Sequence record: MT446412.1 | From: Escherichia virus TH41 | Direction: 5' to 3' (one strand) | DNA length: 64,000 nt | In this document: piece by piece, positions 1-64,000 of the stretch | How positions within the stretch are numbered: the first letter of the stretch is position 1 | How the letters are laid out: each line of letters begins with the position of its first letter | The notes under the pieces: generated by a model | Seen by the model: the letters and a program-made list of their open reading frames with translations, nothing else | What the model was told of the DNA's origin: nothing | Databases searched by the model: none | Position numbers and translations under genes: made by a program

Positions 1-86
1 TGAGTATAAGAAAGCAAATTAGGACGGGCGACCTGGTTGGCCGCCGTTAATGTTGATTCGTGAATTAGTGCGTTAATCTTTTGCAT

Positions 87-1367
87 TTACGCCTCATAAA
101 TGATTGGCGGAAGTTTAACACCGAGCAGATAAGACATATTGCTCTGACCGGCCATTAAATCCATATTGGTTGCATCGATAATACGAGCTTCTTTATCGTC
201 TTTAGCAACGGTGTACGGGTTAGCTGAAAGTGCATAACGAACCATCAGAGAGATAGCCGGTTGCAAACTGTCAGGGTCCACAATGACCTTAAACGCGCCC
301 ACGTGTTCTTCATCATCTAAGTCCAGGCCTTCGGTATAAGGAGCATAGAAGATTGAGCCTACGACTTCATTTCCGCCATAATTTTCTTTAACGCCAACGG
401 TTACATAATCTAATGGACTGTTAACATCACAGAATACAGGAAGACCATTAATCAAATAACCGTATGCTGTTTCAGGAAGCCATTGTTCATCTTCAGGTTT
501 ATGCTTCAGCCAACCAGAACCGGCCAGCATAGCAGCAACACGGCTAGAGGCAACAACAAAGGTACCGGAATAAGATGTAGTTTTCTGAATCTCGGAGTTC
601 ATTTCGCAAACCAGTTCGTACAGTTTACGTGCGCCTTCTGGAGCTGCATCATATGTTAAATCGATGACGCCATTGTCAGAAACCCCAGTTACTTTATAAC
701 GCTTGGAAACGGTAATAAGAGACTGAAGAACATCTTTGTTAATTTCATCTGCCATAATAGTGGCAAGCAAGTCTTCCAGGAAAGCAGGAGCATTAAACCC
801 ATTTGCTTCCATATCCTGAGCAAGCTCAACAGTTAATGCAGTTTTCAATTTACGTGTTTTAACCGGAGCATTCCATTTGTTAACCTGGAATACGGCATTG
901 CTAATTTCAACATCACCGGCTTCAAATTTCTCGGTGTGCGCCGCATCAGGAACCAAACGAATGGTTAATGCAATAAGACCTTCTTGCAGAACATCGGATA
1001 ATACAGTTTCGGTAGTCGATGCAAACGGATTATCAACCAGAGCTTTATAAACGGTATTCTGAAATTTAATGTATCCGCCTTTAGCTACGGCCTGAGTTGG
1101 AGTTGTAAATTCCGGAATTGTTTCACGGTCTTTTGAACCAACTTCACCACCGTAAACGGCACCGGTTTGGAAACTGAATTCATTATCAGGAGTAAGATAT
1201 TTAACACCGTACAGAGCCGCAACTGGCTGGTTCGTACGTTGTTCAGCGATAATATCGCGGTAAATCAATTTGGTTGTAGCGCGGGTCAAAGCAACAAGAT
1301 TCGGGCGGCCCAATGAGTTGCTGGTAGTAGTAGTTGACTCGCGCAGTAATTTGTTAATCTTTGCCAT
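87..1367 (-). CDS. 24: Head vertex protein gp24
   Basis: 426-aa ORF; N-terminus MAKINKLLRESTTT... and C-terminal region closely resemble T4 gp24 as I recall it; gp23 paralogue; synteny next to 23. Confidence 0.85.
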   Translation of the reverse strand: MAKINKLLRESTTTTSNSLGRPNLVALTRATTKLIYRDIIAEQRTNQPVAALYGVKYLTPDNEFSFQTGAVYGGEVGSKDRETIPEFTTPTQAVAKGGYIKFQNTVYKALVDNPFASTTETVLSDVLQEGLIALTIRLVPDAAHTEKFEAGDVEISNAVFQVNKWNAPVKTRKLKTALTVELAQDMEANGFNAPAFLEDLLATIMADEINKDVLQSLITVSKRYKVTGVSDNGVIDLTYDAAPEGARKLYELVCEMNSEIQKTTSYSGTFVVASSRVAAMLAGSGWLKHKPEDEQWLPETAYGYLINGLPVFCDVNSPLDYVTVGVKENYGGNEVVGSIFYAPYTEGLDLDDEEHVGAFKVIVDPDSLQPAISLMVRYALSANPYTVAKDDKEARIIDATNMDLMAGQSNMSYLLGVKLPPIIYEA

Positions 1368-1393
1368 TTGCGCTTTCCTTTTGTGATATACTT

Positions 1394-1401
1394 TATTTAT
1401 A
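1394..1401 (-). promoter_or_regulatory. T4-type late promoter box TATAAATA upstream of gene 24
   Basis: Exact TATAAATA on minus strand about 27 bp upstream of the gene 24 start codon. Confidence 0.5.
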
Positions 1402-1407
1402 AAAGTT

Positions 1408-1437
1408 GTTTACAACCAGATTAAGATAAGACATAAT
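1408..1437 (+). promoter_or_regulatory. Early-type promoter (GTTTAC -35, cATAAT -10) for ORF 1479
   Basis: GTTTAC at 1408-1413, 18-bp spacer, CATAAT at 1432-1437, followed by conserved leader tccatactgagttaac also found before other plus-strand genes. Confidence 0.45.
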
Positions 1438-1478
1438 GATTCCATACTGAGTTAACAAACAAAACCCTGGGGTCCAAA

Positions 1479-1760
1479 ATGAACAAAGCAACTTTCCTTC
1501 TGAACACCTTTAAAAATCTGGAAATTGAAGTTATTGCATTGGTCAACAAATACCCGAATGGTGTTAATGGTAATGCTCTGAACAAACTAGTTAAAAAATA
1601 TGAAAACTTAGCATATGACACTGATTTCTGGTGGAATGGTAATTATTCTACTCACACTAAAGATAAAAATGGTAACTGGTTGAAACTTCAAGAAAACAAT
1701 GTTAACTTCAGAGACCTCATCAAGCGCCGGGTAGAAGTTCATTTAAATGGTATGGTATGA
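1479..1760 (+). CDS. Hypothetical small protein (93 aa) on opposite strand between late genes 24 and 23
   Basis: ATG start, own promoter-like sequence upstream and terminator downstream; no recognisable motif. Confidence 0.5.
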   Translation: MNKATFLLNTFKNLEIEVIALVNKYPNGVNGNALNKLVKKYENLAYDTDFWWNGNYSTHTKDKNGNWLKLQENNVNFRDLIKRRVEVHLNGMV

Positions 1761-1770
1761 AAACAAGAAA

Positions 1771-1792
1771 GGGACCTCAAGGGTCCCTTTTT
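1771..1792. terminator. Bidirectional rho-independent terminator
   Basis: gggacc-tcaag-ggtccc hairpin flanked by A-run upstream and T-run downstream; sits after ORF 1479 (plus) and after gene 23 (minus). Confidence 0.6.
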
Positions 1793-1810
1793 ATTTAACT
1801 TAATCTAGGA

Positions 1811-3370
1811 TTAAATTCCTTTAACATATACGCGGCGGAAGTAACCGTTCAAGCCGAGGCTATTAACGATGTCCGGCATACCATTCTGAATGCGCTTGGT
1901 CGGAGCCTGAGCAGCAGGGTCAGCAAACGGGTTGATACCGATACCGTAACGGGTTTTGAAGCCCATAACCGGCTGGAAGTTTTTCGGGTCAGAGCCACGC
2001 AGCGGGGTCAGTGCAACATATGGTGCGTAGTAGATACCAGCATCCATTTCGTTAGCGCCTTTGTAACCGATGGTGAAGTAATCTGCACGAGCATACTGGT
2101 CGATATAGACACGGTATTTGCCACCCAGAACACCAGCGAACACAGCTTTAGTGGTGTCAACGTTGAAACCTTTACCCAGACCCTGAGCAGCATAACTTAC
2201 AGAAGTATCAACAGCAGCCAGTACGTTAACTACGTTACGGGAAGCGATGATGAAGTTACCTGCACCACGACCGGTCTGACGAGCGATTTCAGCGGCTTCT
2301 TTATCAATCTGGAACAGTAAAGCTTTGAAGCTTTCACCAGCCCAACGAGCACCACGGATATCAATCGGGTCCTGGAAGTCAAACACACCAGCTTTAGCGC
2401 CAACGGTGTTGGTCATACCAGATTTACCAACCTGTGCGGAGTAGTTAATCCAATCGATAACTTCGCGGTTGATTTCCAGCATAATTTCGGTAGCCAGAAT
2501 ACCACTCAATTCGGCATCAGCATCCATACCGTGAACAGCGCGCAGGTCCTGTGCCAGTTCGATGGAGTAGCTTGCTTTCAGCTGACGGGATTTAGCTTCG
2601 ATAACTTGTTTGTCGATGCGGAAGCCCATTTCGTTCCACGGGTTATCAGAGGAACCGTTAAAACCTTCTTGCAGTTCGGCGATGGAGGTAGCCATACCTT
2701 CAGCCAGTTCAGCCAGCTGACCAGCTTCAACCAGAGCGGTAACAGCAGCGTCAAGTTTAGCAGCGTCAGTAGCAGCAGCATCAACAGTTACAGCTTCAAC
2801 AGCCTGGAAGTGTGCAGAACCAGTTGCTTCGAAGAAGTGAGAATAAATTTTACCAACTTCCAGAACTTTGCTTGCAGCCAGTGCTTCAAAAGTCTGAGCA
2901 GCGCCCTGACCAGAGAACATAGCGTTCGGAGCATACATCGGGTGGAAAGCTTCTTTAGCACCAGCAGCGACAGGGTCTTTACCGTAAACTGCACGCAGGG
3001 CAAATACCTGGCCAGTCGGGTTGTTCAGAGGCTGTACGCCACAAATATCAAACGCAATCAGATGCGGGATAGCACGACGAACCATACCCATAACTGCCGG
3101 CCCAATCTGAGTTACTGCACCAGAGGTCTGGCCAGCGGCGATATTGGTAGCATCATAACCATGGTCACCACCGATTTCAGCTTCGGTCAGGAAAGAACCA
3201 AATGCTTCGGAGATTTTTTCATCACGGTATTCAGGAGCGGTCAGGATATCTTGTTCCTGGTTTTCAAAGATTTTAGCGATGATAGCTTGTTTAGAAGCAC
3301 CAACGATTTCAGGAAGAGCTTCGTTTTCCAGCAGAGCGGACCATTTTTGAACTAATGCATTCTTTTTCAT
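1811..3370 (-). CDS. 23: Major capsid protein gp23
   Basis: 519-aa ORF; long stretches identical to T4 gp23 as recalled (e.g. GSFLTEAEIGGDHGY, AELSGILATEIMLEINREV, C-terminal YFRRVYVKGI). Confidence 0.95.
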   Translation of the reverse strand: MKKNALVQKWSALLENEALPEIVGASKQAIIAKIFENQEQDILTAPEYRDEKISEAFGSFLTEAEIGGDHGYDATNIAAGQTSGAVTQIGPAVMGMVRRAIPHLIAFDICGVQPLNNPTGQVFALRAVYGKDPVAAGAKEAFHPMYAPNAMFSGQGAAQTFEALAASKVLEVGKIYSHFFEATGSAHFQAVEAVTVDAAATDAAKLDAAVTALVEAGQLAELAEGMATSIAELQEGFNGSSDNPWNEMGFRIDKQVIEAKSRQLKASYSIELAQDLRAVHGMDADAELSGILATEIMLEINREVIDWINYSAQVGKSGMTNTVGAKAGVFDFQDPIDIRGARWAGESFKALLFQIDKEAAEIARQTGRGAGNFIIASRNVVNVLAAVDTSVSYAAQGLGKGFNVDTTKAVFAGVLGGKYRVYIDQYARADYFTIGYKGANEMDAGIYYAPYVALTPLRGSDPKNFQPVMGFKTRYGIGINPFADPAAQAPTKRIQNGMPDIVNSLGLNGYFRRVYVKGI

Positions 3371-3391
3371 GTGTTGTATAACCTTATTAAA

Positions 3392-4210
3392 TTAAGAAAT
3401 TCGTGATGCTGCGAGAGCAGACAAGTCCGCGAAGGACAGGGTAGGCTTGGCGCCTTTTTCTTCAACTGCTTCTGAAATGTAATTCAGTGCCGCAGCATCG
3501 TCTACATTTTTATTTATAGCGGCTTCGGTGATTGGTTTGTTGGTGGGTTCTACCTGACCTTTAACCATTTCAACGATAGCGCCAATTTTGGTACCGAATG
3601 CATCAGAGTATTCCATGCCTTCTACCAGAGAACCAACTTTTTCTTTTTGGGATTCAGTCAGGTCTTTAGTTGCTTCAGTCAACGCAACTTCACGTTGGAC
3701 ATAATTGATATAAGCATCACGCTTAGAAACTTCTTCGAACAGGCTAGCGGTTTCTTCTTTCTGTTCAGCCAGTTCTTCCTGCATTTCTGCGACAACATCG
3801 ACAGATTCTTCCGGAACAACAACGTTGTGCTCAACGAACAGTTCTTTCATGCCGGTGAACATGGATTCGAACAGGTCAGCTTTAATGCCACGGTCGACAG
3901 CCAGTTTATTTTCAGCAAGCCATTCTTTAGCAACGTGGTCCAGGAATTTAGCTGCAGATTCTTTCAGTTTTTTCTCTGCTTTTTCGTCGGATTCTTCTTT
4001 ATTCTTTTCGACTTCTTCTTCAGCTTTTTCAGCGATGGCGTGAATGTGAGATTCTGCCAGTTTGATGGCGTGTTGCTTGACGGTAGCTTCGAATACAGTG
4101 CCGAAGGTAGCTTTCGCTTCCGGGGACAAATTAACTGATTCGAAAATACTATCGAGAGCAACGGAAGCATCGATATTCTGAGCTTCAGAAATGAGTTGTT
4201 CTTTAAGCAT
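3392..4210 (-). CDS. 22: Prohead core scaffold protein gp22
   Basis: 272-aa acidic, Glu/Lys-rich ORF; N-terminus MLKEQLISEAQNIDASVALDSIFESVN resembles T4 gp22; synteny. Confidence 0.85.
   Translation of the reverse strand: MLKEQLISEAQNIDASVALDSIFESVNLSPEAKATFGTVFEATVKQHAIKLAESHIHAIAEKAEEEVEKNKEESDEKAEKKLKESAAKFLDHVAKEWLAENKLAVDRGIKADLFESMFTGMKELFVEHNVVVPEESVDVVAEMQEELAEQKEETASLFEEVSKRDAYINYVQREVALTEATKDLTESQKEKVGSLVEGMEYSDAFGTKIGAIVEMVKGQVEPTNKPITEAAINKNVDDAAALNYISEAVEEKGAKPTLSFADLSALAASRIS
3511..3518 (-). promoter_or_regulatory. Late promoter box TATAAATA upstream of gene 23 (inside 3' end of gene 22)
   Basis: Exact TATAAATA on minus strand about 140 bp upstream of the gene 23 ATG. Confidence 0.4.
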
Positions 4211-4239
4211 TTTGTAGTCCTGTTGTTAAGATATACATT

Positions 4240-4247
4240 TATTTATA
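4240..4247 (-). promoter_or_regulatory. Late promoter box TATAAATA upstream of gene 22
   Basis: Exact TATAAATA on minus strand 30 bp upstream of the gene 22 ATG. Confidence 0.5.
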
Positions 4248-4881
4248 ACGTCTTTAAAGCCTCTGCGAGAGCCATAAAGGCGTCATCGGCACTGGTATCG
4301 GCAACAGCCGTTTGTGATTCTGTAATCTGCTTTGGTTTGACCCAAGCGTCCGGAGCACTTGGCCCCCATACTGCGTCTACTCCAACCGTCAATTTAAAAC
4401 CTTCATTAACGATGCTATAACCTTTTGCTGATTTAGTCAGGGAACCGAGTCCACGACTAGATACGCCAGGAATCCAACCTGCTCTTATATTCGCAGCAAG
4501 TTTATCACCTGGACCATGGTCGCCTTCGATAATACGCGCGCGGCCATATACATCATTCCCTTTCCACCACATTTCCTCGATAATAATTGCTGCCTGCATA
4601 GGGTCAACGTTTGCGCGAGGTGGATGGTTTAATTCTCCAAGAGACTGCTTGGTTTCAACCTGTTCGGCGATATAGTCCGCAACGGCTTTTTCCAAAATAT
4701 GTTTAGGATAAAGTCGTTTATTACGGTTAACAACTTCAGCTTGTAGGAAAATACCTTCAATATAAAGTCCTGGCTTTAAACCGCTGCTGGAACCATCATG
4801 AGATTCCAACATCGGTACACCATCTTTAATTTCGCCCGGTTGACCCCAGTGTTCGATTAGTAACTCTGGTTTCTGTTCCAT
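4243..4881 (-). CDS. 21: Prohead protease gp21
   Basis: 212-aa ORF, same length as T4 gp21 as recalled; synteny between 68 and 22; 1-nt overlap with gene 68 stop. Confidence 0.85.
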   Translation of the reverse strand: MEQKPELLIEHWGQPGEIKDGVPMLESHDGSSSGLKPGLYIEGIFLQAEVVNRNKRLYPKHILEKAVADYIAEQVETKQSLGELNHPPRANVDPMQAAIIIEEMWWKGNDVYGRARIIEGDHGPGDKLAANIRAGWIPGVSSRGLGSLTKSAKGYSIVNEGFKLTVGVDAVWGPSAPDAWVKPKQITESQTAVADTSADDAFMALAEALKTL

Positions 4882-5309
4882 TAATCAAGTCCGAATGCTT
4901 TACGCTTAGCTCGAGCTTTTTTGCGCTTGCGCTCTGCTCTGATTTGCGTAGATGGGTTTGCTCTTTTCGTTTTAGTAGCCAGACGGGCAATTTGACGACG
5001 TTTAGCTTTAGAAAGACCAGTTGTTTGGAAAGCATTACGCTTACGAGTAGCTAGGTCTTTTGTGCGGGTTAACTCACCGCGAGACGATACATGTTTAACG
5101 ATAAATTCGTTAAGCTGAACACCTTCATTCAGAGCGCCGATAACCGTTGCTTTTTCGTATTCACCGGCTGCAAACATGTTTTCTACAATAATATTTATAT
5201 CGTCTTTTTCTAAGGCTTCAGATAATGAATCAAATTGTCCCTGAGCTTCTTCGGAAACACTTTCGATGTTTTCAAGAGTTAATTCGTAATCATCAGGGAT
5301 AATAAACAT
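4881..5309 (-). CDS. 68: Prohead core protein gp68
   Basis: 142-aa ORF with basic Lys/Arg-rich C-terminus; position between 67 and 21. Confidence 0.7.
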
Positions 5310-5560
5310 TATTCATCGTCCTCATCATCGTCGTCGCCTTCGTCAGCGTCATCAGATTCTTTTTTGTCTTTCTTTTCTGCTTTACCGTCGTCCTTGTCTT
5401 CATCTTCTTTAGGCTCTTCGCCTTCAATCATGATGGAACGTGCAATTTCAATCTTACGTTCTTCAATCAAACTACCGCATACTGGGCCAATGTTTTCAGC
5501 AAAATATTTGCGAACGGCTACGAGGTCGTTTGATTTAATGGCTTCAAATAAATCATCCAT
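5309..5560 (-). CDS. 67: Prohead core protein gp67
   Basis: 83-aa ORF with strongly acidic C-terminal tail ([11 protein letters not shown]); position between 20 and 68. Confidence 0.7.
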
Positions 5561-7134
5561 TAGAAATCCTCTTCTTCTTCTTCAGGGTTTTGGAAACGAG
5601 CCTCTTTGGACTCCAATTCAATTTGCTTAGCTTCTTGATTAATTTCTTCATCAGACATCTGGAGGAAATCCTTCATCGCCGTTTGATGCGAAATATATTT
5701 ACCGATAAACGGTTCAGCCATCGTTAGCATATTGATTCTGCGTTCCATGATTTCTGCATCTTTCATTTCGGTGAAATAGCTATCACGGTTGAACGTAACT
5801 TTAATATTATTTAGTTCCTTTTCCCATTCCTCTTCTGAAATAATTTTTTTCAGGATAAGGTTGGTTTTAAGCGGGTCGAGGAAAACTTCTTCAAATTTAT
5901 TCTGTAGCTGTCGAATCCATTTAGAGAAATTCAATTCATCGCGAGTAATTGTCGCGCCCGCATCAAACATAACGCCACTGTTTTGGTCATTAGGGATACG
6001 AGATAATGGAATTCGGAGAGCCTGATATAGGTTGTTCTTAAACCAGCGAACATCGTCCATATCCGACATGCCTTGTGCACCCGGGAGTGTATCAACTTCG
6101 GTGACTGCTTTACCATCACGACGTTGCAACCAATAGTCTTCTGTCATTGACATGTTGTGCTGTTGGTTTTTGATTTTACCCGTAGTTGCATCATATACGA
6201 CACGGTTTTTCATCGTGTTCATAATATGTTGCATGTGTGCTGCTGCTTTACGAGACGGCATATTCCCGGTATCGATATAAAAGACTCGGCGGTCTGGGGC
6301 ACGAGTTATACGATAAATGACTAAAGCATCTTCTAATAGTTTTAATTGGTTTGCAGGTTTAATTGCTCGTTGCAAGTATCCGATGATATTCTTGCCACAG
6401 CAATCAAGTAATCCAGAATGCGCATATACAATCGCCGCACGAGGAATTTTTATTTTAGTACCTGCTTCATATATACGACCATCGGCACAATAACTTTCAT
6501 GACCAGTATCGTATACAAAATATTCTCTGTAACCGTCGACAATTTTTGTACCGTTTTCCATGCGTGTAACGATTTCACGGATGAACTGGATTTGTCTTGG
6601 GTCAAGGCGACGAAGTTCTTGAACACCATCTTTAAGTTTTGATGGGTTGATAATTTTGTGGAAGAAAATTCGAGAATCCACATACCAACGTTTAAAATGG
6701 TCAGAACCTTTACGCTCGAAATTAAGGAGGTTATTGACTTCCAAAAATTCTTCGAGGATTCGGTCTTTAATTTTCTGACTAAATTCGGTAGCATCAAGGT
6801 TAAGAGCTACAACATCTTTACCGTCTTCAAAAACGATAGCATCAGACACAATTTCTTGCACTGCGTTATCAACTTCATAATTATTTAGTAAGTTGCGGTA
6901 GGTGTCAATTAATTCCCTGGTATTTTTTACTTCAGGTTCATTGCTCCCGAACATCTGTTGCATCAATGCATTATACGGGACGTTTTGTTCTTGTGACTCA
7001 ATTTCACGAGCCCCATCATCAAACTTCGGCCCGGTCATTGACTCTAAATTATTTTTTTCTTGTTGCTTATATTCTTGTTCATCTTCTTTAGCCCAAGGCT
7101 TAAGAAAATTTAGTATTGTGTTAAAACCTGCCAT
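5560..7134 (-). CDS. 20: Portal vertex protein gp20
   Basis: 524-aa ORF, same length as T4 gp20 as recalled; synteny. Confidence 0.9.
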
Positions 7135-7157
7135 TAGAGTCTCCGAAGTTTGGGAAA

Positions 7158-7190
7158 TGAGGCCGAAGCCTCATAATAACTTTATTTATA
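7158..7190 (-). promoter_or_regulatory. Hairpin plus late promoter box TATAAATA upstream of gene 20
   Basis: tgaggc-cgaa-gcctca hairpin (7158-7173) and exact TATAAATA on minus strand (7183-7190). Confidence 0.45.
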
Positions 7191-7191
7191 C

Positions 7192-7683
7192 TTATTCCCA
7201 CCAGTCAATTGCGAACGTTGCTTCGAACGTTTCAATTTCGTTATTACTGTCCCAATCCATCTGGACTTCCCCAACGTTGGTTGGCCACATGCCGGTAATA
7301 ACAACTTCTTTCGTAACAGTTTTGCCATCACGATGGAACTGGCGGACAGTAGCAGTTTTCTTATAATCAGCAGGAGCTGCACCGGTAATTTCGTTAGTCA
7401 TACCGTGACACAGATTTTGCCAATCAACAATTGCTTGACGAACTTTATGAGCATCGTCGTTATAAATCGTAATAGTCCAGTCATCAAATGTACGGTCACC
7501 CGCTACGTTGATTTTACGGTTCATGTAACCGACCGGAACTTTTTCTACAATGCCTGCTGGCATCGGGGCTGCTTTACAATGGAAAGCAAAGTTTTTACCC
7601 AGGAATGGGATTTCGACTTCGAACAGGTTAGGGCGAGCAAAGTCGCCGGATTCGAAAGCGCGTGTGATATCGGTCAACTCCAT
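7192..7683 (-). CDS. 19: Tail tube protein gp19
   Basis: Start placed at internal ATG (MELTDITRAFESGDFARPNLFEVEI...), giving 163 aa like T4 gp19; the longer track ORF start at 7734 lies inside the late promoter box. Confidence 0.85.
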   Translation of the reverse strand: MELTDITRAFESGDFARPNLFEVEIPFLGKNFAFHCKAAPMPAGIVEKVPVGYMNRKINVAGDRTFDDWTITIYNDDAHKVRQAIVDWQNLCHGMTNEITGAAPADYKKTATVRQFHRDGKTVTKEVVITGMWPTNVGEVQMDWDSNNEIETFEATFAIDWWE

Positions 7684-7735
7684 TAAGGAATCCTCTTTAT
7701 AGACACAGGTCGCGCGAACGCGTCCCTGATGCATG

Positions 7736-7743
7736 TATTTATA
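7736..7743 (-). promoter_or_regulatory. Late promoter box TATAAATA upstream of gene 19
   Basis: Exact TATAAATA on minus strand about 53 bp upstream of the preferred gene 19 ATG. Confidence 0.5.
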
Positions 7744-7822
7744 CTAGGTAATATGATTCATCATCTCAAGATAATGGCTTCCCAGAATCAACCACAGGAG
7801 TCCGTAGAACCGATTATGCTTT

Positions 7823-7830
7823 TATTTATA
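7823..7830 (-). promoter_or_regulatory. Second late promoter box TATAAATA in the 18-19 intergenic region
   Basis: Exact TATAAATA on minus strand. Confidence 0.35.
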
Positions 7831-7883
7831 ACACTGTATAATGGTTCTACGGTTTCTAACTGATTAATTCTAAGCGATGATAA

Positions 7884-9863
7884 TTATTGTGGTCCAATCA
7901 GCTCATCGAAATTAGCACCGGTGCTTGTTGCTACGAAATTAAGCGTGATGTAGTTGATGCTGCGCGCAGGTTTGAAATAAATGCTAGCAACAAACTCATT
8001 TCGGTCTATGACCGACGGGGTGTTGTTAGTAGTATCACAAACCACACGACCTTCATAAATGCCACCGAGCGCACGAATACCATCCAAGTATTGAGAAGTT
8101 TCCATACGGAATGATGCACGAGTGAAGTTATCGTTAAGCTCAAACAGTTTATATTTGGATGCGTCACCGATATTTTTCTTCAGCATATTCGTAAGACGGC
8201 GAACGTTGATATGGTCCATCGGAGATGGAACTTTAGTTGCAGTCTTATCACCATACAGAACAAAACCATCACCACCTGCGAAACCAACAACCGGGTTGAT
8301 AGCTTCCTGATACATGCGGTCACGTTGGGTCTGACGTGGTTCAACAGCCAATTTCAGAACGTTCAGAATCTGGCCACGGTTATAACCTGCCGGAGACATC
8401 CAAGGCTGAGAAACATCATCAGTACGAGCACACAGTCCAGCCATGTCAGCTGCCAGAGGAACCCAACGGTTAACGTCGTTATATTTATCATACTGATATT
8501 TATAGTTGCCATCAATCGCTGCATAAGTCGTGCTGATATTCATATTATCAGTATCAAATGCACCAGCACCTGTACGCCAGTCAATCAGGTTATCCACTGC
8601 ACGGGTCAGAGGAACGTTAACCAACAGACCTTTCGGCGGGGAAATGAATGCCAAGCAATCCTGACGTTCGTCAGCAATAGAAACCACGTGCTTCTGAACA
8701 GTGGAAGCGGTCGCATCACCTTCACCAGCACAAGCACCAGCGATAAGCAGGTTGATATGCAGAGCTTCACGGTCAGCGAACAGGTCCCAACCTTGCATCA
8801 AATCACCAGCGGTAATCTTATCGTTTGCAGAAATACCACCAGACAGATTGATGATACCACTGAAGCCTACAGGCCAGTTGCGAGATGTTGCATAGATGTA
8901 GTTGGAAGTACCTTTTGCAAAGTAGTCATCCAGGTAAATGTTATTACCATAAACATCTTTTTCGCCCTGCTTAGTAGACAAAACAACGTTTTCGACGATT
9001 GCACCATCGCGGCGAACGATAATTGCATATTGGTTTTCGGTCTGAGGACCATAGTTAAACACTGCACGAGCTATAGAAGCGCGGGAACCACCACCGGGGA
9101 AAATATCCAGATTTGCAGTTGCGCCTTTTTCAAATTCAGCTTTGGATACGATTTCAACTTCAAGAGTCGAACCAATTTCACCAGGATAAAGAGCAACAAC
9201 ACCCGGCATTGCATATTTTGCCAATGATGCCTGGAATTCCAGAGAAGTAATTGCTTCTTCACTGTTTTCTGCTTCAGTCAACAGAATGCCAGAATCGGTA
9301 ACAATTTTCCCGACAGTGATGGTACCAGATACACCGGAAGAAGTGGTCGTAACTTCTGCAGTCCATGCACTGCCCAAATTAGGATACTGATTAATAGTTT
9401 TAGCAAATGCAATAATCTTATTGGTAGGAATAAAGATTGCCAGAATTTTACCATCAACATCGACCTTGGTCACACGGCCAGCCGGTTCAACAACAGTCTG
9501 GTTGTGTTTAACTTGAATAACATCACCGACAGCATAGTTTGTACCAGCAGTTACGATGGTAGTTTCAATATTGCCAGCAATAGGGGATGCGTTTTTAGCT
9601 TCGTCACGGTTAACAACACGTACAGTACGGAGGTCGTTACCATATTGCAGGAAGTTCATCCCACTCATAAAGTAATCTGCTGTTTCATTATTCGGACCAC
9701 CAAACAAATCAACAAGTTCAACTTCGTTTGTAATCTGAGTTACCTGGAAAGCTGGGCCCCACTGGAATTTACCAACCAGCGCCGCACGACCCGTCGCGTT
9801 ACGAACAACAGTGCTTTGGACCGTTGTTTCTTTGAGCTCAATGCCCGGAGATAATAAAGCCAT
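7884..9863 (-). CDS. 18: Contractile tail sheath protein gp18
   Basis: 659-aa ORF, same length as T4 gp18 as recalled; N-terminus MALLSPGIELKETTVQS; synteny. Confidence 0.9.
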   Translation of the reverse strand: MALLSPGIELKETTVQSTVVRNATGRAALVGKFQWGPAFQVTQITNEVELVDLFGGPNNETADYFMSGMNFLQYGNDLRTVRVVNRDEAKNASPIAGNIETTIVTAGTNYAVGDVIQVKHNQTVVEPAGRVTKVDVDGKILAIFIPTNKIIAFAKTINQYPNLGSAWTAEVTTTSSGVSGTITVGKIVTDSGILLTEAENSEEAITSLEFQASLAKYAMPGVVALYPGEIGSTLEVEIVSKAEFEKGATANLDIFPGGGSRASIARAVFNYGPQTENQYAIIVRRDGAIVENVVLSTKQGEKDVYGNNIYLDDYFAKGTSNYIYATSRNWPVGFSGIINLSGGISANDKITAGDLMQGWDLFADREALHINLLIAGACAGEGDATASTVQKHVVSIADERQDCLAFISPPKGLLVNVPLTRAVDNLIDWRTGAGAFDTDNMNISTTYAAIDGNYKYQYDKYNDVNRWVPLAADMAGLCARTDDVSQPWMSPAGYNRGQILNVLKLAVEPRQTQRDRMYQEAINPVVGFAGGDGFVLYGDKTATKVPSPMDHINVRRLTNMLKKNIGDASKYKLFELNDNFTRASFRMETSQYLDGIRALGGIYEGRVVCDTTNNTPSVIDRNEFVASIYFKPARSINYITLNFVATSTGANFDELIGPQ

Positions 9864-9892
9864 TTTGAGTCCTCTAATAGTTTGCTTTACTT

Positions 9893-12199
<2,307 letters not shown>

Positions 12200-12203
<4 letters not shown>

Positions 12204-13075
12204 AATGGTACCCTATTTTTTCGCGGTGCTGGTGGTGTTGGGTCAACCGGTACAGGAATATCCTGCGAGTAGGTTTGAACAGATTCACCTTGCCAGTCTT
12301 CTTGGTCGACGTCTCGTGGAACGGCTTCCGAGTCAACAGATTCGAAATTACCTTCCGGTGCAAGCTCTCTGGAATTCGCAAAGAAGTCAAGATAGATAGT
12401 ACGGATTTCCCCGGCTACTTCCTTGACCGGTGGATATAACCAACCGTTGACTTCGAACATAATGGACCATTCGAGTCTACGACGAGTCATTGCATCACCT
12501 TCAATTTGCTCATCCATAGCAATGGACTGGAGCACGATTCTTATATCACGTTCGAACGTAATTTCATTCGTATAAAGTTCAGTGATGGTTGTATTAAAAT
12601 GTGGCTGGAAGTAAGGCATGATTTGTTCGATAATCTGGAACATATCATCTTGATGCCTTGTATATATTCCAAGCTCGAAAATCATTTTGACCGGTACAGG
12701 AGAATATTGTGATATCTGCTTGCGAGGGTCGTTATTAGCAAATCGCGCCTGTGTGTGATTCTGGAGAGCCGTTTTATATTGCCCGTTATACATCAAGTCA
12801 ACCATATGCAGGTTCATACGGGGCAATACGGTCTCGATTTTAGCCTTCTGAGCAGCACGTTCTTGTGGTGACATGTCAGGAGTCGGTGTATTCTGAATAG
12901 CGGTCCATTTTCCAAGCTGCATCATGAATTTTTCTTTTGAAGCATAAGAAATAGGGACCTTAATATATTTAAGTCCAGTGTCTTCTCTGGTTCTGGCCAC
13001 TTGTACATGGGAAAATAAATCGCCCATTAAAACGATATAGCGACGCAGAGACGAATTATAAAAATGCCCAAACAA
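12200..13075 (-). CDS. 15: Tail sheath stabilizer / tail completion protein gp15
   Basis: N-terminus (M)[20 protein letters not shown] resembles T4 gp15; first codon is TTG preceded by GGAGG at 5-nt spacing. Confidence 0.8.
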
Positions 13076-13118
13076 AGTAACCTCCAGGCGCCCAATTCGG
13101 GCGCATTAATAAATGTAT

Positions 13119-13904
13119 TTATTCATCAAAGAAACTATCGTCAAAGCTATCCTGTTTTGCCTTCGGAGGAGCCTCAAGTCCACGGCCATTCTGCACAAAA
13201 TATGGTTTAACATATTCAGCTGCTTCTGCGTTAATCTCATCAGATTCTGCATAAGGGATATCGCTGATATCTGTAAGGCCATCGATATTGTGGATTGGTT
13301 GTAAATCGAGCTCGCTGAATTCTGAAATATTAATACCTTCATTCCGTTGCAATTCAGGTTTAAGTTCTTCCCCGGAGTAAATGTATTTGCTCGCGGTGAT
13401 TTTACGAATGGCGTTTTGACCTACCTGATAGAATGGGTCGTAAGGTTGCACCCATGTAATTTCGAACAGGCTGTTATCAAGAGGGAAATAAATCAAATCC
13501 CCTGCAATAGGTTCGGTTCCGTTGCATTGATGTTTAAACAGATTAGGGTTAATCGATATTGTGATTTCGTCGTTCACAGTCATACCGAATTTACTAAAGA
13601 TAGAACCATCACCCTGATAAGCGTCAAACGTATCCAGATAACCTGCAAATTTCCATGCTTTATCAAATTTACTCTGGAGGTCTTCACCGAATAACAAATC
13701 CGGTTTAACGAATTGTCTTGGGATATAATAGAGAGACATTCCGCGCATCTGAATACTTTCGGCAACAATAGCATCAGCTAAAGTCTGGGTATTTTCATGA
13801 TGCATAAAGTTTACATAAGGGTTCAATATCTCTGTAGCATTAGTATTGTCATACCCGGTCCCGTCTTCGAGCCGGGCGAATAATCTTGAGTCATAAGTAG
13901 CCAT
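13119..13904 (-). CDS. 14: Neck protein gp14
   Basis: 261-aa ORF; synteny between 13 and 15. Confidence 0.8.
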
Positions 13905-14842
13905 TAGCCCACCAATATAGGAGTCGGTGCATCCAGCAGGTCAAGTTCTTCGCGAAGACGTTCTTTTTCCATACGAGCTTCTTCGATTAAACGAACACCA
14001 TCAACTGTGACGCCACCTGGCATCATCATTCCCTGGTGTTTAGCCAATACGTTGCCGTTAACTTCCTTAACGAGCGCCGTGGCATAGTCTTTCACCCAAC
14101 GGTTGTTGTATGCACCATCTTGAAGTCCAAGGTCCTCGCCAGCTCTCATACCGCTTATTCTGCGCGCTGGGTTATCCCACTGTGCACCAGCATTCCACGG
14201 ATTATCACAATCTGCCGAAGCAAAACCATAGCCAGCTGTATTGCCTACCATTGAATCCACACCGTTATATGATTTGGTATAAACTTCAATTACAATCACA
14301 TCTCCCTGACGGAAGTTGCCCATAATTTTAAGTTGTTCAGTATCGTCATTATACCAGTAATCTGGCAGCGGAACCATCAGGTCTTGCATCATTGAACGGT
14401 ATTGCATAAGCTGTGTAAAATAACCAAGGTCTGCACCAAAAGCATTTGGGCCAAAGCTGTTACATGAGCTACCCATTCCACCGTTAATACCAGCCAGCCC
14501 CAGAACGAAATCTGTGAACCACGGATATGTAGCTTGACCATCCATCGAAGTTAATGAACCGACATTAGTACGAATAATCTGCGTTACTGCAAAAATATTA
14601 CGTCCTTTTAAATCGAAAACGCCATCGCGGAATTTCTGCTGTGAAACTTCATCATGGCCAATATAAAAAGCCTGATAACCTTTGTTATAACCATTATAGT
14701 GATATTCGCCATATAATTCTAATGCGCGCTGGATGCAATCATAAACCTGTTCGGTCGTAACTTCGATATTCGTGATTGGAGCACCAAGACGACGAAGGAT
14801 TGCATCTTTTAATTGTTTCGGGTTGTATGATTCAGTTGCCAT
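13904..14842 (-). CDS. 13: Neck protein gp13
   Basis: 312-aa ORF; synteny between wac and 14. Confidence 0.8.
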
Positions 14843-14860
14843 ATGTTTTCCTCTTTACTG

Positions 14861-14868
14861 TATTTATA
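14861..14868 (-). promoter_or_regulatory. Late promoter box TATAAATA upstream of gene 13
   Basis: Exact TATAAATA on minus strand 19 bp upstream of the gene 13 ATG; GAGGAA SD in between. Confidence 0.5.
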
Positions 14869-14874
14869 CGAAAA

Positions 14875-14892
14875 AAGGGCCGAAGCCCTTTT
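14875..14892 (-). terminator. Rho-independent terminator after wac
   Basis: aagggc-cgaa-gccctt hairpin immediately after the wac stop, followed by T-run on the minus strand. Confidence 0.6.
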
Positions 14893-14893
14893 A

Positions 14894-16525
14894 TTATGGT
14901 GCTGGATTTAATGTCACGAATGTTGACAAAAGAACCCATGCATTATCAACTAGAACATACGGGAGACCATCGGCCACAGGAGCGACAGGAGGCCTTTTGG
15001 CGAGCTCTGTTTCTAAGGCTGATACTTTACCTTCTAAAGTAGTTATCTTCTCCTCGGCCTCATCCAGGCGACCAGGGAGCGGAGTTACTGTACCTTCAAG
15101 GGTTGTCACACGAGTGGTTAATGGTGCAATTTTTGCAGTATCAAGTTTAATTGCATCAATCTCGGTTTCAGCATCGATAATTTCAGCCCAGGTTCCTTGC
15201 TTGCGACCATATAACTTATTGTCCAATGGTGCATCGTTCAGCTTGGACGCCATCAGCATATCCAAGTTAATTACAACCGGAAGAACACCACGTTCAGCCA
15301 CAGTAGCACCGTTAGGGTTTGTACCATTCATCTGGCTAGTTAAAGTCAAAATAGAACCTTTCATTCCAGTGCTATTTGTACCAATTTCAGCTTGTACATC
15401 CTGGAGACCTGATGCAGTTTCGTTAGCCAGCGTAGTGGTTGCATTCAACTTATACGTGATAGTGTTTGGCTCTGGAGATTGCTCTGTACCGATTCTCTGA
15501 GAAAGCCATGCAGTGGTACCACGCAAACCGGAACTTGAATCCTGGCCAACAACAACCTGTAATCCATTGACATCCGCTCGTAAAGCACTGATTCGGCCAT
15601 TAATTGTCAATGGCTCCAGCGCTGTTCCAATATCGGTTTCAACCTTCGCGAGTCTTGGTCTGATATTCGCAATATCTGTTTCATTGACTGAAACACGCCC
15701 ACCAAGATTTTCAACGCGGGTTGTAATTGCAATCCCTGTACCAAAACCAATAGCTTCTTGAATGTTGGCAATATCTTCGTCAATTTCGACTGCTTTATTA
15801 TCAAGAGTATTCAGTCGAACAAATACAGCCGGTTTACCTATTGCTAAAGTAGACTCACCTAATTCTTCGCGAATTTTAATTACTTTTACGTTAAGAGAAC
15901 CGACATCAGAATCATGGTAATTGTCCTCAAGAGTCTTAATACGAACTCCATGAGCAACAATAGCCGAACTGTTATCGATGATGCGGCGTTTCATGCCTTT
16001 TGATGGATTGCCAATAACCTGAAGACCATTTATATCTTGGTCAACATACTGGCCTAATTCATTTTTAATCCATACAAGGTCATTACGAACTGTGCGATAA
16101 TATGAATCGGTTAACGGGTCATAAGCGCCAACATCTTCTTTTAACGTTTTAAGGCCTTCGGATGTTTCGCTTGACAGTAATTCGGTATTAAATTGACGTT
16201 CATCAAGGTCAAGAATATCCGTACGGTTTTTTTCAATTTGTTTAACAACTTCTGTGTTAGTTGTTATATCCAAAGCTTCCTGGATATTATTGACGTTATC
16301 AATAATTTCGTTGATTTTTTCTTTAGATGTATTTGAGTTGTCGTCGAGTGTATCTACGTTTATTTGAACGCCGACCGCAGCGGCGTTCAAATTACCATCA
16401 TGACCATATTTGGTACTGGCCGCAGTCATACAATCGCCGTTTTGTATCCAACGAATTCTCTGTTGACCTTCGTCTGGAATACCGATGCTATACGGCAGTT
16501 CTTTGAGACTGAGTTTATTAATCAT
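14894..16525 (-). CDS. wac: Fibritin (whisker antigen control)
   Basis: Start placed at internal ATG (MINKLSLKELPYSIGIPDEGQQRIRWIQNG, T4 fibritin-like N-terminus); C-terminal foldon-like YVLVDNAWVLLSTFV; 543 aa. Confidence 0.8.
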   Translation of the reverse strand: MINKLSLKELPYSIGIPDEGQQRIRWIQNGDCMTAASTKYGHDGNLNAAAVGVQINVDTLDDNSNTSKEKINEIIDNVNNIQEALDITTNTEVVKQIEKNRTDILDLDERQFNTELLSSETSEGLKTLKEDVGAYDPLTDSYYRTVRNDLVWIKNELGQYVDQDINGLQVIGNPSKGMKRRIIDNSSAIVAHGVRIKTLEDNYHDSDVGSLNVKVIKIREELGESTLAIGKPAVFVRLNTLDNKAVEIDEDIANIQEAIGFGTGIAITTRVENLGGRVSVNETDIANIRPRLAKVETDIGTALEPLTINGRISALRADVNGLQVVVGQDSSSGLRGTTAWLSQRIGTEQSPEPNTITYKLNATTTLANETASGLQDVQAEIGTNSTGMKGSILTLTSQMNGTNPNGATVAERGVLPVVINLDMLMASKLNDAPLDNKLYGRKQGTWAEIIDAETEIDAIKLDTAKIAPLTTRVTTLEGTVTPLPGRLDEAEEKITTLEGKVSALETELAKRPPVAPVADGLPYVLVDNAWVLLSTFVTLNPAP

Positions 16526-16533
16526 TTTGGTCC

Positions 16534-18084
16534 TTAGTAATGAATTTTGATAATATAGTTTAAAGACATATTCCATGGGCGAGTTTCATAACCAATAAGA
16601 CCTTCGCGGTTTAATGTACCTAAAGCATCTCTGCCGCCACCGAGTTCAAATCCATCGTTAGTAAAATATGAAGCGTTATCCCAGTCTGCATATTTTCTTG
16701 TGCCCAGATAACCCTGATAAACTGATGCACCAAATGGAGCTTCGTTGCGTTGGTATTCACCCCAACCACCCGCGTGTTTATGATATGACATTTGCTGAGC
16801 TTGTACACCACCGACCCATGAACCATCACAACCAACACCCAAACGGTCTTTGCCATAACCATCTTGACCGCGGTTATTCAGAATATGTCCACCGGTACCA
16901 GCACCACGAACAAACAAACCACGCATATCAGGAATACCGACGTTGGTCCAATCGCCACCGAAACGAGTTCCAACAGTATTTCGATAGTCAGGGAATTGGT
17001 CACCATTAACGGTGCCACCATGACACATAATCCAACCAGGAGGAGCACTATCACCTGCAAACATCATCACGGTTCCGACAGGAACACGTTCAGAAGCATA
17101 ACGCTGTGTGGAAAGTAATTGGCCACCCATGTGAGCTGTATTGGAATCAAAATTGCCGGTGGAAATATAATCTAAAGAAAGACTTCCATTAATTCGTTGA
17201 CCGCCGCGAGTGTTGATTACATCAGCGTTCCAAGCCAGCGCCCCGGCCCCGTCACCCCCGGGAGCAACTCCTGCCTGAGTAGTTAATCTAACAACACCGC
17301 GAATATCGGTTGTAGCACCACGACCATTAAGAGTTGCTCCGGTTACCGCAACACCATCAGCACTGTTATTAATCTCTGACTGAGTACCAAGACGAATAAT
17401 CCCCGCGCGGTCTTGTGCTGCTGTACGAGCATTTAAACCAGCCGGAGAAATTGCTACACCATCACCCAAAGTTCCTGCTTGTACTTCAGCATTTGTAGCA
17501 ATTCGTACTAAACCGGAAACAGTTTGTGTGGCAGTTGAATAAGTCGGAAGAGCTGCAGTTGCCTTACCAATTGCCAGAGCAACTTTCAATGGAGACATAG
17601 CTGTTGTGTCGTCTGTACCAGCTAAAGCCGCATCCTCGGTACTAATACGAAGAACACCCAAATTATTTTCGGTACCGACACGAACAGTAAAAACATCATC
17701 AATTGTTGCTTTTAATGAAGATGGAACAATAGCCGCATCGGTTACTGTTCCGGCAATTGCTTCAGCATTGGTTGCATAACGGGTAATACCTACATAAGTT
17801 TCTGTGGCTTGCGTAGGGATGTCTAAACGAGCTTTTAAGGTCGCTGGAGTAACTGCAGAGTCTGGACTAATACCATCAATAACTTCTTGTGTGGTGGCTA
17901 GTCTGATGAGTCCTGCAGTCGTTTCGGAAGAGGCTGGGATATATCCATCTAACGCAATTTTATTAAGAGACCCTAAAGCCTCTTGTACGTTGGTAACAGT
18001 CGACGGGAAGGCTGTCCCCGTCGGGTCGAACGTTTTATATTCGGATTTATCGCTAATGTGTTTTAGCGTGTTAGTCGTTGTCAT
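16534..18084 (-). CDS. 12: Short tail fibre protein gp12
   Basis: 516-aa ORF; synteny between 11 and wac. Confidence 0.8.
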   Translation of the reverse strand: MTTTNTLKHISDKSEYKTFDPTGTAFPSTVTNVQEALGSLNKIALDGYIPASSETTAGLIRLATTQEVIDGISPDSAVTPATLKARLDIPTQATETYVGITRYATNAEAIAGTVTDAAIVPSSLKATIDDVFTVRVGTENNLGVLRISTEDAALAGTDDTTAMSPLKVALAIGKATAALPTYSTATQTVSGLVRIATNAEVQAGTLGDGVAISPAGLNARTAAQDRAGIIRLGTQSEINNSADGVAVTGATLNGRGATTDIRGVVRLTTQAGVAPGGDGAGALAWNADVINTRGGQRINGSLSLDYISTGNFDSNTAHMGGQLLSTQRYASERVPVGTVMMFAGDSAPPGWIMCHGGTVNGDQFPDYRNTVGTRFGGDWTNVGIPDMRGLFVRGAGTGGHILNNRGQDGYGKDRLGVGCDGSWVGGVQAQQMSYHKHAGGWGEYQRNEAPFGASVYQGYLGTRKYADWDNASYFTNDGFELGGGRDALGTLNREGLIGYETRPWNMSLNYIIKIHY

Positions 18085-18749
18085 TACGATACTCGCTTAT
18101 AATGGTAAAGTGAAATTGCGCCATTTGCTGTGCCACCTGATAATGTCTGGGTTGAAGTTCCAAGATATTCCCATGAACCATAACCACCGCGCGGTTGCTG
18201 TGTAATAGTCTGGCTAAGCGTACAACCATATTGAGTGAAAGGTACAAAATTATGGTTTTGGTAGTCGTTATATGTAATATTTAATATAGACTGGTCCACA
18301 CTATCAATTGCAGAGCTTGACACAATTAAACTATCAGCAACAGCCGTCAGCAAAGCATCGTTAACCTTGGAAGCAACCAATACAGCTGAATCCCCGACAA
18401 TAACCTCAACCGGAATACCAAAAATGAAAAACAAAACAGTATCACCGACCCCTGCACCAGAAATAGACCCGGTGAATTTAATTTTATCCGACTGGCTAAT
18501 TGCCGCGGGAGAAAGGTTATTCGTATTAGTAATTACACTGCCAACCGGAAGCTCATATCGAAACGCAATATCATCTATTGCGCTCTGAACTGTTGGATAA
18601 AAAATACCCTCAGTTGTTTGTGTTGCGGATGGGCCGCCGATTGCTCGTTGACCCATGACAGCCGTAATATTTTTTGATGTATTTTGAAATTCTAAGTGAC
18701 TAGCAAGGCGGGAAATTACTCCAGCCTTTTTATTCGTTAATGTTTTCAT
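18084..18749 (-). CDS. 11: Baseplate wedge protein gp11
   Basis: 221-aa ORF; synteny. Confidence 0.8.
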   Translation of the reverse strand: MKTLTNKKAGVISRLASHLEFQNTSKNITAVMGQRAIGGPSATQTTEGIFYPTVQSAIDDIAFRYELPVGSVITNTNNLSPAAISQSDKIKFTGSISGAGVGDTVLFFIFGIPVEVIVGDSAVLVASKVNDALLTAVADSLIVSSSAIDSVDQSILNITYNDYQNHNFVPFTQYGCTLSQTITQQPRGGYGSWEYLGTSTQTLSGGTANGAISLYHYKRVS

Positions 18750-20560
18750 TAAGCAATCCTTACCCAGCGATGAGCAATCAAATATGGAGGCATTGTATAA
18801 ACCGGTTGAGCTTGAGGGTCTTGCGCCTGATTAATGGTGGCTTTATCTTCTCTGTATTTGGTATAAGCTGGACCTTGTGCATCCGGGTCTACCTGACAAC
18901 CGCCAACAACAATCGGACCATTATCATCAACAACCAAAACTTTCTCGTCGGTTTCAAGTTTAGGTACGTTTATATCTTTAATATGAACTTCAACACTACC
19001 ACCTGTGCCACCCGCCGTCGCTTGTGGGTTACCACCAGAATCCAGGTCATTATTGTTTGTATGGAAGTTTGAGGCAGGGTCATCAGACCAGGCAACGATT
19101 ACACGTTCTTTCAAACGTTTCCATGAACCGAATCCCATATAAGTAACCGGGTTATTCGGGTTAACCGTATTTTCGTAAATTGTACCAACCGGATAGAATA
19201 ATTCAAAGATAGCACCAACAGAAGATGGAACAACTTCCTGAAGACCGACTGGTTCAACGTTTGGTGCAAACGGATTATCAAAATCTGTAATACGTACACG
19301 ACCAGTTAGGCTCAATGTATTTCCCTGAGAAACATAAAGAGTGTCAGTCTCATCACGGATTTCATCCATGGTCATAGTTGTGCCGATATCGTTATTGTAC
19401 CAAATGACCGACAGAATATCACCGTCTTCAAATTCACGATAAATGCTAATACCTTCGATGCGGTTGTCATCATCAAATTGCAGCAAATAATCCTGGGTCG
19501 ATTCAGACCAGCTACCACCATTTGCACTACATTCTGCAGCAGTAGAACCTTGTGCGCCTTCGCAATAAAATACTGGAGTTCCTGCAGTCCCGGCTTGGTG
19601 TTGTAAAATACTGTTAATGAATACCTGACATGCGTTTGGGTTAATTGGACTACCCGGAGAAATACCAAGTTCTTCAATTGTAAAGGTGTGTTTGGTTGTC
19701 AAATCCGTAACAATCAAAGAACCATTAATTGTTGTTTCTTTGGTCCTGTCTTGACTACGAACAAGTATATCACGACGATTATACGAACTACGCCATTGAG
19801 CAATACCATCATTAAATGTTCGGATGATAACAGTATCACCTTCAGCGCATGGCATTTTCAAACGGATACTTTTGCCGTCAAGCGCAACAATTTCACCAGG
19901 GTTTGCACCAGGGGAACCAAATTCAGCATTCACCGGGTCGAAAATATCATCTTTACCATAAAACAGGTCGTTACCACGATGTTTGACTTCTAAGTTCGAT
20001 ACGCTATACGGAATAGCACCAAACACATTGATAAAGTCAGTTTGTCCTTCGGTAGCAATAAACTGTTGGGATGCAACTGTAGCAACGTCGTTATTTGAAA
20101 TTTTATCGACTTGTTTATTATCGATATATTCCCAACGACCTGGTGAACAATATACAAGTTCAAGGTCAGCTAAGTTGCGTTTAATTTCTACTGGATTTGG
20201 TGAGCCTTTAATCGTATCCCCGACTGCAGGAACAATTGTCACCGGGTTGATTTGCCAAGTAGCAAACACGTCACGCAAGCGAATTACATAATTGTATTCT
20301 TGAGTTGTTCCTTTCGGGAGGACGACTCGAACTGCACCGGCTGATGTATCGATGGTATAGCTTCGACCCATAACAGCAGACAACTCGGTGCCTTCTTGTG
20401 TAGTCCAAGTTTTCCATGCACCAGCCGCATGAGGATTTTCACCGTCACCCAGCTGATAATAAAGGTCGTCAAAGTTATTGTTTATTTTTTGACCGCCGAG
20501 ACGAAGGTAATCACCAGTACCATCATCAACCATATTGCCAATTTTTAAATTCTGTTTCAT
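18749..20560 (-). CDS. 10: Baseplate wedge protein gp10
   Basis: 603-aa ORF; synteny. Confidence 0.8.
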   Translation of the reverse strand: MKQNLKIGNMVDDGTGDYLRLGGQKINNNFDDLYYQLGDGENPHAAGAWKTWTTQEGTELSAVMGRSYTIDTSAGAVRVVLPKGTTQEYNYVIRLRDVFATWQINPVTIVPAVGDTIKGSPNPVEIKRNLADLELVYCSPGRWEYIDNKQVDKISNNDVATVASQQFIATEGQTDFINVFGAIPYSVSNLEVKHRGNDLFYGKDDIFDPVNAEFGSPGANPGEIVALDGKSIRLKMPCAEGDTVIIRTFNDGIAQWRSSYNRRDILVRSQDRTKETTINGSLIVTDLTTKHTFTIEELGISPGSPINPNACQVFINSILQHQAGTAGTPVFYCEGAQGSTAAECSANGGSWSESTQDYLLQFDDDNRIEGISIYREFEDGDILSVIWYNNDIGTTMTMDEIRDETDTLYVSQGNTLSLTGRVRITDFDNPFAPNVEPVGLQEVVPSSVGAIFELFYPVGTIYENTVNPNNPVTYMGFGSWKRLKERVIVAWSDDPASNFHTNNNDLDSGGNPQATAGGTGGSVEVHIKDINVPKLETDEKVLVVDDNGPIVVGGCQVDPDAQGPAYTKYREDKATINQAQDPQAQPVYTMPPYLIAHRWVRIA

Positions 20561-21429
20561 TATACCGGTACTCCGATTGTTTGGGCGGAAATTACTTTAA
20601 TAGCGAGCTTCATGGCAGTGGGTGAGCTTATAGCCGCCTGAATGATATCCTGGTTATCAATTCTAAAATCGATGGCATATATCTCATCTTCTTCATTAGT
20701 TTGTCCACGTCTGATTACAGCGTATTCTGTGCTATATACCTTGCGGTCCTTAAGGTCGATGTAAAGTAATATTTCTGATGCTTTGTATTTAGTTTCGTCT
20801 GTTGAAATAGCCGTCAGCATCAATTTGATAGTTTTATAATCTGCACGGAAAGCAAGTGGAATATCACGAACAACCGAGCTCATATTGTATGTTTTGTCGA
20901 GCAATACAGATTGGTTGCCAAACATACTTTCAATTTTGTAGTCCCATGTCCCTACGCCGTTAGCATCGTCAATACACCACAATGTAATTTTTGTATAAGG
21001 CTGAGTAAATTTCATTTTGTTCGTTGCAGCAGTCAGGAATGAATCCGTGCCTTGTAGTTCAACTTCCAGAGGCAACGAGGTGGATAATGAACCATTGGAG
21101 TTAATAAAGATAACACCTTCGCCTGCTTTACCTTTTGCAATTCTTGCAGTGATAACACCTTCGGCAGTATTGACATCCCGCATAGAACCGAGAGCAACAG
21201 TTGAGTTCCATTCAATGATATTTGTGGCTTTTTGATAGTAGCCGGTCGCATGAAGTACCTGGGAGTTTTCTCCATTATTCACAGAGTACAGACGCTGGTC
21301 GCCGAATGTATTATACAAACTGTCTAAATCCACGTTCAGTTTACGACCGCCTTCATATAGAATATCACCGGTGCTGGCGTTACCAATCTCGCCGATGTCT
21401 ACTAATAATTTTGGGGTTTGATTAATCAT
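20560..21429 (-). CDS. 9: Baseplate wedge protein gp9 (long tail fibre socket)
   Basis: 289-aa ORF; synteny. Confidence 0.8.
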   Translation of the reverse strand: MINQTPKLLVDIGEIGNASTGDILYEGGRKLNVDLDSLYNTFGDQRLYSVNNGENSQVLHATGYYQKATNIIEWNSTVALGSMRDVNTAEGVITARIAKGKAGEGVIFINSNGSLSTSLPLEVELQGTDSFLTAATNKMKFTQPYTKITLWCIDDANGVGTWDYKIESMFGNQSVLLDKTYNMSSVVRDIPLAFRADYKTIKLMLTAISTDETKYKASEILLYIDLKDRKVYSTEYAVIRRGQTNEEDEIYAIDFRIDNQDIIQAAISSPTAMKLAIKVISAQTIGVPV

Positions 21430-21456
21430 AGGTAAGCCTCGTTATTGATATAGCTA

Positions 21457-21464
21457 TATTTATA
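21457..21464 (-). promoter_or_regulatory. Late promoter box TATAAATA upstream of gene 9
   Basis: Exact TATAAATA on minus strand about 28 bp upstream of the gene 9 ATG. Confidence 0.5.
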
Positions 21465-21474
21465 GAATAAAAAA

Positions 21475-21490
21475 GGGACCCGAAGGTCCC
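21475..21490 (-). terminator. Rho-independent terminator after gene 8
   Basis: gggacc-cgaa-ggtccc hairpin followed by T-run on the minus strand, immediately after the gene 8 stop. Confidence 0.6.
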
Positions 21491-21493
21491 TTG

Positions 21494-22498
21494 CTAGAAT
21501 TCAAAAATAATGTTAACTTCTTCTGTCTGGTCCATTGCACGAATAATCGGTGGGCGGTTTTCCATATAAATCATTTCCCCGGAATGACGGTCCAAATCAA
21601 TTGCATCGTAGTATTCTTTGATTGCTTTGATATTTGGGTCATTAGGATGTACTTTAACTTCAAGTGGGTTGGATATAATCGACAGCTGGCGGAAGCCTTT
21701 GTTCCCCGGGAGACTGAACTCTGGGAAATAAATGGAATCCATAAATGCTTTAAATCTGATTGTATATCCTTTGATTCTGTATATTAAACCGAAATCATCT
21801 TGTTGCCAGCTGATATTGTCTTTGTAGCCCCAACGTGATGGGTCTTCTTCGATTTCTTCAGGCCATGGAACAACAATATATTCGTTAGTACAACGGTTGA
21901 TGGATACATCAGGTGGAATCTCATACAAATATTCCCAGAGATAACCATCGCCCATATCGACTCGTCCTTCTGTATCACCAGTCCCAGCTGGAGCTCTCGT
22001 CGAGTTATATTCTGCAGTCCATTTACCACCGAGTTTTAAACACTCTTCTTTATTGATAATAGAATAAATGGAGCAAGTCCCAACATCAGGAACGTCTACA
22101 CAACGATAAACCATCCAACCTTTACCAACATCAGTTCGGTTATACGGAGCACTGTTAGCTACAACAATTTCCCCTACCTGGAAGTTAAGCGGATTGGGAT
22201 ATCTGATATCGCCCCAGTCTTTACGTGGGACAACACAATCAAGCATTGACTTATAAACTTTGACTGCACCCATCATATTTGTCCAAGTATCTTCAACACC
22301 TTGCGCTGTGTCAACCGGATAAGGAGGGGCGAACCCCGGGTCATTCTCATTCGAAGCCCAGGGTTCAGCGCGACCGAATGTTACATACATCGTATTCTGG
22401 TCGGGCTCGTTACCAATCATTTTATAAAAGTTATACATTTTTTCAGTTCGAAATTTCGAGGTAATTATCGAACGATAAACTACAGATGAATTATTCAT
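21494..22498 (-). CDS. 8: Baseplate wedge protein gp8
   Basis: 334-aa ORF, same length as T4 gp8 as recalled; synteny. Confidence 0.85.
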   Translation of the reverse strand: MNNSSVVYRSIITSKFRTEKMYNFYKMIGNEPDQNTMYVTFGRAEPWASNENDPGFAPPYPVDTAQGVEDTWTNMMGAVKVYKSMLDCVVPRKDWGDIRYPNPLNFQVGEIVVANSAPYNRTDVGKGWMVYRCVDVPDVGTCSIYSIINKEECLKLGGKWTAEYNSTRAPAGTGDTEGRVDMGDGYLWEYLYEIPPDVSINRCTNEYIVVPWPEEIEEDPSRWGYKDNISWQQDDFGLIYRIKGYTIRFKAFMDSIYFPEFSLPGNKGFRQLSIISNPLEVKVHPNDPNIKAIKEYYDAIDLDRHSGEMIYMENRPPIIRAMDQTEEVNIIFEF

Positions 22499-25400
22499 TT
22501 ACCTTTACCTGTGTTGGGTCTTTCGTGTCGCGTGGATTACCAATATCATCCTTAAGACGTTGATTAACCAAATTGCGCCAGTTAGCAAAAGTCACGGCGG
22601 ACTGGTCAAACAATGGACTGTATTTTTTACGACGTTCAGACGGGAGAGTCCCATGAAAATCTGAAAAATCGTTTTCGGCATCATAATCTGCCGGTAATGG
22701 GAACGGTAAACCTGCGTTAGGAGCAATATTATATACTGCTTCACCTGTAACAGGGTTATGCTCAATGTTTCCATCAGCTCCAATAACTGCAATACGGTCA
22801 CACCATTCTGACGGAATACCCGACGACCAACGATAGTTGTTCAGTTTATTGATAATGGTTTCTGTATGTTTTAATGACAGACCAGCATTAACAAACATTG
22901 TCAATAATGTAATTCCAACAAATCCAAATCCAACCGGATGAACAAATCGCAATACGTCATTACGATAACGAGATGTAGGGAGACTTGATTTAATGGTCAT
23001 TACATAGTAAGAACGATTTCGGTTGATATAATCGATGTTATTGCTAAGTAATTCTTTCCCGCGAACACCCTGAACAATCATGCCTTCAAAGGAAGTCCTT
23101 TCGGATTTAATTTCTTGCCCAACAATAAAGCGACCAAGCAAGTTATGAATCGTGATACGCCATCTCAATTTACCCTGTTTGTAGTCACGCTCCATATAGG
23201 TAACGTTACTGCGGCCAGTTGGTGTGTAAATTGTTTGTCCAACAATATCTTCGCTGATATTATCAGATTCGACGATTATGTCATACTCGGTTCCGTTCTT
23301 GGATTCAATATCGATTTCAACGTCTTCATTATATAACAATTTGAATAAAAACTTATAGGATGCTTCAGTCCCCTTGGTTGCCCAAAAATCAGACTGTCTT
23401 GCTTCAAAGAAACGAACTACTTCGTCACGCTTGGTCTTTGACAAATATATATTTCTTTTGTACATTTCACTCCAAAGGTATTCCCATGCATCTTCCTCGC
23501 GTGGGTACTGGTTGCGAATCAAGTTCAAAAGGTTGTTATAATATGTGCCAGAGCCATCACTGATAAACTGCAAATAATATTCACAGAATTTTTCGAAGTT
23601 GCTATCCTGGAGCAAATAACTATCCGGAACCATCTTTGTTAAAAGAGGACGCAAGTCCGGGTCTTTCTCTTGTTCATCATTATCCGGGGTCCATGGAATA
23701 TCATGTTCCTGGTTCTGTAATTCTGCAGTGAACATAACTTCTTTCGGTTTCCAGATTAATCTAACTTCATCACGCATACGATAGTCAAATTCAAAATAAC
23801 CAATAAGCTCACCAGTATTTTTATGTAACATAATACCCGAGGCATATTTTTTAAAGCCATTGAATTCGATGTTAGGAGAAGTAACTTTTACTTGACCTTT
23901 ATTCCAGTATTCGTGTACAATACGTTCAGGGGATGAACCACCAAAGGTATCGATAATCTTTTGATACAGCATGTCATTATATACAACCAGAGCTCTGTCT
24001 GATGTGGTAATCCAACAACGAGTATCATCACGGCGAGACCAGTTAAAGAACGGTTCAGCGTAATATGACATACGTCCAGGTTTAAACTCTTCCCAACCTG
24101 AATCTTTATTCGACCTAAAACTCATCATCAAATAATGCTTGTCATGTATCCATTGTTCATCATACACATATTTGACTGCTTCGTTAACTTCTTCAGGATA
24201 CTTAGCGGGGAGTTCGGTATCTGGCTCAATGGAATAACGGAAGTTACTTGAACTGATAAAAAGTTCAATTCCATCAGTTGACATGCTTGTGTAACCATGT
24301 TCAATACGGCGACGTTCATCCTCTGTATTACCAAAAACTCGTGTCCATGTATCGGTATCGGTATTTAATTTATAAACGCCCTTTGATAATGAATCGACAA
24401 CGTTTTCAGGCTTAGTCGGGTCTTGGCGTTCTTCCTTTACTTCACCCGTGATTAATGCAAACACTTCACCGTCAATTGAATCCATCTTGTAACAAACAGC
24501 TTTTGGGTTGCCGCTTATTGTGCTATATCCAGCTTCAAATAATTTTTCACCGAATGTTGGAGAGTTAGGGTCATTATCAATTGGAGCATCAGAGGATTTA
24601 GCTTTGTATACACGGTCGCGGCCAGCAACGTAAATCATGGAATCGGTCGTAGTAATTGCTTCGGCAATTGTTGAGATATATGCCGGGAGTCTTGCGTATG
24701 TGCCAAATATTTCAATATCAAATCCGAGATTGATATCCGAACCAATTTTTGCAAATGTTATATCCTGGGAACTGAATCGAACATCATCAGCAGACCATCT
24801 TATGTCACTTGATTTGCGACCGTAAAAAATTCGGTCATACCCGAGTACGTAAGTTGTCGTATCTGATTGATAATAAATTGTGCGCGATACCGGGTTACCG
24901 ATACGGTCATTAAACAATTTTACATAATACCAGTTCTGCCCTTTATCATTGGAGACTTTGACAGTTGTCTGGAATCGTTCAAACAAATACAGTACACCAC
25001 CGAGTTCAGCAATCATCGTACGATTAACATCGTTACACACTGGCTGAATACTGCCCTGAATTTCGTGATATTGGTCTTCTTTTAATACATAGTTTGAAAT
25101 TGAAGACAAATGAGAATAAGCAGGAGTAAAGCTAAAATCTTCGGACATCAACGATGCCATAATTGCATCATTATTAAAGTTGATATAGGCCTGGTTATTG
25201 TTTGTGAATTTTTCTTCGATGAATTTATTTGTTAATGTAAACTCACGCATGTGTTCAAATGTGTATGCGTTAGTTGCAAAGGTTTCAAATTCTTCGGTAT
25301 AAACCCAATCAGATTGTTCAAAACCCATTGCTGCAACAGCAACACGCATTTTGTAAAATGATACTGGACGAATAAAATCTTGTTCGAACCATTCATTGTC

Positions 25401-25589
25401 TGGAGTATAACCTAAATTCCTCCATAACAGATTTTCTTCTGGAATAGCAACACCATTTTCTTTTGTCGGAGCAATCTCAACAAAATAATAAAAGTTGGCG
25501 CCAACATTATCCCATTTTATGCTAACCTGGTTAGCAGATAGTTTATCAATCCGTAAGCTGGTTACATAAGGGGCTTTAACACTCATCAT
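22491..25589 (-). CDS. 7: Baseplate wedge protein gp7
   Basis: Start placed at internal ATG (MMSVKAPYV..) preceded by AAGGA, giving 1032 aa like T4 gp7; the upstream in-frame track extension runs through a hairpin. Confidence 0.85.
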   Translation of the reverse strand: MMSVKAPYVTSLRIDKLSANQVSIKWDNVGANFYYFVEIAPTKENGVAIPEENLLWRNLGYTPDNEWFEQDFIRPVSFYKMRVAVAAMGFEQSDWVYTEEFETFATNAYTFEHMREFTLTNKFIEEKFTNNNQAYINFNNDAIMASLMSEDFSFTPAYSHLSSISNYVLKEDQYHEIQGSIQPVCNDVNRTMIAELGGVLYLFERFQTTVKVSNDKGQNWYYVKLFNDRIGNPVSRTIYYQSDTTTYVLGYDRIFYGRKSSDIRWSADDVRFSSQDITFAKIGSDINLGFDIEIFGTYARLPAYISTIAEAITTTDSMIYVAGRDRVYKAKSSDAPIDNDPNSPTFGEKLFEAGYSTISGNPKAVCYKMDSIDGEVFALITGEVKEERQDPTKPENVVDSLSKGVYKLNTDTDTWTRVFGNTEDERRRIEHGYTSMSTDGIELFISSSNFRYSIEPDTELPAKYPEEVNEAVKYVYDEQWIHDKHYLMMSFRSNKDSGWEEFKPGRMSYYAEPFFNWSRRDDTRCWITTSDRALVVYNDMLYQKIIDTFGGSSPERIVHEYWNKGQVKVTSPNIEFNGFKKYASGIMLHKNTGELIGYFEFDYRMRDEVRLIWKPKEVMFTAELQNQEHDIPWTPDNDEQEKDPDLRPLLTKMVPDSYLLQDSNFEKFCEYYLQFISDGSGTYYNNLLNLIRNQYPREEDAWEYLWSEMYKRNIYLSKTKRDEVVRFFEARQSDFWATKGTEASYKFLFKLLYNEDVEIDIESKNGTEYDIIVESDNISEDIVGQTIYTPTGRSNVTYMERDYKQGKLRWRITIHNLLGRFIVGQEIKSERTSFEGMIVQGVRGKELLSNNIDYINRNRSYYVMTIKSSLPTSRYRNDVLRFVHPVGFGFVGITLLTMFVNAGLSLKHTETIINKLNNYRWSSGIPSEWCDRIAVIGADGNIEHNPVTGEAVYNIAPNAGLPFPLPADYDAENDFSDFHGTLPSERRKKYSPLFDQSAVTFANWRNLVNQRLKDDIGNPRDTKDPTQVKVNE

Positions 25590-25617
25590 GGTTTCCTTAA
25601 AAAGCCTCCGAAGAGGC

Positions 25618-27564
25618 TTATAGTGTAATTGGTTCAAGGTCAATCTTTGTATATTGCGGACGAAGGTCATTCTCAAATACAATCAGTGAACCATCTTGCG
25701 TGTATATATTATCTTGGTTAGGACTTGCATAAAGTTCGATTGATTGAACTTCAAAGCGCTCGGAGGTTAATCCAATCGCGGCGATATCCCAAAAAATATA
25801 ATCAGAGTAATAGTCAATTTCGCCAATTGCGTAATAAACTGTTTGGTCAGCCGGAGCTTCCATTTTATTAAAGTCATCTTGTAGGTAAGGCTGGATGTTT
25901 ACGTTTTCAATAACATCGCCTGGACGGAATGGACCAATTACCATTTTACCATCACCACGAGAATCTTTATCAGTTGCAACAATGCGAACGTTATAGGCTT
26001 CACCTGTGGTCGGAACAAATTCAAATTCACTTGATTCGACTGAACGGTTGCCATACTGGTTATAGTATTTAATGCCGGATTCTGGAGTCTTAAAGAAGTT
26101 CAGGACTTCACGCACCATCGAAATGGTTGCAGATGAACCAAGAATACTATGGTCAGTATTATCCACATACGTAAGCATTTTTGACTTAGCAAAACTTCTG
26201 TTAAAGATTTCAACTTCATCGATATAATAACGGTCAATCTGATTAATGATTTGTGCTTGCAACCATTGTTCAGATTCTTGTAATTTGTTCAGCGCATAAG
26301 ATACTTTGATATTATGTTTAAGGAACAAATAATCCGGAGAAATTACCGATGGTGTAATTGTTGATACGTTGAACTCACTAAGGTAGTTCTGGATGTCCTC
26401 ACGCTGCACTGCAGTGAGATACAAGCCCGATTTAGGCTTAACTGATATAAACGCATACCCAGGCTTATTTGCGTCTGTAAACGTCTGTACGGCTTGCACG
26501 ATTGAACCAAATCTTTCAGATACGAAGGTATCATAATCTGTTCCGGTGACAGCACGCATCTGCGCTTCACGTTTAACAACAGCCAGTTCACGGATACGTT
26601 CGATATCTTCTGGGTCACCCCCGCCATCGGCACCGACATAATCAGGGTCGTCATTGTAGTTTTCAGTAATTTTATCCACTGTGATATATGACAAAGTATC
26701 GGCATAACTGAAATCAACAGCACCGTTTGCATCTGCCCCTGAGGTACGAAGATATTCAATAACAATTGTCGAATCTTGCACCGGTTTGAGACCACCAATA
26801 TAGTTGGCTTCCATAACGCCGCCGGCTACAGATTTGGTGGATTCACCTTCACCGAAGAAAAATTCAGTATAGCCATCGATTGTTTCACGCATATAAAATA
26901 TGGTGGAAGTCGAACCAGCATGGACCATTGATTTGTTCGTCCAGTCAACCCACTCAACACCGTTCACATATAACTTAACTTCTTTGCGGTCGATATCCGG
27001 GTCGCGAATAAGAATAGGTTGTTTCGGGTCATATAAAAGTTCTGTACGAATAATACGGCCCTGGGCTAGAGATACAATCGGAAGGTATTGGTTGTTAATA
27101 TCTTTAACTGCAATAACGTTTTCCGTGGTAACAAAAACATAAGGGTCAGCTGATGTATCACGAGCATATGCCAGGAATTTAGTTCCTCGTGGGATTTCAA
27201 TATTCGATGGTTGCAGAGCATGAGAACATGTCAACATAACCGAAGTCTTTGCGGCCGAACGTGAAGATGGAAGATATCCATTATCCTGTGCTGCCTGAAC
27301 AACCGAAGACCTTAAGTTTGCAGTTCCGATAAATGATTCATAAACTGCTGTATTAGCAAACTGCTGCATATAAAGTGTATTATACGCAAGCATGTCAATC
27401 AGGATATTCATTCGCGAACCTACGAAATCATAATCCTTAAATTCATCCTGGCTTGATAACCAGTCGATGATATTCTTTTTAATTTCTTCAAACGTAGCTC
27501 CCACAAATACTTTTGGGATAGCGTTAACGGTTCTTGTTAATTGGTAATTCGTAGGAGTAGCCAT
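25618..27564 (-). CDS. 6: Baseplate wedge protein gp6
   Basis: 648-aa ORF; synteny between 5.4 and 7. Confidence 0.85.
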   Translation of the reverse strand: MATPTNYQLTRTVNAIPKVFVGATFEEIKKNIIDWLSSQDEFKDYDFVGSRMNILIDMLAYNTLYMQQFANTAVYESFIGTANLRSSVVQAAQDNGYLPSSRSAAKTSVMLTCSHALQPSNIEIPRGTKFLAYARDTSADPYVFVTTENVIAVKDINNQYLPIVSLAQGRIIRTELLYDPKQPILIRDPDIDRKEVKLYVNGVEWVDWTNKSMVHAGSTSTIFYMRETIDGYTEFFFGEGESTKSVAGGVMEANYIGGLKPVQDSTIVIEYLRTSGADANGAVDFSYADTLSYITVDKITENYNDDPDYVGADGGGDPEDIERIRELAVVKREAQMRAVTGTDYDTFVSERFGSIVQAVQTFTDANKPGYAFISVKPKSGLYLTAVQREDIQNYLSEFNVSTITPSVISPDYLFLKHNIKVSYALNKLQESEQWLQAQIINQIDRYYIDEVEIFNRSFAKSKMLTYVDNTDHSILGSSATISMVREVLNFFKTPESGIKYYNQYGNRSVESSEFEFVPTTGEAYNVRIVATDKDSRGDGKMVIGPFRPGDVIENVNIQPYLQDDFNKMEAPADQTVYYAIGEIDYYSDYIFWDIAAIGLTSERFEVQSIELYASPNQDNIYTQDGSLIVFENDLRPQYTKIDLEPITL

Positions 27565-27572
27565 TTTATTTC

Positions 27573-27866
27573 CTATTTTATAAAGACTTTTGATGAGGCT
27601 TGAGCCACAGTATCACCACATGAAATCGGGTCTGCCATTTGAACAGCTTTCTTACCGGTAACAAATACTTTTGATGTGCGCGGTTGTGTTACTCCACCGT
27701 GAGTTTCATATGGTTTTTTAATTTCGGTATGCTCGGTAATAGGGTCTCCGGCAACTAACACCGGAATTCCCCCGGTGAATACTTTACCTTGAGTTGCATT
27801 AATTACAGTCGGTGGCCATGCTTCGTGGCCTGCTGTAACACATTGATTGAAACTTAATCCAGCCAT
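27573..27866 (-). CDS. 5.4: PAAR-type baseplate spike tip protein gp5.4
   Basis: 97-aa ORF, same length as T4 gp5.4 as recalled; position between 5.1 and 6. Confidence 0.75.
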
Positions 27867-28387
27867 TAATCCCTCGCGTATACGTATGAACGCAATTTAT
27901 CTGCCCATCTTGACCAGTTACCAACGATAGTTTTTGTGTAAACTTTTGTCATTGTCTTTCTTACTGGAGCAGGAGGTGGGTCGGTCTCATTACCTGCACG
28001 GCTATTACTGCCGCCAGAGCTCCCTGTGTCTCCACCAGAGCTCTCTTCTTGAAAGTCATAGGTTAGGGTTACCGTGTATGAAAAGACCTTCTGGAGGCTC
28101 GCTGGGGCCCTCCAGAGATACAATTGAGTACTCTTATCGGTAGGAAGGTCTTCCCATGAACCGGCAGTTTTGAATTCATCATTAAGCCGATATTTAAGTG
28201 CATCATCTGCGAATCCGAACACGGATTCATAAACACCATAAAGATGATTACCCTCAACATTAACGCCAGGGGTGGCCTCATATTCAGTTATATTTATTTC
28301 GACTAATGTTTCGTTTGTTTCTAATTGAGCTGTAAACGTAACATCGATTGAGGCTCCTTCCATGGAGTCTCCTAGGTCAGTGCTCAT
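27866..28387 (-). CDS. 5.1: gp5.1-like protein (start uncertain)
   Basis: ORF between gene 5 and 5.4; start ambiguous (ATG candidates at 28387 and 28423, track start 28447 is TTG); Gly/Ser-rich C-terminal region. Confidence 0.5.
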
Positions 28388-28397
28388 TGGAAGTATA

Positions 28398-30140
28398 TTA
28401 GCCAATGTCAATCCTCGAACCATCAATAGTATATTGACCAGATGCAATAGAACTCATTGTTGACATTGTTTCGGACCAATTGCCAGCCACGGTCATATCA
28501 ACGTTTCCATTAACGGACCATTTGACATTACCATTTACCGTATAATCATGGTTACCTTCGACAAGAGTTTTTGCGTCACCTTTAACAGTTATTTCAGCAT
28601 TACCTTCGACCAGAATACTTACATTACCTTTGACGATAATTGTACCGTCACCTTCGATAGTTTTGGTTTCATTCCCACGAATATGAATGCTTTCGTTTCC
28701 ATCGGTCTGACGACGAACGTTAGCCATATTATAATAGGTTTCATCACCACCAACGTTGACTTTATTATTACCACCAACGTAAGTACTCGAATCGCCCTGG
28801 GTCATATAATAACCATCAGCTACTGTCTTCGAAGTCTTACGACCATCTGGTGCAACTTCCTCATAGGAACCGGTTGGATGAATCAGTCGATAACGTTCTT
28901 GTCCAGGGGTATTATCGAATTCCTGAATATGACCGCCTTCAGTTTGCATTGTCTGCACGTAAGGATATTCGCCCTTGTAACTTGATTCTGGCTCTTTAAA
29001 TAGAATCCTTGTATCTTCTGGGGTCCACGGGTCGGCTGGGTCAGAATTTGCAGGGGCTGCAAAGGTTTGAATCATCCTATATGAACGCCCTTTAAATGAC
29101 CTTTCTTTAGGGGCCATAATACCATATGATTCCATATTACCGGTAAGGATAATCATTGATACCCTTGATGCACGTCCTTTAGTTTGGTTAAACCATACTG
29201 AATTACGAGCTTCCTCAAATGCCTTTTTATAATCACCTACTAACATTGCGCTAAGCATACCACGGAATTTAGCCAATCCACCCAATCCCATTTGGAAAGC
29301 CATGTTTTCAAGAGCCATTTGTCTCGAACGGTTTTCTTTATTGTAAACTGGACCCACAACACTATGCCGGCCTATATCGTTTTGGACTTTTTTAAGGTCT
29401 TCTTGGAATAATTTAGAGGCCTCGTCCATTGATATTGCACCAGGGTTGCCTTTAACTTCACGGCCTATTTGATTAGATAATATTTTGTTTATTTGATTCA
29501 TATCTCTAATAGGTTGTGGCGTAATTAAGTGTCCTATACCTATAGTAGGATAACCTTCGGTGTCCCAATATACTTTCAAACGAAGACCTTCATCACGGTG
29601 AAGCATATTTTCAATTGTGAAATTAGGATTATCATCTGGCTTAACTTGACTCAAATCAAGGCCATCGGGGTTAATACCAAGGTCAAGGTTTGCATCCTGA
29701 ATTACGTTCGAAGTTGCATCGTAACCGACCTCACCGCCTCGGTTGAGCGCAGCAGCATCATTACCTACATAAAGTGGATATTGTCCTGTGGGGTCAGAGA
29801 AGCCTTCGTTGGGATTTGCTTTTTGTCTTGAGGCTGAACCATACGTACCAATAACAAGTCCGTTGAGTTTCCACTTGTCTAAAAAGTGACCATATACCTG
29901 AGTCCCTGGCACCATACCAGTCATTGCAGTTTGAATACCAGAAACTGATGCAGATGATGTTGGCATCAGTACAGACATCCATGGCAGGTCTTCAGTTCTG
30001 ATACCTTTTACAGGTCCTTGCGATTTCTCATATGGATGCATACCCCATACACGGACACGGACTCGACCTTGTTGAAGTGGGTCCATTCGGTCTTCGACAA
30101 CACCGACGAACCAACTTACATTATCTGACATATTAATCAT
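28398..30140 (-). CDS. 5: Baseplate hub / cell-puncturing protein with tail lysozyme domain gp5
   Basis: 580-aa ORF; lysozyme-like motif KVYWDTEGYPTIGIGHLI; C-terminal repeated beta-strand region (VEGN/VKGD repeats). Confidence 0.9.
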   Translation of the reverse strand: MINMSDNVSWFVGVVEDRMDPLQQGRVRVRVWGMHPYEKSQGPVKGIRTEDLPWMSVLMPTSSASVSGIQTAMTGMVPGTQVYGHFLDKWKLNGLVIGTYGSASRQKANPNEGFSDPTGQYPLYVGNDAAALNRGGEVGYDATSNVIQDANLDLGINPDGLDLSQVKPDDNPNFTIENMLHRDEGLRLKVYWDTEGYPTIGIGHLITPQPIRDMNQINKILSNQIGREVKGNPGAISMDEASKLFQEDLKKVQNDIGRHSVVGPVYNKENRSRQMALENMAFQMGLGGLAKFRGMLSAMLVGDYKKAFEEARNSVWFNQTKGRASRVSMIILTGNMESYGIMAPKERSFKGRSYRMIQTFAAPANSDPADPWTPEDTRILFKEPESSYKGEYPYVQTMQTEGGHIQEFDNTPGQERYRLIHPTGSYEEVAPDGRKTSKTVADGYYMTQGDSSTYVGGNNKVNVGGDETYYNMANVRRQTDGNESIHIRGNETKTIEGDGTIIVKGNVSILVEGNAEITVKGDAKTLVEGNHDYTVNGNVKWSVNGNVDMTVAGNWSETMSTMSSIASGQYTIDGSRIDIG

Positions 30141-30739
30141 AATGACTTCTCCATCTCACGGATTAATGCCGAAATAAATGATTCGATATCATTAGGGTCG
30201 ATTATCTTTATTTCTCGTTTATATTCATTTTTGCGAATAGCGTCTTCATAGATATCTACTGCAGCTAATGGACCTTCATATTGTGGGTACAATTTATTCT
30301 TATCACCTTTATCATACCAGGTGTACGGATTATCAGGATAAGAAACAAGATTCCAGAATTTTTCACCATCTTCATTTACATGATAAAGAACCTGATTACC
30401 ACCTATATTCGAATAGCGTTGAATTGATGCCTGATACGATGATTCTTGTGAACATATCCAACCATAATAAGGGTCATAGATATTATTAAGCATAAGGAGA
30501 ACCCAATAGAGTTGCGTGTTTCCATAGAGCTGGTATGCAAGTTCTTCAGGTCTCGGAGCTCCGGCGATGTAATGCGTTTTCGGTGTATAATTAACCGCAA
30601 CCTTATCAAAATAGGCACGATAGTTTCTGAAGATGTCAGTCATCGGGATGCTTAAGACGTCTTCTTTCGTTAATGATGCCGAGTTTTTTCTGATTGTTTT
30701 AGCATCATAATCAATTGGGTTAAAAAATGAAAAAAGCAT
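30137..30739 (-). CDS. 53: Baseplate wedge protein gp53
   Basis: Start placed at internal ATG (MLFSFFNPIDYDAK) with GGAGG SD; track start at 30769 is TTG. Confidence 0.75.
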   Translation of the reverse strand: MLFSFFNPIDYDAKTIRKNSASLTKEDVLSIPMTDIFRNYRAYFDKVAVNYTPKTHYIAGAPRPEELAYQLYGNTQLYWVLLMLNNIYDPYYGWICSQESSYQASIQRYSNIGGNQVLYHVNEDGEKFWNLVSYPDNPYTWYDKGDKNKLYPQYEGPLAAVDIYEDAIRKNEYKREIKIIDPNDIESFISALIREMEKSL

Positions 30740-30748
30740 AAAGCCTCC

Positions 30749-30759
30749 ATTTATAAATA
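30749..30759. promoter_or_regulatory. Overlapping divergent late promoter boxes for genes 53 and 4
   Basis: Plus strand TATAAATA at 30752-30759 (29 bp upstream of gene 4); minus strand TATAAATg at 30749-30756 followed by GGAGG and the gene 53 ATG. Confidence 0.45.
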
Positions 30760-30787
30760 AGTATATCAATATTTATTAGGAGGCTAT

Positions 30788-31237
30788 ATGGCATACTCCG
30801 GGAAATTTAAGCCCACCAATATAGAAAAATATAAGGGCGACTGGAAGAAAATACAATACCGGTCAAGTTGGGAGGCTTGGCTGATGAGATGGCTCGACAA
30901 CCATCCGAACGTTGTTCAATGGGGTTCTGAGACTGTGATTATTCCATACTTCTGCAACGCGGAAGGGAAAAAGCGCAGATATTATATGGATTTCTGGGTT
31001 AAGTTCGATACGGGGCAACAGTTCTTTTTCGAAGTTAAACCATTAAAAGAAACAAGACCCCCAACCAAACCGGCCAATAATACCACTGCGAGTAAAAAGA
31101 GATTTATTAATGAGATGTACACCTGGAGCGTTAACTCTGACAAATGGAAAGCTGCGCAAGCTACCGCGGATAAGATGGGTATAACGTTCAGGATAATCAC
31201 TGAAAACTCACTGAAAAAATTAGGATGGAAAGGATGA
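30788..31237 (+). CDS. 4: Head completion protein gp4
   Basis: 149-aa ORF; synteny (divergent from 53, followed by 2, 3, 1 as in T4). Confidence 0.8.
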
Positions 31238-32058
31238 GTATTTTTACATTTATCAATGAATCTGCAGATAAACCAGGTCCGAAACCCAGTAAATCAGAAC
31301 AACAATGGGTTGAAATAGGGGTTGAATTTTATACAGCAAAAGAAAAGGGAATGACCTCGAAGAAGTTTGCTGAAGAGAAAGGAATCAACTATTCGACCTT
31401 TACCAAAAGCATGTCGAGATATCATTCGAGAATTCAGACTGCTTATAAAGTATCCAAGCTCAAAAAGAAACCCGCCGGTAAACTTACGAAGGCTGAACGT
31501 CAGCTGATAATGGTGAATAGCTTTAGAAAGAGCATAAGAGATAAGATTGCTAACGAAGGCGCTGCAAGCAACACCAAATCTGCCAGATGGTTCGCTGAGA
31601 CAATTAAGAAATCAGTTCGTGGTCACGTAACGGCTAAACCTCAACCGGGTAAGATTTATGCTTATATCTATGATGCAAAGCATAAGGATACTCTTCCGTA
31701 TTGGGACAAATATCCGTTAATCATTTATCTTGGGCTAGGTAAGCACAATTTGATGTATGGTTTGAACTTGCACTATATTCCACCGAAGGCACGTCAAGAG
31801 TTCCTTGAGGAACTTCTTAAGCAATATGCTAATACTCCTACGATTACGAACAAGACTCATCTGAAGATTGATTGGTCAAAGGTGAAGGGATTTAAAGGGG
31901 CTGACCAGATGATTAAAGCATATATACCTGGCAATATAAAAGGTACTATTACTGAAATCAAGCCCAGCGACTGGGCAAACGTTGTTATGCTTCCGTTGCA
32001 ACAATTTATGTCGAAAGGCAAAAGATTCTCTTCCCAGAAAGTATGGAGAAATTCATAA
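31225..32058 (+). CDS. 2: DNA end protector protein gp2
   Basis: 277-aa basic ORF; synteny. Confidence 0.8.
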
Positions 32059-32143
32059 TCTATTATCGGTCAGTGTTATTGGTAAGGACAAAAGGTCTAG
32101 AACCATTATAACACTGATTGTTTTAAAGCAAACAAGGTGCACT

Positions 32144-32743
32144 ATGTCAGGTTTATATAATCAAACTAACACGACTAACTTTATATTAGAGGTGAGCGAT
32201 TCAAACCTCACACAGACCTTTAAACTCAACGTTCAAGACGTTACCCTCCCAGGAGTTCACATTCCTGTGACGGATGTTCCTGGCGGAACACAAGGTATAA
32301 ATCGCTCCAGTCTTCCTGGTAGTACAATAGAATTCGACCCGCTGATTGTTAACTTTCTGTGTGACAAAGACCTAAGAGCGTGGCTTGACATCTATAAATG
32401 GATGCTCTCGCTCAACAACTACATCACACACGAATCAAAAGCATGGCATCCGAAGGGTCGTCCCGAAGCGGTCACGCTTCATATCTTAGATAATAACAAG
32501 GACAAAATTGTCATGTCAATCCATTACTATGGTGCATGGCCGTCCGACCTGTCAGAGATTCAGTATTCATATAAAGAAGATTCTGACCCGGCTATCAATG
32601 CAACAGCAACTTTTAACTTTAAGTCTTTTGCTGTAGAAATTGATGGTATAATAATAGAAGGTAGACCACAGATTGATAGTAATGCAGCAATGCAACAGGA
32701 AATCAGGTCTAAGTCAATGCATCCATCTATGAGAAACGTATGA
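32144..32743 (+). CDS. 3: Tail completion / sheath stabilizer protein gp3 (by synteny)
   Basis: ORF between 2 and 1; start placed at ATG MSGLYNQ.. with AAGGTG SD. Confidence 0.6.
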   Translation: MSGLYNQTNTTNFILEVSDSNLTQTFKLNVQDVTLPGVHIPVTDVPGGTQGINRSSLPGSTIEFDPLIVNFLCDKDLRAWLDIYKWMLSLNNYITHESKAWHPKGRPEAVTLHILDNNKDKIVMSIHYYGAWPSDLSEIQYSYKEDSDPAINATATFNFKSFAVEIDGIIIEGRPQIDSNAAMQQEIRSKSMHPSMRNV

Positions 32744-33416
32744 AATTAATTGCGATTGTGGGTAAAAAACGCAGTGGTAAAGATACGACTGCTGATTATG
32801 TTATTAGTCAAAATGGAACAAAGTGGCAGCTTGCAGGTCCGATTAAAGAAGCGCTTTATAACGCGTGGATTCGTCAAGACCTGCCACACAATTTGACCCT
32901 GGAAAATTTTGATGGACAAGGTTACGACCGTGAAAAAACCTTAATAATGAACAACACCGAAGCTTATATTCTTCTGGTTGATGCTCTTGAATGGTTGAAA
33001 CAACAATACAATCTTGACCTTCCGAATCCGGATATGGTTCGTAAAATTATTGAATTTCACACACTAAATAATGTTGAGCCCTGGACAGTTAGACGTTTCA
33101 TGCAGACCCTTGGAACTGACATTGTTTGTACAGAGTTCGACAGCATGTTTTGGATTAAAACTTTTGCCTGCGACTATCTTGACAACCTCTATTCTGGATA
33201 TAAATATTACGTTGTCCCAGATGTTCGCCAAAAGAACGAACTTGATTCGCTTCGGGCGATGGGTGCTACAATAATCTTTGTAGAACGCGATGAAGCAAAT
33301 CATTCTACTGATACACACATTACGGAAGCTGGACTTCCACCACTAGCTAGTGACATTGTTATTAAAAACGATGGCACACTCGAAGAACTTTTTGATAAAA
33401 TTAATAAGGTAATATA

Positions 33417-33417
<1 letters not shown>
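32740..33417 (+). CDS. 1: Deoxynucleoside monophosphate kinase gp1
   Basis: P-loop IAIVGKKRSGKDT at N-terminus; synteny. Confidence 0.85.
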
Positions 33418-34107
<690 letters not shown>

Positions 34108-34108
<1 letters not shown>

Positions 34109-34138
34109 TGTACAAATGAGTGTAGGTGCAGTATTATG
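34108..34138 (+). promoter_or_regulatory. Early promoter / stem-loop cassette
   Basis: GTGTAC -35-like, TATTAT -10-like, inverted repeat gtgtagg...cctacac flanking the -10. Confidence 0.4.
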
Positions 34139-34168
34139 CTCCTACACCAACGAACAAACGGAGTTAAA

Positions 34169-34501
34169 ATGAACATCAAAACTTATAACGAGTTTTTAGC
34201 CGAATCCGCCATCAATGAGACCAAATCAATTGATGATAGTGAAGGCTCTCTGAAATTTGGTTTAACCAAAAACGCAGATGGTGTTTTCTTTCAGATTGGT
34301 AATGAACGTTTTCAAACGTCCAAATATTCCAAAGCTGCAGTTGAAGCTGTCCTAAAATCTGGTGGCAAGTGGAAAGGCAAAGAAGGTACTAAAGAAATTG
34401 GTATCGCTGTTGACGGTGGTATGGCTTATTTTAAAATTGGCGATGAACAATTTATTATGTCTGCTCGCGGACGTAAAGAACTGGCAAAACTTTATAAATA
34501 A
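34169..34501 (+). CDS. Internal-protein-like protein with capsid-targeting-sequence N-terminus
   Basis: Starts MNIKTYNEFLAES, matching T4 internal protein capsid targeting sequence with L-x-E cleavage motif; GGAG SD. Confidence 0.6.
   Translation: MNIKTYNEFLAESAINETKSIDDSEGSLKFGLTKNADGVFFQIGNERFQTSKYSKAAVEAVLKSGGKWKGKEGTKEIGIAVDGGMAYFKIGDEQFIMSARGRKELAKLYK
34493..34500 (+). promoter_or_regulatory. Late promoter box TATAAATA upstream of ip-like gene 34510
   Basis: Exact TATAAATA on plus strand overlapping the stop of the upstream gene. Confidence 0.45.
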
Positions 34502-34509
34502 GGTTTCTT

Positions 34510-34782
34510 ATGAAAACTTTCAATGAATTTTTCAACGAGTCACAACTGAATGAAGAAGTAAAAATTAGTAAAGCAGTCAAATCTATGATTGACAATATCA
34601 ATCACCTGTATAGCATTGACTTGACTGACCATATAACAATTGGTAACAAACGCAACTTTTTCGCGTTTGACATTTCAGAACTTGACCAGAACCAAATTAA
34701 TAACATTGAGCGTTTTGCCAATGACAAGGGTCTCCGTCATGAGACAGCTGGTTATAAAAAATATGCAATTTATCTAAAATAG
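34510..34782 (+). CDS. Internal-protein-like protein with CTS N-terminus
   Basis: Starts MKTFNEFFNES; late promoter box immediately upstream. Confidence 0.6.
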   Translation: MKTFNEFFNESQLNEEVKISKAVKSMIDNINHLYSIDLTDHITIGNKRNFFAFDISELDQNQINNIERFANDKGLRHETAGYKKYAIYLK

Positions 34783-34790
34783 GATTTCAA

Positions 34791-35090
34791 ATGCAAACTT
34801 TTCATGAATTTTTGGTAGAAAACAATTACCTGGCAGAAGCAAAAACCTGGCCTCTGGGTCTTCAGAAGAAAAACACCTACAAATGGGTTGACTTCAAAGG
34901 TAAAGGCGACGCTGAAGACTTTGACCAGCTGCGTAAAAATGGTTATACCTTCCTTGACTCTAACTATAACAAAATTACCTCTTTTAGTCAGAAGTCAAGC
35001 ATTGCCTTCATTGAAACTGGTAAGAACTCTCCTAAAGATATCACTGACGACTTCACCGCTTATGGTGTAATTCGTGGTTCAAAAATGTAA
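34791..35090 (+). CDS. Internal-protein-like protein with CTS N-terminus
   Basis: Starts MQTFHEFLVEN; paralogous to 48952-49215 (shared ...AEDF...RKNGY...IAF...DDI...F..YG.I.G.K). Confidence 0.6.
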   Translation: MQTFHEFLVENNYLAEAKTWPLGLQKKNTYKWVDFKGKGDAEDFDQLRKNGYTFLDSNYNKITSFSQKSSIAFIETGKNSPKDITDDFTAYGVIRGSKM

Positions 35091-35119
35091 TGTACACGAT
35101 GGGATAGTTGCAGTATAAT
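35091..35119 (+). promoter_or_regulatory. Early promoter / stem-loop cassette
   Basis: TGTACA -35-like, 17-bp spacer, TATAAT; gggat...atccc inverted repeat flanking -10; conserved leader atcccatcaactactggag. Confidence 0.45.
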
Positions 35120-35145
35120 TATCCCATCAACTACTGGAGCTACTA

Positions 35146-35424
35146 ATGAAAACTTATCAAGAATTTATTAACGAATCAATTAGTCACCCGGATATGCTGG
35201 AAGACCTGAAAGGACATCTGATGGTTAAGGCCAAACCGGTTGATGGTGGCGCATTTGAGTTGTTTCTTGTTAAAGGCGAAAACGGTCCTGATAACAAGAA
35301 AGTTTCAGCAATGATGTTGACTAAAGGTTACAAAGTCAGTTCTTCCTGGAATGCTCCATTCACTTACGCGGTAAGCCCTCGTGAACTGAAAAAAGTTAAA
35401 GCTGGACAATATACAAAAATTTAG
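35146..35424 (+). CDS. Internal-protein-like protein with CTS N-terminus
   Basis: Starts MKTYQEFINES. Confidence 0.65.
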   Translation: MKTYQEFINESISHPDMLEDLKGHLMVKAKPVDGGAFELFLVKGENGPDNKKVSAMMLTKGYKVSSSWNAPFTYAVSPRELKKVKAGQYTKI

Positions 35425-35478
35425 TGTACGTGATGGGATAACTGTAGTATGATTATCTCATCAACTACTGGAGACCAC

Positions 35479-35733
35479 ATGAAAACTTATCAAGAATTTA
35501 TTACTGAATCTGCAAATGCAAAAGTTGAGTTTGCTTATGTTGGTTCGCCGCGTGGCAGTTTTTCCAATGAGGAATTCCGTCGTTCACTGGACAATTTCAT
35601 GCAGTTAAGTGCTGAAGTATCGCATGATGGTCGTTATGACATCGTTACTATTAGCGGTTCTGAAGACCTTATCAAAAAGTGGCACAAGCAGAAAGATGTT
35701 GAGATGCGTTACTATCGTATCCCTAAAAAATAA
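35479..35733 (+). CDS. Internal-protein-like protein with CTS N-terminus
   Basis: Start placed at internal ATG giving MKTYQEFITES; promoter cassette upstream. Confidence 0.65.
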   Translation: MKTYQEFITESANAKVEFAYVGSPRGSFSNEEFRRSLDNFMQLSAEVSHDGRYDIVTISGSEDLIKKWHKQKDVEMRYYRIPKK

Positions 35734-35790
35734 GTGTACTTTTAAATGGGATAGTGTATGATTATCCCATCAACTACTGAGGAGAATAAA

Positions 35791-35976
35791 ATGAAACGTT
35801 GCGAATTAATTAGAAATGTTACTGCCCTTGTTGCTGTTACCACTTTTGGTTTTAGCATGTTTGCTGGCTTTATGTTGAATATGCTTTCAACTTCTGAGAA
35901 TATAATCTCTTTAGTAGTTGCATTTTTAATTGGTTCAATCTCTTTCGTTATGGATAAAATCTCTAAAGGTGAGTAA
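35791..35976 (+). CDS. Small hydrophobic (likely membrane) protein, 61 aa
   Basis: Two hydrophobic segments; GAGGAG SD; promoter cassette upstream. Confidence 0.5.
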   Translation: MKRCELIRNVTALVAVTTFGFSMFAGFMLNMLSTSENIISLVVAFLIGSISFVMDKISKGE

Positions 35977-35977
35977 A

Positions 35978-36367
35978 ATGTATAAAGTGTATGCGGATTA
36001 TCAGGCAAATCCATCTGAAAAACCAGATTGTCAAATTGGGTGGGCGCATGACACCCTGCTTGAAGCGGTAGACGAAGCTCAAAAATTAGGGTATAGTTAT
36101 GTAGATATTGTTCAACCAAATGGAACAGTTATTACACTTGAAGAATTCAAGAATATCAAAACAAACTTTTTGCTTTTTGCAGGTGATAGCTATTATCCTC
36201 GTGGCGGTTATGCTGACTTAATCGCAAAGGCTGCGACTGAAGATGAACTGCGTGATATCATTAAAGAAAACGAGAAGAAGCCTTGTTATGGTTCCAACCG
36301 TTTTGACTGGTGGCAGATTGTTAATGCCAATACGCATACTATTGTTGATGAAGGAACATGCGAATGA
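35978..36367 (+). CDS. Hypothetical protein (129 aa)
   Basis: ATG immediately after upstream stop; no recognisable motif. Confidence 0.5.
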   Translation: MYKVYADYQANPSEKPDCQIGWAHDTLLEAVDEAQKLGYSYVDIVQPNGTVITLEEFKNIKTNFLLFAGDSYYPRGGYADLIAKAATEDELRDIIKENEKKPCYGSNRFDWWQIVNANTHTIVDEGTCE

Positions 36368-36840
36368 ATATCAAATTTGGTCAGACCATCCCTAAAGGTT
36401 ATGTGATTGAAATTGAAACCTGGGAAAATGATGGTGACAACTATAAAACCCAAACGGTATTTGGCGTAGAAGAACAAGAAATCCAGCAGTACAAATATAT
36501 CCTGGAACTTTTCCATGGTTCGCATTGCAACAACCGCAACAAATGTGGTAATTCAGAATGGGATGTGGTTAAACACTTGGTTATCGCCCACATTGCATCT
36601 GGCGTAAAATCTGGCCAGTTGACTTATGAATTTTTGGATAAAGTTCTTGGTATCCAAGACTTAGAAGCCTTGCTGAATGATGATGAAGAAGCATACTATT
36701 TGAATGAAGCCCTTACTGAGCTCCTTGGTATGGCTTGCGAATATGATGGCGATTTCATGCGTGTAATTTCTTATGTTAAGCTATATATAATCGAAGAAGA
36801 AATCCGAATCCCATCTGTTAAAGGGCTTGATATGCTTTAA
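36364..36840 (+). CDS. Hypothetical protein (158 aa)
   Basis: ATGA overlap with upstream gene; GAAGGA SD; no recognisable motif. Confidence 0.5.
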   Translation: MNIKFGQTIPKGYVIEIETWENDGDNYKTQTVFGVEEQEIQQYKYILELFHGSHCNNRNKCGNSEWDVVKHLVIAHIASGVKSGQLTYEFLDKVLGIQDLEALLNDDEEAYYLNEALTELLGMACEYDGDFMRVISYVKLYIIEEEIRIPSVKGLDML

Positions 36841-36961
36841 CAAAAACGCGTTATTATTAATAAGTACCCTCTATTACCAAAGGTTCTTCCCTCAAAGAAC
36901 CTTTCATAATAGCATGTGCTATTAATCAAACTTACTTTACTTAATTTTACTTGAGGTGCTT

Positions 36962-37231
36962 ATGTTAGTATTAAAATTAGCTTTTTACGACCCTAAAACA
37001 AAGACAACCACTACCAAACGTTGCTCTATTTCGTATGAGTGTCAATTTGGTGAAATTCAGCATCCAACAGGCGAAACCTTTATGTCAATTGGTTGTTCAA
37101 CATTCAATAAAGTCAAATTAATCCCGTTGGTTAATACGGCGGCTTATCTGGTTGCTCCAGAAGAAATGACTTATCATACAATTCAGCATATGGTTAAAGA
37201 TGATAATGCTCCTGCTGGATTTGTAATTTAA
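36962..37231 (+). CDS. Hypothetical protein (89 aa)
   Basis: ORF ending 5 bp before the tRNA pair; start ATG preceded by GAGG. Confidence 0.4.
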   Translation: MLVLKLAFYDPKTKTTTTKRCSISYECQFGEIQHPTGETFMSIGCSTFNKVKLIPLVNTAAYLVAPEEMTYHTIQHMVKDDNAPAGFVI

Positions 37232-37236
37232 TTTTA

Positions 37237-37312
37237 GGCCCTGTAGCTCAATTGGTTAGAGCATCCGGCTCATAACTGGCAGGTTTCCGGTTCAAGTCCG
37301 GATGGGGCCACC
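37237..37312 (+). tRNA. tRNA with CAT anticodon (Met or Ile2-type)
   Basis: Hand-folded cloverleaf: 7-bp acceptor stem (two G-U pairs), D-arm GCTC/GAGC, anticodon loop CTCATAA, T-loop TTCAAGT, discriminator A. Confidence 0.75.
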
Positions 37313-37389
37313 CGGGGTGTAGCTCAATTGTATAGAGCAACGGTCTTCTAAACCGTAGGTTGTGGGTTAGAATCCCACCACCCCGACCA
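37313..37389 (+). tRNA. tRNA-Arg (anticodon TCT)
   Basis: Hand-folded cloverleaf: perfect 7-bp acceptor stem, anticodon stem ACGGT/ACCGT with loop CTTCTAA, T-arm GTGGG-TTAGAAT-CCCAC, encoded CCA. Confidence 0.85.
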
Positions 37390-37404
37390 ATTACTGAGGA
37401 TATT

Positions 37405-37644
37405 ATGGTTATTAGTGAATCATATGCAGTTATGGATATAACCAGCAACGAGCTGGTTTATAGCTTTGATGAGTTTGACGAAAATGATAAACAAGTCCCA
37501 TGGTTTGCATTAACTGCTCCACCTGAACATAATAAATATCTAAGTTTCCCGACTCGCAGACTAGCAACAAATTTTATGGAATTCAATGACCTTGATTCCA
37601 ATTATAAGGTTGTTAAAGTCAAATTAGCTATTACAATTGAATGA
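37405..37644 (+). CDS. Hypothetical protein (79 aa) just downstream of the tRNAs
   Basis: ATG after GAGGA SD at the 3' end of tRNA-Arg; acidic protein. Confidence 0.45.
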   Translation: MVISESYAVMDITSNELVYSFDEFDENDKQVPWFALTAPPEHNKYLSFPTRRLATNFMEFNDLDSNYKVVKVKLAITIE

Positions 37645-37649
37645 GAAGC

Positions 37650-37830
37650 CGGGTCGCTACCGGTAAGTCGTCGGGGCCTGTTCCCTGGGGTATTGTTCCT
37701 CCCACAGTTTTCTGTGTTCTGGTTCTTTACTATCACATCAGGCACGGCGCACCCTTTTACGGAGTTTTTCCAGAGCGGGCGGTGCGCCCGGTAGTATGAG
37801 AAATCCGAGCGGATGGTGCATCCGGTACTA
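37650..37830 (+). ncRNA. Candidate structured small RNA downstream of the tRNA pair
   Basis: About 180 bp with no plausible ORF, locally GC-rich, with stems GGCGCACC/GGTGCGCC (37746-37788) and CGGATG-gtg-CATCCG (37810-37824); resembles the placement of stable RNA species next to T4 tRNA genes. Confidence 0.3.
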
Positions 37831-37835
37831 TGGAA

Positions 37836-37843
37836 TATAAATA
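37836..37843 (+). promoter_or_regulatory. Late promoter box TATAAATA upstream of ORF 37875
   Basis: Exact TATAAATA on plus strand 32 bp upstream of the ATG. Confidence 0.45.
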
Positions 37844-37874
37844 TTAACAACAACCCTAATAATGGAAAAACAAA

Positions 37875-38258
37875 ATGCTTACATATGCAGAATTTTTAAA
37901 TCGCAATACCATCACCGAATCCGTACTGACTGAAGCTGGCAAATTTTCTTTAGTGGCTCCAGAAAAAGCCGGCGTTTCAATTGGTGACCGTGTTATGTTC
38001 AAGAAACCAGTTAATGGCGTTTCTTGGGGTATCGTAACTGGGTTTGGTATCAAAGCTAAAGATGTTAAAAACGCCGCCGCGCCAGGTGCTAAACTAGCCG
38101 GTTCCAAAGTTTCAACTTATATGGTTCGTCCTAAACAGTCTCCAGGTAATGGTGCCGCTGACTGGGTTGGTGCTCCAATCGAAATCGCTCGTGATAAATT
38201 CTTGAACATCACTGACCGTGCCAACGAACGCGCTGCAATGGCATTCGCTCGCGGATAA
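37875..38258 (+). CDS. Candidate internal protein with divergent CTS-like N-terminus
   Basis: Starts MLTYAEFLNRNTITES (..TY.EF.. plus I-T-E cleavage-type motif); late promoter box upstream; terminator downstream. Confidence 0.45.
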   Translation: MLTYAEFLNRNTITESVLTEAGKFSLVAPEKAGVSIGDRVMFKKPVNGVSWGIVTGFGIKAKDVKNAAAPGAKLAGSKVSTYMVRPKQSPGNGAADWVGAPIEIARDKFLNITDRANERAAMAFARG

Positions 38259-38295
38259 GAACACTTGCCTTGCAGGTGGAACCCCGACAAGGTAT

Positions 38296-38325
38296 AGCCC
38301 CTTCCGAAAGGTTGGGGCTTTTTTA
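38296..38325 (+). terminator. Rho-independent terminator
   Basis: gcccc...ggggc stem with GAAA-containing loop followed by TTTTTT. Confidence 0.6.
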
Positions 38326-38347
38326 TAAATCAACTAAAGAGAAACGT

Positions 38348-38902
38348 ATGAAACTGTTAAAATATTTGAGTTGGATTCTGTTAGTTCCGCTGGATTTTAT
38401 CTCCATGATTCTGGCCGTTATCCTGGCTCCATTTGTAGTTCCGTTCCATAATAAAAAGACTGGTAAACTTCCGTTCGGGTTTGATTGGATGATGACTTAT
38501 GATAATCCGATTGATGGTGACCGTGGTCATATCAAACGTTGGTCAAAAATCCGAAAATGGCCATTAGGTGTTTACTTCCAACGAGTAGCCTGGCTCTGGC
38601 GAAACAAAGCATACAATTTTGCTTACCACAAGCTCGGTCGTGATTGCAATTCAGAATTCCATTATAAAGGTAATCCTGATGTTGAATCTGGTTCCCCAGA
38701 TAAAGCTCATCATGGATGGCTCTTTATGTGGACGGACAATGCCTGGGGTGTTTTTGCTTCTGTTCCTTATCTTAAGGTCGGTGGAATCACCTTTTATCTG
38801 CGTGTTTATTGTGGCTGGAAGCTCAAGAGCCTTCTGTCCCGACCCATCCCTAAGGCTATGCTCGCCTTTCATATAAATCCGTTCCGCTTTTATAAGAACT
38901 AA
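38348..38902 (+). CDS. Membrane-anchored protein (184 aa)
   Basis: N-terminal hydrophobic segment LSWILLVPLDFISMILAVILAPFVV; start placed at ATG with AAAGAGAAA leader. Confidence 0.5.
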   Translation: MKLLKYLSWILLVPLDFISMILAVILAPFVVPFHNKKTGKLPFGFDWMMTYDNPIDGDRGHIKRWSKIRKWPLGVYFQRVAWLWRNKAYNFAYHKLGRDCNSEFHYKGNPDVESGSPDKAHHGWLFMWTDNAWGVFASVPYLKVGGITFYLRVYCGWKLKSLLSRPIPKAMLAFHINPFRFYKN

Positions 38903-38903
38903 C

Positions 38904-38925
38904 AGCCCGCATTGCGGGCTTTTTT
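38904..38925 (+). terminator. Rho-independent terminator
   Basis: agcccgc-att-gcgggct hairpin followed by TTTTTT. Confidence 0.65.
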
Positions 38926-38962
38926 ATACCCCGAATAAATTTGAAATTTTCTTCAAAAAGTA

Positions 38963-38992
38963 GTGTACATCCAAATTGTCTGGGTGCATAAT
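38963..38992 (+). promoter_or_regulatory. Early promoter cassette (GTGTAC -35-like / CATAAT -10)
   Basis: GTGTAC, 18-bp spacer, CATAAT, then conserved leader gattccatactgagttacac. Confidence 0.4.
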
Positions 38993-39043
38993 GATTCCAT
39001 ACTGAGTTACACACTGAATCAAACAAAACTTTGGAGAAATAAA

Positions 39044-39469
39044 ATGAACTTTCTGACCCTGACCTCTGCATTCTCTGTTACCCGCATCACTAACAAAATG
39101 GTTGCTGACGAAGTATGTGAAATCTGCATTCGTGAAGATGCACTTATCCATCTGACTTCAACCCAGATTGTTGCCATTGCCAAGTCCCTTAATTCTGAAC
39201 TGAAGGTAAACACCAAACAGTCAAAAGAATCTATCATTGAATTAATCCAAGCTGAAATGATTGAATTCCCAATTGAAGAAGTTAAAGAAGAAAAAATCCA
39301 GTCCAAATCTGGTAACGCTCGTGACATTTGCTTCCAGGCATTTGCAGAAATTGATATGAATGATAATGCAGCTCGTCGCGCTCTGATTGATGTTCTGGTT
39401 ACCACCCATGATATCAAAAAGACTGTTGTTCAGTCATATGCATCCAACTTCCGCAAAGCTCAAAAATAA
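39044..39469 (+). CDS. Hypothetical protein, paralogue A (141 aa)
   Basis: C-terminal region ...NAARRALIDVLV...VVQSYASNFRK shared with the 39553 ORF. Confidence 0.55.
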   Translation: MNFLTLTSAFSVTRITNKMVADEVCEICIREDALIHLTSTQIVAIAKSLNSELKVNTKQSKESIIELIQAEMIEFPIEEVKEEKIQSKSGNARDICFQAFAEIDMNDNAARRALIDVLVTTHDIKKTVVQSYASNFRKAQK

Positions 39470-39481
39470 TTGAGAAAAGTG

Positions 39482-39510
39482 TTTTACTTCCAGATGGGAT
39501 AGTGTATAAT
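39482..39510 (+). promoter_or_regulatory. Early promoter / stem-loop cassette
   Basis: TTTTAC -35-like, 17-bp spacer, TATAAT; gggatag...tatccca inverted repeat flanking -10. Confidence 0.45.
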
Positions 39511-39552
39511 TATCCCATACTGAGTTACCAAATAAACAAACGGGAAAATAAA

Positions 39553-39996
39553 ATGAAAACTTCAAAACTGGTTAAGTATGTTAAACTGGCATTAAACAAC
39601 TCTTCTGAAGCTGAAGCACAATCCGCAGCACGTATGTTCTTCAAACGTCTGACAGCTGAAGGTATTTCATTTAACCCGGCAGTATTTGGTATCACTCGTG
39701 GCGAAGCTGCTAAACTGGCAACTCTGGCAGGTAAAATTTTTAAAGGTCTGAATGATGGACAGGTTAAACCAGAAGTTAAACCTACTCCTAAAGCTGAACC
39801 AAAAGCTGAACGTAAGGCACCTAAACGCTCCGGTATGAGCAACAAAGATTTATGCTATGATATGTTCAAAACTGTTAATATGTCTAATGGTGCTGCTCGC
39901 AGAGCTGTTATTGATATGATTGTGCGTGAGTTTGGATTCAACAAAGCATCAGTTCAGTCTTATGCTTCCAACTTCCGCAAAGAATTTGAAATTTAA
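39553..39996 (+). CDS. Hypothetical protein, paralogue B (147 aa)
   Basis: C-terminal region ...NGAARRAVIDMIV...SVQSYASNFRK shared with the 39044 ORF; Lys/Pro-rich linker. Confidence 0.55.
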   Translation: MKTSKLVKYVKLALNNSSEAEAQSAARMFFKRLTAEGISFNPAVFGITRGEAAKLATLAGKIFKGLNDGQVKPEVKPTPKAEPKAERKAPKRSGMSNKDLCYDMFKTVNMSNGAARRAVIDMIVREFGFNKASVQSYASNFRKEFEI

Positions 39997-40002
39997 TTAA
40001 AA

Positions 40003-40036
40003 AGGGGGTATACAAGCCCCCTGCTTTAAGGCATAA
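40003..40036 (+). promoter_or_regulatory. Stem-loop plus early promoter-like element
   Basis: ggggg-tatacaag-ccccc hairpin followed by CATAAT and the tccatactgagttacac leader. Confidence 0.35.
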
Positions 40037-40078
40037 TGATTCCATACTGAGTTACACAATAAAACACTGGAGAATAAA

Positions 40079-40384
40079 ATGAAATTCATCATCAACCTGG
40101 CGCTTGTTGACTTTGATAAAACTGGTAATTTCGCATCTGCTGAAAATATGATTCGTAACACCAAGTTCAAAGTGCAAGTCCAACAGGCGGTAGCAAAAGA
40201 GTTCTTTACTGATAAATTAACTAACGTTGTTAATCACCTGAATGTGCAAGTTAAATTCACTCGTGAAGCGGAAACTACTGTTGCATTTGATTTTGACTGC
40301 CAATACCATGATGAATATGTTCGCCGCATCCTGGATATTGTGTCTGATGAACTTTATTATGGTGTGCAGGAAAACAAAATCTAA
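40079..40384 (+). CDS. Hypothetical protein (101 aa)
   Basis: ORF with GGAG SD; no recognisable motif. Confidence 0.5.
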   Translation: MKFIINLALVDFDKTGNFASAENMIRNTKFKVQVQQAVAKEFFTDKLTNVVNHLNVQVKFTREAETTVAFDFDCQYHDEYVRRILDIVSDELYYGVQENKI

Positions 40385-40456
40385 ATTAGTGCTTTAATGG
40401 GAACATGATAGTATGTTCCCTGGATAATAAAACTTTAACCATCTGAAGGAAATACC

Positions 40457-41050
40457 ATGAATACTTTAAAGAAACTTGTTGAATTCATCCGCTCCAAACT
40501 GGGTACTGCAATGGCACAAAACCTGTCTATTGAAGACCAGTATACTAAAGCTGCTTCTACCCTGATTGATAAGATTACTGAGCTCCAGACTGCCCATGTT
40601 AAGTCTGTTAATGAAGAAAAACGCATTCGCGAGTTAGCGAATGAAAAAGACCAGCTCGCTTCTTCTAAAGAACGCGAAATTCGTAAACTGATTGCTGATG
40701 GCGCAGATGTCCAGGTCCATGCTAAACTGGGTCTCCTTTATCGTCGCACTGCTAAACAACTTCGTAAGAAGGCAGATGATTATGTTGAAATGCGTAATGA
40801 AATTAAATTGAAAGTTAAAGAGCTGGATGATTCTCGTCAGGAACTAGCTGTTAAACTGGAATATATCCGCGAAACCCGTAAGGTGTCTGCGCTGGGTATT
40901 GCAACCGCAGATGATGTTGTTGAAATCGCTGCATTGACTAAGATTGATATTGAAGACACTCTGATGCGTGTTGAAACCTTCAAAGGTCCACAGGTTGGTG
41001 TGGATACCACATCCGCTGACATTGAAGAATATATCAATTCACTTAAGTAA
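40457..41050 (+). CDS. Hypothetical coiled-coil protein (197 aa)
   Basis: Heptad-like charged helical sequence throughout. Confidence 0.5.
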
Positions 41051-41057
41051 GATAAAA

Positions 41058-41074
41058 AGGGGGCTTTGCCCCCT
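41058..41074. other. GC stem-loop (agggggc-ttt-gccccct)
   Basis: Perfect 7-bp stem; T-run present only on the minus-strand side. Confidence 0.4.
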
Positions 41075-41094
41075 AATTGGGAGAGGAGAATATT

Positions 41095-41649
41095 ATGAGC
41101 TTATATACTGACCTTCTATCAAATGTAGACTGGTTTGGTGGTAGTGGTCTTGCCACTGAAACTAACACAGTTCTTTATAGAATCCGCGGTGACCTAGGTT
41201 ATTCCAATGATTTCTTAAGAAGAACAACAAGTCGCGGCGATACTACAAAATTGCCTTTTATTTTTGCTTTAGCTGAAGACCTTTCTTTTGCAGATGCCTT
41301 GGAAATTATTGATGTAAATCTGGGTATTCAACGAGTGGAATTCGGCGGGCTGAGTTATTCCGTGTATGCATTAAACGACCCAAGCGATTATAAACAACTT
41401 ATTGATGCGGATGATTATGACCATTTGGTATGTTATTTGATGTTGGAAAATGGTGACCACTTTGGAATGGTTGACCGCCGCCCAACTTATACTGATATTA
41501 AAAATTATGATAAAGATGAGCTTCTTGATTTGGCGGCTGAGTACACATTAGAGAGTCGTAAACGGAAACGTAAGCTTAATCGTTTTATTGCTGAATGTCG
41601 TGAATATGCTAAAGGGGTTCAAAATGCGAACGTTATATCTGCCAAGTAA
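41095..41649 (+). CDS. Hypothetical protein (184 aa) with C-terminal FIAECR motif
   Basis: GGAGAGGAG SD; C-terminal ...KLNRFIAECREYAKG shared with 41970 and 46317 ORFs. Confidence 0.5.
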   Translation: MSLYTDLLSNVDWFGGSGLATETNTVLYRIRGDLGYSNDFLRRTTSRGDTTKLPFIFALAEDLSFADALEIIDVNLGIQRVEFGGLSYSVYALNDPSDYKQLIDADDYDHLVCYLMLENGDHFGMVDRRPTYTDIKNYDKDELLDLAAEYTLESRKRKRKLNRFIAECREYAKGVQNANVISAK

Positions 41650-41983
41650 ACCAGAAAAATTTGTATACGCAGACAAGATTGATAAAGACCTTATGCCTCC
41701 ATTTGGAGCTTTGTCCATGTGCATCGTTGGGGTTATAATGATGGTGCTTTGTGGGGATATGAATATCATTAGTGTTGGAGTCGCCTGGTCACTAATAATT
41801 GCAGCACCTTTTATTACAGTCCTGAGCATGATATTGATAAATGTGTGGCATCAAAATCATATGAATAAAGGATATCGTGGGCGAGTTAAAGAGTGGGAAC
41901 AAAAATGCGTTTCCCTGCAAGAAGAGCACAAAATTAAATGTGCCGAAGAATTTATTAAGGAGGTTCGTAATGGAACGGCCTAG
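41624..41983 (+). CDS. Membrane protein (119 aa)
   Basis: Two hydrophobic segments; start placed at internal ATG MRTLYLPSK. Confidence 0.45.
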   Translation: MRTLYLPSKPEKFVYADKIDKDLMPPFGALSMCIVGVIMMVLCGDMNIISVGVAWSLIIAAPFITVLSMILINVWHQNHMNKGYRGRVKEWEQKCVSLQEEHKIKCAEEFIKEVRNGTA

Positions 41984-42323
41984 TCTTGCATCACATGTTT
42001 ATCAATTGGCTGAATATGATATTGGTGCCAATTTATTATTAGGGATTGTCACCGCCATGCTTGGTGGTTTGGTTGGTCTGGTAATGACCACGGTTATGGC
42101 TGCAATCGAGGGAGTCATGCCCATTGAGATGGGTTTCTTTATGATAATCGCTCCGGCTGTTGTGTCTTATTTTATCCCTGTTGTGTATGATATCTGTCAC
42201 ACAAATGCAGTGAATGCTCCTAGTCGGAAGAGATATGGTTCAGCAATGGCTGAGTATAATAAGTTCCTGAACAAAACAAAACGTAATGAACTTGAAACCT
42301 TTATTAAGGAATGTAAATCATGA
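41970..42323 (+). CDS. Membrane protein (117 aa) with C-terminal FIKECK motif
   Basis: Hydrophobic segments; C-terminus ...KRNELETFIKECKS. Confidence 0.5.
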   Translation: MERPSLASHVYQLAEYDIGANLLLGIVTAMLGGLVGLVMTTVMAAIEGVMPIEMGFFMIIAPAVVSYFIPVVYDICHTNAVNAPSRKRYGSAMAEYNKFLNKTKRNELETFIKECKS

Positions 42324-42610
42324 ATAAAATTGAAATTGCTATCCCCAAGTATTATGATGAGAAATCTGCAGAAAAAGCTATCTATTCTCTTCTAAATAAG
42401 ACCTCTGAAATTGAAAAACACTGTGAAGAAATCGCAGATGAATATGGTATCGAATTCAGCACTGGTGATTACGGCACCGGCCGTACATATCACCCAGTCG
42501 GTTATGAATGTTCCGAATGGTTCGCTCACCATATTGAAAACAACGGCGGACAAGTTGAAAACGGCATTGTTACTGTTGGTGCCTGGGTTTCCTCTTCTGA
42601 GGTGTGCTAA
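42320..42610 (+). CDS. Small protein, W-x-SS-x-x-C family member 1 (96 aa)
   Basis: C-terminus ...VGAWVSSSEVC; ATGA overlap with upstream gene. Confidence 0.55.
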   Translation: MNKIEIAIPKYYDEKSAEKAIYSLLNKTSEIEKHCEEIADEYGIEFSTGDYGTGRTYHPVGYECSEWFAHHIENNGGQVENGIVTVGAWVSSSEVC

Positions 42611-42611
42611 T

Positions 42612-42893
42612 ATGATGAATGATTACCGTAAAAATAAAGAACTGGCTAACGCAGTAAATGACATCCATAAAGCTATTCGTCGTGCTGAGGAAATTGCAAA
42701 CAAATATGAGACTCATTTTAATATATACCCTGCTCGCGGTATGGGCGGTGACTATTATTCTCCTGGCGCCCTGAAAGCTGACCTTGCTCATTGGGAAGAA
42801 CATGGTCATCCTGAATGGGCTATTGTTAATACTCATGACTATACAACTGACCTGGAAAAAGGCGGTTGGGTGTCCTCCTCTTCTGAATGTTAA
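42612..42893 (+). CDS. Small protein, W-x-SS-x-x-C family member 2 (93 aa)
   Basis: Start placed at ATG directly after previous stop; C-terminus ...GGWVSSSSEC. Confidence 0.55.
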   Translation: MMNDYRKNKELANAVNDIHKAIRRAEEIANKYETHFNIYPARGMGGDYYSPGALKADLAHWEEHGHPEWAIVNTHDYTTDLEKGGWVSSSSEC

Positions 42894-42902
42894 GGAACTA
42901 TT

Positions 42903-43100
42903 ATGTCTCGTGAACTAGATTGTGCAATCCGTACTGCCGCGGCAGCTATTGAAAACGTTATCCAGATTTGTAAAGAAGAGCGTGAAGAAGCTGATATCTA
43001 TATCGATGGTGTTCGTGACCTAGAACGACATATCACGCTTTATAATGGTTGTATTACTATTAGTGGTACCTCTTGGGTGTCCTCCTCTTACGAATGCTAA
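42903..43100 (+). CDS. Small protein, W-x-SS-x-x-C family member 3 (65 aa)
   Basis: C-terminus ...GTSWVSSSYEC; AAGGAA SD. Confidence 0.55.
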   Translation: MSRELDCAIRTAAAAIENVIQICKEEREEADIYIDGVRDLERHITLYNGCITISGTSWVSSSYEC

Positions 43101-43109
43101 GGAAATAAA

Positions 43110-43328
43110 ATGACTGCTAAAACTGTTAAAGAAATTGAAGACCAAATCCGTGCACTAATCTGTGAAGGTGAACAACTGGCCGATAAAACCGGCGAACACT
43201 TCCGTAGCGGTGGCGAAGAATATATTCCAGCTTCTAGTCCGGAATATAACGATTATGAATGGGTTCGTGACGAATATTGTATTCCAGAAGGTGAAGGTTT
43301 CTGGTTTAACTCCTCTATGTCTTGCTAA
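43110..43328 (+). CDS. Small protein, W-x-SS-x-x-C family member 4 (72 aa)
   Basis: C-terminus ...GFWFNSSMSC; AAGGAA SD. Confidence 0.5.
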   Translation: MTAKTVKEIEDQIRALICEGEQLADKTGEHFRSGGEEYIPASSPEYNDYEWVRDEYCIPEGEGFWFNSSMSC

Positions 43329-43337
43329 GGTGATAAA

Positions 43338-43571
43338 ATGACTACTGCTGTTGAACATGCTGAATTAGAAAAAGCTGCCCTTGAACTGGCTGCACTGTAT
43401 AAGAAAGTAAAAGATATGGCTTTTGCTCAAGATTTCGGTGTTGAGCTTGATGATTATGACGGCGAAGTCCGTCTTGAAGACTGGTTGAACAGTTCTTGTT
43501 ATGGTGAAGAAGCTGGTCGTACCTTCGTTGCTCGTGCCGATGGTAAAATCTGGTACCCAAGTTCATGTTAA
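43338..43571 (+). CDS. Small protein, W-x-SS-x-x-C family member 5 (77 aa)
   Basis: C-terminus ...KIWYPSSC; AAGGTG SD. Confidence 0.5.
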   Translation: MTTAVEHAELEKAALELAALYKKVKDMAFAQDFGVELDDYDGEVRLEDWLNSSCYGEEAGRTFVARADGKIWYPSSC

Positions 43572-43792
43572 AATTGAAAAAACGATACATTCGTAAAATA
43601 AATGGTCTTCGCGATTATGCCAAAGGTTGGCCATTAAATCTTATTATGGCTGATAGACATCCACGTTACAATACCGAGTTGACTTATTACAAAAAGTATG
43701 ATTCGTATTGTCGGTCTAAAGCGGGTCGTTTAGATGGTTCCTATGAAGAATATTTCGGTAAAAAACCTACTCGCATTTCGTTAGGAAAATAA
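43565..43792 (+). CDS. Hypothetical basic protein (75 aa)
   Basis: ORF overlapping the upstream stop; Lys/Arg/Tyr-rich. Confidence 0.4.
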   Translation: MLKLKKRYIRKINGLRDYAKGWPLNLIMADRHPRYNTELTYYKKYDSYCRSKAGRLDGSYEEYFGKKPTRISLGK

Positions 43793-43823
43793 TTTAATCA
43801 CAAGGATGTGATAGGAGGACTTT

Positions 43824-44153
43824 GTGCATAAAGATTCAGTATTCAAATATCTTTTGAAAACAGATAAAGAATTCTATATGAATGGGCAAGCTTTCTTGTT
43901 CGTTCGCGGTAAACGTGAGATGTTTTACAAATGCGACCTCTCAATGCATCATCATATGTATCATACCCACGGTGAGTTTATACTGGGGTTCTCTGGTGAC
44001 GAAACCAGACATATAGCTATGTACTACGACCATTTTAAGCTCAATGATTGCGGTGACAACGCTCTGGTCTGGAATCCATCTTGGCGTCGTTGGGATAAGG
44101 TAGACAACGATAAATTATTTTTAGAATATTGTAGAAGCAGTATACAAGTCTAA
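43824..44153 (+). CDS. Hypothetical His-rich protein (109 aa), apparent GTG start
   Basis: ATAGGAGGA SD 4 nt before GTG; HHHMYHTH motif. Confidence 0.4.
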   Translation: MHKDSVFKYLLKTDKEFYMNGQAFLFVRGKREMFYKCDLSMHHHMYHTHGEFILGFSGDETRHIAMYYDHFKLNDCGDNALVWNPSWRRWDKVDNDKLFLEYCRSSIQV

Positions 44154-44217
44154 AAAACTGTGTTACTATACTCCTATCAACTGATGACAATCACGTTATC
44201 AGAACAGGAGAATAAAA

Positions 44218-44418
44218 ATGTCTATCGCAAACGAATTAATCAAAGTTCTGAACGAAGCCAAAGTCAACCAACTGGAGGTTAATCTCCAGGAAGTTTCTGA
44301 TGGCATTAAAGTAACCATCAGTGGTGATTACGCAGGCGTCACAGAACGTGTTTGTGATTCTCTGGAAGAAGTAGTTTCCTGCATTAAAAGAGATATTTAC
44401 GCATACGGTATTATTTGA
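44218..44418 (+). CDS. Hypothetical protein (66 aa)
   Basis: AGGAG SD; promoter-like cassette upstream. Confidence 0.5.
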   Translation: MSIANELIKVLNEAKVNQLEVNLQEVSDGIKVTISGDYAGVTERVCDSLEEVVSCIKRDIYAYGII

Positions 44419-44428
44419 GGAAAATATT

Positions 44429-44596
44429 ATGTATAATGTTCTTATTGTTTTTGTCACTCACCCGCAAGGTGGAGTAAGACAGAATACTTCTCAAGTGGTT
44501 CAATTTTCTTCACTAGAGGCCGCCAATCTTGCTGCCTCACGAATTGAAGCGAAAAAATCTGAACTAGGTAAATATGAAGTAACTCGTCTTTATTAA
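44429..44596 (+). CDS. Hypothetical small protein (55 aa, below ORF-track cutoff)
   Basis: ATG after GAGGAAAA SD; fills an otherwise empty gap between genes. Confidence 0.35.
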   Translation: MYNVLIVFVTHPQGGVRQNTSQVVQFSSLEAANLAASRIEAKKSELGKYEVTRLY

Positions 44597-44611
44597 TCTG
44601 AGGAAAATATT

Positions 44612-45571
44612 ATGATGTTAGTTATTGGTTCTCGTGCATTGCATAACGCTGGTCTGATTGAAAGTCAGAAAATTGAAAATTCTGATTGGGACTTTATCGC
44701 TGACCAAGGTTCTTGGAACCACTTTAAAGCACGTATGTTCGGTGCTCATGTTCCTGTGGATAACCCTAACGTCCAAGCTTTTAAATGTATGTACAATGGC
44801 AAAGAAACCTATTTTGAAGCTTATATTGTCCGTGCCCTGACCAACGTACGAGAAATTACTGGTGAGCTTCAAGACGAAGATTTCACCTCAAGTTATCGTC
44901 TCCTGAAATATGCTGAAAATCATATTAAAAAAGATCGTCTTACAGGTTTTTACTGGGCAACTCCTGATATTTGTCTGGCAATTAAATTATCTCATCGTTA
45001 CCTGAAGAACAATCCATTCTTCCTGAAGACCATGAGTCATATTAATTACCTTCGCAATAAGGGTGTTGTTCTTAATGATGAACTGCAGAAAATCATGTTG
45101 CAGCGTCAGGCAGAAACACTGTCATACAGCCACCCTAAACTAGACGTGGGCAAGAAAACTTTCTTTAATGATACAATCTATACCCTTGACCATGACTCCA
45201 TCCACGAGGCTGTGGCGCTTGCTGATAAGCCTGCATATAAGTTCTATATGAAGGATGATTCAGAAGTCATGACCTCACGTGAAAAATTTGAAGCACTCCC
45301 TGATGTTATTAAACTGGCAGGGGTTTATGAAGAAGCATGTGTGCTTGCTCTGGAGCGTTCGCAGGTTCCAAATGAGTTCAATATCTCTCCATCCGTGAGC
45401 TTCCATATTGCGCTGGAAAAAGTCTGCACCTCCATTACTTCTGGATGGTTCCGTGAGTATGCCTGGGAACATTACCAGGAAGTGGTTAATATGTATAACA
45501 CTCTGGGGCGCGAAGACTATGTTAAACGCTTCAAGGCTAACCAACATTTAATTCGTCCTTTCACAAAATAA
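44612..45571 (+). CDS. Pol-beta-type nucleotidyltransferase-like protein (319 aa)
   Basis: N-terminal VIGSRALHNAG...ENSDWDFI resembles the GS-x(n)-SD-h-D-h nucleotidyltransferase motif. Confidence 0.45.
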   Translation: MMLVIGSRALHNAGLIESQKIENSDWDFIADQGSWNHFKARMFGAHVPVDNPNVQAFKCMYNGKETYFEAYIVRALTNVREITGELQDEDFTSSYRLLKYAENHIKKDRLTGFYWATPDICLAIKLSHRYLKNNPFFLKTMSHINYLRNKGVVLNDELQKIMLQRQAETLSYSHPKLDVGKKTFFNDTIYTLDHDSIHEAVALADKPAYKFYMKDDSEVMTSREKFEALPDVIKLAGVYEEACVLALERSQVPNEFNISPSVSFHIALEKVCTSITSGWFREYAWEHYQEVVNMYNTLGREDYVKRFKANQHLIRPFTK

Positions 45572-45573
45572 GT

Positions 45574-45610
45574 GTGTACATCCAAGTGGGACCATGACAC
45601 AATGGTCCCA
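45574..45610 (+). promoter_or_regulatory. Early promoter cassette with 10-bp perfect palindrome
   Basis: GTGTAC followed by gtgggaccat-gacaca-atggtcccac. Confidence 0.35.
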
Positions 45611-45630
45611 CAATCAATGAGGAAAATATT

Positions 45631-46317
45631 ATGAACAGTCCAAAAACTTTTAATTCTCAAGCTCGTGCAGTAGGCGGTTTCGCTGGTAAAATTTCTAATG
45701 ATAAAATCAAAAACGAAACTATGTTCTTCAACAGCTCATTGGCTTTCGCTTTTGACAATGGCGGTCCTATTACTCGCAGCTTTATCATGAACCTGCCGGA
45801 TGATTGGAACACTGACCAGGTTGTATTTGATTCTCGGGTTCATATGTTGATGCCTGGTTGGTATCCTGCTATCCCTGGGTATCACCATGATGATGTGCCA
45901 CGCCCGGATATTCCGGTTGGTCAACACTTTATTACTGCAGGGCAACCTGATTATGATAATCCTCGTTACCATTCTGAACATATTCTTGGTCTTGTTAACG
46001 CCGATGTGTGTCCTACTTATTTTGCAACCGGAACTGCGCAATTTAGTCAGATTCCTGAAGGCGAACTTATCTATCGCCAGTGGCATAAAGAAGTTCTGGA
46101 AAAAATTGAGTCCAATGAATTAACCAAGTGGGATGCTCCTGACCGCACGTTGCTCCAGTTTGATTGGCAGACATGGCATACAGGTTCTCGCGCAGTAAGT
46201 AATGGTTGGCGCTGGTTTGGTCGTGTGTCTCGTAATACCGACCGTGTTAAAAAGATTACAAATGAAATCCGCGTTAATGCTCAAGTATATCTGGAATTCC
46301 CTATGGAGGGCTGGTAA
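45631..46317 (+). CDS. Hypothetical protein (228 aa)
   Basis: GAGGAAAA SD; His/Asp-rich central region (GYHHDDVPRPD); no confident domain call. Confidence 0.5.
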   Translation: MNSPKTFNSQARAVGGFAGKISNDKIKNETMFFNSSLAFAFDNGGPITRSFIMNLPDDWNTDQVVFDSRVHMLMPGWYPAIPGYHHDDVPRPDIPVGQHFITAGQPDYDNPRYHSEHILGLVNADVCPTYFATGTAQFSQIPEGELIYRQWHKEVLEKIESNELTKWDAPDRTLLQFDWQTWHTGSRAVSNGWRWFGRVSRNTDRVKKITNEIRVNAQVYLEFPMEGW

Positions 46318-46904
46318 TGGCCCTTTATGAACCCGGTTGTATGGGTGTTGATGTAAACTTCATCCGCCGGGCAGAAAATGCAGGTATAATTGTATCAAGA
46401 GATGAATTTATGATTACCAAAAAATATTGGGCGAACCTTGATGATGGTGATGAAGGAATCAAGGTGGAAAATGTTGATTGGTCGCGATGCAATCGTCATG
46501 TGAAAGAGCTTTTAATTAAGGAATATAAAATGGGATACATCATTAACGGACATCAACCAGAACCACTCAAAGAACAGACACCCGACCCATTAATTTCTTA
46601 TAGCAAGAAATATGGATTTCGTACCTGGAGTGATGAATTTGATAAGTTAATTTGTTCCAGGTTTTATGCCTGGTCTGGAATCTTATTTTTACCATTCCTG
46701 TGGTTTTTCCTGACAGGTAAAAATGAAGCACCTGTAGCTGTAATGGGCGCGTGCTTTTCTACTGCTCTTGCTGGACTTATTGCATCATTTTTATGGACTA
46801 TGGTTATTGAAGTACCTTTTCGTATTTCTAAAGTTAAAAAGGTATATGACGATATCACTAAGAAAAATACATTGAACTCTTTTATTGAGGAATGCCGTAA
46901 ATGA
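46317..46904 (+). CDS. Membrane protein (195 aa) with C-terminal FIEECRK motif
   Basis: Hydrophobic segments in C-terminal half; C-terminus ...KKNTLNSFIEECRK. Confidence 0.5.
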   Translation: MALYEPGCMGVDVNFIRRAENAGIIVSRDEFMITKKYWANLDDGDEGIKVENVDWSRCNRHVKELLIKEYKMGYIINGHQPEPLKEQTPDPLISYSKKYGFRTWSDEFDKLICSRFYAWSGILFLPFLWFFLTGKNEAPVAVMGACFSTALAGLIASFLWTMVIEVPFRISKVKKVYDDITKKNTLNSFIEECRK

Positions 46905-47137
46905 GTATTGCAATTTATATTAAATCCGAGTCATGTGATTCTTATCTGTATTCCTATGACACTGGAACATCAGAAGAGAAAATAAAAGAAGATTTAGAAA
47001 CTGACTTGGATATGTTCCGACCAATTTCCGATTACATGATTCAAGTTTCTGATAGTGAAAGCCCTTCATTGGAAAATAGACTTGAATTTTTAATGAGCGA
47101 TATTTTTAACCAATCATGGAAACGAGACGATGAGTAG
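46901..47137 (+). CDS. Hypothetical acidic protein (78 aa)
   Basis: ATGA overlap with upstream gene. Confidence 0.45.
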   Translation: MSIAIYIKSESCDSYLYSYDTGTSEEKIKEDLETDLDMFRPISDYMIQVSDSESPSLENRLEFLMSDIFNQSWKRDDE

Positions 47138-47588
47138 GAAAAACAAGGTGAAAGAATTATCTGCTGGCATTATTTTCATGACTGAAGATAAAGAGTTATT
47201 CATGGGTCGTGTGACCGGTTCTCGTAAACCAGGTATGCCTGCACACAAATGGGACATCCCTAAGGGTCATGTTGAAGCTGGTGAATCCCCGATTGAAGCG
47301 GCTATTCGTGAAACCGAAGAAGAAACTGGGTTTACCCAATACGACCCGGCATTCTTAAAAGACCTCGGTGAGTTCCGTTATTCAGATAATAAAAACCTTC
47401 ACCTGTTTTTGTATACGGTTCCTGTCGAGCATGAACAATTCAGGCACAGTAAATGCTCTGCCTATCATACCTTCCCGGATGGCAGTTCGGTCCCAGAGTT
47501 CGATGCATTTGCTCTGATTAAACCGAGTCAATGGCAGTACGTGATGGGTAAATCGATGTACAAGGTAATGACTCAAATTTTCGGATAA
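47130..47588 (+). CDS. nudE: Nudix hydrolase NudE (e.1)
   Basis: Nudix box GHVEAGESPIEAAIRETEEETG; position immediately upstream of lysozyme e. Confidence 0.85.
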   Translation: MSRKNKVKELSAGIIFMTEDKELFMGRVTGSRKPGMPAHKWDIPKGHVEAGESPIEAAIRETEEETGFTQYDPAFLKDLGEFRYSDNKNLHLFLYTVPVEHEQFRHSKCSAYHTFPDGSSVPEFDAFALIKPSQWQYVMGKSMYKVMTQIFG

Positions 47589-47591
47589 TAA

Positions 47592-47613
47592 ATACCCCTA
47601 TATAAGGGGGTAT
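47592..47613 (+). promoter_or_regulatory. Hairpin sequestering the lysozyme e ribosome-binding site, with late-promoter-like box in 5' arm
   Basis: ATACCCC-tatataag-GGGGTAT hairpin ending 1 nt before the e ATG; aATAAATA (7/8 of TATAAATA) at 47587-47594 overlapping the 5' arm. Confidence 0.5.
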
Positions 47614-47614
47614 T

Positions 47615-48103
47615 ATGAATATATTCGAAATGTTACGCATAGATGAAGGTTGTAAGTTGGATTTGTATAAAGATACAGAAGGCTTTTGGACCATCGGTAT
47701 CGGGCAACTGATAACTAAGAACCCATCGAAAGATGTAGCTCGCGCTGAGCTCGACAAGCTTATGGGTCGTGTTTGTAATGGTCGCATAACCCAGCACGAA
47801 GCTGAAACATTGTTTAATCGTTCGGTCGAAAAAGCTAAAGCCGGAATCTTGAGACACCCTGTCTTAAAACCTGTTTATGATGTACTGGATGAAGTTCGTC
47901 GTTGTGCGCTCATTAATATGGTATTCCAGATGGGTGTTGCTGGTGTTGCTGGTTTTCCTAAGGGTATGCGATTGTTGAAGGCTAAATCATGGGAAGCCGC
48001 CGCTAAGGAACTGGCCGACTCGAGATGGTATAAAGTCCAGACTCCGAACCGGGCTAAACGAGTTATCGAAACTTTCCGCACCGGAACTTTTGACGCATAT
48101 TAG
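47615..48103 (+). CDS. e: Endolysin (T4 lysozyme e homologue)
   Basis: 162 aa; [12 protein letters not shown]...DTEG..TIGIG...[12 protein letters not shown]...[17 protein letters not shown] closely matches T4 lysozyme. Confidence 0.95.
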
Positions 48104-48131
48104 TGTACATCTCCAAATGGTAGGGTTATAA
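48103..48131 (+). promoter_or_regulatory. Early promoter cassette upstream of denV
   Basis: GTGTAC, spacer, TATAAT flanked by taggg...cccta inverted repeat; leader tatcaactacggag. Confidence 0.4.
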
Positions 48132-48158
48132 TGGCCCTATCAACTACGGAGAACAAAC

Positions 48159-48575
48159 ATGACTCGCATTAATTTAACTCTGGTATCTGAACTTGCTGAC
48201 CAACATCTTATGGCTGAATATCGTGAGCTTCCTCGCGTGTTTGGTGCAGTTCGCAAACATATACAAAATGGTAAAAAGGTTTCTGACTTTAAAATTCCAT
48301 CATCTTTTCTTTTAGGAACTGGTCATGTCACCTTCTTTTATGATAAACTTTTGTTCCTTAAAAACCGTCATCAAGAACTTATTGCGGAATGTTTAAAGCG
48401 AGGGTTTAACATAAAAGATATTTCTACCCAAGATTTAAATGATATTCCTGATGAATGGAAGAATGATTATCAACCATCAATCTGGTCAATTGAAATCAGT
48501 CAAGCCAGACTGAATGAGAAAATTTCTCAAAAGCCTACCTGGTACAAATACTATGGGAAAGCTGTGTACGCTTAA
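48159..48575 (+). CDS. denV: Endonuclease V (pyrimidine dimer DNA glycosylase)
   Basis: 138 aa; N-terminus [31 protein letters not shown] matches T4 endo V. Confidence 0.9.
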
Positions 48576-48593
48576 CTAAAAAGGTTGTATAAT
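48564..48593 (+). promoter_or_regulatory. Early promoter (GTGTAC -35-like, TGTATAAT extended -10)
   Basis: 18-bp spacer; overlaps the denV 3' end. Confidence 0.4.
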
Positions 48594-48623
48594 GATTTTA
48601 TCAACCAAACAATGGAATATAAA

Positions 48624-48938
48624 ATGAAAACTTATCAAGAATTTATTACTGAATCTACCCAAAAACGTGTTGAAGGCGGTTATGTCTGGATTGAACAGTT
48701 AACCCCACCAAGTGAAACAAGCACAGGTTCATGGAAAATTACTGTTGATGGTCCTGGCGGCAAACGCAAGACTATTAAAGAAATTAAAGGCTATTATGAT
48801 GAAGCTAAATCATGGGCGGGTAGTCATGTAATGCAGATTAAAATTGCAAATCCGGATAACGTTCATGCAGCAAAAGCATTCCGTCGTATTGGTAATAAAC
48901 TTTATGATGCGTTTTTGCGCGATTTCCCTAAAGCTTAA
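48624..48938 (+). CDS. Internal-protein-like protein with CTS N-terminus
   Basis: Start placed at internal ATG giving MKTYQEFITES. Confidence 0.65.
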   Translation: MKTYQEFITESTQKRVEGGYVWIEQLTPPSETSTGSWKITVDGPGGKRKTIKEIKGYYDEAKSWAGSHVMQIKIANPDNVHAAKAFRRIGNKLYDAFLRDFPKA

Positions 48939-48951
48939 TTAAAGAGACATT

Positions 48952-49215
48952 ATGAAAACGTATCAAGAATTTATTACTGAATCTGCCAAAGCTCCTGCTG
49001 GTTCCTTTAAAGTCCGCGCCTTCGCTGGCGATGCTGAAGACTTTGGCACCATGAAGCGCAATGGTTATTCTTTCTTTGGTGGCGATGGTAAAGAAATTGT
49101 CACATATGCAAAACGTCGCGAAATCGCATTCGTGGTTGCTGGTAAGAAAGTTGATGCTGACGATATTGAATGGGACTTTGAGACCTTTGGTATTGTTTCT
49201 GGCGGTAAAGCATAA
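48952..49215 (+). CDS. Internal-protein-like protein with CTS N-terminus
   Basis: Starts MKTYQEFITES; paralogue of 34791-35090. Confidence 0.65.
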   Translation: MKTYQEFITESAKAPAGSFKVRAFAGDAEDFGTMKRNGYSFFGGDGKEIVTYAKRREIAFVVAGKKVDADDIEWDFETFGIVSGGKA

Positions 49216-49217
49216 CT

Positions 49218-49246
49218 GTTTACTTTATGATGGGATAGTGTATAAT
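49218..49246 (+). promoter_or_regulatory. Early promoter / stem-loop cassette
   Basis: GTTTAC, 17-bp spacer, TATAAT; gggatag...tatccca inverted repeat; conserved leader. Confidence 0.45.
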
Positions 49247-49274
49247 TATCCCATCAACTACTGAGGAGAATAAA

Positions 49275-49472
49275 ATGTTAACTTATAAAGAATTTATGAA
49301 AGAAGTTAAAAAACTTAAAAAGACTTCTGGCGATGTTAAAATTGAAATCCATGGTCAAAACGTAAATGTGGTAGCGGATGGCCAGGCATTAGTTCTTTAT
49401 AGTGATAAAGACCAAGAATTTCGTGAAGCACAAAAGAAAAAATTTACCGTATGGCTTAAAAAAGCTGTTTAA
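49275..49472 (+). CDS. Internal-protein-like protein with divergent CTS
   Basis: Starts MLTYKEFMKEV; 65 aa. Confidence 0.5.
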   Translation: MLTYKEFMKEVKKLKKTSGDVKIEIHGQNVNVVADGQALVLYSDKDQEFREAQKKKFTVWLKKAV

Positions 49473-49480
49473 GGACCAAT

Positions 49481-49780
49481 ATGAAAACGTATCAAGAATT
49501 TATCACAGAAGCCAAAGCTCCTAAAGCATTTCAAATCGGAGTCCAGGGCAATTTAGACCAACAATATGTTGATGCTATTGTCGCAAGCCTCGGTAAACAA
49601 GGTGTACAAGTGGATTTGGTTGATTTTACTAAAGGTAATACTTTTAATATTGTCGCATCTAAAGGTTCTTTAGCTAAAGTTAAAAAGGCCTTTGGCGTAG
49701 CACAAGCATATGAAATTGACCATTCTGAATTAGAAAATAAAGGTCGCCAGAACACAATTAAAGGCTCTGGTTCTTTTTAA
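49481..49780 (+). CDS. Internal-protein-like protein with CTS N-terminus
   Basis: Starts MKTYQEFITEA. Confidence 0.65.
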   Translation: MKTYQEFITEAKAPKAFQIGVQGNLDQQYVDAIVASLGKQGVQVDLVDFTKGNTFNIVASKGSLAKVKKAFGVAQAYEIDHSELENKGRQNTIKGSGSF

Positions 49781-49941
49781 TAAAGGCAAACCGACCCTCT
49801 CCTCATGAACTTCGTGTCCTCTGAGTGATGGACCTTTCCCTACCTGTAATAAGGTCGAGCCCGAGTGCGGTAAGGGGTTTACATTCGGATACATGGACGA
49901 ATTAATGTGCCAAGGAATGGCCCCACAACTAAGAGACAACT

Positions 49942-50469
49942 ATGAAATTTTTAACTCCCATTTATCTAACTTTAATGCACGCCTTCGCTGAACGCGCCAT
50001 TGAACGCTTAGATTCAGACCAATACACCTGGTATGAACCCGCTTCAAGAATGCAAGAGTTTGGTACCCTTAGACTTGACGGTGGAAGACAAACAGGTAAA
50101 ACAAGTGCCATTGCGCAGTTCGCGGCGGATTGGGTTTCTAAAGGTAATGATGTGATTGTTATGTCGAGTTCTTCGCATCGCTCACGAGAAATCTGTAATA
50201 TAATAAAGCGGGTGTCTAAGGCACAACCACATCTTAATGTTGAACGACCTGGATTCGTTGTCTATGATACTGTACGCAGTTTCCTTGATGAAGATAATTT
50301 TCATAAGTACCGTGGATTGCGTTTTACGCGTCTTTTAATCATTATTGAAGAACCTATTCGCCTCCCTGCAATGGATAAGTTCTATGAAGCTTATCAGGTA
50401 ATGATGAATAAATTTATGTGTCAAGGTGATAAGCCTTTGCCACTGTTCTTTGTGATAGGAATGCAATGA
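49942..50469 (+). CDS. Small P-loop NTPase-like protein (175 aa)
   Basis: Walker A GGRQTGKTS and Walker B-like LLIIIEEP. Confidence 0.5.
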   Translation: MKFLTPIYLTLMHAFAERAIERLDSDQYTWYEPASRMQEFGTLRLDGGRQTGKTSAIAQFAADWVSKGNDVIVMSSSSHRSREICNIIKRVSKAQPHLNVERPGFVVYDTVRSFLDEDNFHKYRGLRFTRLLIIIEEPIRLPAMDKFYEAYQVMMNKFMCQGDKPLPLFFVIGMQ

Positions 50470-50765
50470 TGACCCATGAAGAGCTTTTTGACCAAATCTA
50501 TTTTATTCCAAAAGTTAGGTCTGAAGATTTCGTAAAGAATTTTGAAATCTTTAATAAAGCAAATTTCTTTGAGTATGTGTTTTTGTCTGGACCTTTTATT
50601 GGGTCCAGATTTCGTTGCACTGCTCCGAGTATTCGCTTGATGAAGTTGGTTCCTTACTTTACTCTGGAATTTATTTCTGGACCGTGTAAGGGTATTATCA
50701 CTCGTAGCCTCCTGACCTATGACCAGGATGTGCGATTAATTAGTGACTGGAAAAAATATGTCTAA
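50466..50765 (+). CDS. Hypothetical protein (99 aa)
   Basis: ATGA overlap with upstream gene. Confidence 0.45.
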   Translation: MMTHEELFDQIYFIPKVRSEDFVKNFEIFNKANFFEYVFLSGPFIGSRFRCTAPSIRLMKLVPYFTLEFISGPCKGIITRSLLTYDQDVRLISDWKKYV

Positions 50766-50972
50766 ATTGACAATTGAAGGCTCTGATGAAGCTCTGAAAA
50801 GATTTGTTGAATGGTTTAATGGACCAGGTGAACAAGACTTTCTGGAAGTCTGGGATGGCGGTCGGTGGAATGGTAAAGAAATGATTTACCCGACTACCTA
50901 TATCTCCGTGCAAGGTTGGACTGAAGGCCTTCGTTTGGTAGAATATGATATCGCAACTGGCGAGGAAGTGAA

Positions 50973-50976
<4 letters not shown>
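50758..50976 (+). CDS. Hypothetical protein (72 aa)
   Basis: Start placed at internal ATG MSKLTIEG; track start is GTG. Confidence 0.4.
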
Positions 50977-51555
<579 letters not shown>

Positions 51556-51556
<1 letters not shown>

Positions 51557-51590
51557 TGTACAAGCAGATTGAAATGAGTTATGATTATCC
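51556..51590 (+). promoter_or_regulatory. Early promoter cassette upstream of regB
   Basis: GTGTAC then tgattatcccatcaaacaaaaggag leader. Confidence 0.35.
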
Positions 51591-51612
51591 CATCAAACAA
51601 AAGGAGATAATC

Positions 51613-52071
51613 ATGACTACTATCGATTCAAGTGTTTACATTCGCCGCAATAAACTTCGTCGCATTTTTGAAACGGAGTTCCTCAAAATTAATAATGCTA
51701 TCAACAAGGCTTGTAAAGAAGCAGGCCTTGAGGCATTCTTCATTAAGTACAGTCCACATCTGTTGGACCGTGCAATCCAACGTGAAATTGATGAACAATA
51801 TGTTTTTGACTTGTTTGGAAAAATCACACCACATGTAAAAGAAATCGTTGAATTCTTGGAGATGAAACCGCTCCCGGAAGTTGAAGCACAAATTGACCCG
51901 AATATGAACTACCGTCCACTTCGTCTGGAAATTACAGACAAGAACCTGTGGTTAGGAATGACAGTTAACCCAGCTCTTCCTGGGAAGTCTCCGACCATGT
52001 GTTGTCGTATGGCGTTTGTTAACTCTAATCGTCTGGAAGGAAAAATTAGCACAAAAGTGATTTATATCTAA
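51613..52071 (+). CDS. regB: RegB endoribonuclease
   Basis: 152 aa; VYIRRNKLRR.FE.EF..IN...HLLDRAIQREIDE.YVF.LF...RPLRLEITD.NLWLG matches T4 RegB as recalled. Confidence 0.85.
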   Translation: MTTIDSSVYIRRNKLRRIFETEFLKINNAINKACKEAGLEAFFIKYSPHLLDRAIQREIDEQYVFDLFGKITPHVKEIVEFLEMKPLPEVEAQIDPNMNYRPLRLEITDKNLWLGMTVNPALPGKSPTMCCRMAFVNSNRLEGKISTKVIYI

Positions 52072-52081
52072 TGGGGAATTC

Positions 52082-52624
52082 ATGAAAAAAGTAATCGCCA
52101 CCTTACTATTGACAGTTAGTATGTCTGCCCATAGCGTAGAGCCTACTTTCAGTAATGAACAAATGGAAAACCTCCAATATGCTTATGCGTTTGGAGAACA
52201 GTTCCAGAAAAATGGTAAGTACAAAGAAAATCCGCACCAACATAATGGTTTGGGATATATCATGGCTGGTTTAACCTGGCAGGAGAGTTCTGCTGGGATT
52301 AATACTGGATTAAATAAAGATAAGCATCATGCATATGGTATATTCCAAAATTATCTTCCAACCGTGCGCGAACGTGTGAAACAGGTTGGGTGGACAATGA
52401 CAGATAAAGAAATAATCAAGATGATAAGCAAGAGAGAGAACAGTGCACGCTGGGCTTACATTGAGCTTTCATACTGGTTGAATATTCATAAGGGGGATAT
52501 AAGGAAAACACTATCATCATATAACGCAGGATGGAATGTGAAAGCTGGTAATACGTATGCTTCACAGGTCCTAGAAAAAGCTAACTACTTAAAATCACGA
52601 GGCCTATTAAAAACGGTGGATTAA
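52082..52624 (+). CDS. Secreted lytic-transglycosylase-like protein (180 aa)
   Basis: Signal-peptide-like N-terminus MKKVIATLLLTVSMSAHS; SLT-family-like motifs WQESS, AYGIFQ, SYNAGWN. Confidence 0.55.
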   Translation: MKKVIATLLLTVSMSAHSVEPTFSNEQMENLQYAYAFGEQFQKNGKYKENPHQHNGLGYIMAGLTWQESSAGINTGLNKDKHHAYGIFQNYLPTVRERVKQVGWTMTDKEIIKMISKRENSARWAYIELSYWLNIHKGDIRKTLSSYNAGWNVKAGNTYASQVLEKANYLKSRGLLKTVD

Positions 52625-52626
52625 AA

Positions 52627-52986
52627 ATGGTAAGAGTTATAACTTTAGCCATAGGGTTAGTATTCAGCATGGGAGGAATAGCTTCAGTACAGAGCGACGA
52701 CAACAACAGCATCATAGAATATGCAACGAGGACGGCTAAAGATTATTGCGCCGCAAGCAATGTGGATTGTATAATCCAGTTCAGCGCCAAGCTCACCGCG
52801 GCATATAAAGATGGTCAAAATGATGTTGAACATACACTTTTGAAAAAGAATGTATTATCCAACAAATATGAAAAGAAATTATTTGAAATGGATTGCATTC
52901 TGTCAAGTGCAAAATATAAGGCGGCCTGCACCAGTATGGTTGACAGGTTAGTGGATTCATATAATAGAGGATTGAACTCTAAATGA
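52627..52986 (+). CDS. Secreted / periplasmic hypothetical protein (119 aa)
   Basis: Signal-peptide-like N-terminus; four Cys in mature part. Confidence 0.45.
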   Translation: MVRVITLAIGLVFSMGGIASVQSDDNNSIIEYATRTAKDYCAASNVDCIIQFSAKLTAAYKDGQNDVEHTLLKKNVLSNKYEKKLFEMDCILSSAKYKAACTSMVDRLVDSYNRGLNSK

Positions 52987-53462
52987 TTACCCAGTATATT
53001 AAGGGCGATATCGTCGCCCTCTTTCTTCAAGGCAATATTATTGCACATGGTTGTAACTGCTTTCACACAATGGGTTCTGGTGTAGCTGGACAGTTGGCGA
53101 AGGCTTATCCAAAAGTTTTAGAAATAGATAAAACCACTACTGAATATGGTTCTCGTGATAAATTAGGCGATATGTCTATTGTTTTTAAACATAAGCCGAC
53201 AGGTTTTGGCATGTGCTATAACTTGTATACACAATACGAGCCAGGCCCTAATCTTGATTATGGCGCTTTAGTAAATTGTATGATAGAATTAAATCTACAA
53301 GCAGAAACCCTTTTGTTTAAACCGGTAATTTATATTCCACGTATTGGTTGTGGTATTGCAGGTGGAGATTGGGAAAAGGTTTCTAAATTAATCGACATGT
53401 TTACTCCTGATATTGATTTAATAGTGGTGGATTATGAAAGCACATTACCCACATCCGTTTGA
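52983..53462 (+). CDS. Macro-domain-like protein (159 aa)
   Basis: GDIVALFLQGNIIAHGCNCFHTMGSGVAGQL and IPRIGCGIAGGDW resemble the two conserved macro-domain glycine-rich motifs. Confidence 0.5.
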   Translation: MITQYIKGDIVALFLQGNIIAHGCNCFHTMGSGVAGQLAKAYPKVLEIDKTTTEYGSRDKLGDMSIVFKHKPTGFGMCYNLYTQYEPGPNLDYGALVNCMIELNLQAETLLFKPVIYIPRIGCGIAGGDWEKVSKLIDMFTPDIDLIVVDYESTLPTSV

Positions 53463-53646
53463 CCCTAAAAACAAAGCGGAAATTATTCGACGCTGGACCG
53501 AAACTCGAGTAACCAAATGTCCTATAAAAAGTCAACACAACACTGATAAATGGTATATCGGTGAATATGTTGAATATACTTTTATAGATAAAAATAAACG
53601 TAAACAGCACGTAGAAGAATATTGCCTAAAGGTACAATGGTTATGA
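53434..53646 (+). CDS. Hypothetical protein (70 aa)
   Basis: ORF overlapping the 3' end of the upstream gene; weakly supported. Confidence 0.35.
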   Translation: MKAHYPHPFDPKNKAEIIRRWTETRVTKCPIKSQHNTDKWYIGEYVEYTFIDKNKRKQHVEEYCLKVQWL

Positions 53647-53849
53647 GCCAAGCCCGAATTCTTAAAACGGCCAAATGTGAAAAATGTGAATGGCCGGTAA
53701 TCGCAGCTTTGTGCAACGATGAAATGAATTGCGAATACGATTACTGGTGGTACTGTTCTAATAAAGGATGTTCTAATCATAAGGGTGAAGGTTTTCATTC
53801 TGGTTATTGCGAACATCCTAAATTTGTGCGATATGGGGAACCGAAATGA
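53643..53849 (+). CDS. Cys-rich putative zinc-binding small protein (68 aa)
   Basis: CEKCEW...C..E.NC...C..KGC...C arrangement of eight Cys; ATGA overlap. Confidence 0.45.
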   Translation: MSQARILKTAKCEKCEWPVIAALCNDEMNCEYDYWWYCSNKGCSNHKGEGFHSGYCEHPKFVRYGEPK

Positions 53850-54031
53850 GTTTAAGCATTAGTCAGAAAAGTAGATTATTTGAGCTTATCCATGAGCTTT
53901 TGGATGAGCATACAGAAGCAAACGCCTTTTATGATGAATACGGCCCAATAGATGCCGAACATCAGGAAGAATTTGCCAATCGATTTGATGCGAAAGAAAA
54001 CGAATTAATAGCTTATGTGAATACGCTTTAA
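53846..54031 (+). CDS. Hypothetical acidic protein (61 aa)
   Basis: ATGA overlap with upstream gene. Confidence 0.4.
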   Translation: MSLSISQKSRLFELIHELLDEHTEANAFYDEYGPIDAEHQEEFANRFDAKENELIAYVNTL

Positions 54032-54040
54032 GAAGGTGAT

Positions 54041-54613
54041 ATGGCGAGTTTAATTTATCATTACGCAGCAATGAATGCAGGCAAAACAGCTTCATTGCTG
54101 ACTGCAGCTTATTCCTATAAAGAGCGTGGAATGAGTGTGCTTTTGCTAAAACCTGTTATTGATAATCGGGACTCGGAAGGCGAAATTAAATCACGCATCG
54201 GTATTAGCCAGGAAGCAAACCTGGTAACGGCCGACATGAACCTGTTTGAATTCTATAAATGGGCCGAGTCTCAAAAGGATATCCATTGTGTCCTGGTCGA
54301 TGAAGCTCAATTTTTGTTACCAGAGCAAATTGACCAGTTAGCTCAAGTGGTTGATAATTACAATATCCCCGTTATGTGTTACGGGTTAAGAACAGATTTT
54401 CGGGGTCAATTATTTCCCGGTTCGGCCAGACTTCTGGCTATTTCGGATAAACTGGTTGAATTAAAGGGCGTCTGTCATTGCGGCCGGAAAGCAACCATGA
54501 CCGCTCGAGTAATCGACGGTGCTGCTGTAAAGGACGGCGAGCAAGTATTGGTCGGTGGGAATGAATCGTACGTATCTTTGTGCAGAAAACATTGGCTCGA
54601 ATTAACAAGCTGA
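54041..54613 (+). CDS. tk: Thymidine kinase
   Basis: P-loop AAMNAGKT, VDEAQF, C-terminal zinc-ribbon Cys pairs (CHCGRKAT...C). Confidence 0.9.
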   Translation: MASLIYHYAAMNAGKTASLLTAAYSYKERGMSVLLLKPVIDNRDSEGEIKSRIGISQEANLVTADMNLFEFYKWAESQKDIHCVLVDEAQFLLPEQIDQLAQVVDNYNIPVMCYGLRTDFRGQLFPGSARLLAISDKLVELKGVCHCGRKATMTARVIDGAAVKDGEQVLVGGNESYVSLCRKHWLELTS

Positions 54614-54620
54614 GGTTCGC

Positions 54621-54896
54621 ATGGTATACAAGGTTTGGACGTATATCTCTATTTTGATATTCCTGGTTTTGGTTTTTGTTCCTATGCAACAGGACCAGGA
54701 AAGGTATGAGCGCGAAGTCGAAATCGTTGCAAGTACCTATCACTCGTTCAACAAAGAGTGCCCCAATAAAAACGGAATAAGCCTGCAACAAGCATACTAT
54801 TTGTCAACGGTCACCAGTCCAAAACAACGGGTCTGGGTTGAACGTAATTTTGCAGGTTTATTTTCAGAGTACTGCTTTAATTTTAAACGTCTATAA
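54621..54896 (+). CDS. Membrane-anchored hypothetical protein (91 aa; rI.1 position)
   Basis: N-terminal hydrophobic segment; between tk and rI. Confidence 0.5.
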   Translation: MVYKVWTYISILIFLVLVFVPMQQDQERYEREVEIVASTYHSFNKECPNKNGISLQQAYYLSTVTSPKQRVWVERNFAGLFSEYCFNFKRL

Positions 54897-54899
54897 ATA
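54892..54899 (+). promoter_or_regulatory. Late promoter box TATAAATA upstream of rI
   Basis: Exact TATAAATA on plus strand about 70 bp upstream of the rI ATG. Confidence 0.45.
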
Positions 54900-54968
54900 C
54901 AGTTACTAACTAGTATTCCGCTATGTTAAGGCTGCAAAGCGTAATCATGACCAACAATAGGAGTCCTT

Positions 54969-55262
54969 ATGGACCTTATTCGAGGACTTTCATTAAGTCT
55001 AATAATCCTGGGCTGTTTAGGTCCAAATCTGTCCTCTGCAACAGATGGGAAGTTTACCCAATATGCAGATAGTGCGATGAAGATTTATTCGCAATTCAAA
55101 GAACCAAGCGTGCACCAATCCGAACAGTTCTGGGCGTTTATCAAGACTGAATGGAACAACAAAAGCCAATGCGAAACTGAAATTACCTGCAAAAGCGATG
55201 GTAAAGCTGCGGCGAGAGAGTACGCTAAATTAATGAAGGTAAAATTGGAAGATGAAATTTGA
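54969..55262 (+). CDS. rI: Lysis inhibition regulator RI (antiholin)
   Basis: 97 aa, signal-anchor N-terminus; SEQFWAFIKTEW...C...C....A.EYAKLMKVKLEDE resembles T4 RI. Confidence 0.8.
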   Translation: MDLIRGLSLSLIILGCLGPNLSSATDGKFTQYADSAMKIYSQFKEPSVHQSEQFWAFIKTEWNNKSQCETEITCKSDGKAAAREYAKLMKVKLEDEI

Positions 55263-55635
55263 TGATTTCGTAACGGGTCGTGGGTCTGAGGTGGATTCAT
55301 ATATTGGGTGGTTGTTAGTCTCTTTGGCTTATTTTAAGTCCGCCCATCTTGAAACCAAAAGTTACGCCCGCCATAAAGCTTATGATTTCTACTTCACAGA
55401 AATCCAAGGTCCACTCGACCAGTTCAGTGAGCAATGGTTAGGTTACAGCGGGAAACAATACAAAGCTGCATTACCGTCCGCCTCGGACTTGCCGAAAGAT
55501 ACAATTTTGTTTTTAGATGAAATGATTAAAAGCTCGGAAAGAGTCTATAAAGTTGTACCCAAGGCTATTCAATCGACTCTGGACGATATCGTTGGAGTTT
55601 TCTTTCAGACTAAGTATCTGTTAACATTAGAGTAA
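55252..55635 (+). CDS. Hypothetical protein (127 aa)
   Basis: ORF overlapping the rI 3' end; followed by terminator. Confidence 0.45.
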   Translation: MKFDDFVTGRGSEVDSYIGWLLVSLAYFKSAHLETKSYARHKAYDFYFTEIQGPLDQFSEQWLGYSGKQYKAALPSASDLPKDTILFLDEMIKSSERVYKVVPKAIQSTLDDIVGVFFQTKYLLTLE

Positions 55636-55640
55636 TTCAA

Positions 55641-55668
55641 AAGGTCTGCCTTCGGGTGGACCTTTTTT
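55641..55668 (+). terminator. Rho-independent terminator
   Basis: aaggtc...gacctt hairpin followed by TTTTTT. Confidence 0.6.
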
Positions 55669-55678
55669 CATTTAGGGG

Positions 55679-55720
55679 TTTACATCACCATAAAAAGGGT
55701 GTACTATTATCCCATCAACT
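55679..55720 (+). promoter_or_regulatory. Early promoter cassette
   Basis: GTTTAC and GTGTAC elements followed by tattatcccatcaactactgaggag leader. Confidence 0.4.
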
Positions 55721-55735
55721 ACTGAGGAGAACACA

Positions 55736-55939
55736 ATGAGAATTAAAAATATCAAGATTGATGCAGTTAATACTGGTGATGAGGTTGTTATCTATCTTAA
55801 TGATTATGCAATCTTTATGGACAGTGCCACTGATGAAGAAGTGGTTGAACTCTTACAGAAAGCTCCATTTGAACTGTGTGAAGAAGATGCTACCCATCTT
55901 TCATCAGCAATTTTCTCATTATCATATGTGGTGGAATAA
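55736..55939 (+). CDS. Hypothetical protein (67 aa)
   Basis: GAGGAG SD. Confidence 0.45.
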   Translation: MRIKNIKIDAVNTGDEVVIYLNDYAIFMDSATDEEVVELLQKAPFELCEEDATHLSSAIFSLSYVVE

Positions 55940-56175
55940 TGAAACTTACAAATACCATGGTTTCATTGGAATATGAAACCAATAATCATATTCTTGAAAT
56001 TAAGATATTTGATGATGGAAGCATATTTGCTGATTACCGCGGATATAGAATCCGCCTGGAAAAGGATGAGCTCAAGGAACCATGGCTCCTTAAAGACACC
56101 TTAAAGGGCTGTGGGTGTAAACTGAAGACTACTCAAGTCCAAGAATTAATTTCTACCATCAAAAAATACTGGTGA
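55939..56175 (+). CDS. Hypothetical protein (78 aa)
   Basis: ATGA overlap with upstream gene. Confidence 0.45.
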   Translation: MKLTNTMVSLEYETNNHILEIKIFDDGSIFADYRGYRIRLEKDELKEPWLLKDTLKGCGCKLKTTQVQELISTIKKYW

Positions 56176-56179
56176 TATT

Positions 56180-56362
56180 ATGTTAACTACTGAACAGATT
56201 GAACAAATCCTTAAACTCGCATGGCATATTGAAAATGCTGCTAATGACCTGGCTGTTGAATATTGTGAAGGTTATTCATATTCTGGAATAGAGCAGTGCA
56301 AGCGTGATTTGGCTAACTCTAAAGCAGCATTGGTTGGGTATCTGAATGAGTTGAAAGAATAA
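56180..56362 (+). CDS. Hypothetical protein (60 aa)
   Basis: Short ORF tightly packed between neighbours. Confidence 0.4.
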   Translation: MLTTEQIEQILKLAWHIENAANDLAVEYCEGYSYSGIEQCKRDLANSKAALVGYLNELKE

Positions 56363-56619
56363 TGGCTGTTGGATTTGCAAAAGATGGTGCTGAACAGTTA
56401 GAGATGGAAGCGGTTGTCCAGGCCGCTATCACCCATGCGAGAGCACAAGTTGCAGTTGAAAGGGAGTCTGCTGAATTCTGTTTTGACTGCGACGAAAAAA
56501 TTCCTGAAGCGCGGAGACAAGCGATTAAAGGCGTGATATATTGTGTTGGTTGTCAATCAATGCATGATGAAATTTTTAAACGTGAGCCAAGAAACTGTTG
56601 GCATAGGAGCATGAGATGA
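56362..56619 (+). CDS. TraR/DksA-type C4 zinc-finger protein (85 aa)
   Basis: CFDC-x17-CVGC with IPEARRQA between the Cys pairs. Confidence 0.55.
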   Translation: MAVGFAKDGAEQLEMEAVVQAAITHARAQVAVERESAEFCFDCDEKIPEARRQAIKGVIYCVGCQSMHDEIFKREPRNCWHRSMR

Positions 56620-56710
56620 TTTACTATCTTGAACCTTGGGCTTGGTTAACAATGGCTGTAGGGCCTGTTTTAATTGGTTTATTCTTTTCATGGTTAGCGA
56701 GGAAACTGTA

Positions 56711-56926
56711 ATGTTATATGACCCAAGTGGTAATTCTGAAAATGGTGTGATTGTTCTGGAGCCTGAGCATCCAGTTGGTGACGTATACCGCCCAGTTGAA
56801 GTGTGCGAATGTAATTTTGTTAAAGGTAATACTGGTGGGATTTCCATTGAGCAAGATGATGATGTTATTTACCTGGATGCAAGCCAAGTAGAAGCGCTTT
56901 ATAGTATTTTAAAACATAACCGTTGA
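56711..56926 (+). CDS. Hypothetical protein (71 aa)
   Basis: Start placed at internal ATG MLYDPSG; a 31-codon hydrophobic mini-ORF (56617-56712) precedes it. Confidence 0.4.
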   Translation: MLYDPSGNSENGVIVLEPEHPVGDVYRPVEVCECNFVKGNTGGISIEQDDDVIYLDASQVEALYSILKHNR

Positions 56927-56936
56927 GGAACAGAAA

Positions 56937-57497
56937 ATGATTATTGAAACAACTGAATTGTTTGGCGAACTGACCGCTGAAGTAGTTAATAACGCAATTG
57001 AGCTTTGTCAAGAAGACGATAAAATCGTACTAACTATCCAAGATATCAAACCACTTTACGATTTAAAGGTTTTGGACAGACACGATTATCTTAATGGTCG
57101 TGCTAGTGCTTCTGTTGATATCAATGATGATATGTATGCCTATATCTATAAAAATGAAAACGGGTTTAATCTGGAAAATGGTATTGAATGTCTGAGCATC
57201 AGCGATTCTGATAAATTCTTTGATTGTATTTTCAAACTCTTCCAGGAAGAATGCAAGCCGGAAGTTGAATGGAAAGTCCCGGGCCAGGATGCGGTGATTC
57301 GTTCTAGTGAAACCTTTGAGGGTGACGAAGAAGAACTGAATTATGATACCGAATTAACCGTGTATCAACATCAGGGTCGTGATTTGCTATCCTTGACCCA
57401 GACCCACGACGGTTTTAATGAAGTGGTATTTACTAAAGACGAGCTAAAAGTTTTAGTCTCTTATCTGAACTCTGTTATCCCAACTATGAACTCTTAA
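56937..57497 (+). CDS. Hypothetical acidic protein (186 aa)
   Basis: ORF with AGGAA SD. Confidence 0.5.
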   Translation: MIIETTELFGELTAEVVNNAIELCQEDDKIVLTIQDIKPLYDLKVLDRHDYLNGRASASVDINDDMYAYIYKNENGFNLENGIECLSISDSDKFFDCIFKLFQEECKPEVEWKVPGQDAVIRSSETFEGDEEELNYDTELTVYQHQGRDLLSLTQTHDGFNEVVFTKDELKVLVSYLNSVIPTMNS

Positions 57498-57507
57498 GGA
57501 AAATATT

Positions 57508-57960
57508 ATGATTATCAATGCAAACTCTTGGCACGCTCGCTTCCATGACCGTTTTTATGACCGTCATTCTCGTCCACACTCATTGTGTGCTTACTTTTGG
57601 AAAATGGTTTGGGCTTGTTTTGTTTGTGCCATTTTTATCGGTAGTATGGTTTTTGGATTAACTGTCGCTGGGGCTGGTGTATTAGAGCATTTCTTTGTAT
57701 TAAGTACCCCGGTTGGTTTAGGTTTAGGGTTTATTTTAGGACTAGCTACACTGGCTCTTATTCTGGCGGTAGCATTTGGTTTAATGTATGGTCTAATGAA
57801 TTTATGGTCCTGGTATGATTTACGTAAAGAAGAAAAGGAATGGCAACGTATTCTAGCCAAACGTGAAGGAAAGGAAACTAAAGAAAACATCGTTATTCAA
57901 TACATTAAAGCTCGTAAATCTAAGATGTGTCCTGTAATCCACTTCGAGGACAAAAAATGA
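57508..57960 (+). CDS. Membrane protein (150 aa)
   Basis: Three hydrophobic segments, basic C-terminal tail. Confidence 0.5.
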   Translation: MIINANSWHARFHDRFYDRHSRPHSLCAYFWKMVWACFVCAIFIGSMVFGLTVAGAGVLEHFFVLSTPVGLGLGFILGLATLALILAVAFGLMYGLMNLWSWYDLRKEEKEWQRILAKREGKETKENIVIQYIKARKSKMCPVIHFEDKK

Positions 57961-58967
57961 GAACAGTTATGAAAGGCTACTTCGGTAGCCACCTTTATGG
58001 AACAAGTACTCCTGAATCTGATGTTGATTTTAAAGAAATCTTTGTTCCTCATCCGCGAGATATCCTGCTCGGAACCGCGATGAACCATACCAACCTGAAC
58101 ACGAATAATACGGCTACCAAAAATACAAAAGATGATGTTGACCATGAACTTTATAGTCTGAAATATTTCTTTAAACTGGCGGCCGAAGGCGAAACCGTTG
58201 CTCTGGACATGATTCACACGCCGGCTGACCTGGTTGTCAAATCCGATTTACCAGATGTATGGAAGTTTATCCAGGATAACCGTTCACGGTTCTATACAAC
58301 TAACATGAAAGCCTATTTGGGGTATGTCCGTAAGCAAGCTTCCAAATATGGTGTTAAAGGTTCACGATTGGCCGCTCTACGTGGTGCACTGACAATCATT
58401 AACCAGATTCCTGAACAGTGGGTCGACTATCAAGAAGATGGTTCGACTAAGCAACGTCGAACTAAGGTAGAAGATATCAAACACCGGCTTCCAGAGAATG
58501 AATTCTGCGAATGGGTATTTCATAACCACGAGAAAACAGGTCCTCAAACGTTCTATACTGTTCTTGGACGTAAGTACCAAACAACGTTATCAATTACAGA
58601 GCTCAAGCAATCTCTGAATAAACTCGATGCCGAATATGGTGAACGTGCTCGTAAGGCAGAAGCCAATGAAGGTATTGACTGGAAAGCTCTGAGCCATGCT
58701 TATCGTGCTGGATACCAGTTGAAGGAAATCTATCAAACTGGTGACCTGGTTTATCCGCTCAAAAACGCTTCTATTATTAAAGCAATCAAAGCTGGCGATA
58801 TGCCTTTCAAAGTAGTCCAAGGCCTGTTGGAAAATACTGTCGATGAAGTCGAAGTCCTGGCTATCCAGGCCCATAAGAACGGTATGCCTGAGAAGGTAGA
58901 CATGAAGTTCTGGGACAAGTTCGTTGAAGAGGTATACCTTGACAACCACAATTCCTATTATCGTTAA
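57957..58967 (+). CDS. Pol-beta-type nucleotidyltransferase-like protein (336 aa)
   Basis: Start placed at ATG overlapping upstream stop; N-terminal YFGSHLYGTSTPESDVDF matches the GS-x(n)-SD-h-D-h nucleotidyltransferase motif. Confidence 0.55.
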   Translation: MRTVMKGYFGSHLYGTSTPESDVDFKEIFVPHPRDILLGTAMNHTNLNTNNTATKNTKDDVDHELYSLKYFFKLAAEGETVALDMIHTPADLVVKSDLPDVWKFIQDNRSRFYTTNMKAYLGYVRKQASKYGVKGSRLAALRGALTIINQIPEQWVDYQEDGSTKQRRTKVEDIKHRLPENEFCEWVFHNHEKTGPQTFYTVLGRKYQTTLSITELKQSLNKLDAEYGERARKAEANEGIDWKALSHAYRAGYQLKEIYQTGDLVYPLKNASIIKAIKAGDMPFKVVQGLLENTVDEVEVLAIQAHKNGMPEKVDMKFWDKFVEEVYLDNHNSYYR

Positions 58968-58974
58968 ATTCTAA

Positions 58975-58997
58975 GGAACCCTTCGGGGTCCTTTTTT
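58975..58997 (+). terminator. Rho-independent terminator
   Basis: ggaaccc-ttcg-gggtcc hairpin followed by TTTTTT. Confidence 0.6.
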
Positions 58998-59010
58998 ATT
59001 TTAAAAAGTA

Positions 59011-59040
59011 GTGTACAACCAGATGGTCATGAGGCATAAT
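59011..59040 (+). promoter_or_regulatory. Early promoter cassette (GTGTAC / CATAAT)
   Basis: GTGTAC, 18-bp spacer, CATAAT, conserved leader gattccatactgagttaaca. Confidence 0.4.
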
Positions 59041-59081
59041 GATTCCATACTGAGTTAACAAATAAACAAACGGAGAATAAA

Positions 59082-59288
59082 ATGTTAGAATTAATCAAAG
59101 CTGCTGGTGAAAAAGGTCTGATGGTTAACACTCGTGACCCAGAACAACGTCAAGCATTTGGTGAGTTAAAAGCCAAAGGTCTGGTTAAAGCATCCCTTGG
59201 TATTGGTAATGCTTTGCGTGTGACTTTGACCCCTGCAGGTAAAGCAATGTTCTTCCCTAAACCATTACCAAAACGTCGTCGCAAGTGA
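59082..59288 (+). CDS. Hypothetical basic protein (68 aa)
   Basis: GGAG SD; C-terminal KRRRK. Confidence 0.45.
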   Translation: MLELIKAAGEKGLMVNTRDPEQRQAFGELKAKGLVKASLGIGNALRVTLTPAGKAMFFPKPLPKRRRK

Positions 59289-59294
59289 GGAATT

Positions 59295-59597
59295 ATGAAA
59301 AAGTATGAACTTGACATGATTGAGGCATGTCTGAAATCTGCTGACCATTTTAAGTTGAAAATGCACAAGTTAAGAGGAATGGTCAAAACTTCAGAAGAGA
59401 AGAAGCGATATGCTCTGAAGGAGAAATGTAAAGCTCTTATCATGATGGATAAGCTGCAAATGGTCGCCGCAGAAGCTCACAGGACACGTAAGGCTGAGGC
59501 CCTTGGTGTTTATATGGCAGAGCAGCTTCATCGTGCCCAGCAAGCCGTTAAGAGCGTCTGGTTCAGCGGTGAAAATACTGAAAGAACTTTTAATTAA
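59295..59597 (+). CDS. Hypothetical protein (100 aa)
   Basis: GAGGAA SD. Confidence 0.45.
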   Translation: MKKYELDMIEACLKSADHFKLKMHKLRGMVKTSEEKKRYALKEKCKALIMMDKLQMVAAEAHRTRKAEALGVYMAEQLHRAQQAVKSVWFSGENTERTFN

Positions 59598-59599
59598 AT

Positions 59600-59629
59600 G
59601 TGTACATAGTATGGGGATAGACGTATAAT
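59600..59629 (+). promoter_or_regulatory. Early promoter cassette (GTGTAC / TATAAT)
   Basis: GTGTAC, 18-bp spacer, TATAAT, leader ttcccatactgagttacc. Confidence 0.4.
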
Positions 59630-59665
59630 GTTCCCATACTGAGTTACCAAATACTGGAGAATAAA

Positions 59666-60190
59666 ATGGAAGCCAAATCAATCTTTAATCTGATTAATTA
59701 CAATAATGGTAATTTTAAATCAGAAGCACAAAGTAAGTTCTTTAATGATGTTGCTTGTGCAGGCGAGATTACAGTATCAGGTGGTCAGACTTATAAAAAC
59801 GCCTGGAACTGGATTGTGACTGTTGATTCAGTTGGTATTGTTGATGTGTATAAAAACACCAACAAAAACCGCTCTTTGTTCTGGTCAAGAGAGACTAATG
59901 CAGAATATCAAGCGGCAAGAGCAAAGAAAAATATGCCTACTGAATCTGATGTACAAAACATCAAATCAGATATCCAATATTATGATGGTCTGATTGCTGA
60001 ACAACAAGCAGTGCTTGATAAGTTCAATGAAATCAAAGCATGTAAAGAGATTCCTGAATTCATGCGGGAATCAGTTAATGAACAATACAATCTCACTTCA
60101 GAGCGTATTGAAACCTATACCAAACAAAGAGCAGAGCGCCAGGTACTCCTTCAGAAGTTTGAAGAGCGTTTAAAGACGGTTCTCGCATAA
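59666..60190 (+). CDS. Hypothetical protein (174 aa)
   Basis: GGAG SD. Confidence 0.5.
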   Translation: MEAKSIFNLINYNNGNFKSEAQSKFFNDVACAGEITVSGGQTYKNAWNWIVTVDSVGIVDVYKNTNKNRSLFWSRETNAEYQAARAKKNMPTESDVQNIKSDIQYYDGLIAEQQAVLDKFNEIKACKEIPEFMRESVNEQYNLTSERIETYTKQRAERQVLLQKFEERLKTVLA

Positions 60191-60253
60191 ACGCTTTATA
60201 CCAAGGATGGTATAATGGTTCTGACCTTTGATTAATCTATTGAGGAAATTATT

Positions 60254-61105
60254 ATGTCACAAGCAATTAATGAAATTCGTTCTGAAGTTAAAAACGCTGT
60301 TAAATTCACAGGACGTATTCCAAGCACTAAAGATGTGGTTTTAAATGTTCTGTATATGATGTGGAATAAGTTCAATGTTTGTACTAATTCTGCTGAATTC
60401 ACTAAAATCTTTGAAAAGACCAAAGGCCTTCTTACATTAGAAGACCGAGTCATGAAATCTCTTCATCGTTCGGGTATGTTGTCTCGCGCTAATGCCAAAA
60501 TTATTCTTAAAAAATATAACAAAGGTTACGACCTTTATGGTCGTGCGATTAGCACCATGACGTTTGATGAAGTGGTTAAAGACCTTTGGAAGAACCAACG
60601 CCGTTTGCTGGCGCTTGGTGCGCGTCTTGCGAGTGGTCAAGATAAACAAATGACCTTTAAAACCAATAATTCTTTAGATTATAAACTATTTAATGTTATT
60701 AAAGGTCAAAATGAAGGTGAATACAGTATTTCTTCTTTTAGTGGATGTCAATACGAAAACTGGAAATTCCATCTTCGTTTGGCGTTGTCTGTACTGGAAT
60801 GTCATGGTGTTCTTACCTTTTATGATGTTCAAACTGGAGGCGTCCAGCGTATTAAATTATGTCAAATTAAAGACCAAGTTGAAGTCGAGAGTCCTTCAGA
60901 ACAAGCTCCTAAAATGGAACCTGTTCCAGTGCGAAGCAATGAAAAATATTCAGAGCAAATTGAGCTTTTCACTAAACAGATTGAAGAACTTAACATCACC
61001 ATCCAGCAACAAGATGATGAAATTTTCCGCCTGACAGGATTGAACAGTGCAGCGAAAGCTGAACGTCAGAAACTGATGAACGTTATTGAATTACTTAAGG
61101 ATTAA
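60254..61105 (+). CDS. Hypothetical protein (283 aa)
   Basis: GAGGAA SD; extended -10-like TGGTATAAT upstream. Confidence 0.5.
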   Translation: MSQAINEIRSEVKNAVKFTGRIPSTKDVVLNVLYMMWNKFNVCTNSAEFTKIFEKTKGLLTLEDRVMKSLHRSGMLSRANAKIILKKYNKGYDLYGRAISTMTFDEVVKDLWKNQRRLLALGARLASGQDKQMTFKTNNSLDYKLFNVIKGQNEGEYSISSFSGCQYENWKFHLRLALSVLECHGVLTFYDVQTGGVQRIKLCQIKDQVEVESPSEQAPKMEPVPVRSNEKYSEQIELFTKQIEELNITIQQQDDEIFRLTGLNSAAKAERQKLMNVIELLKD

Positions 61106-61189
61106 TAATGGAATGGCTTGCTGTTCTTGGTTATGTAATTGCCGCCACAGGTATTCTGTGGCTTATATTCTCAAATATTGTAGGTTAAT

Positions 61190-61405
61190 ATGGAAATCGT
61201 AGGTTTTATTCTCCTTTACTTTGTGCTAGGATTCATGACGACCATTATCATTCATAAATCGGGTGATTGGAATCCAATCGAAATTGAATCAAGCTATGAC
61301 GCAGTATTCATTACACTAGTATGGCCTCTGCTTTGGTTTGTTTGGGCAATTATGATGGTGTTTTGGCCTATTGCTAAATTCTATGAAAAATTATTTGGAC
61401 TATGA
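61190..61405 (+). CDS. Small membrane protein (71 aa)
   Basis: Two hydrophobic segments. Confidence 0.45.
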   Translation: MEIVGFILLYFVLGFMTTIIIHKSGDWNPIEIESSYDAVFITLVWPLLWFVWAIMMVFWPIAKFYEKLFGL

Positions 61406-61406
61406 T

Positions 61407-62288
61407 ATGAAAATTAAAACACGTAAAGAATATTCTCGATTTGAACAGCGTGAAGGACGTGCAACCCGTCTTATCGCGATGAATTCTCTGGTTAACTTTG
61501 GCAAAATTAAATCAGGTTCTGCCACCCAGGGTTATGGCCAACGTATTGTAAGAATTAACTCTCTGAATGATTACTGCCGCCGCCCGGCGTTTTTGTTTGG
61601 TGCTACGGTTCGTAAGAGCATCAAGGAACTCCTGGCAGCTGGACTTCGTATTCGTAAAGCTCCGGTTAACATCAAGAACTATAATTTCAATTCCAGTAAC
61701 TTGATTATCAATATCAAGAATGATGGCGTGCAGATTAAGTTCAAGCCAACCACCAAGGGCGATGTTGCTCTTTGTGATACCTTTAAAGAGGTTATGGGTA
61801 TTGCACTGTTTTATATGCGTTATGCCGTTGAAGCATACACGTTTGAAGAAGATACAAATTATATCCATCAAACAGAAAAATTCCTTAAAACTATAGTCAT
61901 TGATATTAAATTAACTAAAGAATATCTTTTGTCTTATGCTCCTTATCAAGAGAAAAAGGAACCAGAAATGGCGGAACGTATCCCTACTGCATCATATGGT
62001 CCAGCATTTGCGGGTCAGTTTAAATCTTATGACCAGGCTAAAATTTCGCCACTGGACGTTAAAAACATGTACAAATGGAAAGTCCAACCATCCAGCTCTC
62101 TTGAAATCTTTAACCCACCAATGAAGCCTATTGAGAGCTATCATGCTGATGCTATCCAGGAATCAGTTAACCGCTTAAATGGTCTGATTGAAGATGAGAA
62201 AAAGGGTATCCAGGATGTCCTGAATCGCATCAAGAACATGGAAACGCAACGCAATAAATTGCAAGCTGCAATCAAAGCATTAAAATAA
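61407..62288 (+). CDS. Hypothetical protein (293 aa)
   Basis: Start placed at internal ATG MKIKTRKEY directly after upstream stop. Confidence 0.5.
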   Translation: MKIKTRKEYSRFEQREGRATRLIAMNSLVNFGKIKSGSATQGYGQRIVRINSLNDYCRRPAFLFGATVRKSIKELLAAGLRIRKAPVNIKNYNFNSSNLIINIKNDGVQIKFKPTTKGDVALCDTFKEVMGIALFYMRYAVEAYTFEEDTNYIHQTEKFLKTIVIDIKLTKEYLLSYAPYQEKKEPEMAERIPTASYGPAFAGQFKSYDQAKISPLDVKNMYKWKVQPSSSLEIFNPPMKPIESYHADAIQESVNRLNGLIEDEKKGIQDVLNRIKNMETQRNKLQAAIKALK

Positions 62289-62289
62289 T

Positions 62290-62319
62290 GTTTACTTCCA
62301 AGGATGGAGGGAGTATAAT
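62290..62319 (+). promoter_or_regulatory. Early promoter (GTTTAC -35, TATAAT -10)
   Basis: GTTTAC, 18-bp spacer, TATAAT; GAGGAG SD before the next gene. Confidence 0.5.
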
Positions 62320-62346
62320 GAATTCCTACTTTATGAGGAGAACACT

Positions 62347-63336
62347 ATGACACGTAACGAATATATCCAGGCCTTTAACGCAACTATCGACACAAAAGTA
62401 AAACCATTAATAGGCGAATTGGCTATCCTTTTAATTATCAATTATTGGTTAAATCAGATTGACTCGACGATTGTTGCATCTGGGCGCTTCAAGAAAGACA
62501 TTGCAACTATTGCGAGTCGTGCTGGTAACGATGATATCAAGAAAACTTTTAAAAGTTCCCGAGTCCTGGCATACCTGGTTAATAAAGACCTTCTTAATAA
62601 GTTTGGTGTTGAATCCAGGCGTGGTAAAGGTACAATTGGATATCATTGGTTTGGCGATGTTGAAAAATACTATCTTGATAAACAAGGCTATACTGCTTCT
62701 GAATTCGCAAATTGTTGGGCTCGTGAATTCAGAGATAACAAAATGTCTATCATCAAATCAGCGACAAAAATGATGGATGGTGATTACCGCACTATCTGCC
62801 ATTTGGCAGAGCACATGATAAATGTTAAAGAGTCTGGCGAAAACCAGGTAATTATTACAGTTAAGTATGAATTCTTTACGCCAGTGGCTACTCCAGAAAA
62901 TGTCAAAAAGTATCTTGATGCTGCGAGCGCGCTTACTTCACAGCTGCAGTGCGCCCTTAACTATATGCGCACTGTTGAAAAAATTAAAGTAGACCCTATC
63001 ACCAGTACTCATGGTTGGAAAGGTTGGAAAATTGTGGCGACATTGCGTGAAGTTAAATGTGCAAAACAACCAACTGTTGCAGAAATTTATAAAAAGAAAA
63101 GTGAGGAAATTATGAATGCACCACAAGAAACCACCCTTGAAGACCTGATTGATAATCTGAATAATGAGCCAGTGGAACAAAAAGCGCCTGAAATTGTTGC
63201 TCTGGAAATGGCGTATAATAAAGCTCTTGCTGTTAATAAAAAGGCAACTGAAGACTATACCAAAGCCAAGCGACTTTGGGAAGAATCAACTAATCGTCTG
63301 GATAAACTGGAACAGGCTCTGGAGCTGCTGAAATGA
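62347..63336 (+). CDS. Hypothetical protein (329 aa)
   Basis: ORF with GAGGAG SD; helical C-terminus. Confidence 0.5.
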   Translation: MTRNEYIQAFNATIDTKVKPLIGELAILLIINYWLNQIDSTIVASGRFKKDIATIASRAGNDDIKKTFKSSRVLAYLVNKDLLNKFGVESRRGKGTIGYHWFGDVEKYYLDKQGYTASEFANCWAREFRDNKMSIIKSATKMMDGDYRTICHLAEHMINVKESGENQVIITVKYEFFTPVATPENVKKYLDAASALTSQLQCALNYMRTVEKIKVDPITSTHGWKGWKIVATLREVKCAKQPTVAEIYKKKSEEIMNAPQETTLEDLIDNLNNEPVEQKAPEIVALEMAYNKALAVNKKATEDYTKAKRLWEESTNRLDKLEQALELLK

Positions 63337-63650
63337 AACAACGTTTAGCTGAAGATATTGCTTCAGCATCTAATACAGGTTTATTGGAATTTATTAAAGA
63401 AGCCGACCTTGCTGAAGTTGAACTGAATGGTAAGATTCATGGCTGTGATGATTATAGCCAAGATATTCCTGATTGGAATGCTATTATTAAAATTGTCGAA
63501 CGTCGTGAAAAAGCTTCTAAGAACGTTCCGAACTGTCCTATGTGTGGAACCGAACAGGTCCAGTTGGTTCAATGGCGGCATAATCCGCTTCAATATAAAT
63601 GCAGACATTGTAAACACCGATTTGAGCGAGAAGAAAATGGCAAAGCGTAA
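63333..63650 (+). CDS. Zinc-ribbon protein (105 aa)
   Basis: CPMC-x19-CRHC. Confidence 0.5.
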
Positions 63651-63879
63651 AGAATATGTTGAGACCGCTGAAAGAGTGGTCCGTGAATTAACTCTGGCTT
63701 ATTATAAAGAACACGGTAAACTTCCGGATAGTTATTCAGTATTGAAATCTGCTTTAACTCGTTCATATAATAATATGCGTTCAGAAGTTTATGGTATTAT
63801 GGTCAAACATAAAGAACAAACCGGTCAATACCCCGATTATACTGAGACCTTCAAACAAGTATTAGGAATTAAGGAATAA
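63637..63879 (+). CDS. Hypothetical protein (80 aa)
   Basis: Start placed at internal ATG MAKRKEY overlapping upstream gene end. Confidence 0.4.
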
Positions 63880-63880
63880 T

Positions 63881-64000
63881 ATGTTTAAAGTATATGGTTA
63901 CGATTCATCTATCCATCGCTGTGTTTTCTGTGATAATGCAAAACGTTTACTTGACGTTAAAAAACAACCTTACGAATTCATTAACGTTATGCCTGAAAAA
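63881..64000 (+). CDS. nrdC: Glutaredoxin/thioredoxin NrdC (5' part, truncated by window end)
   Basis: MFKVYGYDSSIHRCVFCDNAKRLL closely resembles the T4 NrdC N-terminus, including the C-x-x-C active site. Confidence 0.75.
   Translation, partial: MFKVYGYDSSIHRCVFCDNAKRLLDVKKQPYEFINVMPEK

Follow-up and report, generated by a model that had tools for sequence, protein, structure and literature searches.

Probable early-promoter cassettes of the PeSL class in the accessory gene regions of a T4-like Gaprivervirus coliphage

Repeated promoter cassettes precede many accessory genes in the 64,000-nt stretch of Escherichia virus TH41 DNA that we analysed (MT446412.1; hereafter the window). These cassettes are most likely early-gene control units of a T4-like phage, of the class published as promoter-early stem-loops (PeSLs), and act as occasional crossover points. 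The source phage, a T4-like coliphage, belongs to the genus Gaprivervirus and shares 99.7% identity with phage UPEC01 across the 7 kb compared. A sequence-only reading had listed about 19 copies; 17 of these 19 sites form one discrete family, every member lying on the plus strand. The site listed at 44160 was mis-registered, its true −35 being GTATAC at 44140 and its −10 TACTAT at 44164, and it is marginal (5.8 bits leave-one-out). The site at 60196 was rejected as a family member: the plus-strand sequence at 60191..60256 has an extended −10, TGGTATAAT, as its sole promoter element, lacks a −35 at a spacing of 16-18 nt, and could represent a decayed promoter or one of a different kind. The promoter parts described in that reading were confirmed at 18 of the 19 sites, namely a −35-like hexamer (GT(G/T)TAC or GTATAC), a gap of 17-18 nt and a −10-like hexamer, followed by an ATG 28-54 nt downstream.

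A profile built from the 18 sites recovered these sites and no others in the window, each on the plus strand at 19-51 bits with a next-best match of 4 bits, a test that is partly circular. Leaving each site out in turn still recovered 17 of 18 at 13-34 bits, compared with a best score of 9.9 bits in 20 random windows. A generic sigma-70 consensus scan of the region was not above chance or shuffled controls (63 matches vs 52.6 expected; 53 vs 53.5), as would be expected if the sites fitted a loose promoter-like pattern by chance. That reading is refuted by the profile separation, the leave-one-out test and the conservation of the cassettes in 8 related genomes, and the sites moreover all lie on one strand, directly 5’ of ORFs; we give it practically no credence. 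The signal is therefore a phage-specific motif rather than general promoter-likeness.

Each cassette begins at the upstream stop codon or immediately 3’ of it and runs for 55-140 nt, in the order stop codon, UP-like A-tract, −35 GT(G/T)TAC, 17-18 nt spacer, −10, a leader of 20-45 nt of one of two types, GGAG and ATG. Downstream of the −10 hexamer the sequence is C-rich at −3..−1 (CCC), with an A at the start site, which is predicted from spacing and consensus. The cassette consensus, aAAaAgtaGTgTAC / (T/C)AT(A/G)AT / nnTCCCAT, agrees with the published T4-type early consensus of GTTTAC at −36..−31, A-rich sequence at −40..−44 and C at −3..−1 (Nolan 2006, PMC1524935). The model also matches orthologous T4 promoters, those of ipI, trna.4, regB, denV and nrdC-region genes. 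A motif homologous to the cassette is annotated ‘promoter’ in Morganella phage MP1.

PeSLs are defined by an early sigma-70-type promoter, an A/T-rich upstream region holding the upstream stop codon, a stem-loop mostly overlapping the −10, and a Shine-Dalgarno sequence with start codon (PMC2839356, PMC4122927). The window units show every one of these sequence-level features and, as PeSLs do, precede small accessory ORFs in a hyperplastic region, here between 57B and nrdC, which supports the PeSL identity proposed earlier. Their counterparts in RB49/phi1 (Arbiol et al. 2010, PMC2839356) likewise have an upstream stop codon in an A/T-rich stretch, an early sigma-70-type promoter, and a stem-loop that mostly covers the −10 or falls between it and the −35, then a Shine-Dalgarno sequence and start codon; they too cluster in hyperplastic regions 5’ of small ORFs of unknown function, and bound some indels between close relatives. 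The RB49/phi1 elements differ in having a near-perfect TTGACA rather than GT(G/T)TAC, and polyG/polyC rather than GGGATA/TATCCC-like stems, whereas in the window the indel association is not statistically significant. Experiments demonstrated promoter, terminator and mini-circle activities for RB49/phi1 PeSLs, while the window units are putative equivalents described from sequence. For PeSLs of T4/PST and KVP40/nt-1 the promoter consensus is TTTACW-N17-TAYWAT (Comeau et al. 2014, PMC4122927); compared with these and with classical T4 early promoters, the window units favour G as the third −35 base (GTGTAC, 11/18), and most of their stem-loops enclose the −10, whereas the PST stem-loops are drawn upstream of the promoter. 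The window leader ATCAACTACTGAGGAGAATAAAATG is identical to one 5’ of T4 trna.4, but the type-2 leader is absent from the T4 region.

We name units by their −35 position. Cassette 34108 (34096..34171) has GTGTAC at 34108, TATTAT at 34132-34137, GGAG, and an ATG at 34169 beginning an internal-protein-like gene with a capsid-targeting leader; its hairpin spans 34117-34149 (−16.5 kcal/mol, z −5.2). The G of this −35 box is the final base of the 57B stop codon. Cassette 35090 (35078..35148) combines (A)TGTAC, TATAAT at 35114-35119, a type-1 leader, GGAG and the hairpin GATGGGATA/TATCCCATC at 35098-35128 (−16.8, z −6.6) upstream of ATG 35146, whose product begins MKTYQEFINE. At 35424 (35412..35481), GTGTAC, TATGAT at 35448-35453, a type-1 leader and a hairpin with one G.U pair (35431-35463, −12.3, z −3.1) precede ATG 35479 of an internal virion protein gene (phrog_8111). 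The trna.4 homologue (ATG 35791) follows cassette 35734 (35722..35793; −10 TATGAT at 35757-35762; hairpin 35746-35770, −12.6, z −3.5), whose type-1 leader ends in GGAGAATAAAA at 35781-35791; relative to the orthologous T4 promoter its leader is identical and its stem different. Cassette 49218 (49206..49277) has GTTTAC, TATAAT at 49241-49246, a hairpin at 49228-49256 (−17.2, z −5.4), a type-1 leader and GGAGAATAAAA at 49265-49275, with ATG 49275 opening MLTYKEFMKE. The denV cassette at 48103 (48091..48161), whose −35 box overlaps the gene e stop codon, has TATAAT at 48127-48132, a type-1 leader, ATG 48159 and a hairpin with two G.U pairs (48118-48142, −13.4, z −3.8). Within the end of denV itself lies the −35 of cassette 48564 (48552..48626; −10 TATAAT at 48588-48593), with an A/U-rich hairpin at 48583-48606 (−7.4, z −2.7) and ATG 48624, a gene that begins MKTYQEFITE and shares a PHROG with the gene at 34169. 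Hairpins also occur in cassette 45574 (45562..45633; −10 CACAAT at 45598-45603; ATG 45631), as GTGGGACCAT/ATGGTCCCAC at 45586-45611 (−19.6, z −4.3); in cassette 39482 (39470..39555; TTTTAC; TATAAT at 39505-39510; type-2 leader; ATG 39553), at 39491-39522 (−16.7, z −5.3); and in cassette 59600 (59588..59668; TATAAT at 59624-59629; type-2 leader; GGAGAATAAAA at 59656-59666; ATG 59666 of an NrdC.8 homologue), at 59607-59641 (−16.2, z −4.4).

Cassette 1408 (1396..1481; 24.2 bits leave-one-out) lies isolated between late genes 24 and 23, both on the opposite strand. It has GTTTAC at 1408-1413, CATAAT at 1432-1437, the type-2 leader at 1443-1454 and no hairpin, and its ATG at 1479 opens a 93-aa ORF (phrog_6003). 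Cassette 38963 (38904..39046; CATAAT at 38987-38992; type-2 leader; ATG 39044; 33.1 bits) and cassette 55678 (55639..55738; GTTTAC; TACTAT at 55702-55707; type-1 leader; ATG 55736) each follow a canonical terminator, at 38904-38920 (AGCCCGCATTGCGGGCT + T5) and 55639-55666 respectively, and both lack a −10 hairpin. Cassette 59011 (58973..59084; CATAAT at 59035-59040; 34.4 bits) has a type-2 leader, GGAGAATAAAA at 59072-59082 before ATG 59082, a weak bulged hairpin (z −1.9), and upstream, at about 58973-58997, a terminator-like hairpin plus T6 that was found by eye and, being bulged, drew no call from the scan. In cassette 40008 (39996..40081; GTATAC; CATAAT at 40032-40037; 13.0 bits), which has a type-2 leader and GGAGAATAAAA at 40069-40079 before ATG 40079, a GGGGG..CCCCC stem at 40003-40022 overlaps the −35 instead. 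Cassette 62290 (62278..62349; GTTTAC; TATAAT at 62314-62319; GAGGAG; ATG 62347; 13.8 bits) has no significant hairpin. The marginal unit 44140 (44128..44220; −10 at 44164-44169; ATG 44218) has GGAGAATAAAA at 44207-44217, and its AGGAGA ribosome site forms a stem with an ACUCCU just 5’ of the predicted start (z −2.8). The regB cassette at 51556 (51544..51618; TATGAT at 51580-51585; ATG 51613; 29.1 bits), whose −35 box overlaps the preceding gene’s stop codon, forms a long hairpin at 51577-51618 that pairs the −10/discriminator with GGAG and AUG (−17.7, z −5.6).

The two conserved leader types held up. Type 1, ATCAACTAC..GGAG, occurs in 6 copies and about 4 looser ones; type 2, CATACTGAGTTA, occurs in 6 exact copies vs 0.27 expected and forms the 3’ arm of a longer hairpin that the sequence-only reading missed. 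Also missed was that the leader end GGAGAATAAAA, which abuts the ATG in 6 units, exactly matches the strong RegB cleavage consensus. T4 RegB cuts GGAG within early ribosome-binding sites (PMC3014915), and the RegB/S1 consensus in T4 is GG*AGRAYARAA (Durand 2006, as reviewed in PMC3014915). In the window GGAGRAYARAA occurs 7 times vs 0.47 expected, and all 6 plus-strand copies are cassette ribosome sites; GGAG marks the ribosome site of 13/17 cassette genes vs 7/61 others (p=5e-7) and is absent from the other 4. The window encodes the endoribonuclease itself (regB, 51613..52071, plus strand, 152 aa; phrog_1323, E 1e-71, and annotations of relatives), whose gene has a GGAG site just as T4 regB does; unlike the T4 sites, those here are predicted from sequence.

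The inverted repeat said to bracket the −10 proved to be a feature of part of the family: ten of the 18 units reached significance (z ≤ −2.7), 59011 was borderline, six had no such repeat, and 40008 carried its stem over the −35; six to seven units lack a hairpin altogether. Cognate arms complement each other better than swapped arms in 5000/5000 permutations, and the stems vary between lineages and from T4 yet remain paired, so that the arms co-vary; one 45574 stem pair in relatives runs from C-G through U.G to U-A. The repeat could act on DNA, as a dimeric-repressor operator or as a cruciform cut by endonuclease VII that starts recombination. It is centred on the −10, a natural repressor location, and T4 early promoter shut-off is not fully understood (PMC3014915). 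This seems quite improbable to us, since stems that differ completely between lineages while staying complementary argue against a sequence-specific binding site, and since variant plus-strand pairs tolerate G.U about three times more than A.C (16 vs 5, p=0.013, the relatives being non-independent), where a cruciform or double-stranded site would be symmetric.

Because the predicted start lies in the 3’ arm, with the 5’ arm upstream, only read-through RNA can contain the whole hairpin, a restriction that would suit terminators or attenuators of upstream transcription, the role originally proposed for PeSL stem-loops. One RB49/phi1 stem-loop was terminator-like in a lacZ test (Arbiol 2010, PMC2839356), and the absence of −10 hairpins from the two units with a canonical upstream terminator points the same way. 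However, no U-tract lies downstream of any of the ten hairpins, and none drew a call from the terminator scan, so a classical terminator role is not supported, and their A/U-containing stems of 8-13 bp differ from the polyG/polyC stems tested in RB49/phi1; we consider this role unlikely, though not negligible. The hairpin most likely would mark or end the upstream message, through pausing or attenuation, or as a protective 3’ end after RegB cleavage some 10 nt downstream. Units that lack the 5’ arm nevertheless conserve the 3’ arm sequence (TATCCCAT or CATACTGAGTTA), so part of the ‘hairpin’ conservation may reflect another constraint.

Long transcripts of T4 genes e, soc, 49 and I-TevI have their ribosome site masked by a hairpin, inside which a promoter lies. 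The regB hairpin and that of the gene at 44218 are similarly built, with the 5’ arm before the predicted start and the ribosome site as 3’ arm, so only promoter-proximal RNA would be open for translation and only transcripts from their own promoters should be translatable. The internal promoter is late in T4 but early here, and in the other ten window hairpins the ribosome site lies outside the stem. The regB ribosome site is sequestered both here (z −5.6) and in T4 (z −5.3), by arms of unrelated sequence.

Cassette density had been linked to paralogue families, which was partly borne out. The genes at 39044 and 39553 are paralogues, and of the roughly 9 internal-protein-like genes whose products begin with MKTYQEFI.E or a near variant, 5 have a cassette and 4 have none of their own. 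The internal-protein locus is polymorphic and its products carry a 10-residue capsid-targeting sequence (Repoila 1994, as cited in PMC4122927; PMC9026906); likewise, homology between the window and relatives breaks off where the 10-codon leader stops (35175, 49305-49310), that with TH54 and TH57 ending 30-35 nt past the 49275 ATG. Several homology breakpoints lie either exactly there or at the −35, within the hairpin or within the cassette leader.

The proposed role in modular gene shuffling was upheld for individual events. Deletions in VR20 and SP18 had their crossover inside a cassette, leaving cassettes chimeric with respect to the window: the 5’ part of 39482 corresponds to one VR20 cassette and its 3’ part to a second, with the crossover within CCATACTGAGTTA. 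SP18 also joins a 59600-type promoter to a 59011-type leader. The prediction that breakpoints in relatives map to cassettes held for 14/49 clusters (in 7.5% of the region), but 27 clusters fell at non-cassette junctions (11.5% of bases), an equal per-base enrichment. Cassette junctions were rearranged in 10/16 cases vs 23/52 other gene junctions, with no significant preference (p=0.16), and about 17 of roughly 30 distinct events had no cassette at either end. These figures would also suit ordinary, vertically inherited early promoters, alike through a shared functional consensus (UP, −35, −10, start region, RegB-type ribosome site) and with no special shuffling role, indels surviving wherever gene boundaries are respected. 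The orthologous T4 promoters at trna.4, ipI, denV and regB favour this too and imply that many units are ancient and have stayed with the gene they precede. The two crossovers within shared cassette sequence count against it, as do the mixed 59600/59011-type cassette of SP18 and the near-identity of the 35734/49218 pair (about 47/49 over hairpin and leader), which exceeds what the consensus needs; we regard it as a serious possibility that falls somewhat short of even.

The repeats thus belong to the already known PeSL class, here in a Gaprivervirus genome, and are largely an ordinary finding. As early-gene control units, the cassettes would be fired by host sigma-70 RNA polymerase immediately upon infection; phage RegB with ribosomal protein S1 would then cut the GGAG(AATAAAA) ribosome sites, shutting the cassette genes off within minutes. 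Cassettes are neither the sole places of gene gain and loss nor significantly preferred ones. Sharing 13-50 nt of near-identical sequence, they can serve as occasional crossover points, at which recombination would delete, insert or swap ‘gene + cassette’ modules.

Predicted early promoters with a common layout stand in front of many accessory genes of this Gaprivervirus genome. We read all 19 coordinates that the sequence-only reading had listed as copies of one repeated cassette, and kept 17 as solid members and one as marginal; the remaining site, 60196, holds TGGTATAAT alone, lacks a correctly spaced -35 and was rejected. At the 18 retained sites, a -35 hexamer of the GT(G/T)TAC type is followed by a gap of 17-18 nt (counted from the GTxTAC hexamer) and a -10 of the form (T/C)A(T/C)NAT, as had been described, and an ATG lies 28-54 nt downstream. 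Units are named here by the position of the -35. The marginal copy had been placed at 44160, which is its -10 region; the -35, GTATAC, is at 44140. A profile built from the 18 sites and searched over both strands of the 64 kb returned exactly those 18, at 19-51 bits and all on the plus strand, and no further copy, the next-best match scoring 4 bits. Because searching a profile with its own sites is circular, the search was repeated with each site left out in turn. This recovered 17 of the 18 at 13-34 bits, with a best score of 9.9 bits in 20 random windows, and identified 44140 as an outlier at 5.8 bits. Generic sigma-70 consensus scans did not rise above chance relative to shuffled controls (63 vs 52.6, and 53 vs 53.5), indicating that the signal is a phage-specific motif. 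Extra matches to a loose regular expression inside genes (e.g. at 33977, 43924 and 58933) misfitted the profile and were excluded. When the full 64 kb was scanned against Rfam, two tRNAs were the sole matches; neither the cassettes nor the leaders matched a known RNA family.

The window (40.6% G+C) has Escherichia phage UPEC01 as its closest relative, with 99.7% identity over 34000-41000; TH44, VR20, SP18 and others come next, and all belong to Straboviridae, Tevenvirinae, genus Gaprivervirus. According to the annotation of relatives, late structural genes, from gene 24 to gene 53, occupy 1-30.7 kb on the minus strand, and 30.8-64 kb carries, on the plus strand, genes 4, 2, 3, 1, 57A and 57B and then an accessory region. 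The first part of that region holds internal-protein genes, trna.4, trna.3, two tRNAs, e.x genes, nudE, e and denV; the second holds further internal-protein genes, vs.x genes, regB, vs, tk, rI, mobD.x genes and nrdC.x genes. This arrangement is that of a classical hyperplastic region of T4-like genomes. The cassettes had been placed upstream of plus-strand accessory genes, and 17 of 18 do lie between 57B and nrdC, at 34-62 kb. Of the 18 downstream proteins, 13 belong to PHROG families without an assigned function and another one matches no PHROG. No cassette precedes the late structural genes at 1-33 kb, apart from one before an inserted ORF. This cassette-driven 93-aa ORF (1396-1760; phrog_6003, unknown function) stands alone on the plus strand between the oppositely running late genes 24 and 23.

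The anchored consensus of the units is aAAaAgtaGTgTAC in the upstream part and G-(T/C)AT(A/G)AT-(g/t)aTcCCAT across the -10 and start region. T4-type early promoters have GTTTAC at -36 to -31, an A-rich stretch at -40 to -44, conserved positions at -12, -11 and -7, and a C-rich stretch at -3 to -1 (Nolan 2006, PMC1524935). The cassette consensus agrees with this published form, but the cassettes prefer G as the third base of the -35, with GTGTAC in 11 of 18. An upstream stop codon ends 0-13 nt 5' of the -35 in 11 of 17 units, and in five of those 11 its last base is also the first base of the hexamer, so that in most cases the whole intergenic signal is packed into 48-60 nt. The 3' end of the units carries a Shine-Dalgarno sequence and the start codon of the downstream gene, as in the promoter-early stem-loops (PeSLs) of T4-like phages.

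The ribosome sites of the cassettes are themselves distinctive. GGAG occurs no more than 16 nt from the ATG in 13 of 17 cassette-led genes, compared with 7 of 61 other plus-strand genes (p=5e-7). In T4 early mRNAs, strong RegB/S1 cleavage sites have the consensus GG*AGRAYARAA (review PMC3014915). GGAGRAYARAA is matched seven times in the window, against 0.47 expected, and the six plus-strand matches all read GGAGAATAAAA and directly adjoin a cassette ATG. Apart from the cassettes, GGAGAATAAAA occurs once, on the minus strand at 61204-61214 inside the 61190-61405 ORF, and this is probably a chance match. The window also encodes regB (51613-52071; phrog_1323, E 1e-71), which has a cassette of its own in front. 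With the RegB-consensus match and regB both present, we infer by analogy with T4 that the cassettes would be cleaved at this site, and would thereby carry their own switch-off signal.

Between the predicted transcription start and the ribosome site, both of the conserved leader types that had been proposed were recovered. The type-1 leader, (A)TCAACTAC(T)GAGGAG, is found at 35090, 35424, 35734, 48103, 49218 and 55678, with looser relatives at 34108, 44140, 48564 and 51556. The type-2 leader, CATACTGAGTTA(A/C)C, is found at 1408, 38963, 39482, 40008, 59011 and 59600, six exact copies where 0.27 would be expected. It is absent from the T4 region, but Gaprivervirus genomes have it at 8-12 places each, and it is also present in Morganella phage MP1, of the genus Gualtarvirus, whose record annotates the motif as a putative promoter found by its authors with MEME. 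In MP1 (986-3078), the type-2 leader forms the 3' arm of a long hairpin that encloses the -10, the 5' arm, (T)AACTCAGTATG, coming after the -35; some copies in the window have the same arrangement. At 1408, 38963 and 40008 the 5' arm has decayed partly or wholly and the 3' arm is unchanged (leaders 1443-1454, 38998-39009 and 40043-40054). These comparisons suggest that the type-2 leader originated as a hairpin arm. Because AUACUGAGUUA(A/C)C is kept at predicted transcript 5' ends in two genera, even with its pairing partner decayed, it may have a function of its own.

An inverted repeat around the -10 had been reported for many copies. Folding 40 nt of each unit, from the -35 to about +12, gave, in 10 units, a significant hairpin whose loop contains or adjoins the -10: 34108 (-16.5 kcal/mol, z -5.2), 35090 (-16.8 kcal/mol, z -6.6), 35424 (-12.3 kcal/mol, z -3.1), 35734 (-12.6 kcal/mol, z -3.5), 39482 (-16.7 kcal/mol, z -5.3), 45574 (-19.6 kcal/mol, z -4.3), 48103 (-13.4 kcal/mol, z -3.8), 48564 (-7.4 kcal/mol, z -2.7), 49218 (-17.2 kcal/mol, z -5.4) and 59600 (-16.2 kcal/mol, z -4.4). 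A borderline hairpin was obtained at 59011 (z -1.9), the -35 of 40008 is covered by a GGGGG/CCCCC stem, and six units have no hairpin between the -35 and about +12. Stems vary by lineage (GGGATA/TATCCC, GTGGGACCAT/ATGGTCCCAC, GTGTAGG/CCTACAC, TAGGG/CCCTA), and cognate 5' and 3' arms exceeded swapped arms in complementarity in 5000 of 5000 permutations.

A conserved palindrome at a promoter could be selected as DNA, as a cruciform or a protein-binding site, or as RNA, and the kind of stem variant that is tolerated bears on this choice. We compared 144 copies from the window and eight relatives, comprising 92 distinct cores in 19 lineages. Plus-strand stem variants are mostly G.U, with 16 G.U against 5 A.C pair types (one-sided p=0.013, the relatives being non-independent). 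In the 45574 lineage, one stem pair is C-G, U.G and U-A in different phages. Since a G.U pair on one strand corresponds to A.C on its complement, the asymmetry suggests that the plus strand is selected in single-stranded form, and is a moderate argument that the selected form would most simply be RNA and not a cruciform or protein-binding palindrome. The hairpin might instead be an intrinsic terminator; no T-run was found 3' of any of the ten -10 hairpins and a terminator scan called none of them, so they fall outside the definition of that element. At TH44 21085-21140, opposite window 35090, an extra internal-protein gene is preceded by GGGGATAATTATCCCC and T5, not by a cassette; the sequence looks like the GGGATA...TATCCC hairpin with its -10 loop deleted, which would make it a canonical terminator.

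Transcription was predicted to start at the A that follows CCC, about 7 nt 3' of the -10. This places the 5' arm upstream of the unit's start and outside its own transcript, so that the -10 hairpin can fold only in RNA that reads through from upstream. A tentative reading, which we hold at somewhat under even confidence, is that the -10 hairpin is an RNA device, and not a DNA or terminator element, by which each cassette would distinguish the transcripts that it starts from those reading in from upstream. The hairpin could act on the latter in two ways. It could mask the ribosome site, as modelled at 44218 and at regB in both the window and T4; or, situated about 10 nt upstream of the RegB cut site, it could become a protective 3' end for the upstream message. 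If this RNA device is real, the cassette would punctuate early polycistronic RNA in full.

Hairpins over ribosome sites were found at two units. In the regB leader (51577-51618), the -10/discriminator pairs with the GGAG and AUG (-17.7 kcal/mol, z -5.6), and in the 44140 unit the pairing partners are ACUCCU and the ribosome site, AGGAGA (z -2.8). An analogous fold is predicted across the promoter region of T4 regB (NC_000866, about 62740-62812), the 3' arm covering the ribosome site (-21.6 kcal/mol, z -5.3), but its arm sequences are unrelated to those at regB in the window. As modelled, the regB hairpin would limit regB translation to transcripts from its own promoter. For the T4 genes e, soc, 49 and I-TevI, only transcripts begun inside the hairpin are described as translatable, and the ribosome-site hairpins of regB and 44140 have this same arrangement. 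Directly 5' of the lysozyme gene e of the window, a hairpin at 47591-47614 (UACCCCUAU..AAGGGGGUA; z only -1.3) takes in the ribosome site, which we take to recall the known arrangement of T4 gene e.

Terminators lie just upstream of two or three units, at 38904-38920 and 55639-55666 (both canonical, with a G+C-rich hairpin and U-tract) and, in a terminator-like form, at about 58973-58997. Two of the units behind them have no -10 hairpin and the third has a weak one, a distribution consistent with terminators and -10 hairpins doing a similar job on read-through RNA. Units 1408, 44140, 51556 and 62290 have no -10 hairpin, -35 stem or upstream terminator; 51556 and 44140 have the leader hairpins.

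When the profile was run against the T4 region at 44-80 kb, matches appeared before trna.4, ipI, regB, denV and several genes of the nrdC/mobD region. Each has GTTTAC and a -10, many have a -10-enclosing stem of different sequence (e.g. GATGAGGTA/TACCTCATC at ipI), and the type-1 leader of the window recurs unchanged before T4 trna.4. The early status of the T4 regB promoter comes from the literature (PMC3014915); the remaining T4 matches are predicted promoters. The RefSeq T4 record has no promoter features annotated. Profile matches at orthologous T4 genes indicate that many units are old and were inherited with their gene.

Other candidate signals share the plus strand with the cassettes. 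The T4 late-promoter motif TATAAATA occurs at 30752, 33199, 34493, 37836 and 54892; the first precedes gene 4, the last precedes rI, and another precedes the 37875 ORF, suggesting that some genes in the 'early' region have late promoters too. A middle-promoter-like site at 40389-40459, in front of the e.6 homologue (ATG 40457), consists of the MotA-box-like GTGCTTTA and then a -10, TAGTAT, inside the hairpin GGGAACAT/ATGTTCCC (z -2.3), and resembles the 'PmSL' described for phage nt-1 (PMC4122927). Strong structure is predicted (-26 kcal/mol, z -4.65) for the 120-nt spacer 36841-36961, which precedes a small ORF and the tRNAs for Met and Arg; it includes a perfect 10-bp stem, AAAGGUUCUU/AAGAACCUUU, followed by CATAAT, and has no Rfam match.

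The cassettes had further been proposed to provide homology for gene shuffling. The window was aligned to eight relatives by BLAST and the matches were chained, which yielded 49 breakpoint clusters in 33653-60000. Rearrangements strongly respect gene boundaries: 14 clusters lie in cassette territory (7.5% of bases) and 27 at other gene junctions (11.5%), and 8 are inside genes, which make up 81% of bases. Direct signatures of cassette-to-cassette recombination exist, and two crossovers are clearly inside a cassette. In VR20, gene gp142 is flanked by two cassettes, a before it and b after it, with the 39553 homologue following b; at this place the window has one cassette, which equals VR20 a up to CCATACTGAGTTA and VR20 b from there on. 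In SP18, the 35479-35733 gene is missing, and a cassette matches the 35424 unit in its 5' half and the 35734 unit in its 3' half, with the crossover in GTATGATTATC(C/T)CATCAACTACTG. SP18 also has a 59600-type promoter joined to a 59011-type leader. These crossovers lend the proposal support, but cassette junctions were not hit significantly more often than the rest (10 of 16, compared with 23 of 52; one-sided Fisher p=0.16). Of roughly 30 distinct events, about 17 are bounded by a cassette on neither side, counts that are approximate because very large chained 'replacements' (e.g. 39555-44416 vs TH44) probably hide diverged homologous DNA.

In two internal-protein-like genes, homology with TH54 and TH57 stops 30-35 nt past the ATG, at 35175 and 49305-49310. 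These positions coincide with the end of a 10-codon capsid-targeting sequence (MKTYQEFI.E; PMC9026906) or overshoot it by a few bases, and about nine window genes encode this peptide, or one close to it, at their start. Promoter, leader and targeting peptide thus behave as one conserved module before variable protein bodies. UPEC01 is without 49215-49839, a stretch with two small genes. The nearby spacer 49781-49941, 161 nt without an ORF or cassette, was considered as a small RNA and rejected, its structure being no stronger than that of shuffles (z 0.17). Small genes at 43338-43792 are missing from UPEC01, and in the small-gene stretch 53434-53646 the part 53437-53641 is missing from most relatives; in both cases the breakpoints are ordinary gene junctions without a cassette.

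PeSLs were defined in RB49 and phi1, where they were shown to act as promoters, one stem-loop was shown to have terminator-like activity, and mini-circles were demonstrated (Arbiol et al. 2010, PMC2839356); the class was then extended to T4/PST and KVP40/nt-1 (Comeau et al. 2014, PMC4122927). For JS98, only 'PeSL-like sequences' near gene 43 are mentioned (PMC2839356), and the literature searched held no PeSL description for Gaprivervirus. The likeness to PeSLs that had been proposed is borne out by every feature that can be read at the sequence level, namely a sigma-70-type promoter, an A/T-rich upstream region with the stop codon of the preceding gene, a stem-loop in or next to the promoter, a Shine-Dalgarno sequence with start codon, and a hyperplastic location. 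This supports regarding the units as PeSL-type early promoter cassettes. To the published description, our analysis adds a RegB-consensus leader end, a hairpin apparently selected on the plus strand and predicted to form only on read-through, a version at regB that would sequester the ribosome site, and a probable origin for the type-2 leader as a hairpin arm; a test for preferential shuffling at cassettes gave no significant result.

Gaprivervirus is a genus used in phage-therapy collections, and the units provide a clean, testable catalogue of predicted early promoters for one of its members. The published idea of PeSL-driven gene shuffling is tempered: cassettes are sometimes the crossover point, and gene gain and loss in this sample take place at gene boundaries generally, without a significant preference for cassettes. 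The general picture of T4-like gene control is unchanged. Within it, one compact unit would combine a strong early promoter as its switch-on with a RegB-type ribosome site as its switch-off and, in many cases, with an RNA hairpin predicted to form only in read-through transcripts.

Follow-up and report, generated by a model that had tools for sequence, protein, structure and literature searches.

A 93-residue open reading frame (ORF) on the plus strand (positions 1479 to 1760, with an ATG start) was found between the capsid genes 24 and 23 of the 64-kb window, the whole stretch of DNA analysed here, where it runs opposite to both genes. It is probably a dispensable, early-expressed accessory gene located in a polymorphic slot between the terminator of gene 23 and the late promoter of gene 24 of T-even phages. 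The ORF corresponds to VR7ORF190c, JS98 orf173 and RB69ORF188c and belongs to the protein family phrog_6003. The initial annotation had described this frame together with a promoter-like element and a bidirectional terminator, and all three were found where it had placed them. The anatomy and conservation of the unit, the polymorphism of the slot, the recombination junctions and the purifying selection on the frame were all observed. The gene is already present in GenBank as a hypothetical protein and, overall, the finding is an ordinary one, as optional ORFan cassettes have been known from T4-like phages for a long time. The interval between genes 23 and 24 is documented here as a multi-cargo slot in which one conserved early promoter appears to serve the 93-residue protein, segD or both.

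The window belongs to a Gaprivervirus, a T-even phage of the VR7/SP18 type, and the DNA of the region is 98% identical to that of the Gapriverviruses TH40, pEC-M719-6WT.2, SP18 and RZ and 94% identical to that of VR7. Following the VR7 annotation, the left flank of the slot is the first copy of the capsid vertex protein gp24, 24(1) (87 to 1367, minus strand, an ORF of 426 residues), and the right flank is the major capsid protein gp23 (1811 to 3370, minus strand, 519 residues), beyond which genes 22, 21, 68, 67 and 20 are found. Directly downstream of 24(1), a second gp24 paralogue, 24(2), begins (1 to 86, minus strand); the vertex protein gene is annotated as duplicated in tandem in VR7 and JS98 too. 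Two further observations concern other parts of the window. Adjoining tRNA-Met (CAT) and tRNA-Arg (TCT) genes are located at 37237 to 37389 on the plus strand. The peptide MKTYQEFITE is encoded by the near-identical first 30 to 60 nt of five or six small plus-strand ORFs (35146, 35479, 48624, 48952, 49275 and 49482); these starts resemble the capsid-targeting sequence of the T4 internal proteins, and the ORFs may form a multi-copy and variable set of internal-protein genes.

Gene 24 is preceded by a T4-type late promoter box, TATAAATA, which was read from the sequence of the minus strand at 1394 to 1401 (plus strand TATTTATA). TATAAATA is the late promoter of T4. This box was observed to be invariant across Gaprivervirus, Dhakavirus and Mosigvirus, and it is also present at the empty slots of RB33, Roth20 and PM2. 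Seven bases separate it from the -35 box of the divergent early promoter of the ORF, where it occupies the place expected for the A/T-rich upstream element of that promoter.

The slot was surveyed in 78 IMG/VR loci fetched through the C-terminus of gp23, and the distance to the gp24 start was measured in the 61 loci where gp24 follows. The slot was found to be empty in 39 of these 61 loci (76 to 147 bp) and occupied in 22, with five different kinds of cargo, which bears out the earlier suggestion that this is a hot spot for cargo. The ORF was observed in nine loci, two of which also carry segD while seven are without any endonuclease. A SegD-like GIY-YIG gene occurs alone on the opposite strand in three loci, a GIY-YIG endonuclease with an I-TevI DNA-binding domain on the same strand in two, and a homing endonuclease of about 500 residues on the opposite strand in five (phrog_3339, E = 7.5e-131), so that homing endonucleases of three families are found in 10 of the 61 loci. 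The fifth kind, an ORF resembling the Sf6 tail-needle knob or fragments of it, is found on the same strand in three loci. We noticed that in L060, L061 and L059 (IMG/VR 638275429, 638275431 and 2974724359), whose gp23 C-terminus is about 74% identical to that of the window, the slot is occupied by a same-strand ORF of 297 residues, in which an Sf6 tail-needle-knob domain accompanies phage tail-fiber repeats, or by C-terminal fragments of it with 68 to 90 residues.

Empty slots of 77 to 90 bp were also observed in RB33 (Tequatrovirus), Roth20, PM2 (Mosugukvirus) and Marfa, and Klebsiella and Pectobacterium relatives are among the phages with an empty slot. In these slots, the short spacer aaaacaact separates the gene 24 late promoter from the gene 23 terminator. 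Since this late promoter also occurs in the window and a terminator with a near-identical stem follows the ORF there, the inserted material extends from about 1402 to 1760 and comprises the promoter, the leader and the ORF. The initial annotation took the ORF to interrupt a minus-strand late operon. This part did not hold, because the empty slots already contain the gene 23 terminator followed by the gene 24 late promoter, and the cargo thus sits at the boundary of two late transcription units and not within an operon.

The terminator is a bidirectional intrinsic element at 1766 to 1792, formed by a stem-loop with T-runs on both strands, and is common to the ORF (plus strand) and gene 23 (minus strand). 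Its 12-bp stem folds at -17.0 kcal/mol on the plus strand and -15.9 kcal/mol on the minus strand (z about -2.5). The sequence found 3' of the ORF is aaaacaagAAAGGGACC-TCAA-GGGTCCCTTT, and a near-identical stem, AAAGGGACC-CGAA-GGTCCCTT, follows gene 23 in the empty slot of RB33. Because it is present at empty sites, the element at 1766 to 1792 is the resident terminator of gene 23 which is used from both sides, and its assignment to the cassette was rejected. The cassette had been called self-contained with a bidirectional terminator; such a terminator is indeed present but it belongs to gene 23 and is not the cassette's own. A second terminator-like element, at 21454 to 21481, has the same GGGTCCC/GGGACCC stem in the inverted orientation (repeat I5).

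The ORF is a genuine gene and not a chance reading frame, because its product matches the phrog_6003 profile over the full length (E = 3.6e-47, residues 1-90 against positions 1-90 of 90), the frame is found in 237 phage records, its dN/dS against VR7 is 0.17 and its AlphaFold2 model is confident (mean pLDDT 93.7, pTM 0.80). A tblastn search showed the 237 records to be distributed over three genera with 35-100% identity and an intact frame, and the carriers are almost all phages of Escherichia and Shigella. Identity is at least 90% in 31 of these records (Gaprivervirus), 60-80% in 83 (Dhakavirus, for example JS98 orf173) and below 60% in 123 (Mosigvirus, for example PhAPEC2 gp220, which is likened to RB69ORF188c in its own record). 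Phages RZ and DK-13 encode a protein that is 100% identical to the one in the window, and identity falls to 94% with VR7ORF190c, 61% with JS98 orf173 and 36% with RB69ORF188c / PhAPEC2 gp220. These orthologues, annotated as hypothetical proteins, show no substantive difference from the window gene. At every locus examined (VR7, JS98, PhAPEC2 and two metagenomic T4-like contigs), genes 23 and 24 flank the orthologue, which runs on the opposite strand. The dN/dS value places the ORF under purifying selection. Between genera it was observed to change about 30 times faster than gp23 (dN of 0.30 versus 0.010 between the window and JS98), an excess which may come partly from a codon-bias constraint on gp23 and not from allele exchange. 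The GC content of the ORF is 33.7% versus 43% and 49% in its flanks, and its composition is therefore foreign relative to them.

These data bear on the view that the ORF is a non-functional or decaying remnant which is kept only because the slot tolerates insertions. The ORF is dispensable, as TH15, T4 and RB33 illustrate, no function was found for it, and it is AT-rich and encodes an Asn-rich product, all of which would suit a remnant. However, a decaying frame would not be expected to stay intact in 237 records across 35-100% identity with a dN/dS of 0.17, conservation extends to its promoter, Shine-Dalgarno sequence and start codon, and its predicted fold is both confident and reproducible. 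The remnant reading thus appears to be largely refuted by the conservation data, and we regard it as highly improbable.

The family is a small one, as a profile search gave nine matches among 1.84 billion representative proteins. Two of the nine, P0025 and P0026, are long repeat proteins and were taken as spurious. P0023 (160 residues, on a 701-bp ENA contig) contains 31 residues near-identical to the Dhakavirus form of the ORF joined to unrelated sequence; it was set aside as a probable artefact of the reading frame or of a chimeric assembly. Remote members of phrog_6003 (29-34% identity) were observed elsewhere, in small same-strand gene arrays of non-T4 phages (Acinetobacter phage ABPH49 and a metagenomic contig). 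No paralogue of the ORF was found within the 64-kb window. A search of the literature by the ORF names and the accessions of the family returned nothing relevant, and the matches to 'ORF188c' proved to be genes of 44RR and RB49, not RB69.

The predicted promoter of the ORF is a sigma-70-type early promoter, TTTACA-17-CATAAT, on the plus strand at 1409 to 1437, which matches the consensus in 10 of 12 positions and is preceded by the A/T-rich sequence TTTATTTATAAAAG. A promoter scan alone did not rise above chance, with two sites found versus 1.6 expected in shuffled sequences. The promoter becomes convincing because of its conservation across genera, its occurrence in a six-copy repeat and the homologous T4 site in front of segD, a gene of the early class. 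The -35 box is conserved in Gaprivervirus, Dhakavirus and Mosigvirus, where an invariant block reads TTATTTATAAA-(A/G)(G/A)-TTGTTTACA, and it is followed in all three by a -10 box at the same spacing of 17 nt. The -10 box of JS98 and PhAPEC2 is TACTAT after TG, at the same position and spacing as in the window. The corresponding sites are TTTACA-17-TATTAT in T4 and TTTACA-17-TATAAT in TH15. The possibility that the ORF has a late or middle promoter was rejected, as the region read (1380 to 1478) contains neither TATAAATA on the plus strand nor the TGCTT core of a MotA box.

Downstream of the promoter, the leader of the ORF is predicted to be unstructured (z = +2.8), and a Shine-Dalgarno-like CTGGGGT was read from the sequence at 1467 to 1473 of the plus strand, 6 nt before the ATG. 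Its counterparts at the equivalent position are GGAG in VR7 and GAGGAG in JS98 and PhAPEC2, and the start codon is conserved.

The promoter and leader together form a cassette on the plus strand (1392 to 1463) which is one member of a six-copy repeat family and resembles the promoter early stem-loop (PeSL) elements considered below. The other copies of this family, D1, are located at 38947, 39465, 39992, 51540 and 58995, and family D5 adds a site at 59623. The 72-nt copies are 61-85% identical to 1392-1463, with the closest at 58995 (85% over 72 nt). All copies are on the plus strand, and those that were checked precede small plus-strand ORFs. From the -10 box onward the window matches the repeat of its own genome (CATAATGATTCCATACTGAGTTAACAAA), unlike JS98 and PhAPEC2, which read TACTATAGAC. 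Therefore, the regulatory region is itself a mosaic, with a -35 box common to JS98, PhAPEC2 and T4 and a -10 box and leader that match the genome's own repeat. Further repeated families of early promoters and leaders (D1, D3 and D5-D8) were noticed in the window at 35080-35800, 38947-40084, 45559-45633, 49218-49277, 51540-51611, 55679-55738, 58995-59066 and 59623-59671. Many of these cassettes contain a stem-loop, either GGGATA...TATCCC across the -10 box or GGGGG...CCCCC across the -35 box, and they are PeSL-like and located before small plus-strand ORFs.

We propose that host RNA polymerase with sigma-70 would start at TTTACA-17-CATAAT soon after infection, and that the transcript would consist of the unstructured leader and the 93-codon ORF and would stop at the gene 23 terminator, which it meets from the other side. 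No late gene would be read antisense from the ORF promoter, and the late transcription of genes 23 and 24 would be unaffected.

The T4 genome offers a parallel for the timing of this expression. The initial annotation placed an optional insertion of the homing-endonuclease type in the corresponding T4 interval, and segD is in fact located on the opposite strand in exactly the interval between genes 23 and 24. The T4 late promoter abuts AAGTTATTTACA-17-TATTAT, with an upstream TG, directly before segD. This promoter-like site (about 107254-107282 of NC_000866, minus strand; 1254-1282 in the T4 locus L005) is homologous to the ORF promoter in its position and its -35 box. A time-resolved omics study of T4 from 2022 placed segD in the class 'early-RNA_middle-Protein' and detected its protein (PMC9697503, supplement files 4-6), while a 2010 review of T4 mobile elements stated that no segD promoter had been found and expected vanishingly low transcription (PMC2988022). 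The conserved TTTACA-17-TAT(T/A)AT is likely to be the answer to this puzzle, and such a site agrees with the omics study, which detected the protein and assigned the RNA to the early class. We infer that the ORF is expressed early as well, from the type of its promoter and from the homologous promoter before T4 segD, a gene whose RNA is classed as early.

A comparison of close relatives revealed how the cargo changes at this position. Phage TH15 (MT446392), also a Gaprivervirus, is 100% identical to the window over a stretch that begins at the gp24 start, includes the late promoter and ends with TTTACA. Beyond this hexamer it diverges, with 17 nt followed by TATAAT, GAGGAG, a SegD-like gene of 219 residues and its own version of the terminator (2500-3300 of its locus, L095). 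TH15 represents a natural swap of cargo, segD for the ORF, with the left junction right after the -35 hexamer. Because TH15 carries segD instead, members of the genus can dispense with the ORF, at least in this slot. Presence in all relatives together with a defined morphogenetic role, which the initial annotation had named as the observation that would speak against optional cargo, was not what we found: the ORF is absent from T4, RB33, PM2, Marfa, Roth20 and, at this position, TH15, and no morphogenetic role is known for it.

Both genes were observed in tandem in two Dhakaviruses, L020 (IMG/VR 2974735671) and L091 (IMG/VR 2974741249, a 155,101-bp contig), where the SegD orthologue is 56% identical to T4 SegD. 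The segD ATG is located 3 nt past the stop codon of the ORF, within the promoter-terminator unit of the ORF and without a Shine-Dalgarno sequence of its own, an arrangement which suggests that segD is translationally coupled to the ORF. The slot thus exists in four states, empty, P-ORF-T, P-ORF-segD-T and P-segD-T, with one -35 box common to those that are occupied. In addition, the metagenomic contig that carries P0017 (L012, ENA ERZ27245996 k123_278436) has two gp24 copies and a gp23 of the Dhakavirus/Gaprivervirus type (dN 0.06-0.07), and its ORF allele (4001-4273) is of the Mosigvirus type (dN of 0.29 to PhAPEC2 versus 0.68-0.76 to the window, VR7 and JS98). Because gp23 and the ORF of this contig give conflicting relationships, the comparison points to allele exchange at the slot.

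We propose that the cargo passes between phages by homologous recombination. The left junction would be located in the conserved block of the late promoter and -35 box, and the right junction in the stretch that separates the cargo from the 3' end of gene 23. Such junctions would therefore allow one slot and one -35 box to carry the ORF, segD or the ORF together with segD in different relatives. In the window, the repeated early-promoter cassette of the genome itself would have taken the place of the -10 box and leader.

The recurrence of segD in these comparisons could also mean that the ORF is functionally tied to SegD-type endonucleases, as a helper, a regulator, an immunity factor or a landing pad which they parasitise. 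The slot serves mainly as a hot spot for endonucleases, of which three families occur in the 22 occupied loci; segD of the two Dhakaviruses, placed directly behind the ORF, would use the ORF promoter; and T4 and TH15 retain the same -35 box before segD. Against such a tie, seven of the nine survey loci with the ORF have no endonuclease, as is also the case in VR7, JS98 and PhAPEC2, and segD occurs without the ORF in T4, TH15 and the loci L026, L035 and L042. Furthermore, the distant family members are located in small-gene arrays of non-T4 phages, and the protein has no similarity to SegD. The helper or immunity part of this proposal has no direct support, and its landing-pad part is compatible with a dispensable accessory gene in a polymorphic slot. 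We therefore consider a functional tie to SegD unlikely and retain the accessory gene as the preferred explanation.

The product of the ORF has a mass of 10.9 kDa and a pI of 9.4, contains no cysteine and has asparagine at 17 of its 93 residues. A basic character was found to be conserved, as the pI is 9.2-10.1 in 18 of 19 family members though their identity drops to about 30%. The invariant residues of the family are M1, K3, F6, N30-G31-N32 in the loop between helices 1 and 2, A45 and Q71. The AlphaFold2 model consists of a helix (residues 3-24), a second helix (31-48), a hairpin (52-61/67-71) and a third helix (77-91), and an independent BFVD model of a family member with 32% identity superposes on it at a TM of 0.86-0.90. 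The product is thus predicted to be a basic, soluble and cytoplasmic protein with a compact helix-helix-hairpin-helix arrangement and no catalytic signature.

The earlier description of the cargo as a protein of no recognisable function which is not endonuclease-like agrees with all of our searches. The protein has no match among the Pfam, NCBIfam and PADLOC profiles, and phrog_6003, a family of unknown function, was the sole match in PHROGs. A sequence-profile search of the PDB gave no match below E = 0.1 and returned designed helix bundles only, the best Foldseek match in the PDB has E = 2.9, and Foldseek against BFVD recovered a family member only. BLASTP against T4 SegD revealed no similarity (E = 3.1). 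A homing endonuclease would be expected to combine a GIY-YIG, HNH or other nuclease domain with a DNA-binding domain; neither was found, and 93 residues are too few to hold them. A winged-helix reading of the N-terminal helices, which the sequence had suggested, was not supported by the fold searches and was dropped.

Any activity of this protein we infer in its entirety. Our best guess is that it acts early as an accessory binder of nucleic acid or of an acidic partner from the host or the phage, and that it serves in host takeover or counter-defence. This role is considered the most likely one because the family is basic, diverges fast, would be expressed early, is optional in its presence and is restricted to Escherichia and Shigella phages. 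Any specific version of it can be put forward only tentatively.

One narrower version is that the ORF encodes a counter-defence protein directed at a specific E. coli anti-phage system. A small, non-enzymatic protein behind a predicted early promoter would be suited to this task, and the quick evolution between genera, with dN of 0.30 versus 0.010 for gp23, would be in keeping with it. The ORF is moreover optional within the genus, its allele phylogeny conflicts with that of gp23, and it is nearly confined to Escherichia and Shigella phages, with the slots of the Klebsiella and Pectobacterium relatives being empty. However, the same features are common to many phage accessory genes with other roles, no likeness in sequence or fold was found to solved structures or to viral models outside the family, and our search gave no literature on the family. 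A dedicated counter-defence function is therefore possible but somewhat doubtful, and the broader reading of an accessory binder is preferred.

A bolder proposal, which we regard as rather improbable, is that the protein founds a new fold family of early effectors in T-even phages that infect Escherichia, binds host nucleic acid or a defence component and competes as an allele with segD for a single promoter-terminator 'socket'. If this were true, phages would use the 23/24 socket, which is located within the genome's most conserved region, as a small platform on which adaptive cargo is exchanged. Apart from this proposal, a well-folded, basic and phage-restricted family without structural relatives is a reasonable candidate for screens of host takeover and counter-defence.

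The accessory-gene unit of the window can be compared with three known systems. PeSL cassettes, described in RB49/phi1, PST and nt-1, are strong sigma-70-like early promoters with A/T-rich upstream regions and stem-loops (Arbiol 2010, PMC2839356; Comeau 2014, PMC4122927). They are repeated before ORFans and act as recombination points (PMC2839356, PMC4122927). The window likewise has a sigma-70-like promoter that is A/T-rich upstream and precedes the Shine-Dalgarno sequence and ATG of a small ORF, and its motif, conserved over 72 nt where roughly 70-100 bp is typical, is found at several sites of the genome, six copies in all. The replacement junctions are located inside the motif, as seen from the break after TTTACA in TH15 and from the -10 box and leader of the genome's own repeat, and the unit appears to be transcriptionally insulated. 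However, the motif at 1392-1463 contains no stem-loop (-2.6 kcal/mol, z = +0.34), and the sole stem-loop of the unit is the resident gene 23 terminator. Sister copies with a stem-loop were observed at 39465 (-8.2 kcal/mol, z = -2.8), 39992 (a G5/C5 stem) and 35734. The window copy also differs in its location between the core late genes 23 and 24, outside the hyperplastic regions. Thus, the motif at 1392-1463 is PeSL-like and not a full member of the PeSL class.

The lambdoid morons described by Hendrix and colleagues (PMC2839356) share with the window a single gene with its own promoter and a terminator at its end, which lies on the opposite strand between two neighbours. The GC content of the window ORF is below that of its flanks and the ORF is absent from relatives, as in a moron, with the qualification that its terminator pre-exists at empty sites. 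T-even phages are virulent, so the window phage has no prophage expression, in contrast to the lambdoid morons. The exchange at the slot also appears to proceed through conserved flanking sequence and not by illegitimate recombination, with the terminator already in place.

The T4 segD locus provides a third comparison. The cargo of the window differs from segD in that its 93-residue product lacks a nuclease domain and does not resemble SegD, and self-mobility is neither known nor expected for it. Both cargoes occupy the same slot on the same opposite strand, with the gene 24 late promoter abutting TTTACA on one side and the stop codon of the cargo abutting the gene 23 terminator on the other. 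Furthermore, segD and the ORF replace one another or stand in tandem in close relatives.

Follow-up and report, generated by a model that had tools for sequence, protein, structure and literature searches.

Positions 34169–35733 on the plus strand of a 64,000-nucleotide stretch of Escherichia virus TH41 DNA [MT446412.1] (the window) hold five consecutive small genes, A1–A5, each opening with a capsid-targeting sequence (CTS) of the T4 type. The window belongs to a VR7/SP18-like T-even coliphage of the genus Gaprivervirus, the region being 99.1% identical to phage UPEC01 and matched by 623 phage records, and the array is the classical variable (hyperplastic) ipI locus, an ordinary, well-populated example and no new system. 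The five genes very probably encode the internal proteins of the Gaprivervirus ipI locus, and we infer that all five products are packaged, cleaved by the gp21 prohead protease, injected and likely active against host defences. An earlier, sequence-only reading of this DNA had described an expanded, diversified set of injected effectors; the CTS genes are there and their bodies are diversified, but the set is not new, since the locus already has named members. In GenBank such members are already named or annotated, with 3–4 of the five entered as "hypothetical" in most annotated records.

The window and T4 share the gene order 1-57A-57B-[ip]-trna.4-trna.3, which places the array between 57B/Acb1 and trna.4, which is the T4 ipI position (Table 1). 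The position of 57B matches that of T4 57B, and the assignment of the trna.4 homologue is also backed by the VR20 annotation and by T4 synteny. All five ORFs, with the N-termini first read for them, were found on the plus strand, although the span originally given began at 34108, which is the final base of 57B; the array itself begins at 34169. A polymorphic internal-protein locus is attributed to Repoila 1994, as cited in PMC3012670, PMC2839356 and PMC12373910, and Comeau 2007, as cited in PMC2839356, puts the number of Ip variants above 30. The neighbourhood is also an anti-defence one in that the Acb1 gene adjoins the array.

Table 1. Features of the ipI array, its surroundings, the second CTS cluster and the head genes discussed here (positions in the window)
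Feature	Position	Strand	Length	Remarks
gp22 scaffolding core protein	3392-4210	-		PHROG 237 5.8e-91
gp21 prohead protease	4243-4881	-		Pfam Peptidase_S77 8.1e-102; PHROG 207
TATAAATA in gene 1	33199-33206	+		~210 nt upstream of 57A; candidate late promoter
57B / Acb1 (anti-CBASS phosphodiesterase)	33653-34108	+		upstream boundary of ipI locus; Pfam Acb1 1.5e-59
Cassette 5' of A1	34108-34165	+		GTGTAC-17-TATTAT; stem 34117-34149 spanning -10, then GGAG Shine-Dalgarno
A1	34169-34501	+	110 aa	N-terminus MNIKTYNEFLAES
A2	34510-34782	+	90 aa	N-terminus MKTFNEFFNES
A3	34791-35090	+	99 aa	N-terminus MQTFHEFLVEN
Cassette 5' of A4	35091-35139	+		TGTACA-17-TATAAT; perfect stem GATGGGATA/TATCCCATC at 35098-35128
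A4	35146-35424	+	92 aa	N-terminus MKTYQEFINES
Cassette 5' of A5	35425-35473	+		early-promoter/stem-loop; 85% identical to A4 cassette
A5	35479-35733	+	84 aa	N-terminus MKTYQEFITES
Cassette 5' of trna.4	35734-35790	+		early-promoter/stem-loop; downstream boundary of array
trna.4 homologue, small membrane protein	35791-35976	+		downstream flank of ipI locus; PHROG 1692 2.4e-33
Second CTS cluster (four genes)	48624-49780	+		ipII/ipIII-type locus after e and denV
B1	48624-48938	+		CTS gene of second cluster
B2	48952-49215	+		CTS gene of second cluster
B3	49275-49472	+		CTS gene of second cluster; MLTYKEFMKE, atypical
B4	49481-49780	+		CTS gene of second cluster

Translated in all six frames, the window has eight matches to the motif [KQ]T[YF]xEF[ILFVM]xE compared to none in 200 residue shuffles, and all eight lie on the plus strand immediately 3' of an ATG heading an ORF. 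At the nucleotide level, the N-terminal coding DNA of A1–A5 forms a five-copy direct-repeat family of 32 nt (69–94% identical). When the CTSs of T4 IPI–III and of all nine CTS proteins in the window were aligned (n = 12), Thr3, Glu6 and Phe7 were invariant and Glu10 was present in 11, the exception being T4 IPI. All five array genes have the aromatic residue at position 4 and the Phe at position 7 by which CTS membership was judged; these two positions are reported as targeting determinants, and positions 8 and 10 as important for processing (PMC9026906). The sequence-only reading gave MKTYQEFIAE as the start of the T4 internal proteins IPI–III, which holds for IPII and IPIII but not for IPI, which begins MKTFKEFTSTTTPVSTITE followed by A. 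Candidate gp21 sites of the form [LI]xE occupy CTS positions 8–10 in four of the five genes (LAE in A1, LVE in A3, INE in A4, ITE in A5). A2 has the non-canonical FNE at that place, and a site scan located LNE at its residues 13–15; like this LNE of A2, a second [LI]xE in A1 (INE, residue 17) and in A3 (LAE, residue 16) lies 5–6 residues downstream. In A1 the CTS is MNIKTYNEFLAE followed by S; its two-residue offset results from a change of the ancestral ATG to ATC. Cleavage is predicted to separate MQTFHEFLVE from N in A3, MKTYQEFINE from S in A4 and MKTYQEFITE from S in A5, the CTSs of A4 and A5 being canonical.

The window encodes gp20, gp21, gp22, gp23, gp24 and gp68, and thus a complete T4-type head core and protease module; the gp21 homologue proposed in the sequence-only reading is confirmed by its Peptidase_S77 match. 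The gp22 core is the associate of CTS-bearing proteins (PMC5694885, PMC9026906). We propose that the N-terminal CTS of about 10 residues would bind each protein to the gp22 scaffolding core during prohead assembly, that gp21 would cut after the Glu of (L/I)-x-E and so free the body inside the head, and that the freed bodies would stay with the packaged DNA and exit with it at infection. In the host they would most likely neutralise strain-specific defences against the entering phage DNA, each protein having a single target, on the model of T4 Ip1, Ip2 and Ip3, each of which inhibits a distinct GmrSD type IV restriction enzyme (2025, PMC12373910). Anti-restriction roles for the internal-protein class are supported by published work (PMC3012670, PMC12373910). 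In giant phages phiKZ and SPN3US, a gp21-related protease similarly cuts head-internal proteins after Glu and these are ejected (PMC5694885), although those phages use A/S-x-E as the motif, have long propeptides and far larger proteins, and lack a cassette array. A literature search found no virion proteome for any Gaprivervirus.

The likeness to T4 Ip1–3 extends to the N-terminal CTS (MKTYQEFI[NT]E in A4 and A5, with variants in A1–A3), a gp21 site whose last residue is Glu, small proteins encoded at the same two places in the genome, non-homologous bodies and the same early promoter/stem-loop architecture upstream; T4 differs in having one gene at the ipI position where the window has five. 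With structure prediction covering A1 and A2, neither homology nor fold similarity of the array proteins to IPI*, Ip2 or Ip3 was found, and they fall in different PHROGs; between A1 and IPI, BLASTP aligned the CTS and, beyond it, no more than a short stretch without significance. In line with the sequence-only reading, the five bodies show no similarity to each other: their best mutual BLASTP match has E = 1.7, and comparing the A1 family with the remaining bodies by hhalign gave no match. Both A1 and B1 match PHROG 3966, but they were rejected as paralogues as hhalign on the bodies finds nothing, and what unites this PHROG is probably the CTS.

Homology to named Ip proteins was found for three of the five genes. 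A2 is the Ip9 orthologue, at 79% identity to RB15 Ip9 (P0023), with a match to PHROG 7673 'internal head protein' (2.5e-56) and homologues in 172 phage records. A3 matches PHROG 2667 'internal head protein' (1.3e-21; 192 records), has relatives including S16/STML-198 (75%) and RB69ORF125c, and has a paralogue, B2, in the second cluster (BLASTP 5e-15). A5 matches PHROG 8111 'internal virion protein' (1.4e-13) and, being 40–46% identical to Ip6 of T6, RB18 and VR20, with VR20 Ip6 occupying the same slot, is a divergent, Ip6-like allele of the Ip6 family. A1 has a homologue labelled ipI in Edwardsiella phages and otherwise carries no Ip name among the records listed; its body is an internal duplication in which, in the predicted structure, two beta-beta-beta-beta-alpha repeats form one domain with a predicted Whirly/PUR-like fold, and a PDB sequence search with A1 gave no match. 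A4, likewise without an Ip name among the records listed, has an orphan body restricted to Gaprivervirus (17 phage records, all at least 97.8% identical), which forms one cluster among 5.8e9 proteins. An exhaustive HMMER search of 1.84e9 representatives with this body returned itself and short matches in repeat proteins; the latter, 25-residue matches in long proteins with MBG or other repeats, were judged spurious.

These bodies also bear on the alternative that the proteins are packaged but play a mainly structural part, in which small basic proteins would neutralise DNA charge and aid packaging or ejection without a specific host target. The freed bodies are of 8.6–10.7 kDa, and four of the five are basic (pI 9.0–9.6), as are seven of the nine over both loci (pI at least 9); lysines of T4 internal proteins contact DNA phosphates, IPIII mutants have head-assembly defects (PMC3012670, PMC9026906), and the modelled A1 fold is typical of single-stranded nucleic-acid binders, all of which would suit such a role. 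However, it leaves unexplained why the bodies are unrelated, why cassettes turn over rapidly between near-identical phages and why Ip1–3 show a strict one-inhibitor-one-enzyme specificity (PMC12373910), and neither A2 (pI 6.8) nor B2 (pI 6.2) is basic. We therefore consider a mainly structural role unlikely, and prefer injected proteins that are probably directed at host defences.

The visible promoters of the array are early-type promoter/stem-loop cassettes, identified by a promoter scan and an alignment of six cassettes. The A1 cassette folds at -16.5 kcal/mol (z -2.1) and the A4 cassette at -17.3 kcal/mol (z -3.3), and in T4 the same architecture lies upstream of trna.4, ipI, ipII and ipIII. 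PeSL-like elements have been described at both IP loci (PMC2839356, PMC4122927). PeSLs (promoter-early stem-loops) are known from T4-type phages as mobile regulatory cassettes. Like them, the window cassettes recur between variable small genes and combine a -35/-10 pair with a stem-loop over the -10; they read G(T/G)TAC-N17-TAT(A/G/T)AT beside the published PST/T4 consensus TTTACW-N17-TAYWAT; the T-even IP-associated elements are, however, analogues and not homologues of the RB49 PeSLs (PMC2839356). An Rfam scan of the window found two tRNAs and nothing else.

Late expression had been suggested from an exact TATAAATA box upstream of A2. The box is present at 34493–34500 on the plus strand but is poor evidence for late transcription, as it consists of the A1 codons Leu-Tyr-Lys-stop, stops 9 nt short of the A2 ATG and is conserved within the genus only, as coding sequence. 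T4 late transcripts start about 6 nt after the box, so that the AAGG Shine-Dalgarno of A2 would be lost. The plus strand of the window has five such boxes compared to about five expected on the two strands combined, and the minus strand, which carries the late genes, has 12; given this chance frequency and the coding context, we judged the late-promoter reading of 34493–34500 weak. T4 gene 1 has a box at the place equivalent to that within gene 1 of the window (Table 1), and transcripts from this candidate promoter could read into the array. Synthesis at the time of prohead assembly must be assumed to come from read-through or continued expression.

Early-type promoters upstream of A1, A4 and A5 would also fit a situation in which packaging has been lost for at least some members (e.g. 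A2 and, in certain relatives, A3), the CTS-like N-terminus being retained because its coding DNA serves as the cassette's recombination site, and the proteins acting in the cytoplasm as early accessory proteins. The five-copy repeat in the CTS-coding DNA, the non-canonical FNE of A2, relatives with Leu at CTS position 7 (A2 of VR20, VR25 and VR26) or position 4 (A3 of VR20), and the Ip9 body found without any CTS in the siphoviruses Kagunavirus and Seuratvirus, as a free accessory gene, point the same way. Yet T4 ipI–III are packaged despite the same early-type promoters (PMC9026906), A2 retains a canonical LNE at residue 15, and in the A1, A2 and A3 families the CTS is kept at the protein level across genera, with substitutions that are conservative hydrophobics. 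Loss of packaging thus seems to us even less probable than a structural role. Under the preferred explanation of packaged and injected proteins, the early-type promoter/stem-loop elements together with the conserved 30 nt coding for the CTS would provide homology for recombination, and close relatives would therefore carry different ip sets.

That these are genes is indicated by the Shine-Dalgarno sequences preceding them and by homologues in 17–245 phage records. Differences between the window and VR20 fall mostly at third codon positions (12 of 13 in A1, 8 of 11 in A2, 22 of 28 in A3), and A1–A3 are therefore genes under purifying selection; A4 is nucleotide-identical to VR20, whereas A1–A3 differ by 4–9%. 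The ORFs are small, and searches of all window proteins against Pfam and NCBIfam returned no family for any Ip, but the notion that the N-terminal likeness is fortuitous or the ORFs are not genes is already refuted by these homologues, the codon bias, the Shine-Dalgarno sequences and the motif counts (eight compared to none in shuffles, each directly after an ATG), and its probability is close to nil.

The nature of the targets is less certain, because the closest genome has no detectable genes for hmC-glucosylation. A tblastn search for T4 gp42, alpha-gt and beta-gt, covering the window and UPEC01 1–127,000, which together span the genome, found no homologue at E<1; the canonical slots are empty in VR7, and Gaprivervirus has likewise been reported to be without hmC-glucosylation genes (PMC8056088). 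The glucosyl-hmC substrate of classical GmrSD enzymes may thus be absent in this genus. Ip4–Ip10 have shown no confirmed or reproducible interaction with 15 GmrSD groups (PMC12373910, supplement). The largest Ip arrays seen (five plus four genes in the window phage) occur in a genus without recognisable dCMP hydroxymethylase or glucosyltransferase, and some Ips may for this reason target defences other than glucosyl-hmC-directed GmrSD. We offer only tentatively, and with more doubt than belief, the further proposal that some array proteins target non-GmrSD defences, with A1 a nucleic-acid shield or mimic and the Ip9 body a portable anti-defence module that passed from early-expressed to pre-delivered. 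If true, A1 would be an injected Whirly/PUR-like nucleic-acid binder acting as a shield or mimic of DNA or RNA, and not an enzyme-specific plug.

Internal proteins are pre-made anti-defence effectors arriving with the DNA, and targets are known for three only (T4 Ip1–3). The window adds no new principle but a panel of nine candidate injected effectors, among them the orphan A4, A1 with its predicted nucleic-acid-binding fold and the Ip9 body that also circulates without a CTS. This panel would suit target-finding screens like those which solved Ip2 and Ip3, and would improve GenBank annotation.

The second CTS cluster, B1–B4, was absent from the sequence-only reading. The window array corresponds to the polymorphic T-even ip loci (Repoila et al. 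1994; Ip4 onward), in which the number and identity of cassettes vary between close relatives. In a survey of 28 IMG/VR loci and annotated GenBank relatives, arrays of four or five genes at the ipI site were found in Gaprivervirus only, the others having 0–3. The ip gene sets differ between VR20, VR25, VR26, ECML-359 and the window, and a 620-nt cassette with B3 and B4 is missing from UPEC01.

The region shares 99.1% identity with Escherichia phage UPEC01 and matches 623 phage records, and its phage belongs to the genus Gaprivervirus (VR7, VR20, SP18) of the subfamily Tevenvirinae. Five small genes, A1–A5, which encode proteins with the N-terminal capsid-targeting sequence (CTS) of T4 internal proteins (IPs), lie between 57B and trna.4, with trna.3 also downstream. 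In T4 the flanking genes have the same order but enclose a single gene, ipI, and the array is thus the ipI locus. The 57B product is Acb1, a phosphodiesterase that acts on cyclic nucleotides against CBASS, and the array thus borders a known anti-defence gene. The five ORFs of the sequence-only reading are present on the plus strand with exactly the N-termini that it gave, although its start coordinate, 34108, is the final base of the upstream gene; it had also correctly placed the gp21 prohead protease, but overlooked four further CTS genes, B1–B4, which follow e (47615–48103) and denV (48159–48575), a position equivalent to the ipII/ipIII locus of T4.

Coordinates of CTS genes, flanking and head genes in the window, and of CTS-less relatives in other phages
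Feature	Position	Strand	Remarks
gene 1	32740–33417		dNMP kinase, upstream flank of array
57A	33417–33653		upstream flank of array
57B	33653–34108		directly upstream of array; Pfam Acb1, 1.5e-59
A1	34169–34501	+	
A2	34510–34782	+	
A3	34791–35090	+	
A4	35146–35424	+	
A5	35479–35733	+	
trna.4	35791–35976	+	downstream flank of array; PHROG 1692, 2.4e-33
B1	48624–48938		CTS gene
B2	48952–49215		CTS gene
B3	49275–49472		MLTYKEFMKE, atypical CTS, without [LI]xE site
B4	49481–49780		CTS gene
gp24, gp23, gp22, gp21, gp68, gp20 portal	within window	minus	head module
gp22	3392–4210	minus	scaffold
gp21	4243–4881	minus	protease; Peptidase_S77, 8e-102
Ip9-body homologue, Kagunavirus JSSK01 (L033)	2507–2725		CTS-less
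Ip9-body homologue, Seuratvirus KS_A3 (L034)	2492–2716		CTS-less

The bodies of the five proteins were first read as unrelated, and indeed BLASTP detects no mutual similarity (best E 1.7), nor does an A1-family profile match any of the other eight bodies. A1 matches PHROG 3966 (unknown function) and occurs in 55 phage records, from Gaprivervirus and T4-like phages of Edwardsiella, Citrobacter, Serratia, Pectobacterium and Salmonella (48–63% identity), being labelled ipI in the Edwardsiella phages. Structure prediction, proposed with the sequence-only reading, gave for A1 an AlphaFold model (pLDDT 76.7, about 82–89 over residues 31–100) with the topology four strands plus helix, twice; the two halves of A1 are related to each other (BLASTP 3e-5). 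The model of A2 is a generic alpha/beta sandwich, for which no match was informative. A2, present in 172 records, is Ip9, sharing 79% identity with the RB15 protein of that name. CTS-less homologues of its body (residues 19–90; 49–53% identity) are found among small accessory genes in JSSK01 and KS_A3, the latter labelled 'internal head protein', presumably from similarity alone. A3 falls in PHROG 2667 'internal head protein'; 192 records carry it, among them Salmonella phages S16 and STML-198 (75%) and RB69 (33%). A4 is found in 17 records, all Gaprivervirus and at least 97.8% identical, and makes up one cluster in a set of 5.8 billion proteins; HMMER, run exhaustively with its body against 1.84 billion representatives, returned nothing credible, and it is classed on these searches as an orphan. 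A5 is 40–46% identical to the Ip6 proteins of T6, RB18 and VR20, occupies the same last slot, and by homology is a divergent Ip6-family protein.

A3 has a paralogue, B2, in the other ip locus (38% identity, E 5e-15, BLASTP) and the B4 family adjoins 57B in other phages, which argues that cassettes move between the two loci. A segment of about 620 nt (49216–49839), comprising a promoter/stem-loop cassette, B3 and B4, is missing in UPEC01 between flanks of 91–96% identity, a clean cassette insertion or deletion. The ipI site of VR20 reads A1-A2-A3-A4-Ip6, while in VR25 A4 is missing, in VR26 the third gene differs, and ECML-359 has yet another gene set. In a set of 28 IMG/VR loci anchored on 57B, the majority carry 0–3 CTS genes beside it, and only Gaprivervirus has 4–5. 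A4 matches its VR20 counterpart (6494–6772) at every nucleotide, while the adjacent A1–A3 differ by 4–9%, which suggests recent exchange of the A4 cassette.

In T4 the CTS joins IPs to the gp22 core and gp21 cuts it off after Glu; about 1000 IP molecules are kept in the head and ejected with the DNA, and IPI* blocks the GmrSD enzyme of E. coli CT596 (PMC5694885, PMC9026906, PMC3012670). From homology of signal, locus and machinery, we propose that A1–A5 would likewise be packaged, then trimmed, then injected, and for most of the five we consider this probable. With less assurance, we lean towards a role against host defences. It is possible that some members are instead mainly structural, neutralising charge, as their basic pI would fit, although this leaves the turnover and diversity unexplained. 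As to targets of an anti-defence role, Silas et al. (2025, PMC12373910) showed that Ip2 and Ip3 act on two further GmrSD variants, blocking them without cross-protection, and propose that the accessory proteins of both Ip loci all target GmrSD-family variants. In their tests ip4–10 gave no reproducible interaction with those GmrSD variants, from 15 synthesised groups, that were active against T-even phages. Homologues of T4 gp42 (dCMP hydroxymethylase), beta-gt and alpha-gt gave no tblastn match at E<1 in the window and UPEC01 1–127,000, which together make up the genome, and their canonical slots in VR7 (14,000–42,000) are empty; GmrSD-type targets are therefore less secure than in T4, and for A1–A5 we regard them as doubtful. 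The same conclusion on missing hmC-glucosylation genes was reached previously, with an unknown modification suspected (PMC8056088). Despite the missing matches, the annotation does include dCTPase, endonucleases II and IV, and Alc. In UPEC01 a 167-aa protein without a Pfam match (37643–38146) lies between imm and uvsX, roughly at the T4 42/b-gt position.

The first ten residues of IPIII are enough for packaging, with CTS residues 4 and 7 weighing most in targeting and 8 and 10 in processing (PMC9026906, a review of Black's work). When aligned with T4 IPI, IPII and IPIII, each of the window's nine CTS proteins has Met1, Thr3, Glu6 and Phe7, and also Glu10, which in that alignment only T4 IPI lacks. 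The sequence-only reading gave MKTYQEFIAE as the start of all three T4 proteins; this holds for IPII and IPIII, but IPI begins MKTFKEFTSTTTPVSTITE|A. In A1–A5 position 4 is always aromatic and position 7 always Phe, and all except A2 have Leu or Ile at 8 and Glu at 10; A2 has Phe at 8 (FNE), and a canonical LNE at residues 13–15. In VR20, VR25 and VR26, Leu replaces Phe at position 7 of the A2/Ip9 CTS (MKTFNELFNES; gene 5858–6130), and the VR20 A3 homologue has Leu at position 4 (MQTLHEFLVEN; gene 6139–6438), both being the positions with the greatest reported weight in targeting. A1 (INE-17) and A3 (LAE-16) have a second site slightly further on, which recalls the 19-residue propeptide of T4 IPI. 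A1 is longer by two residues at its N-terminus, the ancestral ATG being ATC in Gaprivervirus, and its homologues elsewhere start MKTYxEFLTES. Members with a drifted CTS, A2 or A3, may have lost packaging in some phages, although the CTS of both families is conserved across genera. Chance is excluded as the source of the five-gene pattern: the 64-kb window, translated in six frames, contains the strict motif [KQ]T[YF]xEF[ILFVM]xE at eight places, always right after an ATG heading a plus-strand ORF, and none of 200 residue-shuffled controls contains it. The DNA coding for the five N-termini forms a five-copy direct repeat of 32 nt (69–94% identical), and differences from VR20 fall at third codon positions in 12 of 13 cases (A1), 8 of 11 (A2) and 22 of 28 (A3), marking these three as genes under selection.

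A cassette of G(T/G)TAC, 17 nt and TAT(A/G/T)AT is repeated upstream of A1, A4, A5 and trna.4, with an inverted repeat holding the -10 hexamer in its loop (computed folds of the stems -12.6 to -17.3 kcal/mol), then a conserved leader TATCCCATCAACTACTGGAG ending in a Shine-Dalgarno; the A1 copy has the same design with a different stem sequence. T4 has this design upstream of ipI, trna.4, ipIII and ipII. The cassettes are PeSL-like elements, noted at the two IP loci by Repoila et al. according to Arbiol et al. (PMC2839356); the PST/T4 consensus is TTTACW-N17-TAYWAT (Comeau et al., PMC4122927). Further copies (…TATCCCATCAACTACTGAGGAG…) lie at 49214–49274 upstream of B3 and at 55673–55735 upstream of a 67-aa ORF (55736–55939), and the element is thus not confined to ip loci. 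Only 8 nt separate A2 and A3 from the genes before them, and neither has its own promoter. The TATAAATA box read as a late promoter is present at 34493–34500, ending 9 nt before the A2 ATG, but it consists of A1 codons (Leu-Tyr-Lys-stop) and is kept within the genus only, as coding sequence; moreover, the window holds 12 such boxes on the minus strand, that of the late structural genes, and 5 on the plus strand, against about 5 expected on both together. T4 late promoters start transcription about 6 nt past the box, and such a start would leave A2 without a ribosome-binding site. For late expression the box at 33199 is the better candidate; it lies within gene 1, upstream of 57A, has a T4 counterpart at the same place, and read-through from it might reach the array.

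All this belongs to textbook knowledge of T-even phages: two hyperplastic ip loci, numerous non-homologous Ips with a common CTS, promoter/stem-loop cassettes and an anti-restriction role are already known, and the A1–A5 array is in GenBank, annotated in part. The new elements are small, namely the identification of a CTS in A1 and A4, the predicted A1 fold, the CTS-less Ip9 relatives, and the occurrence of the richest CTS arrays in a genus where no hmC-glucosylation genes are recognisable. The UPEC01 annotation has a minus-strand CDS over trna.4 (window about 35742–36014; 3843–4115 in the UPEC01 stretch L001), which looks like an error since the plus-strand ORF there matches PHROG 1692, and gives the label 'IpIII' to a CTS-less 175-aa protein (window 49942–50469). 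Downstream there are also two adjacent tRNA genes (37237–37386), an arrangement shared with VR20 (tRNA-Met, tRNA-Arg); T4, with eight, has far more.

Follow-up and report, generated by a model that had tools for sequence, protein, structure and literature searches.

An ortholog of the T4 stable RNA rnaD in the tRNA locus of Escherichia virus TH41

Introduction

Bacteriophage T4 encodes two stable RNAs next to its tRNA genes, species 1 (rnaC) and species 2 (rnaD), and the question of their function has stood since the 1970s. The two are made as a dimeric precursor, "p2Sp1," which is processed by host endonucleases. RNA-seq places both RNAC and RNAD of T4 among the late RNAs, with Northern validation by an RNAC probe (PMC9697503). 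A 2025 report describes an adaptive SNP in rnaD: in 3 of 3 evolved lines of the T4-like phage BW1, one rnaD SNP raised virulence on ECOR34 from 0.17 to 0.98 (PMC12685909).

The plastic regions of T4-type genomes provide the second point of comparison. GC-rich stem-loops adjoining promoters in these regions are attenuators (PMC2839356). In PeSL cassettes, one or more GC-rich stem-loops lie directly upstream of a promoter, of a strong sigma-70 early type, and of an ORFan; the motif occurs many times per genome, and cassettes are gained, lost and swapped in hyperplastic regions (PMC2839356, PMC4122927).

Here, we describe a locus within 64,000 nt of Escherichia virus TH41 (MT446412.1), the stretch analyzed throughout and referred to as the window. 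UPEC01 is 99.9% identical to this phage. We conclude that this is, very probably, the locus for tRNAs and stable RNAs of a T4-like Gaprivervirus in reduced form, an overall judgement that mainly reflects the identities of its parts; the identities of the two tRNAs and of rnaD are close to certain. The order in the window is tRNA-Ile2, tRNA-Arg, a 79-aa ORF, rnaD, a double hairpin, a late promoter and a 127-aa ORFan.

Results and Discussion

A tRNA pair for two rare host codons

The locus begins with two tRNA genes.

37237..37312, plus strand: tRNA-Ile2 gene, anticodon CAT (ARAGORN; Rfam tRNA, 62.2 bits over 37237-37310)
37313..37389, plus strand: tRNA-Arg gene, anticodon TCT, reading AGA (ARAGORN; Rfam tRNA, 73.7 bits over 37313-37386, E = 3e-14)

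An earlier note on this DNA had proposed two adjoining tRNAs, and ARAGORN and Rfam agree on both; each exceeds the gathering score of the Rfam tRNA model (RF00005, 29 bits), including the CAT tRNA, for which the note had named a covariance check. Between the discriminator base of tRNA-Ile2 and base 1 of tRNA-Arg there is only CC (37311-37312), an incomplete CCA end.

The note had also raised the possibility that the CAT tRNA reads AUA after lysidine modification, and matches, acceptor stem and codon usage all point that way. The CAT anticodon is common to T4 tRNA-Ile and to E. coli ileX and ileY, in which CAU is modified to lysidine. Across the whole ranking, the E. coli matches are all annotated as tRNA-Ile, with none to tRNA-Met, and identity is 80% to T4 tRNA-Ile and 76% to ileX of E. 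coli K-12. The acceptor stem (GGCCCUG / UGGGGCC) shares GGCCC/GGGCC with ileX, which sets it apart from tRNA-Met and tRNA-fMet (metT sequence in this comparison, GGCUACG), and gives C4-G69 and C5-G68, the same pairs as in ileX. These two pairs are the ones that Ikeuchi et al. are said to have described in 2005 as identity elements for TilS. Relative to T4 tRNA-Ile, ileX and ileY, the window's tRNA differs by a U-C mismatch at the first anticodon-stem pair and by a CCA end that is encoded only in part. These sequence features place the CAT tRNA in the lysidine-type tRNA-Ile2 group and not with tRNA-Met; the record of EAWsc9 labels its ortholog tRNA-Ile2(cat), and most public records call it tRNA-Met.

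For codon usage, one crude ORF caller was applied both to the phage window and to a small host sample, 49 kb of K-12. AUA is used at 8.9 per thousand in the phage ORFs compared to 2.5 in the host sample (3.6-fold), and AGA at 6.3 compared to 0.7 (9-fold), a comparison that the earlier note had suggested making. Host TilS would add lysidine to C34 of tRNA-Ile2 and thereby allow AUA to be read; tRNA-Ile2 and tRNA-Arg (UCU) would then serve as decoders for the two rarest E. coli codons, both several-fold commoner in the phage.

An rnaD ortholog follows the tRNAs

Two features come next, of which the second is the RNA gene.

37405..37644, plus strand: 79-aa ORF between tRNA-Arg and rnaD (phrog_33509, E = 5e-57)
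37641..37753, plus strand: rnaD ortholog (T4 species 2 stable RNA) with a type B central hairpin (homology, synteny, structure, covariance model)

The 79-aa ORF had no match in a Pfam search; its stop codon overlaps the 5' end of rnaD, and in T2L the ORF trna.2 occupies the equivalent position. The ~113 nt from 37641 to 37753 are an ortholog of T4/T2 rnaD (T4s002 in NC_000866; rnaD in AJ880101), identified by sequence, synteny, structure and an independent covariance model. Over 110 nt, the window's rnaD and the annotated T2L rnaD are 88.4% identical; the window's copy has the same 5' 32 nt and 3' ~25 nt as T4/T2. The gene order tRNA-Arg, (ORF), rnaD is common to the window, T4 and T2L, on the same strand and at the 3' end of the tRNA cluster; the window's rnaD comes after the ORF as in T2L, whereas T4 rnaD abuts tRNA-Arg. 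Helices P1, P2 and P3 are shared with T4/T2, and the central hairpin belongs to type B, the type of T2. We also built a covariance model from which the window and all type B sequences were left out; it matched 37643-37753 over its full length (55.1 bits, E = 9.5e-12), its sole match in the 64 kb. The idea that a counterpart of the T4 stable RNAs might lie here is thus borne out. The window's copy differs from T4/T2 rnaD in its private P3-region changes (GGGGC-CUG ... AUCAGGCA) and in a 3' end, CACCC, in which the A of the CCA-like end is not encoded; moreover, rnaC does not come after it.

We note that Rfam searches with gathering cutoffs and with permissive ones returned the tRNAs as sole matches in the window; this silence is uninformative because T4's own rnaC and rnaD are also missing from Rfam. 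None of the Gaprivervirus records examined annotates rnaD, and several of them annotate spurious CDSs across it. The window's rnaD is a new, unannotated copy of an RNA known from T4 for about 50 years.

The earlier note had described about 180 bp behind the short ORF as a structured region with GC-rich stems and no plausible ORF. The GC content is 56% in 37645-37874 (230 bp) compared to 40.6% for the window and 55% for the tRNAs, and there is no conserved ORF in 37645-37874. Structure is present as well, in rnaD and in the double hairpin; however, the non-coding stretch 37641-37832 is two elements with separate histories and not one structured RNA, and the GC-rich stems named in the note lie mostly outside rnaD, in the double hairpin, which is lineage-specific. 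When the 191-nt stretch was folded as a single unit, its stability was not significant on either strand (z = -1.0 on the plus strand, -0.26 on the minus strand). We find it extremely improbable that 37602-37853 is instead protein-coding, as in some public records with minus-strand hypothetical proteins. ORFs of 83 aa on the minus strand and 52 aa on the plus strand do exist mechanically, and the P8 and pEC-M719-6WT.2 records annotate such CDSs, but the plus-strand ORF is present in the window only, the minus-strand ORF is broken in 7 of 7 type A relatives, the relatives differ by indels whose lengths are not multiples of three, and the stretch matches an RNA known experimentally.

A conserved rnaD scaffold with an exchangeable central hairpin

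Comparison across phages yielded a covariation-supported structure model and a clearer picture of the fold. There are 732 phage records with rnaD. The ends of rnaD are conserved, its helices are supported by covariation, and all 26 unique variants share one fold. The scaffold opens with a 5' hairpin, P1 (37648-37652 with 37660-37664), that has an invariant 7-nt loop, GUCGCUA (37653-37659); P2 joins 37667-37673 to 37745-37752, the closing helix pairing GUCGUCG with the 3' CGGCG(C)AC, and the short helix P3 is next. The long central hairpin lies at ~37689-37730. Helix cells are paired in 96.1% of cases, compared to 31-47% with the partners slid, and the covariation score of 0.173 (0.098 +/- 0.009 in shuffles) was reached in 0 of 500 shuffles. 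The P1 closing pair varies between A-U, G.U and G-C, and P3 has U-A 11 times and A-U 11 times; the G.U pairs assign the structure to the plus strand.

The central hairpin occurs in at least three unrelated sequence types of constant shape (A, B and C), at least two of which are common to Tequatrovirus and Gaprivervirus. The window's rnaD keeps P1, P2 and the central hairpin and has a private remodelling of P3, with a helix GCCUG/CAGGC in a register other than the consensus. A pattern search of viral contigs recovered two true new variants (L138 and L139) and four chance matches. We also considered kissing of the P1 loop with two GUAGCG motifs of rnaC, and dropped it (5.3% of shuffles do equally well).

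Expression, processing and a possible role of rnaD

A short spacer separates rnaD from the hairpins.

37754..37772, plus strand: U-rich spacer with a GGAG motif (CUUUUACGGAGUUUUUCCA), from sequence a candidate endonuclease cut site that would free the rnaD 3' end

The spacer is non-coding, as indicated by 1-nt indels among relatives. By analogy with T4, host tRNA-processing nucleases most likely excise rnaD from the tRNA-operon transcript, and the processing sites and RNA stability in the window are likewise expected to follow T4. A sigma-70-like promoter just upstream of rnaD (TTGTTA-16-TACAAT, 37610-37637) was rejected; there are 4 such sites compared to 6.3 expected, and this one has no counterpart in T4, where rnaD directly adjoins tRNA-Arg.

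Any specific function for rnaD is doubtful at this point. Our best guess, drawn from the pattern of variation and a single published evolution experiment, is that rnaD may be a structured trans-acting RNA that binds some factor of the host or the phage, the central hairpin being its variable, host-dependent part. It is unlikely, although consistent with several observations, that rnaD is specifically a host-interaction RNA, in which a fixed scaffold of P1, P2 and P3 carries an exchangeable central hairpin that sets host-specific activity; for example, it may inhibit a host RNA-directed defence or nuclease, or serve as its decoy. This proposal fits because there are at least three hairpin types, because rnaD is kept in relatives that lost rnaC, and because the BW1 SNP would fall in the central hairpin, going by the coordinates in PMC12685909.

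For the window itself, the gain is chiefly one of annotation. It bears on the old question of the species 1 and 2 RNAs through the structure model, through the central hairpin as a swappable module and through the persistence of rnaD without rnaC.

A cassette in the rnaC slot

Downstream of the spacer lie five features.

37773..37798, plus strand: hairpin repeat unit 1, stem 37776-37781 with 37785-37790, loop GUG (direct repeat D1)
37807..37832, plus strand: hairpin repeat unit 2, stem 37810-37815 with 37819-37824 (CGGATG/CATCCG), loop GUG
37836..37843, plus strand: T4-type late promoter TATAAATA; the start codon of ORF127 lies 32 nt downstream
37875..38258, plus strand: ORF127, the 127-aa ORFan of the rnaC-replacing cassette (Pfam and PHROG searches without match)
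38260..38324, plus strand: conserved flank (AACACTTGCC...GGTGGAACCCCGACAAGG) and a GC hairpin with a T-run (direct sequence comparison)

The sequence of this flank lies directly 3' of rnaC in T4 and T2. On this comparison, rnaC is absent from the window and its slot is taken by the two tandem hairpins, the late promoter and the ORFan, which share with T4 rnaC the genomic slot only. rnaC is otherwise very uniform (at least 95% identity in 681 of 740 records). The double hairpin did not align with rnaC. In local alignment, 62-86% of shuffles score as high, and we rejected the idea that it is an rnaC remnant, the alignment being at chance level.

The late promoter sequence TATAAATA occurs 17 times in the window compared to 5.0 +/- 2.3 expected, on strands that agree with gene orientation, and this copy is unchanged in 11 relatives; no sigma-70-like site was found between 37754 and 37874. 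Like PeSL cassettes, the window's cassette has GC-rich stem-loops directly upstream of a promoter and an ORFan, at a locus where cassettes are gained, lost and swapped. It differs from them in having two tandem hairpins, in a promoter of the late type, and in a motif that is found only as the tandem pair in the 64 kb searched.

The double hairpin as a possible RNA element, and alternatives

A search of the 64-kb window with the hairpin motif returned 2 matches (37775-37793 and 37809-37827) compared to 0.02 expected. In IMG/VR, more than 120 single matches are scattered over unrelated GC-rich contigs, which is the chance level for 15 specified bases, and the pair occurs in VR20 only. A REP-like or other host element was ruled out, since 5,426 E. 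coli genomes contained no match to the double hairpin. The hairpin-bearing set comprises 11 near-identical sequences (15 phage records only). Among them, a G-C to A-U change in unit 1 affects both sides together (4 vs. 7 sequences) and never a single side, although this compensatory change may have arisen only once; the sole variation in unit 2 is A-U to G.U (L142 and L149), which keeps the pair on the plus strand only. Two stem pairs differ between the units, each changed on both sides.

We tentatively favor a role of the hairpins as a plus-strand RNA barrier or attenuator. As such, they would terminate the tRNA-rnaD transcript or shield it, and would keep the late gene insulated. The slot before TATAAATA is a terminator hairpin in every other arrangement, a canonical terminator in the sister cassettes. 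Nevertheless, the sequence behind unit 1 is GUAGUAUG and that behind unit 2 is GUACUAUG, neither of them a U-tract, and with stems of only 6 bp they make poor intrinsic terminators; consistent with this, a scan for Rho-independent terminators did not flag them. It is unlikely that the double hairpin (~37757-37834) is instead a small stable RNA gene that replaces rnaC functionally as the partner of rnaD. It fills the rnaC slot exactly, its GC content of 56% is like that of RNA genes, and its stems stay paired on the plus strand through compensatory and wobble changes, but its similarity to rnaC is not above chance, it lacks the tRNA-like T-arm that T4 rnaC has at its 3' end (CCGGGTTCGAATCCCGG), it is only ~75 nt long and known from those 15 records, and Rfam gives no match to it. 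Moreover, other relatives have cleanly deleted rnaC with no replacement, and thus rnaD needs no partner.

Of the two GC-rich stems singled out in the earlier note, CGGATG/CATCCG stands, as a unit of the tandem hairpin. The other, GGCGCACC/GGTGCGCC, is present as an 8-nt perfect complement that arises in 1.9% of dinucleotide shuffles, but it is not the best-supported pairing, as covariation favors the local hairpin CGGGCG/CGCCCG over this long-range stem. We therefore weighed whether the long-range stem itself could be functional, with GGUGCGCC in the 3' arm of hairpin 1 (37782-37789) pairing with GGCGCACC at the rnaD 3' end (37746-37753) in the precursor, competing with the rnaD closing helix and so controlling 3' processing or folding. 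The pairing is kept in all variants with G.U at most, yet it is only marginally significant, the 5' arm of hairpin 1 has a G-to-A change outside that helix for which only the local hairpin accounts, the paralogous hairpin 2 has no such partner, and rnaC of T4 and T2 has no equivalent complement; we consider both this stem and the control it would exert quite improbable. Still less likely is a role of the hairpins as DNA alone, as a recombination junction or protein-binding palindrome left from cassette insertion. They do lie in a plastic zone of shuffled cassettes, and PeSL stem-loops are reported recombination points (PMC2839356). However, the motif has no further copies in the 64-kb window, the G.U variant of hairpin 2 would be mispaired as C-A in a cruciform or on the opposite strand, and binding sites usually keep their sequence and do not covary.

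The N-terminus of the ORFan behind the hairpins was also compared with T4 proteins. ORF127 is not taken as a homolog of T4 IPI, since only the N-terminal motif is alike and the BLASTP match is not significant (E = 0.53). The N-terminal sequence, MLTYAEFL...TITESVLTE, is similar to the targeting peptide that T4 internal head proteins carry, and the motif is common to T4 IPI and to variable ORFs in relatives.

The non-coding stretch behind two tRNA genes contains the stable RNA rnaD

Non-coding sequence lies downstream of two tRNA genes, and we found that its first half is rnaD, the species 2 stable RNA of T4. The locus contains the following features.

37237-37312, tRNA with a CAT anticodon (ARAGORN; Rfam tRNA model 62.2 bits)
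37313-37389, tRNA-Arg with a TCT anticodon (ARAGORN; Rfam tRNA model 73.7 bits)
37405-37644, 79-aa ORF (phrog_33509), after tRNA-Arg
37641-37753 (+), rnaD ortholog
Between rnaD and the first hairpin unit, U-rich spacer with a GGAG motif
37773-37798 and 37807-37832, two tandem copies of the 26-nt unit GAGCGG-NN-GGTGC-NN-CCGGTA-N-TATG
37836, late promoter TATAAATA
37875-38258 (+), ORF127, a 127-aa ORFan

A sensitive BLAST search of 37640-37875 against 50,697 phage records matched the T2L tRNA-cluster entry AJ880101, with query bases 5-114 being 88.4% identical to its feature 'rnaD: species II RNA'; in a three-way alignment of the window, T4 and T2L, the 5' ends (GAGAA-CCGGGTCGCTACCGGTAAGTCGTCGG) and 3' ends (ATCACA...ACGGCGCACC) are nearly identical. 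Furthermore, a covariance model built from 19 rnaD sequences with type A or C central hairpins only (type B and the window were left out) gave a single match when both strands of the 64-kb window were searched, at 37643-37753 (+), spanning the whole model (55.1 bits, E 9.5e-12). Thus, the suggestion of the earlier note that this stretch might be a counterpart of the stable RNAs beside the T4 tRNAs is borne out. Rfam has no family for rnaD or rnaC (the species 1 RNA), and even in T4 itself the tRNA is all that it finds at this locus, which accounts for the silence of the Rfam scans on the non-coding stretch. Within the phage collection, rnaD occurs in 732 records, with identities spread from 60% to 99%, and rnaC, which varies very little, in 740, with 681 of them sharing 95% identity or more with T4. 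Both the tRNAs and rnaD belong to kinds already known, the window rnaD being an unannotated member.

Escherichia phage UPEC01 matches the region 36900-38400 at 99.9% identity, and a group of ~170-kb phages (Straboviridae, Tevenvirinae, Gaprivervirus) that includes EAWsc9, TH44, MN01 and VR20 matches it at 95-98%; thus the window belongs to a T4-like myovirus of E. coli. The gene order is tRNA-Arg, rnaD (119 nt), rnaC (139 nt), ~280 nt and e.8 in the T4 reference record; tRNA-Arg, ORF trna.2, rnaD and rnaC in T2L; and tRNA-Arg, the 79-aa ORF and the rnaD-like sequence in the window. As the earlier reading had it, non-coding sequence follows the short ORF: we found no conserved reading frame from 37645 up to the next conserved start codon (37875). 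The GC content is 56%, the same as that of the tRNAs, compared to 40.6% for the window. The stretch has 1- and 2-nt indels among relatives; a 52-aa plus-strand ORF is seen in the window alone, and an 83-aa minus-strand ORF over the stretch is broken in all relatives with a type A central hairpin.

No Gaprivervirus record examined annotates rnaD. Public relatives carry minus-strand 'hypothetical protein' CDSs over rnaD and the hairpins [641-799 (-) in phage sequence L144; 545-799 (-) in L146]. We also note a sigma-70-like site at 37610-37637 (TTGTTA, 16-nt spacer, TACAAT) ending 3 nt 5' of the rnaD start, which we did not take as a promoter because such sites occur here at chance frequency and T4 has none there.

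rnaD has a constant fold with a variable central hairpin

Single-sequence folds and RNAalifold alike gave one architecture for a set of 26 different rnaD sequences, which come from T4, T2L, contigs of IMG/VR and ten Gaprivervirus records.

P1, 5-bp stem with the invariant 7-nt loop GUCGCUA
P2, two A residues 3' of P1, then GUCGUCG paired with the 3'-terminal CGGCG(C)AC
P3, 4-bp helix
Central hairpin, long, with three or more sequence types
Type A: T4, VR20 and many others
Type B: T2, the window and EAWsc9
Type C: phage sequences L005, L008 and L013

The covariation in rnaD is real. In the 19-sequence alignment, 96.1% of cells form a pair, compared to 31-47% with partners slid by 1-3 columns, and the covariation score of 0.173 was reached in 0 of 500 shuffles (0.098 ± 0.009). 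Most sequences close P1 with A-U, whereas the window and L008 have G.U and two others (L138 and L139) have G-C; at one pair of P3, 11 sequences show U-A, 11 show A-U and four show U.U; and five pairs of the central hairpin vary on both sides. Both invariant and variable G.U pairs place rnaD on the plus strand. The types of central hairpin cannot be aligned with one another, although all three keep the same shape, and types A and B both occur within Tequatrovirus (T4 vs. T2) and within Gaprivervirus (VR20 vs. the window). From these sequence comparisons, the central hairpin is a swappable module. In addition, private changes alter the P3 region of the window on each of its two sides, at ~37675-37680 and 37738-37742 (GGACUGAUG to GGGGC-CUG; AGCAGAAA to AUCAGGCA), which yield a GC-rich 5-bp helix, GCCUG/CAGGC, in a register unlike that of consensus P3; UPEC01, 99.6% identical over the P3 stretch, presumably has the same changes. 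We regard the structural model and the modular hairpin as useful by-products rather than as a discovery about the window.

The CAT tRNA is a tRNA-Ile that would read AUA

ARAGORN calls exactly two tRNA genes in the 64-kb window, the adjoining CAT and TCT tRNAs already described from the sequence, both well above the Rfam gathering score of 29 bits and with nothing between them but CC, a partial CCA end. The proposal that the CAT tRNA could, after lysidine modification, read AUA as a tRNA-Ile gained support. When it was searched against the 5,426 complete genomes of E. coli, all matches were genes annotated as tRNA-Ile, from top to bottom of the ranking; the median number of matching places in a genome is two, in keeping with ileX plus ileY. 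Its identity is 80% with T4 tRNA-Ile and 76% with K-12 ileX (K-12 fragment L150:10599-10674), and it shares with both the acceptor stem GGCCC/GGGCC, which was not in the tRNA-Met and tRNA-fMet comparison sequences; the C4-G69 and C5-G68 pairs of this stem are TilS identity elements. The EAWsc9 record already labels the ortholog tRNA-Ile2(cat); most other records label it tRNA-Met (orthologs listed: L146, L147 and L148).

Codon usage differs between phage and host: AUA occurs 8.9 times per thousand codons in the window vs. 2.5 in K-12, and AGA 6.3 vs. 0.7, as counted with one crude ORF caller for both genomes and a 49-kb K-12 sample. These excesses agree with the classical idea of T-even tRNAs as a supplement to the decoders of codons that are rare in the host. 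Of the T-even-type tRNAs, the phage retains the two that matter most.

In the anticodon arm of the CAT tRNA (37263-37279), the first stem pair, 27-43, is a U-C mismatch; this position is G-A in T4 tRNA-Ile and G.U in E. coli ileX, such that a non-Watson-Crick pair is common to all three CAU-anticodon tRNA-Ile sequences.

A tandem hairpin cassette occupies the rnaC slot

In T4 and T2, rnaC lies 3' of rnaD and is followed by ACACTTGCCTTGGCAGGTGGAACCCCGACAAGG and a terminator, whereas in the window this flank recurs at 38260, after ORF127. We distinguish three states of the slot.

State 1, rnaC present
State 2, rnaC cleanly absent, GGCGCACCGA joined to ACACTTGCC (phage sequences L005, L011-L013 and L015)
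State 3 (window), spacer, two hairpin units, late promoter and ORF127

In L005, L011, L012, L013 and L015, rnaD is kept and its 3' end abuts ACACTTGCC; thus, rnaC is dispensable in nature and rnaD needs no rnaC neighbor.

The unit motif has two matches (0.02 expected), and both units fold as hairpins with a 6-bp stem and GUG as the loop. The double-hairpin element aligned to rnaC only at chance level, had no match among E. coli genomes, and was found in just 15 records of the phage collection, at 95-100% identity. Two stem pairs differ between the units with both sides changed (GC/GC vs. AU/AU). Among 11 relatives, hairpin 1 is CGGGCG...CGCCCG in four and CGGACG...CGTCCG in seven with no one-sided intermediates, and these haplotypes and the central types of rnaD assort independently. 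In hairpin 2, the sole variation is from A-U to G.U, a pair kept on the plus strand only.

One of the stems given in the earlier note is a long-range one, which would join the rnaD 3' end (GGCGCACC) to the 3' arm of hairpin 1 (GGTGCGCC). This complement is indeed present and all variants tolerate the pairing, but an 8-nt complement like it arises in 1.9% of shuffles and the 5' arm change in hairpin 1 falls outside it. The local hairpins are better supported, with the long-range stem a minor rival. We regard the double-hairpin cassette as a small variant specific to its lineage, and its role as uncertain.

A proposed model for the tRNA-rnaD unit

T4 RNAC and RNAD are products of the tRNA region with unknown roles (PMC3014915), classified as late RNAs by RNA-seq, which was validated by a Northern blot with an RNAC probe (PMC9697503). 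Our analysis shows what the two tRNAs and rnaD are, how rnaD folds, and that tandem hairpins and a late promoter are present. We infer that host nucleases that process tRNAs would free the window rnaD from the transcript of the tRNA operon, with a cut in the U-rich spacer and trimming to P2, and that the two hairpins might act as an exonuclease barrier or attenuator, closing the tRNA-rnaD unit and insulating the late gene. A terminator hairpin sits directly before TATAAATA in all other arrangements of this plastic region, and in T4-type hyperplastic regions GC-rich stem-loops beside promoters serve as terminators (PMC2839356; PMC4122927). The cassette is alike in logic to PeSLs (promoter-early stem-loop cassettes), but its promoter is late rather than early and its motif is not repeated elsewhere in the window.

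In the T4-like phage BW1, a single rnaD SNP was the sole mutation common to three ECOR34-evolved lines and raised relative virulence from 0.17 to 0.98 (PMC12685909). By that paper's coordinates, the distance of this adaptive SNP from the 3' end of rnaD is ~41-46 nt, which would put it inside our modeled central hairpin. Our guess is that rnaD is a trans-acting structured RNA with the central hairpin as its host-dependent part.

Late promoters and ORF127

The window has 17 copies of the late promoter TATAAATA (5.0 ± 2.3 expected), and each lies on the strand that is coding in its neighborhood. Below 21.5 kb, 12 of 12 copies are on the minus strand (1394-21464), and above 30.7 kb, five of five are on the plus strand (30752-54899); thus, late transcription appears to reverse direction between ~21.5 and 30.7 kb.

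After ORF127, at 38260-38332, the T4/T2 post-rnaC sequence AACACTTGCC...GGTGGAACCCCGACAAGG is conserved and followed by the hairpin AGCCCCTTCCGAAAGGTTGGGGCT and a T-run. A simple terminator scan missed this hairpin, probably because of its two internal U.U mismatches. A near-consensus late promoter, TATAAATC, lies 3' of it, upstream of a DUF7338 gene (38345-38902).

The ORF127 N-terminus (MLTYAEFLNRNTITESVLTE) resembles the N-terminal targeting peptide of the T4 internal head protein IPI (MKTFKEFTSTTTPVSTITE), although BLASTP of ORF127 against IPI was not significant (E = 0.53). In relatives, this N-terminus (MKTYNEFLNESVLTEA) is found on ORFs of 154-205 aa that are unrelated at their C-termini and that all follow a late promoter; together with ORF127 these may encode polymorphic injected head proteins.
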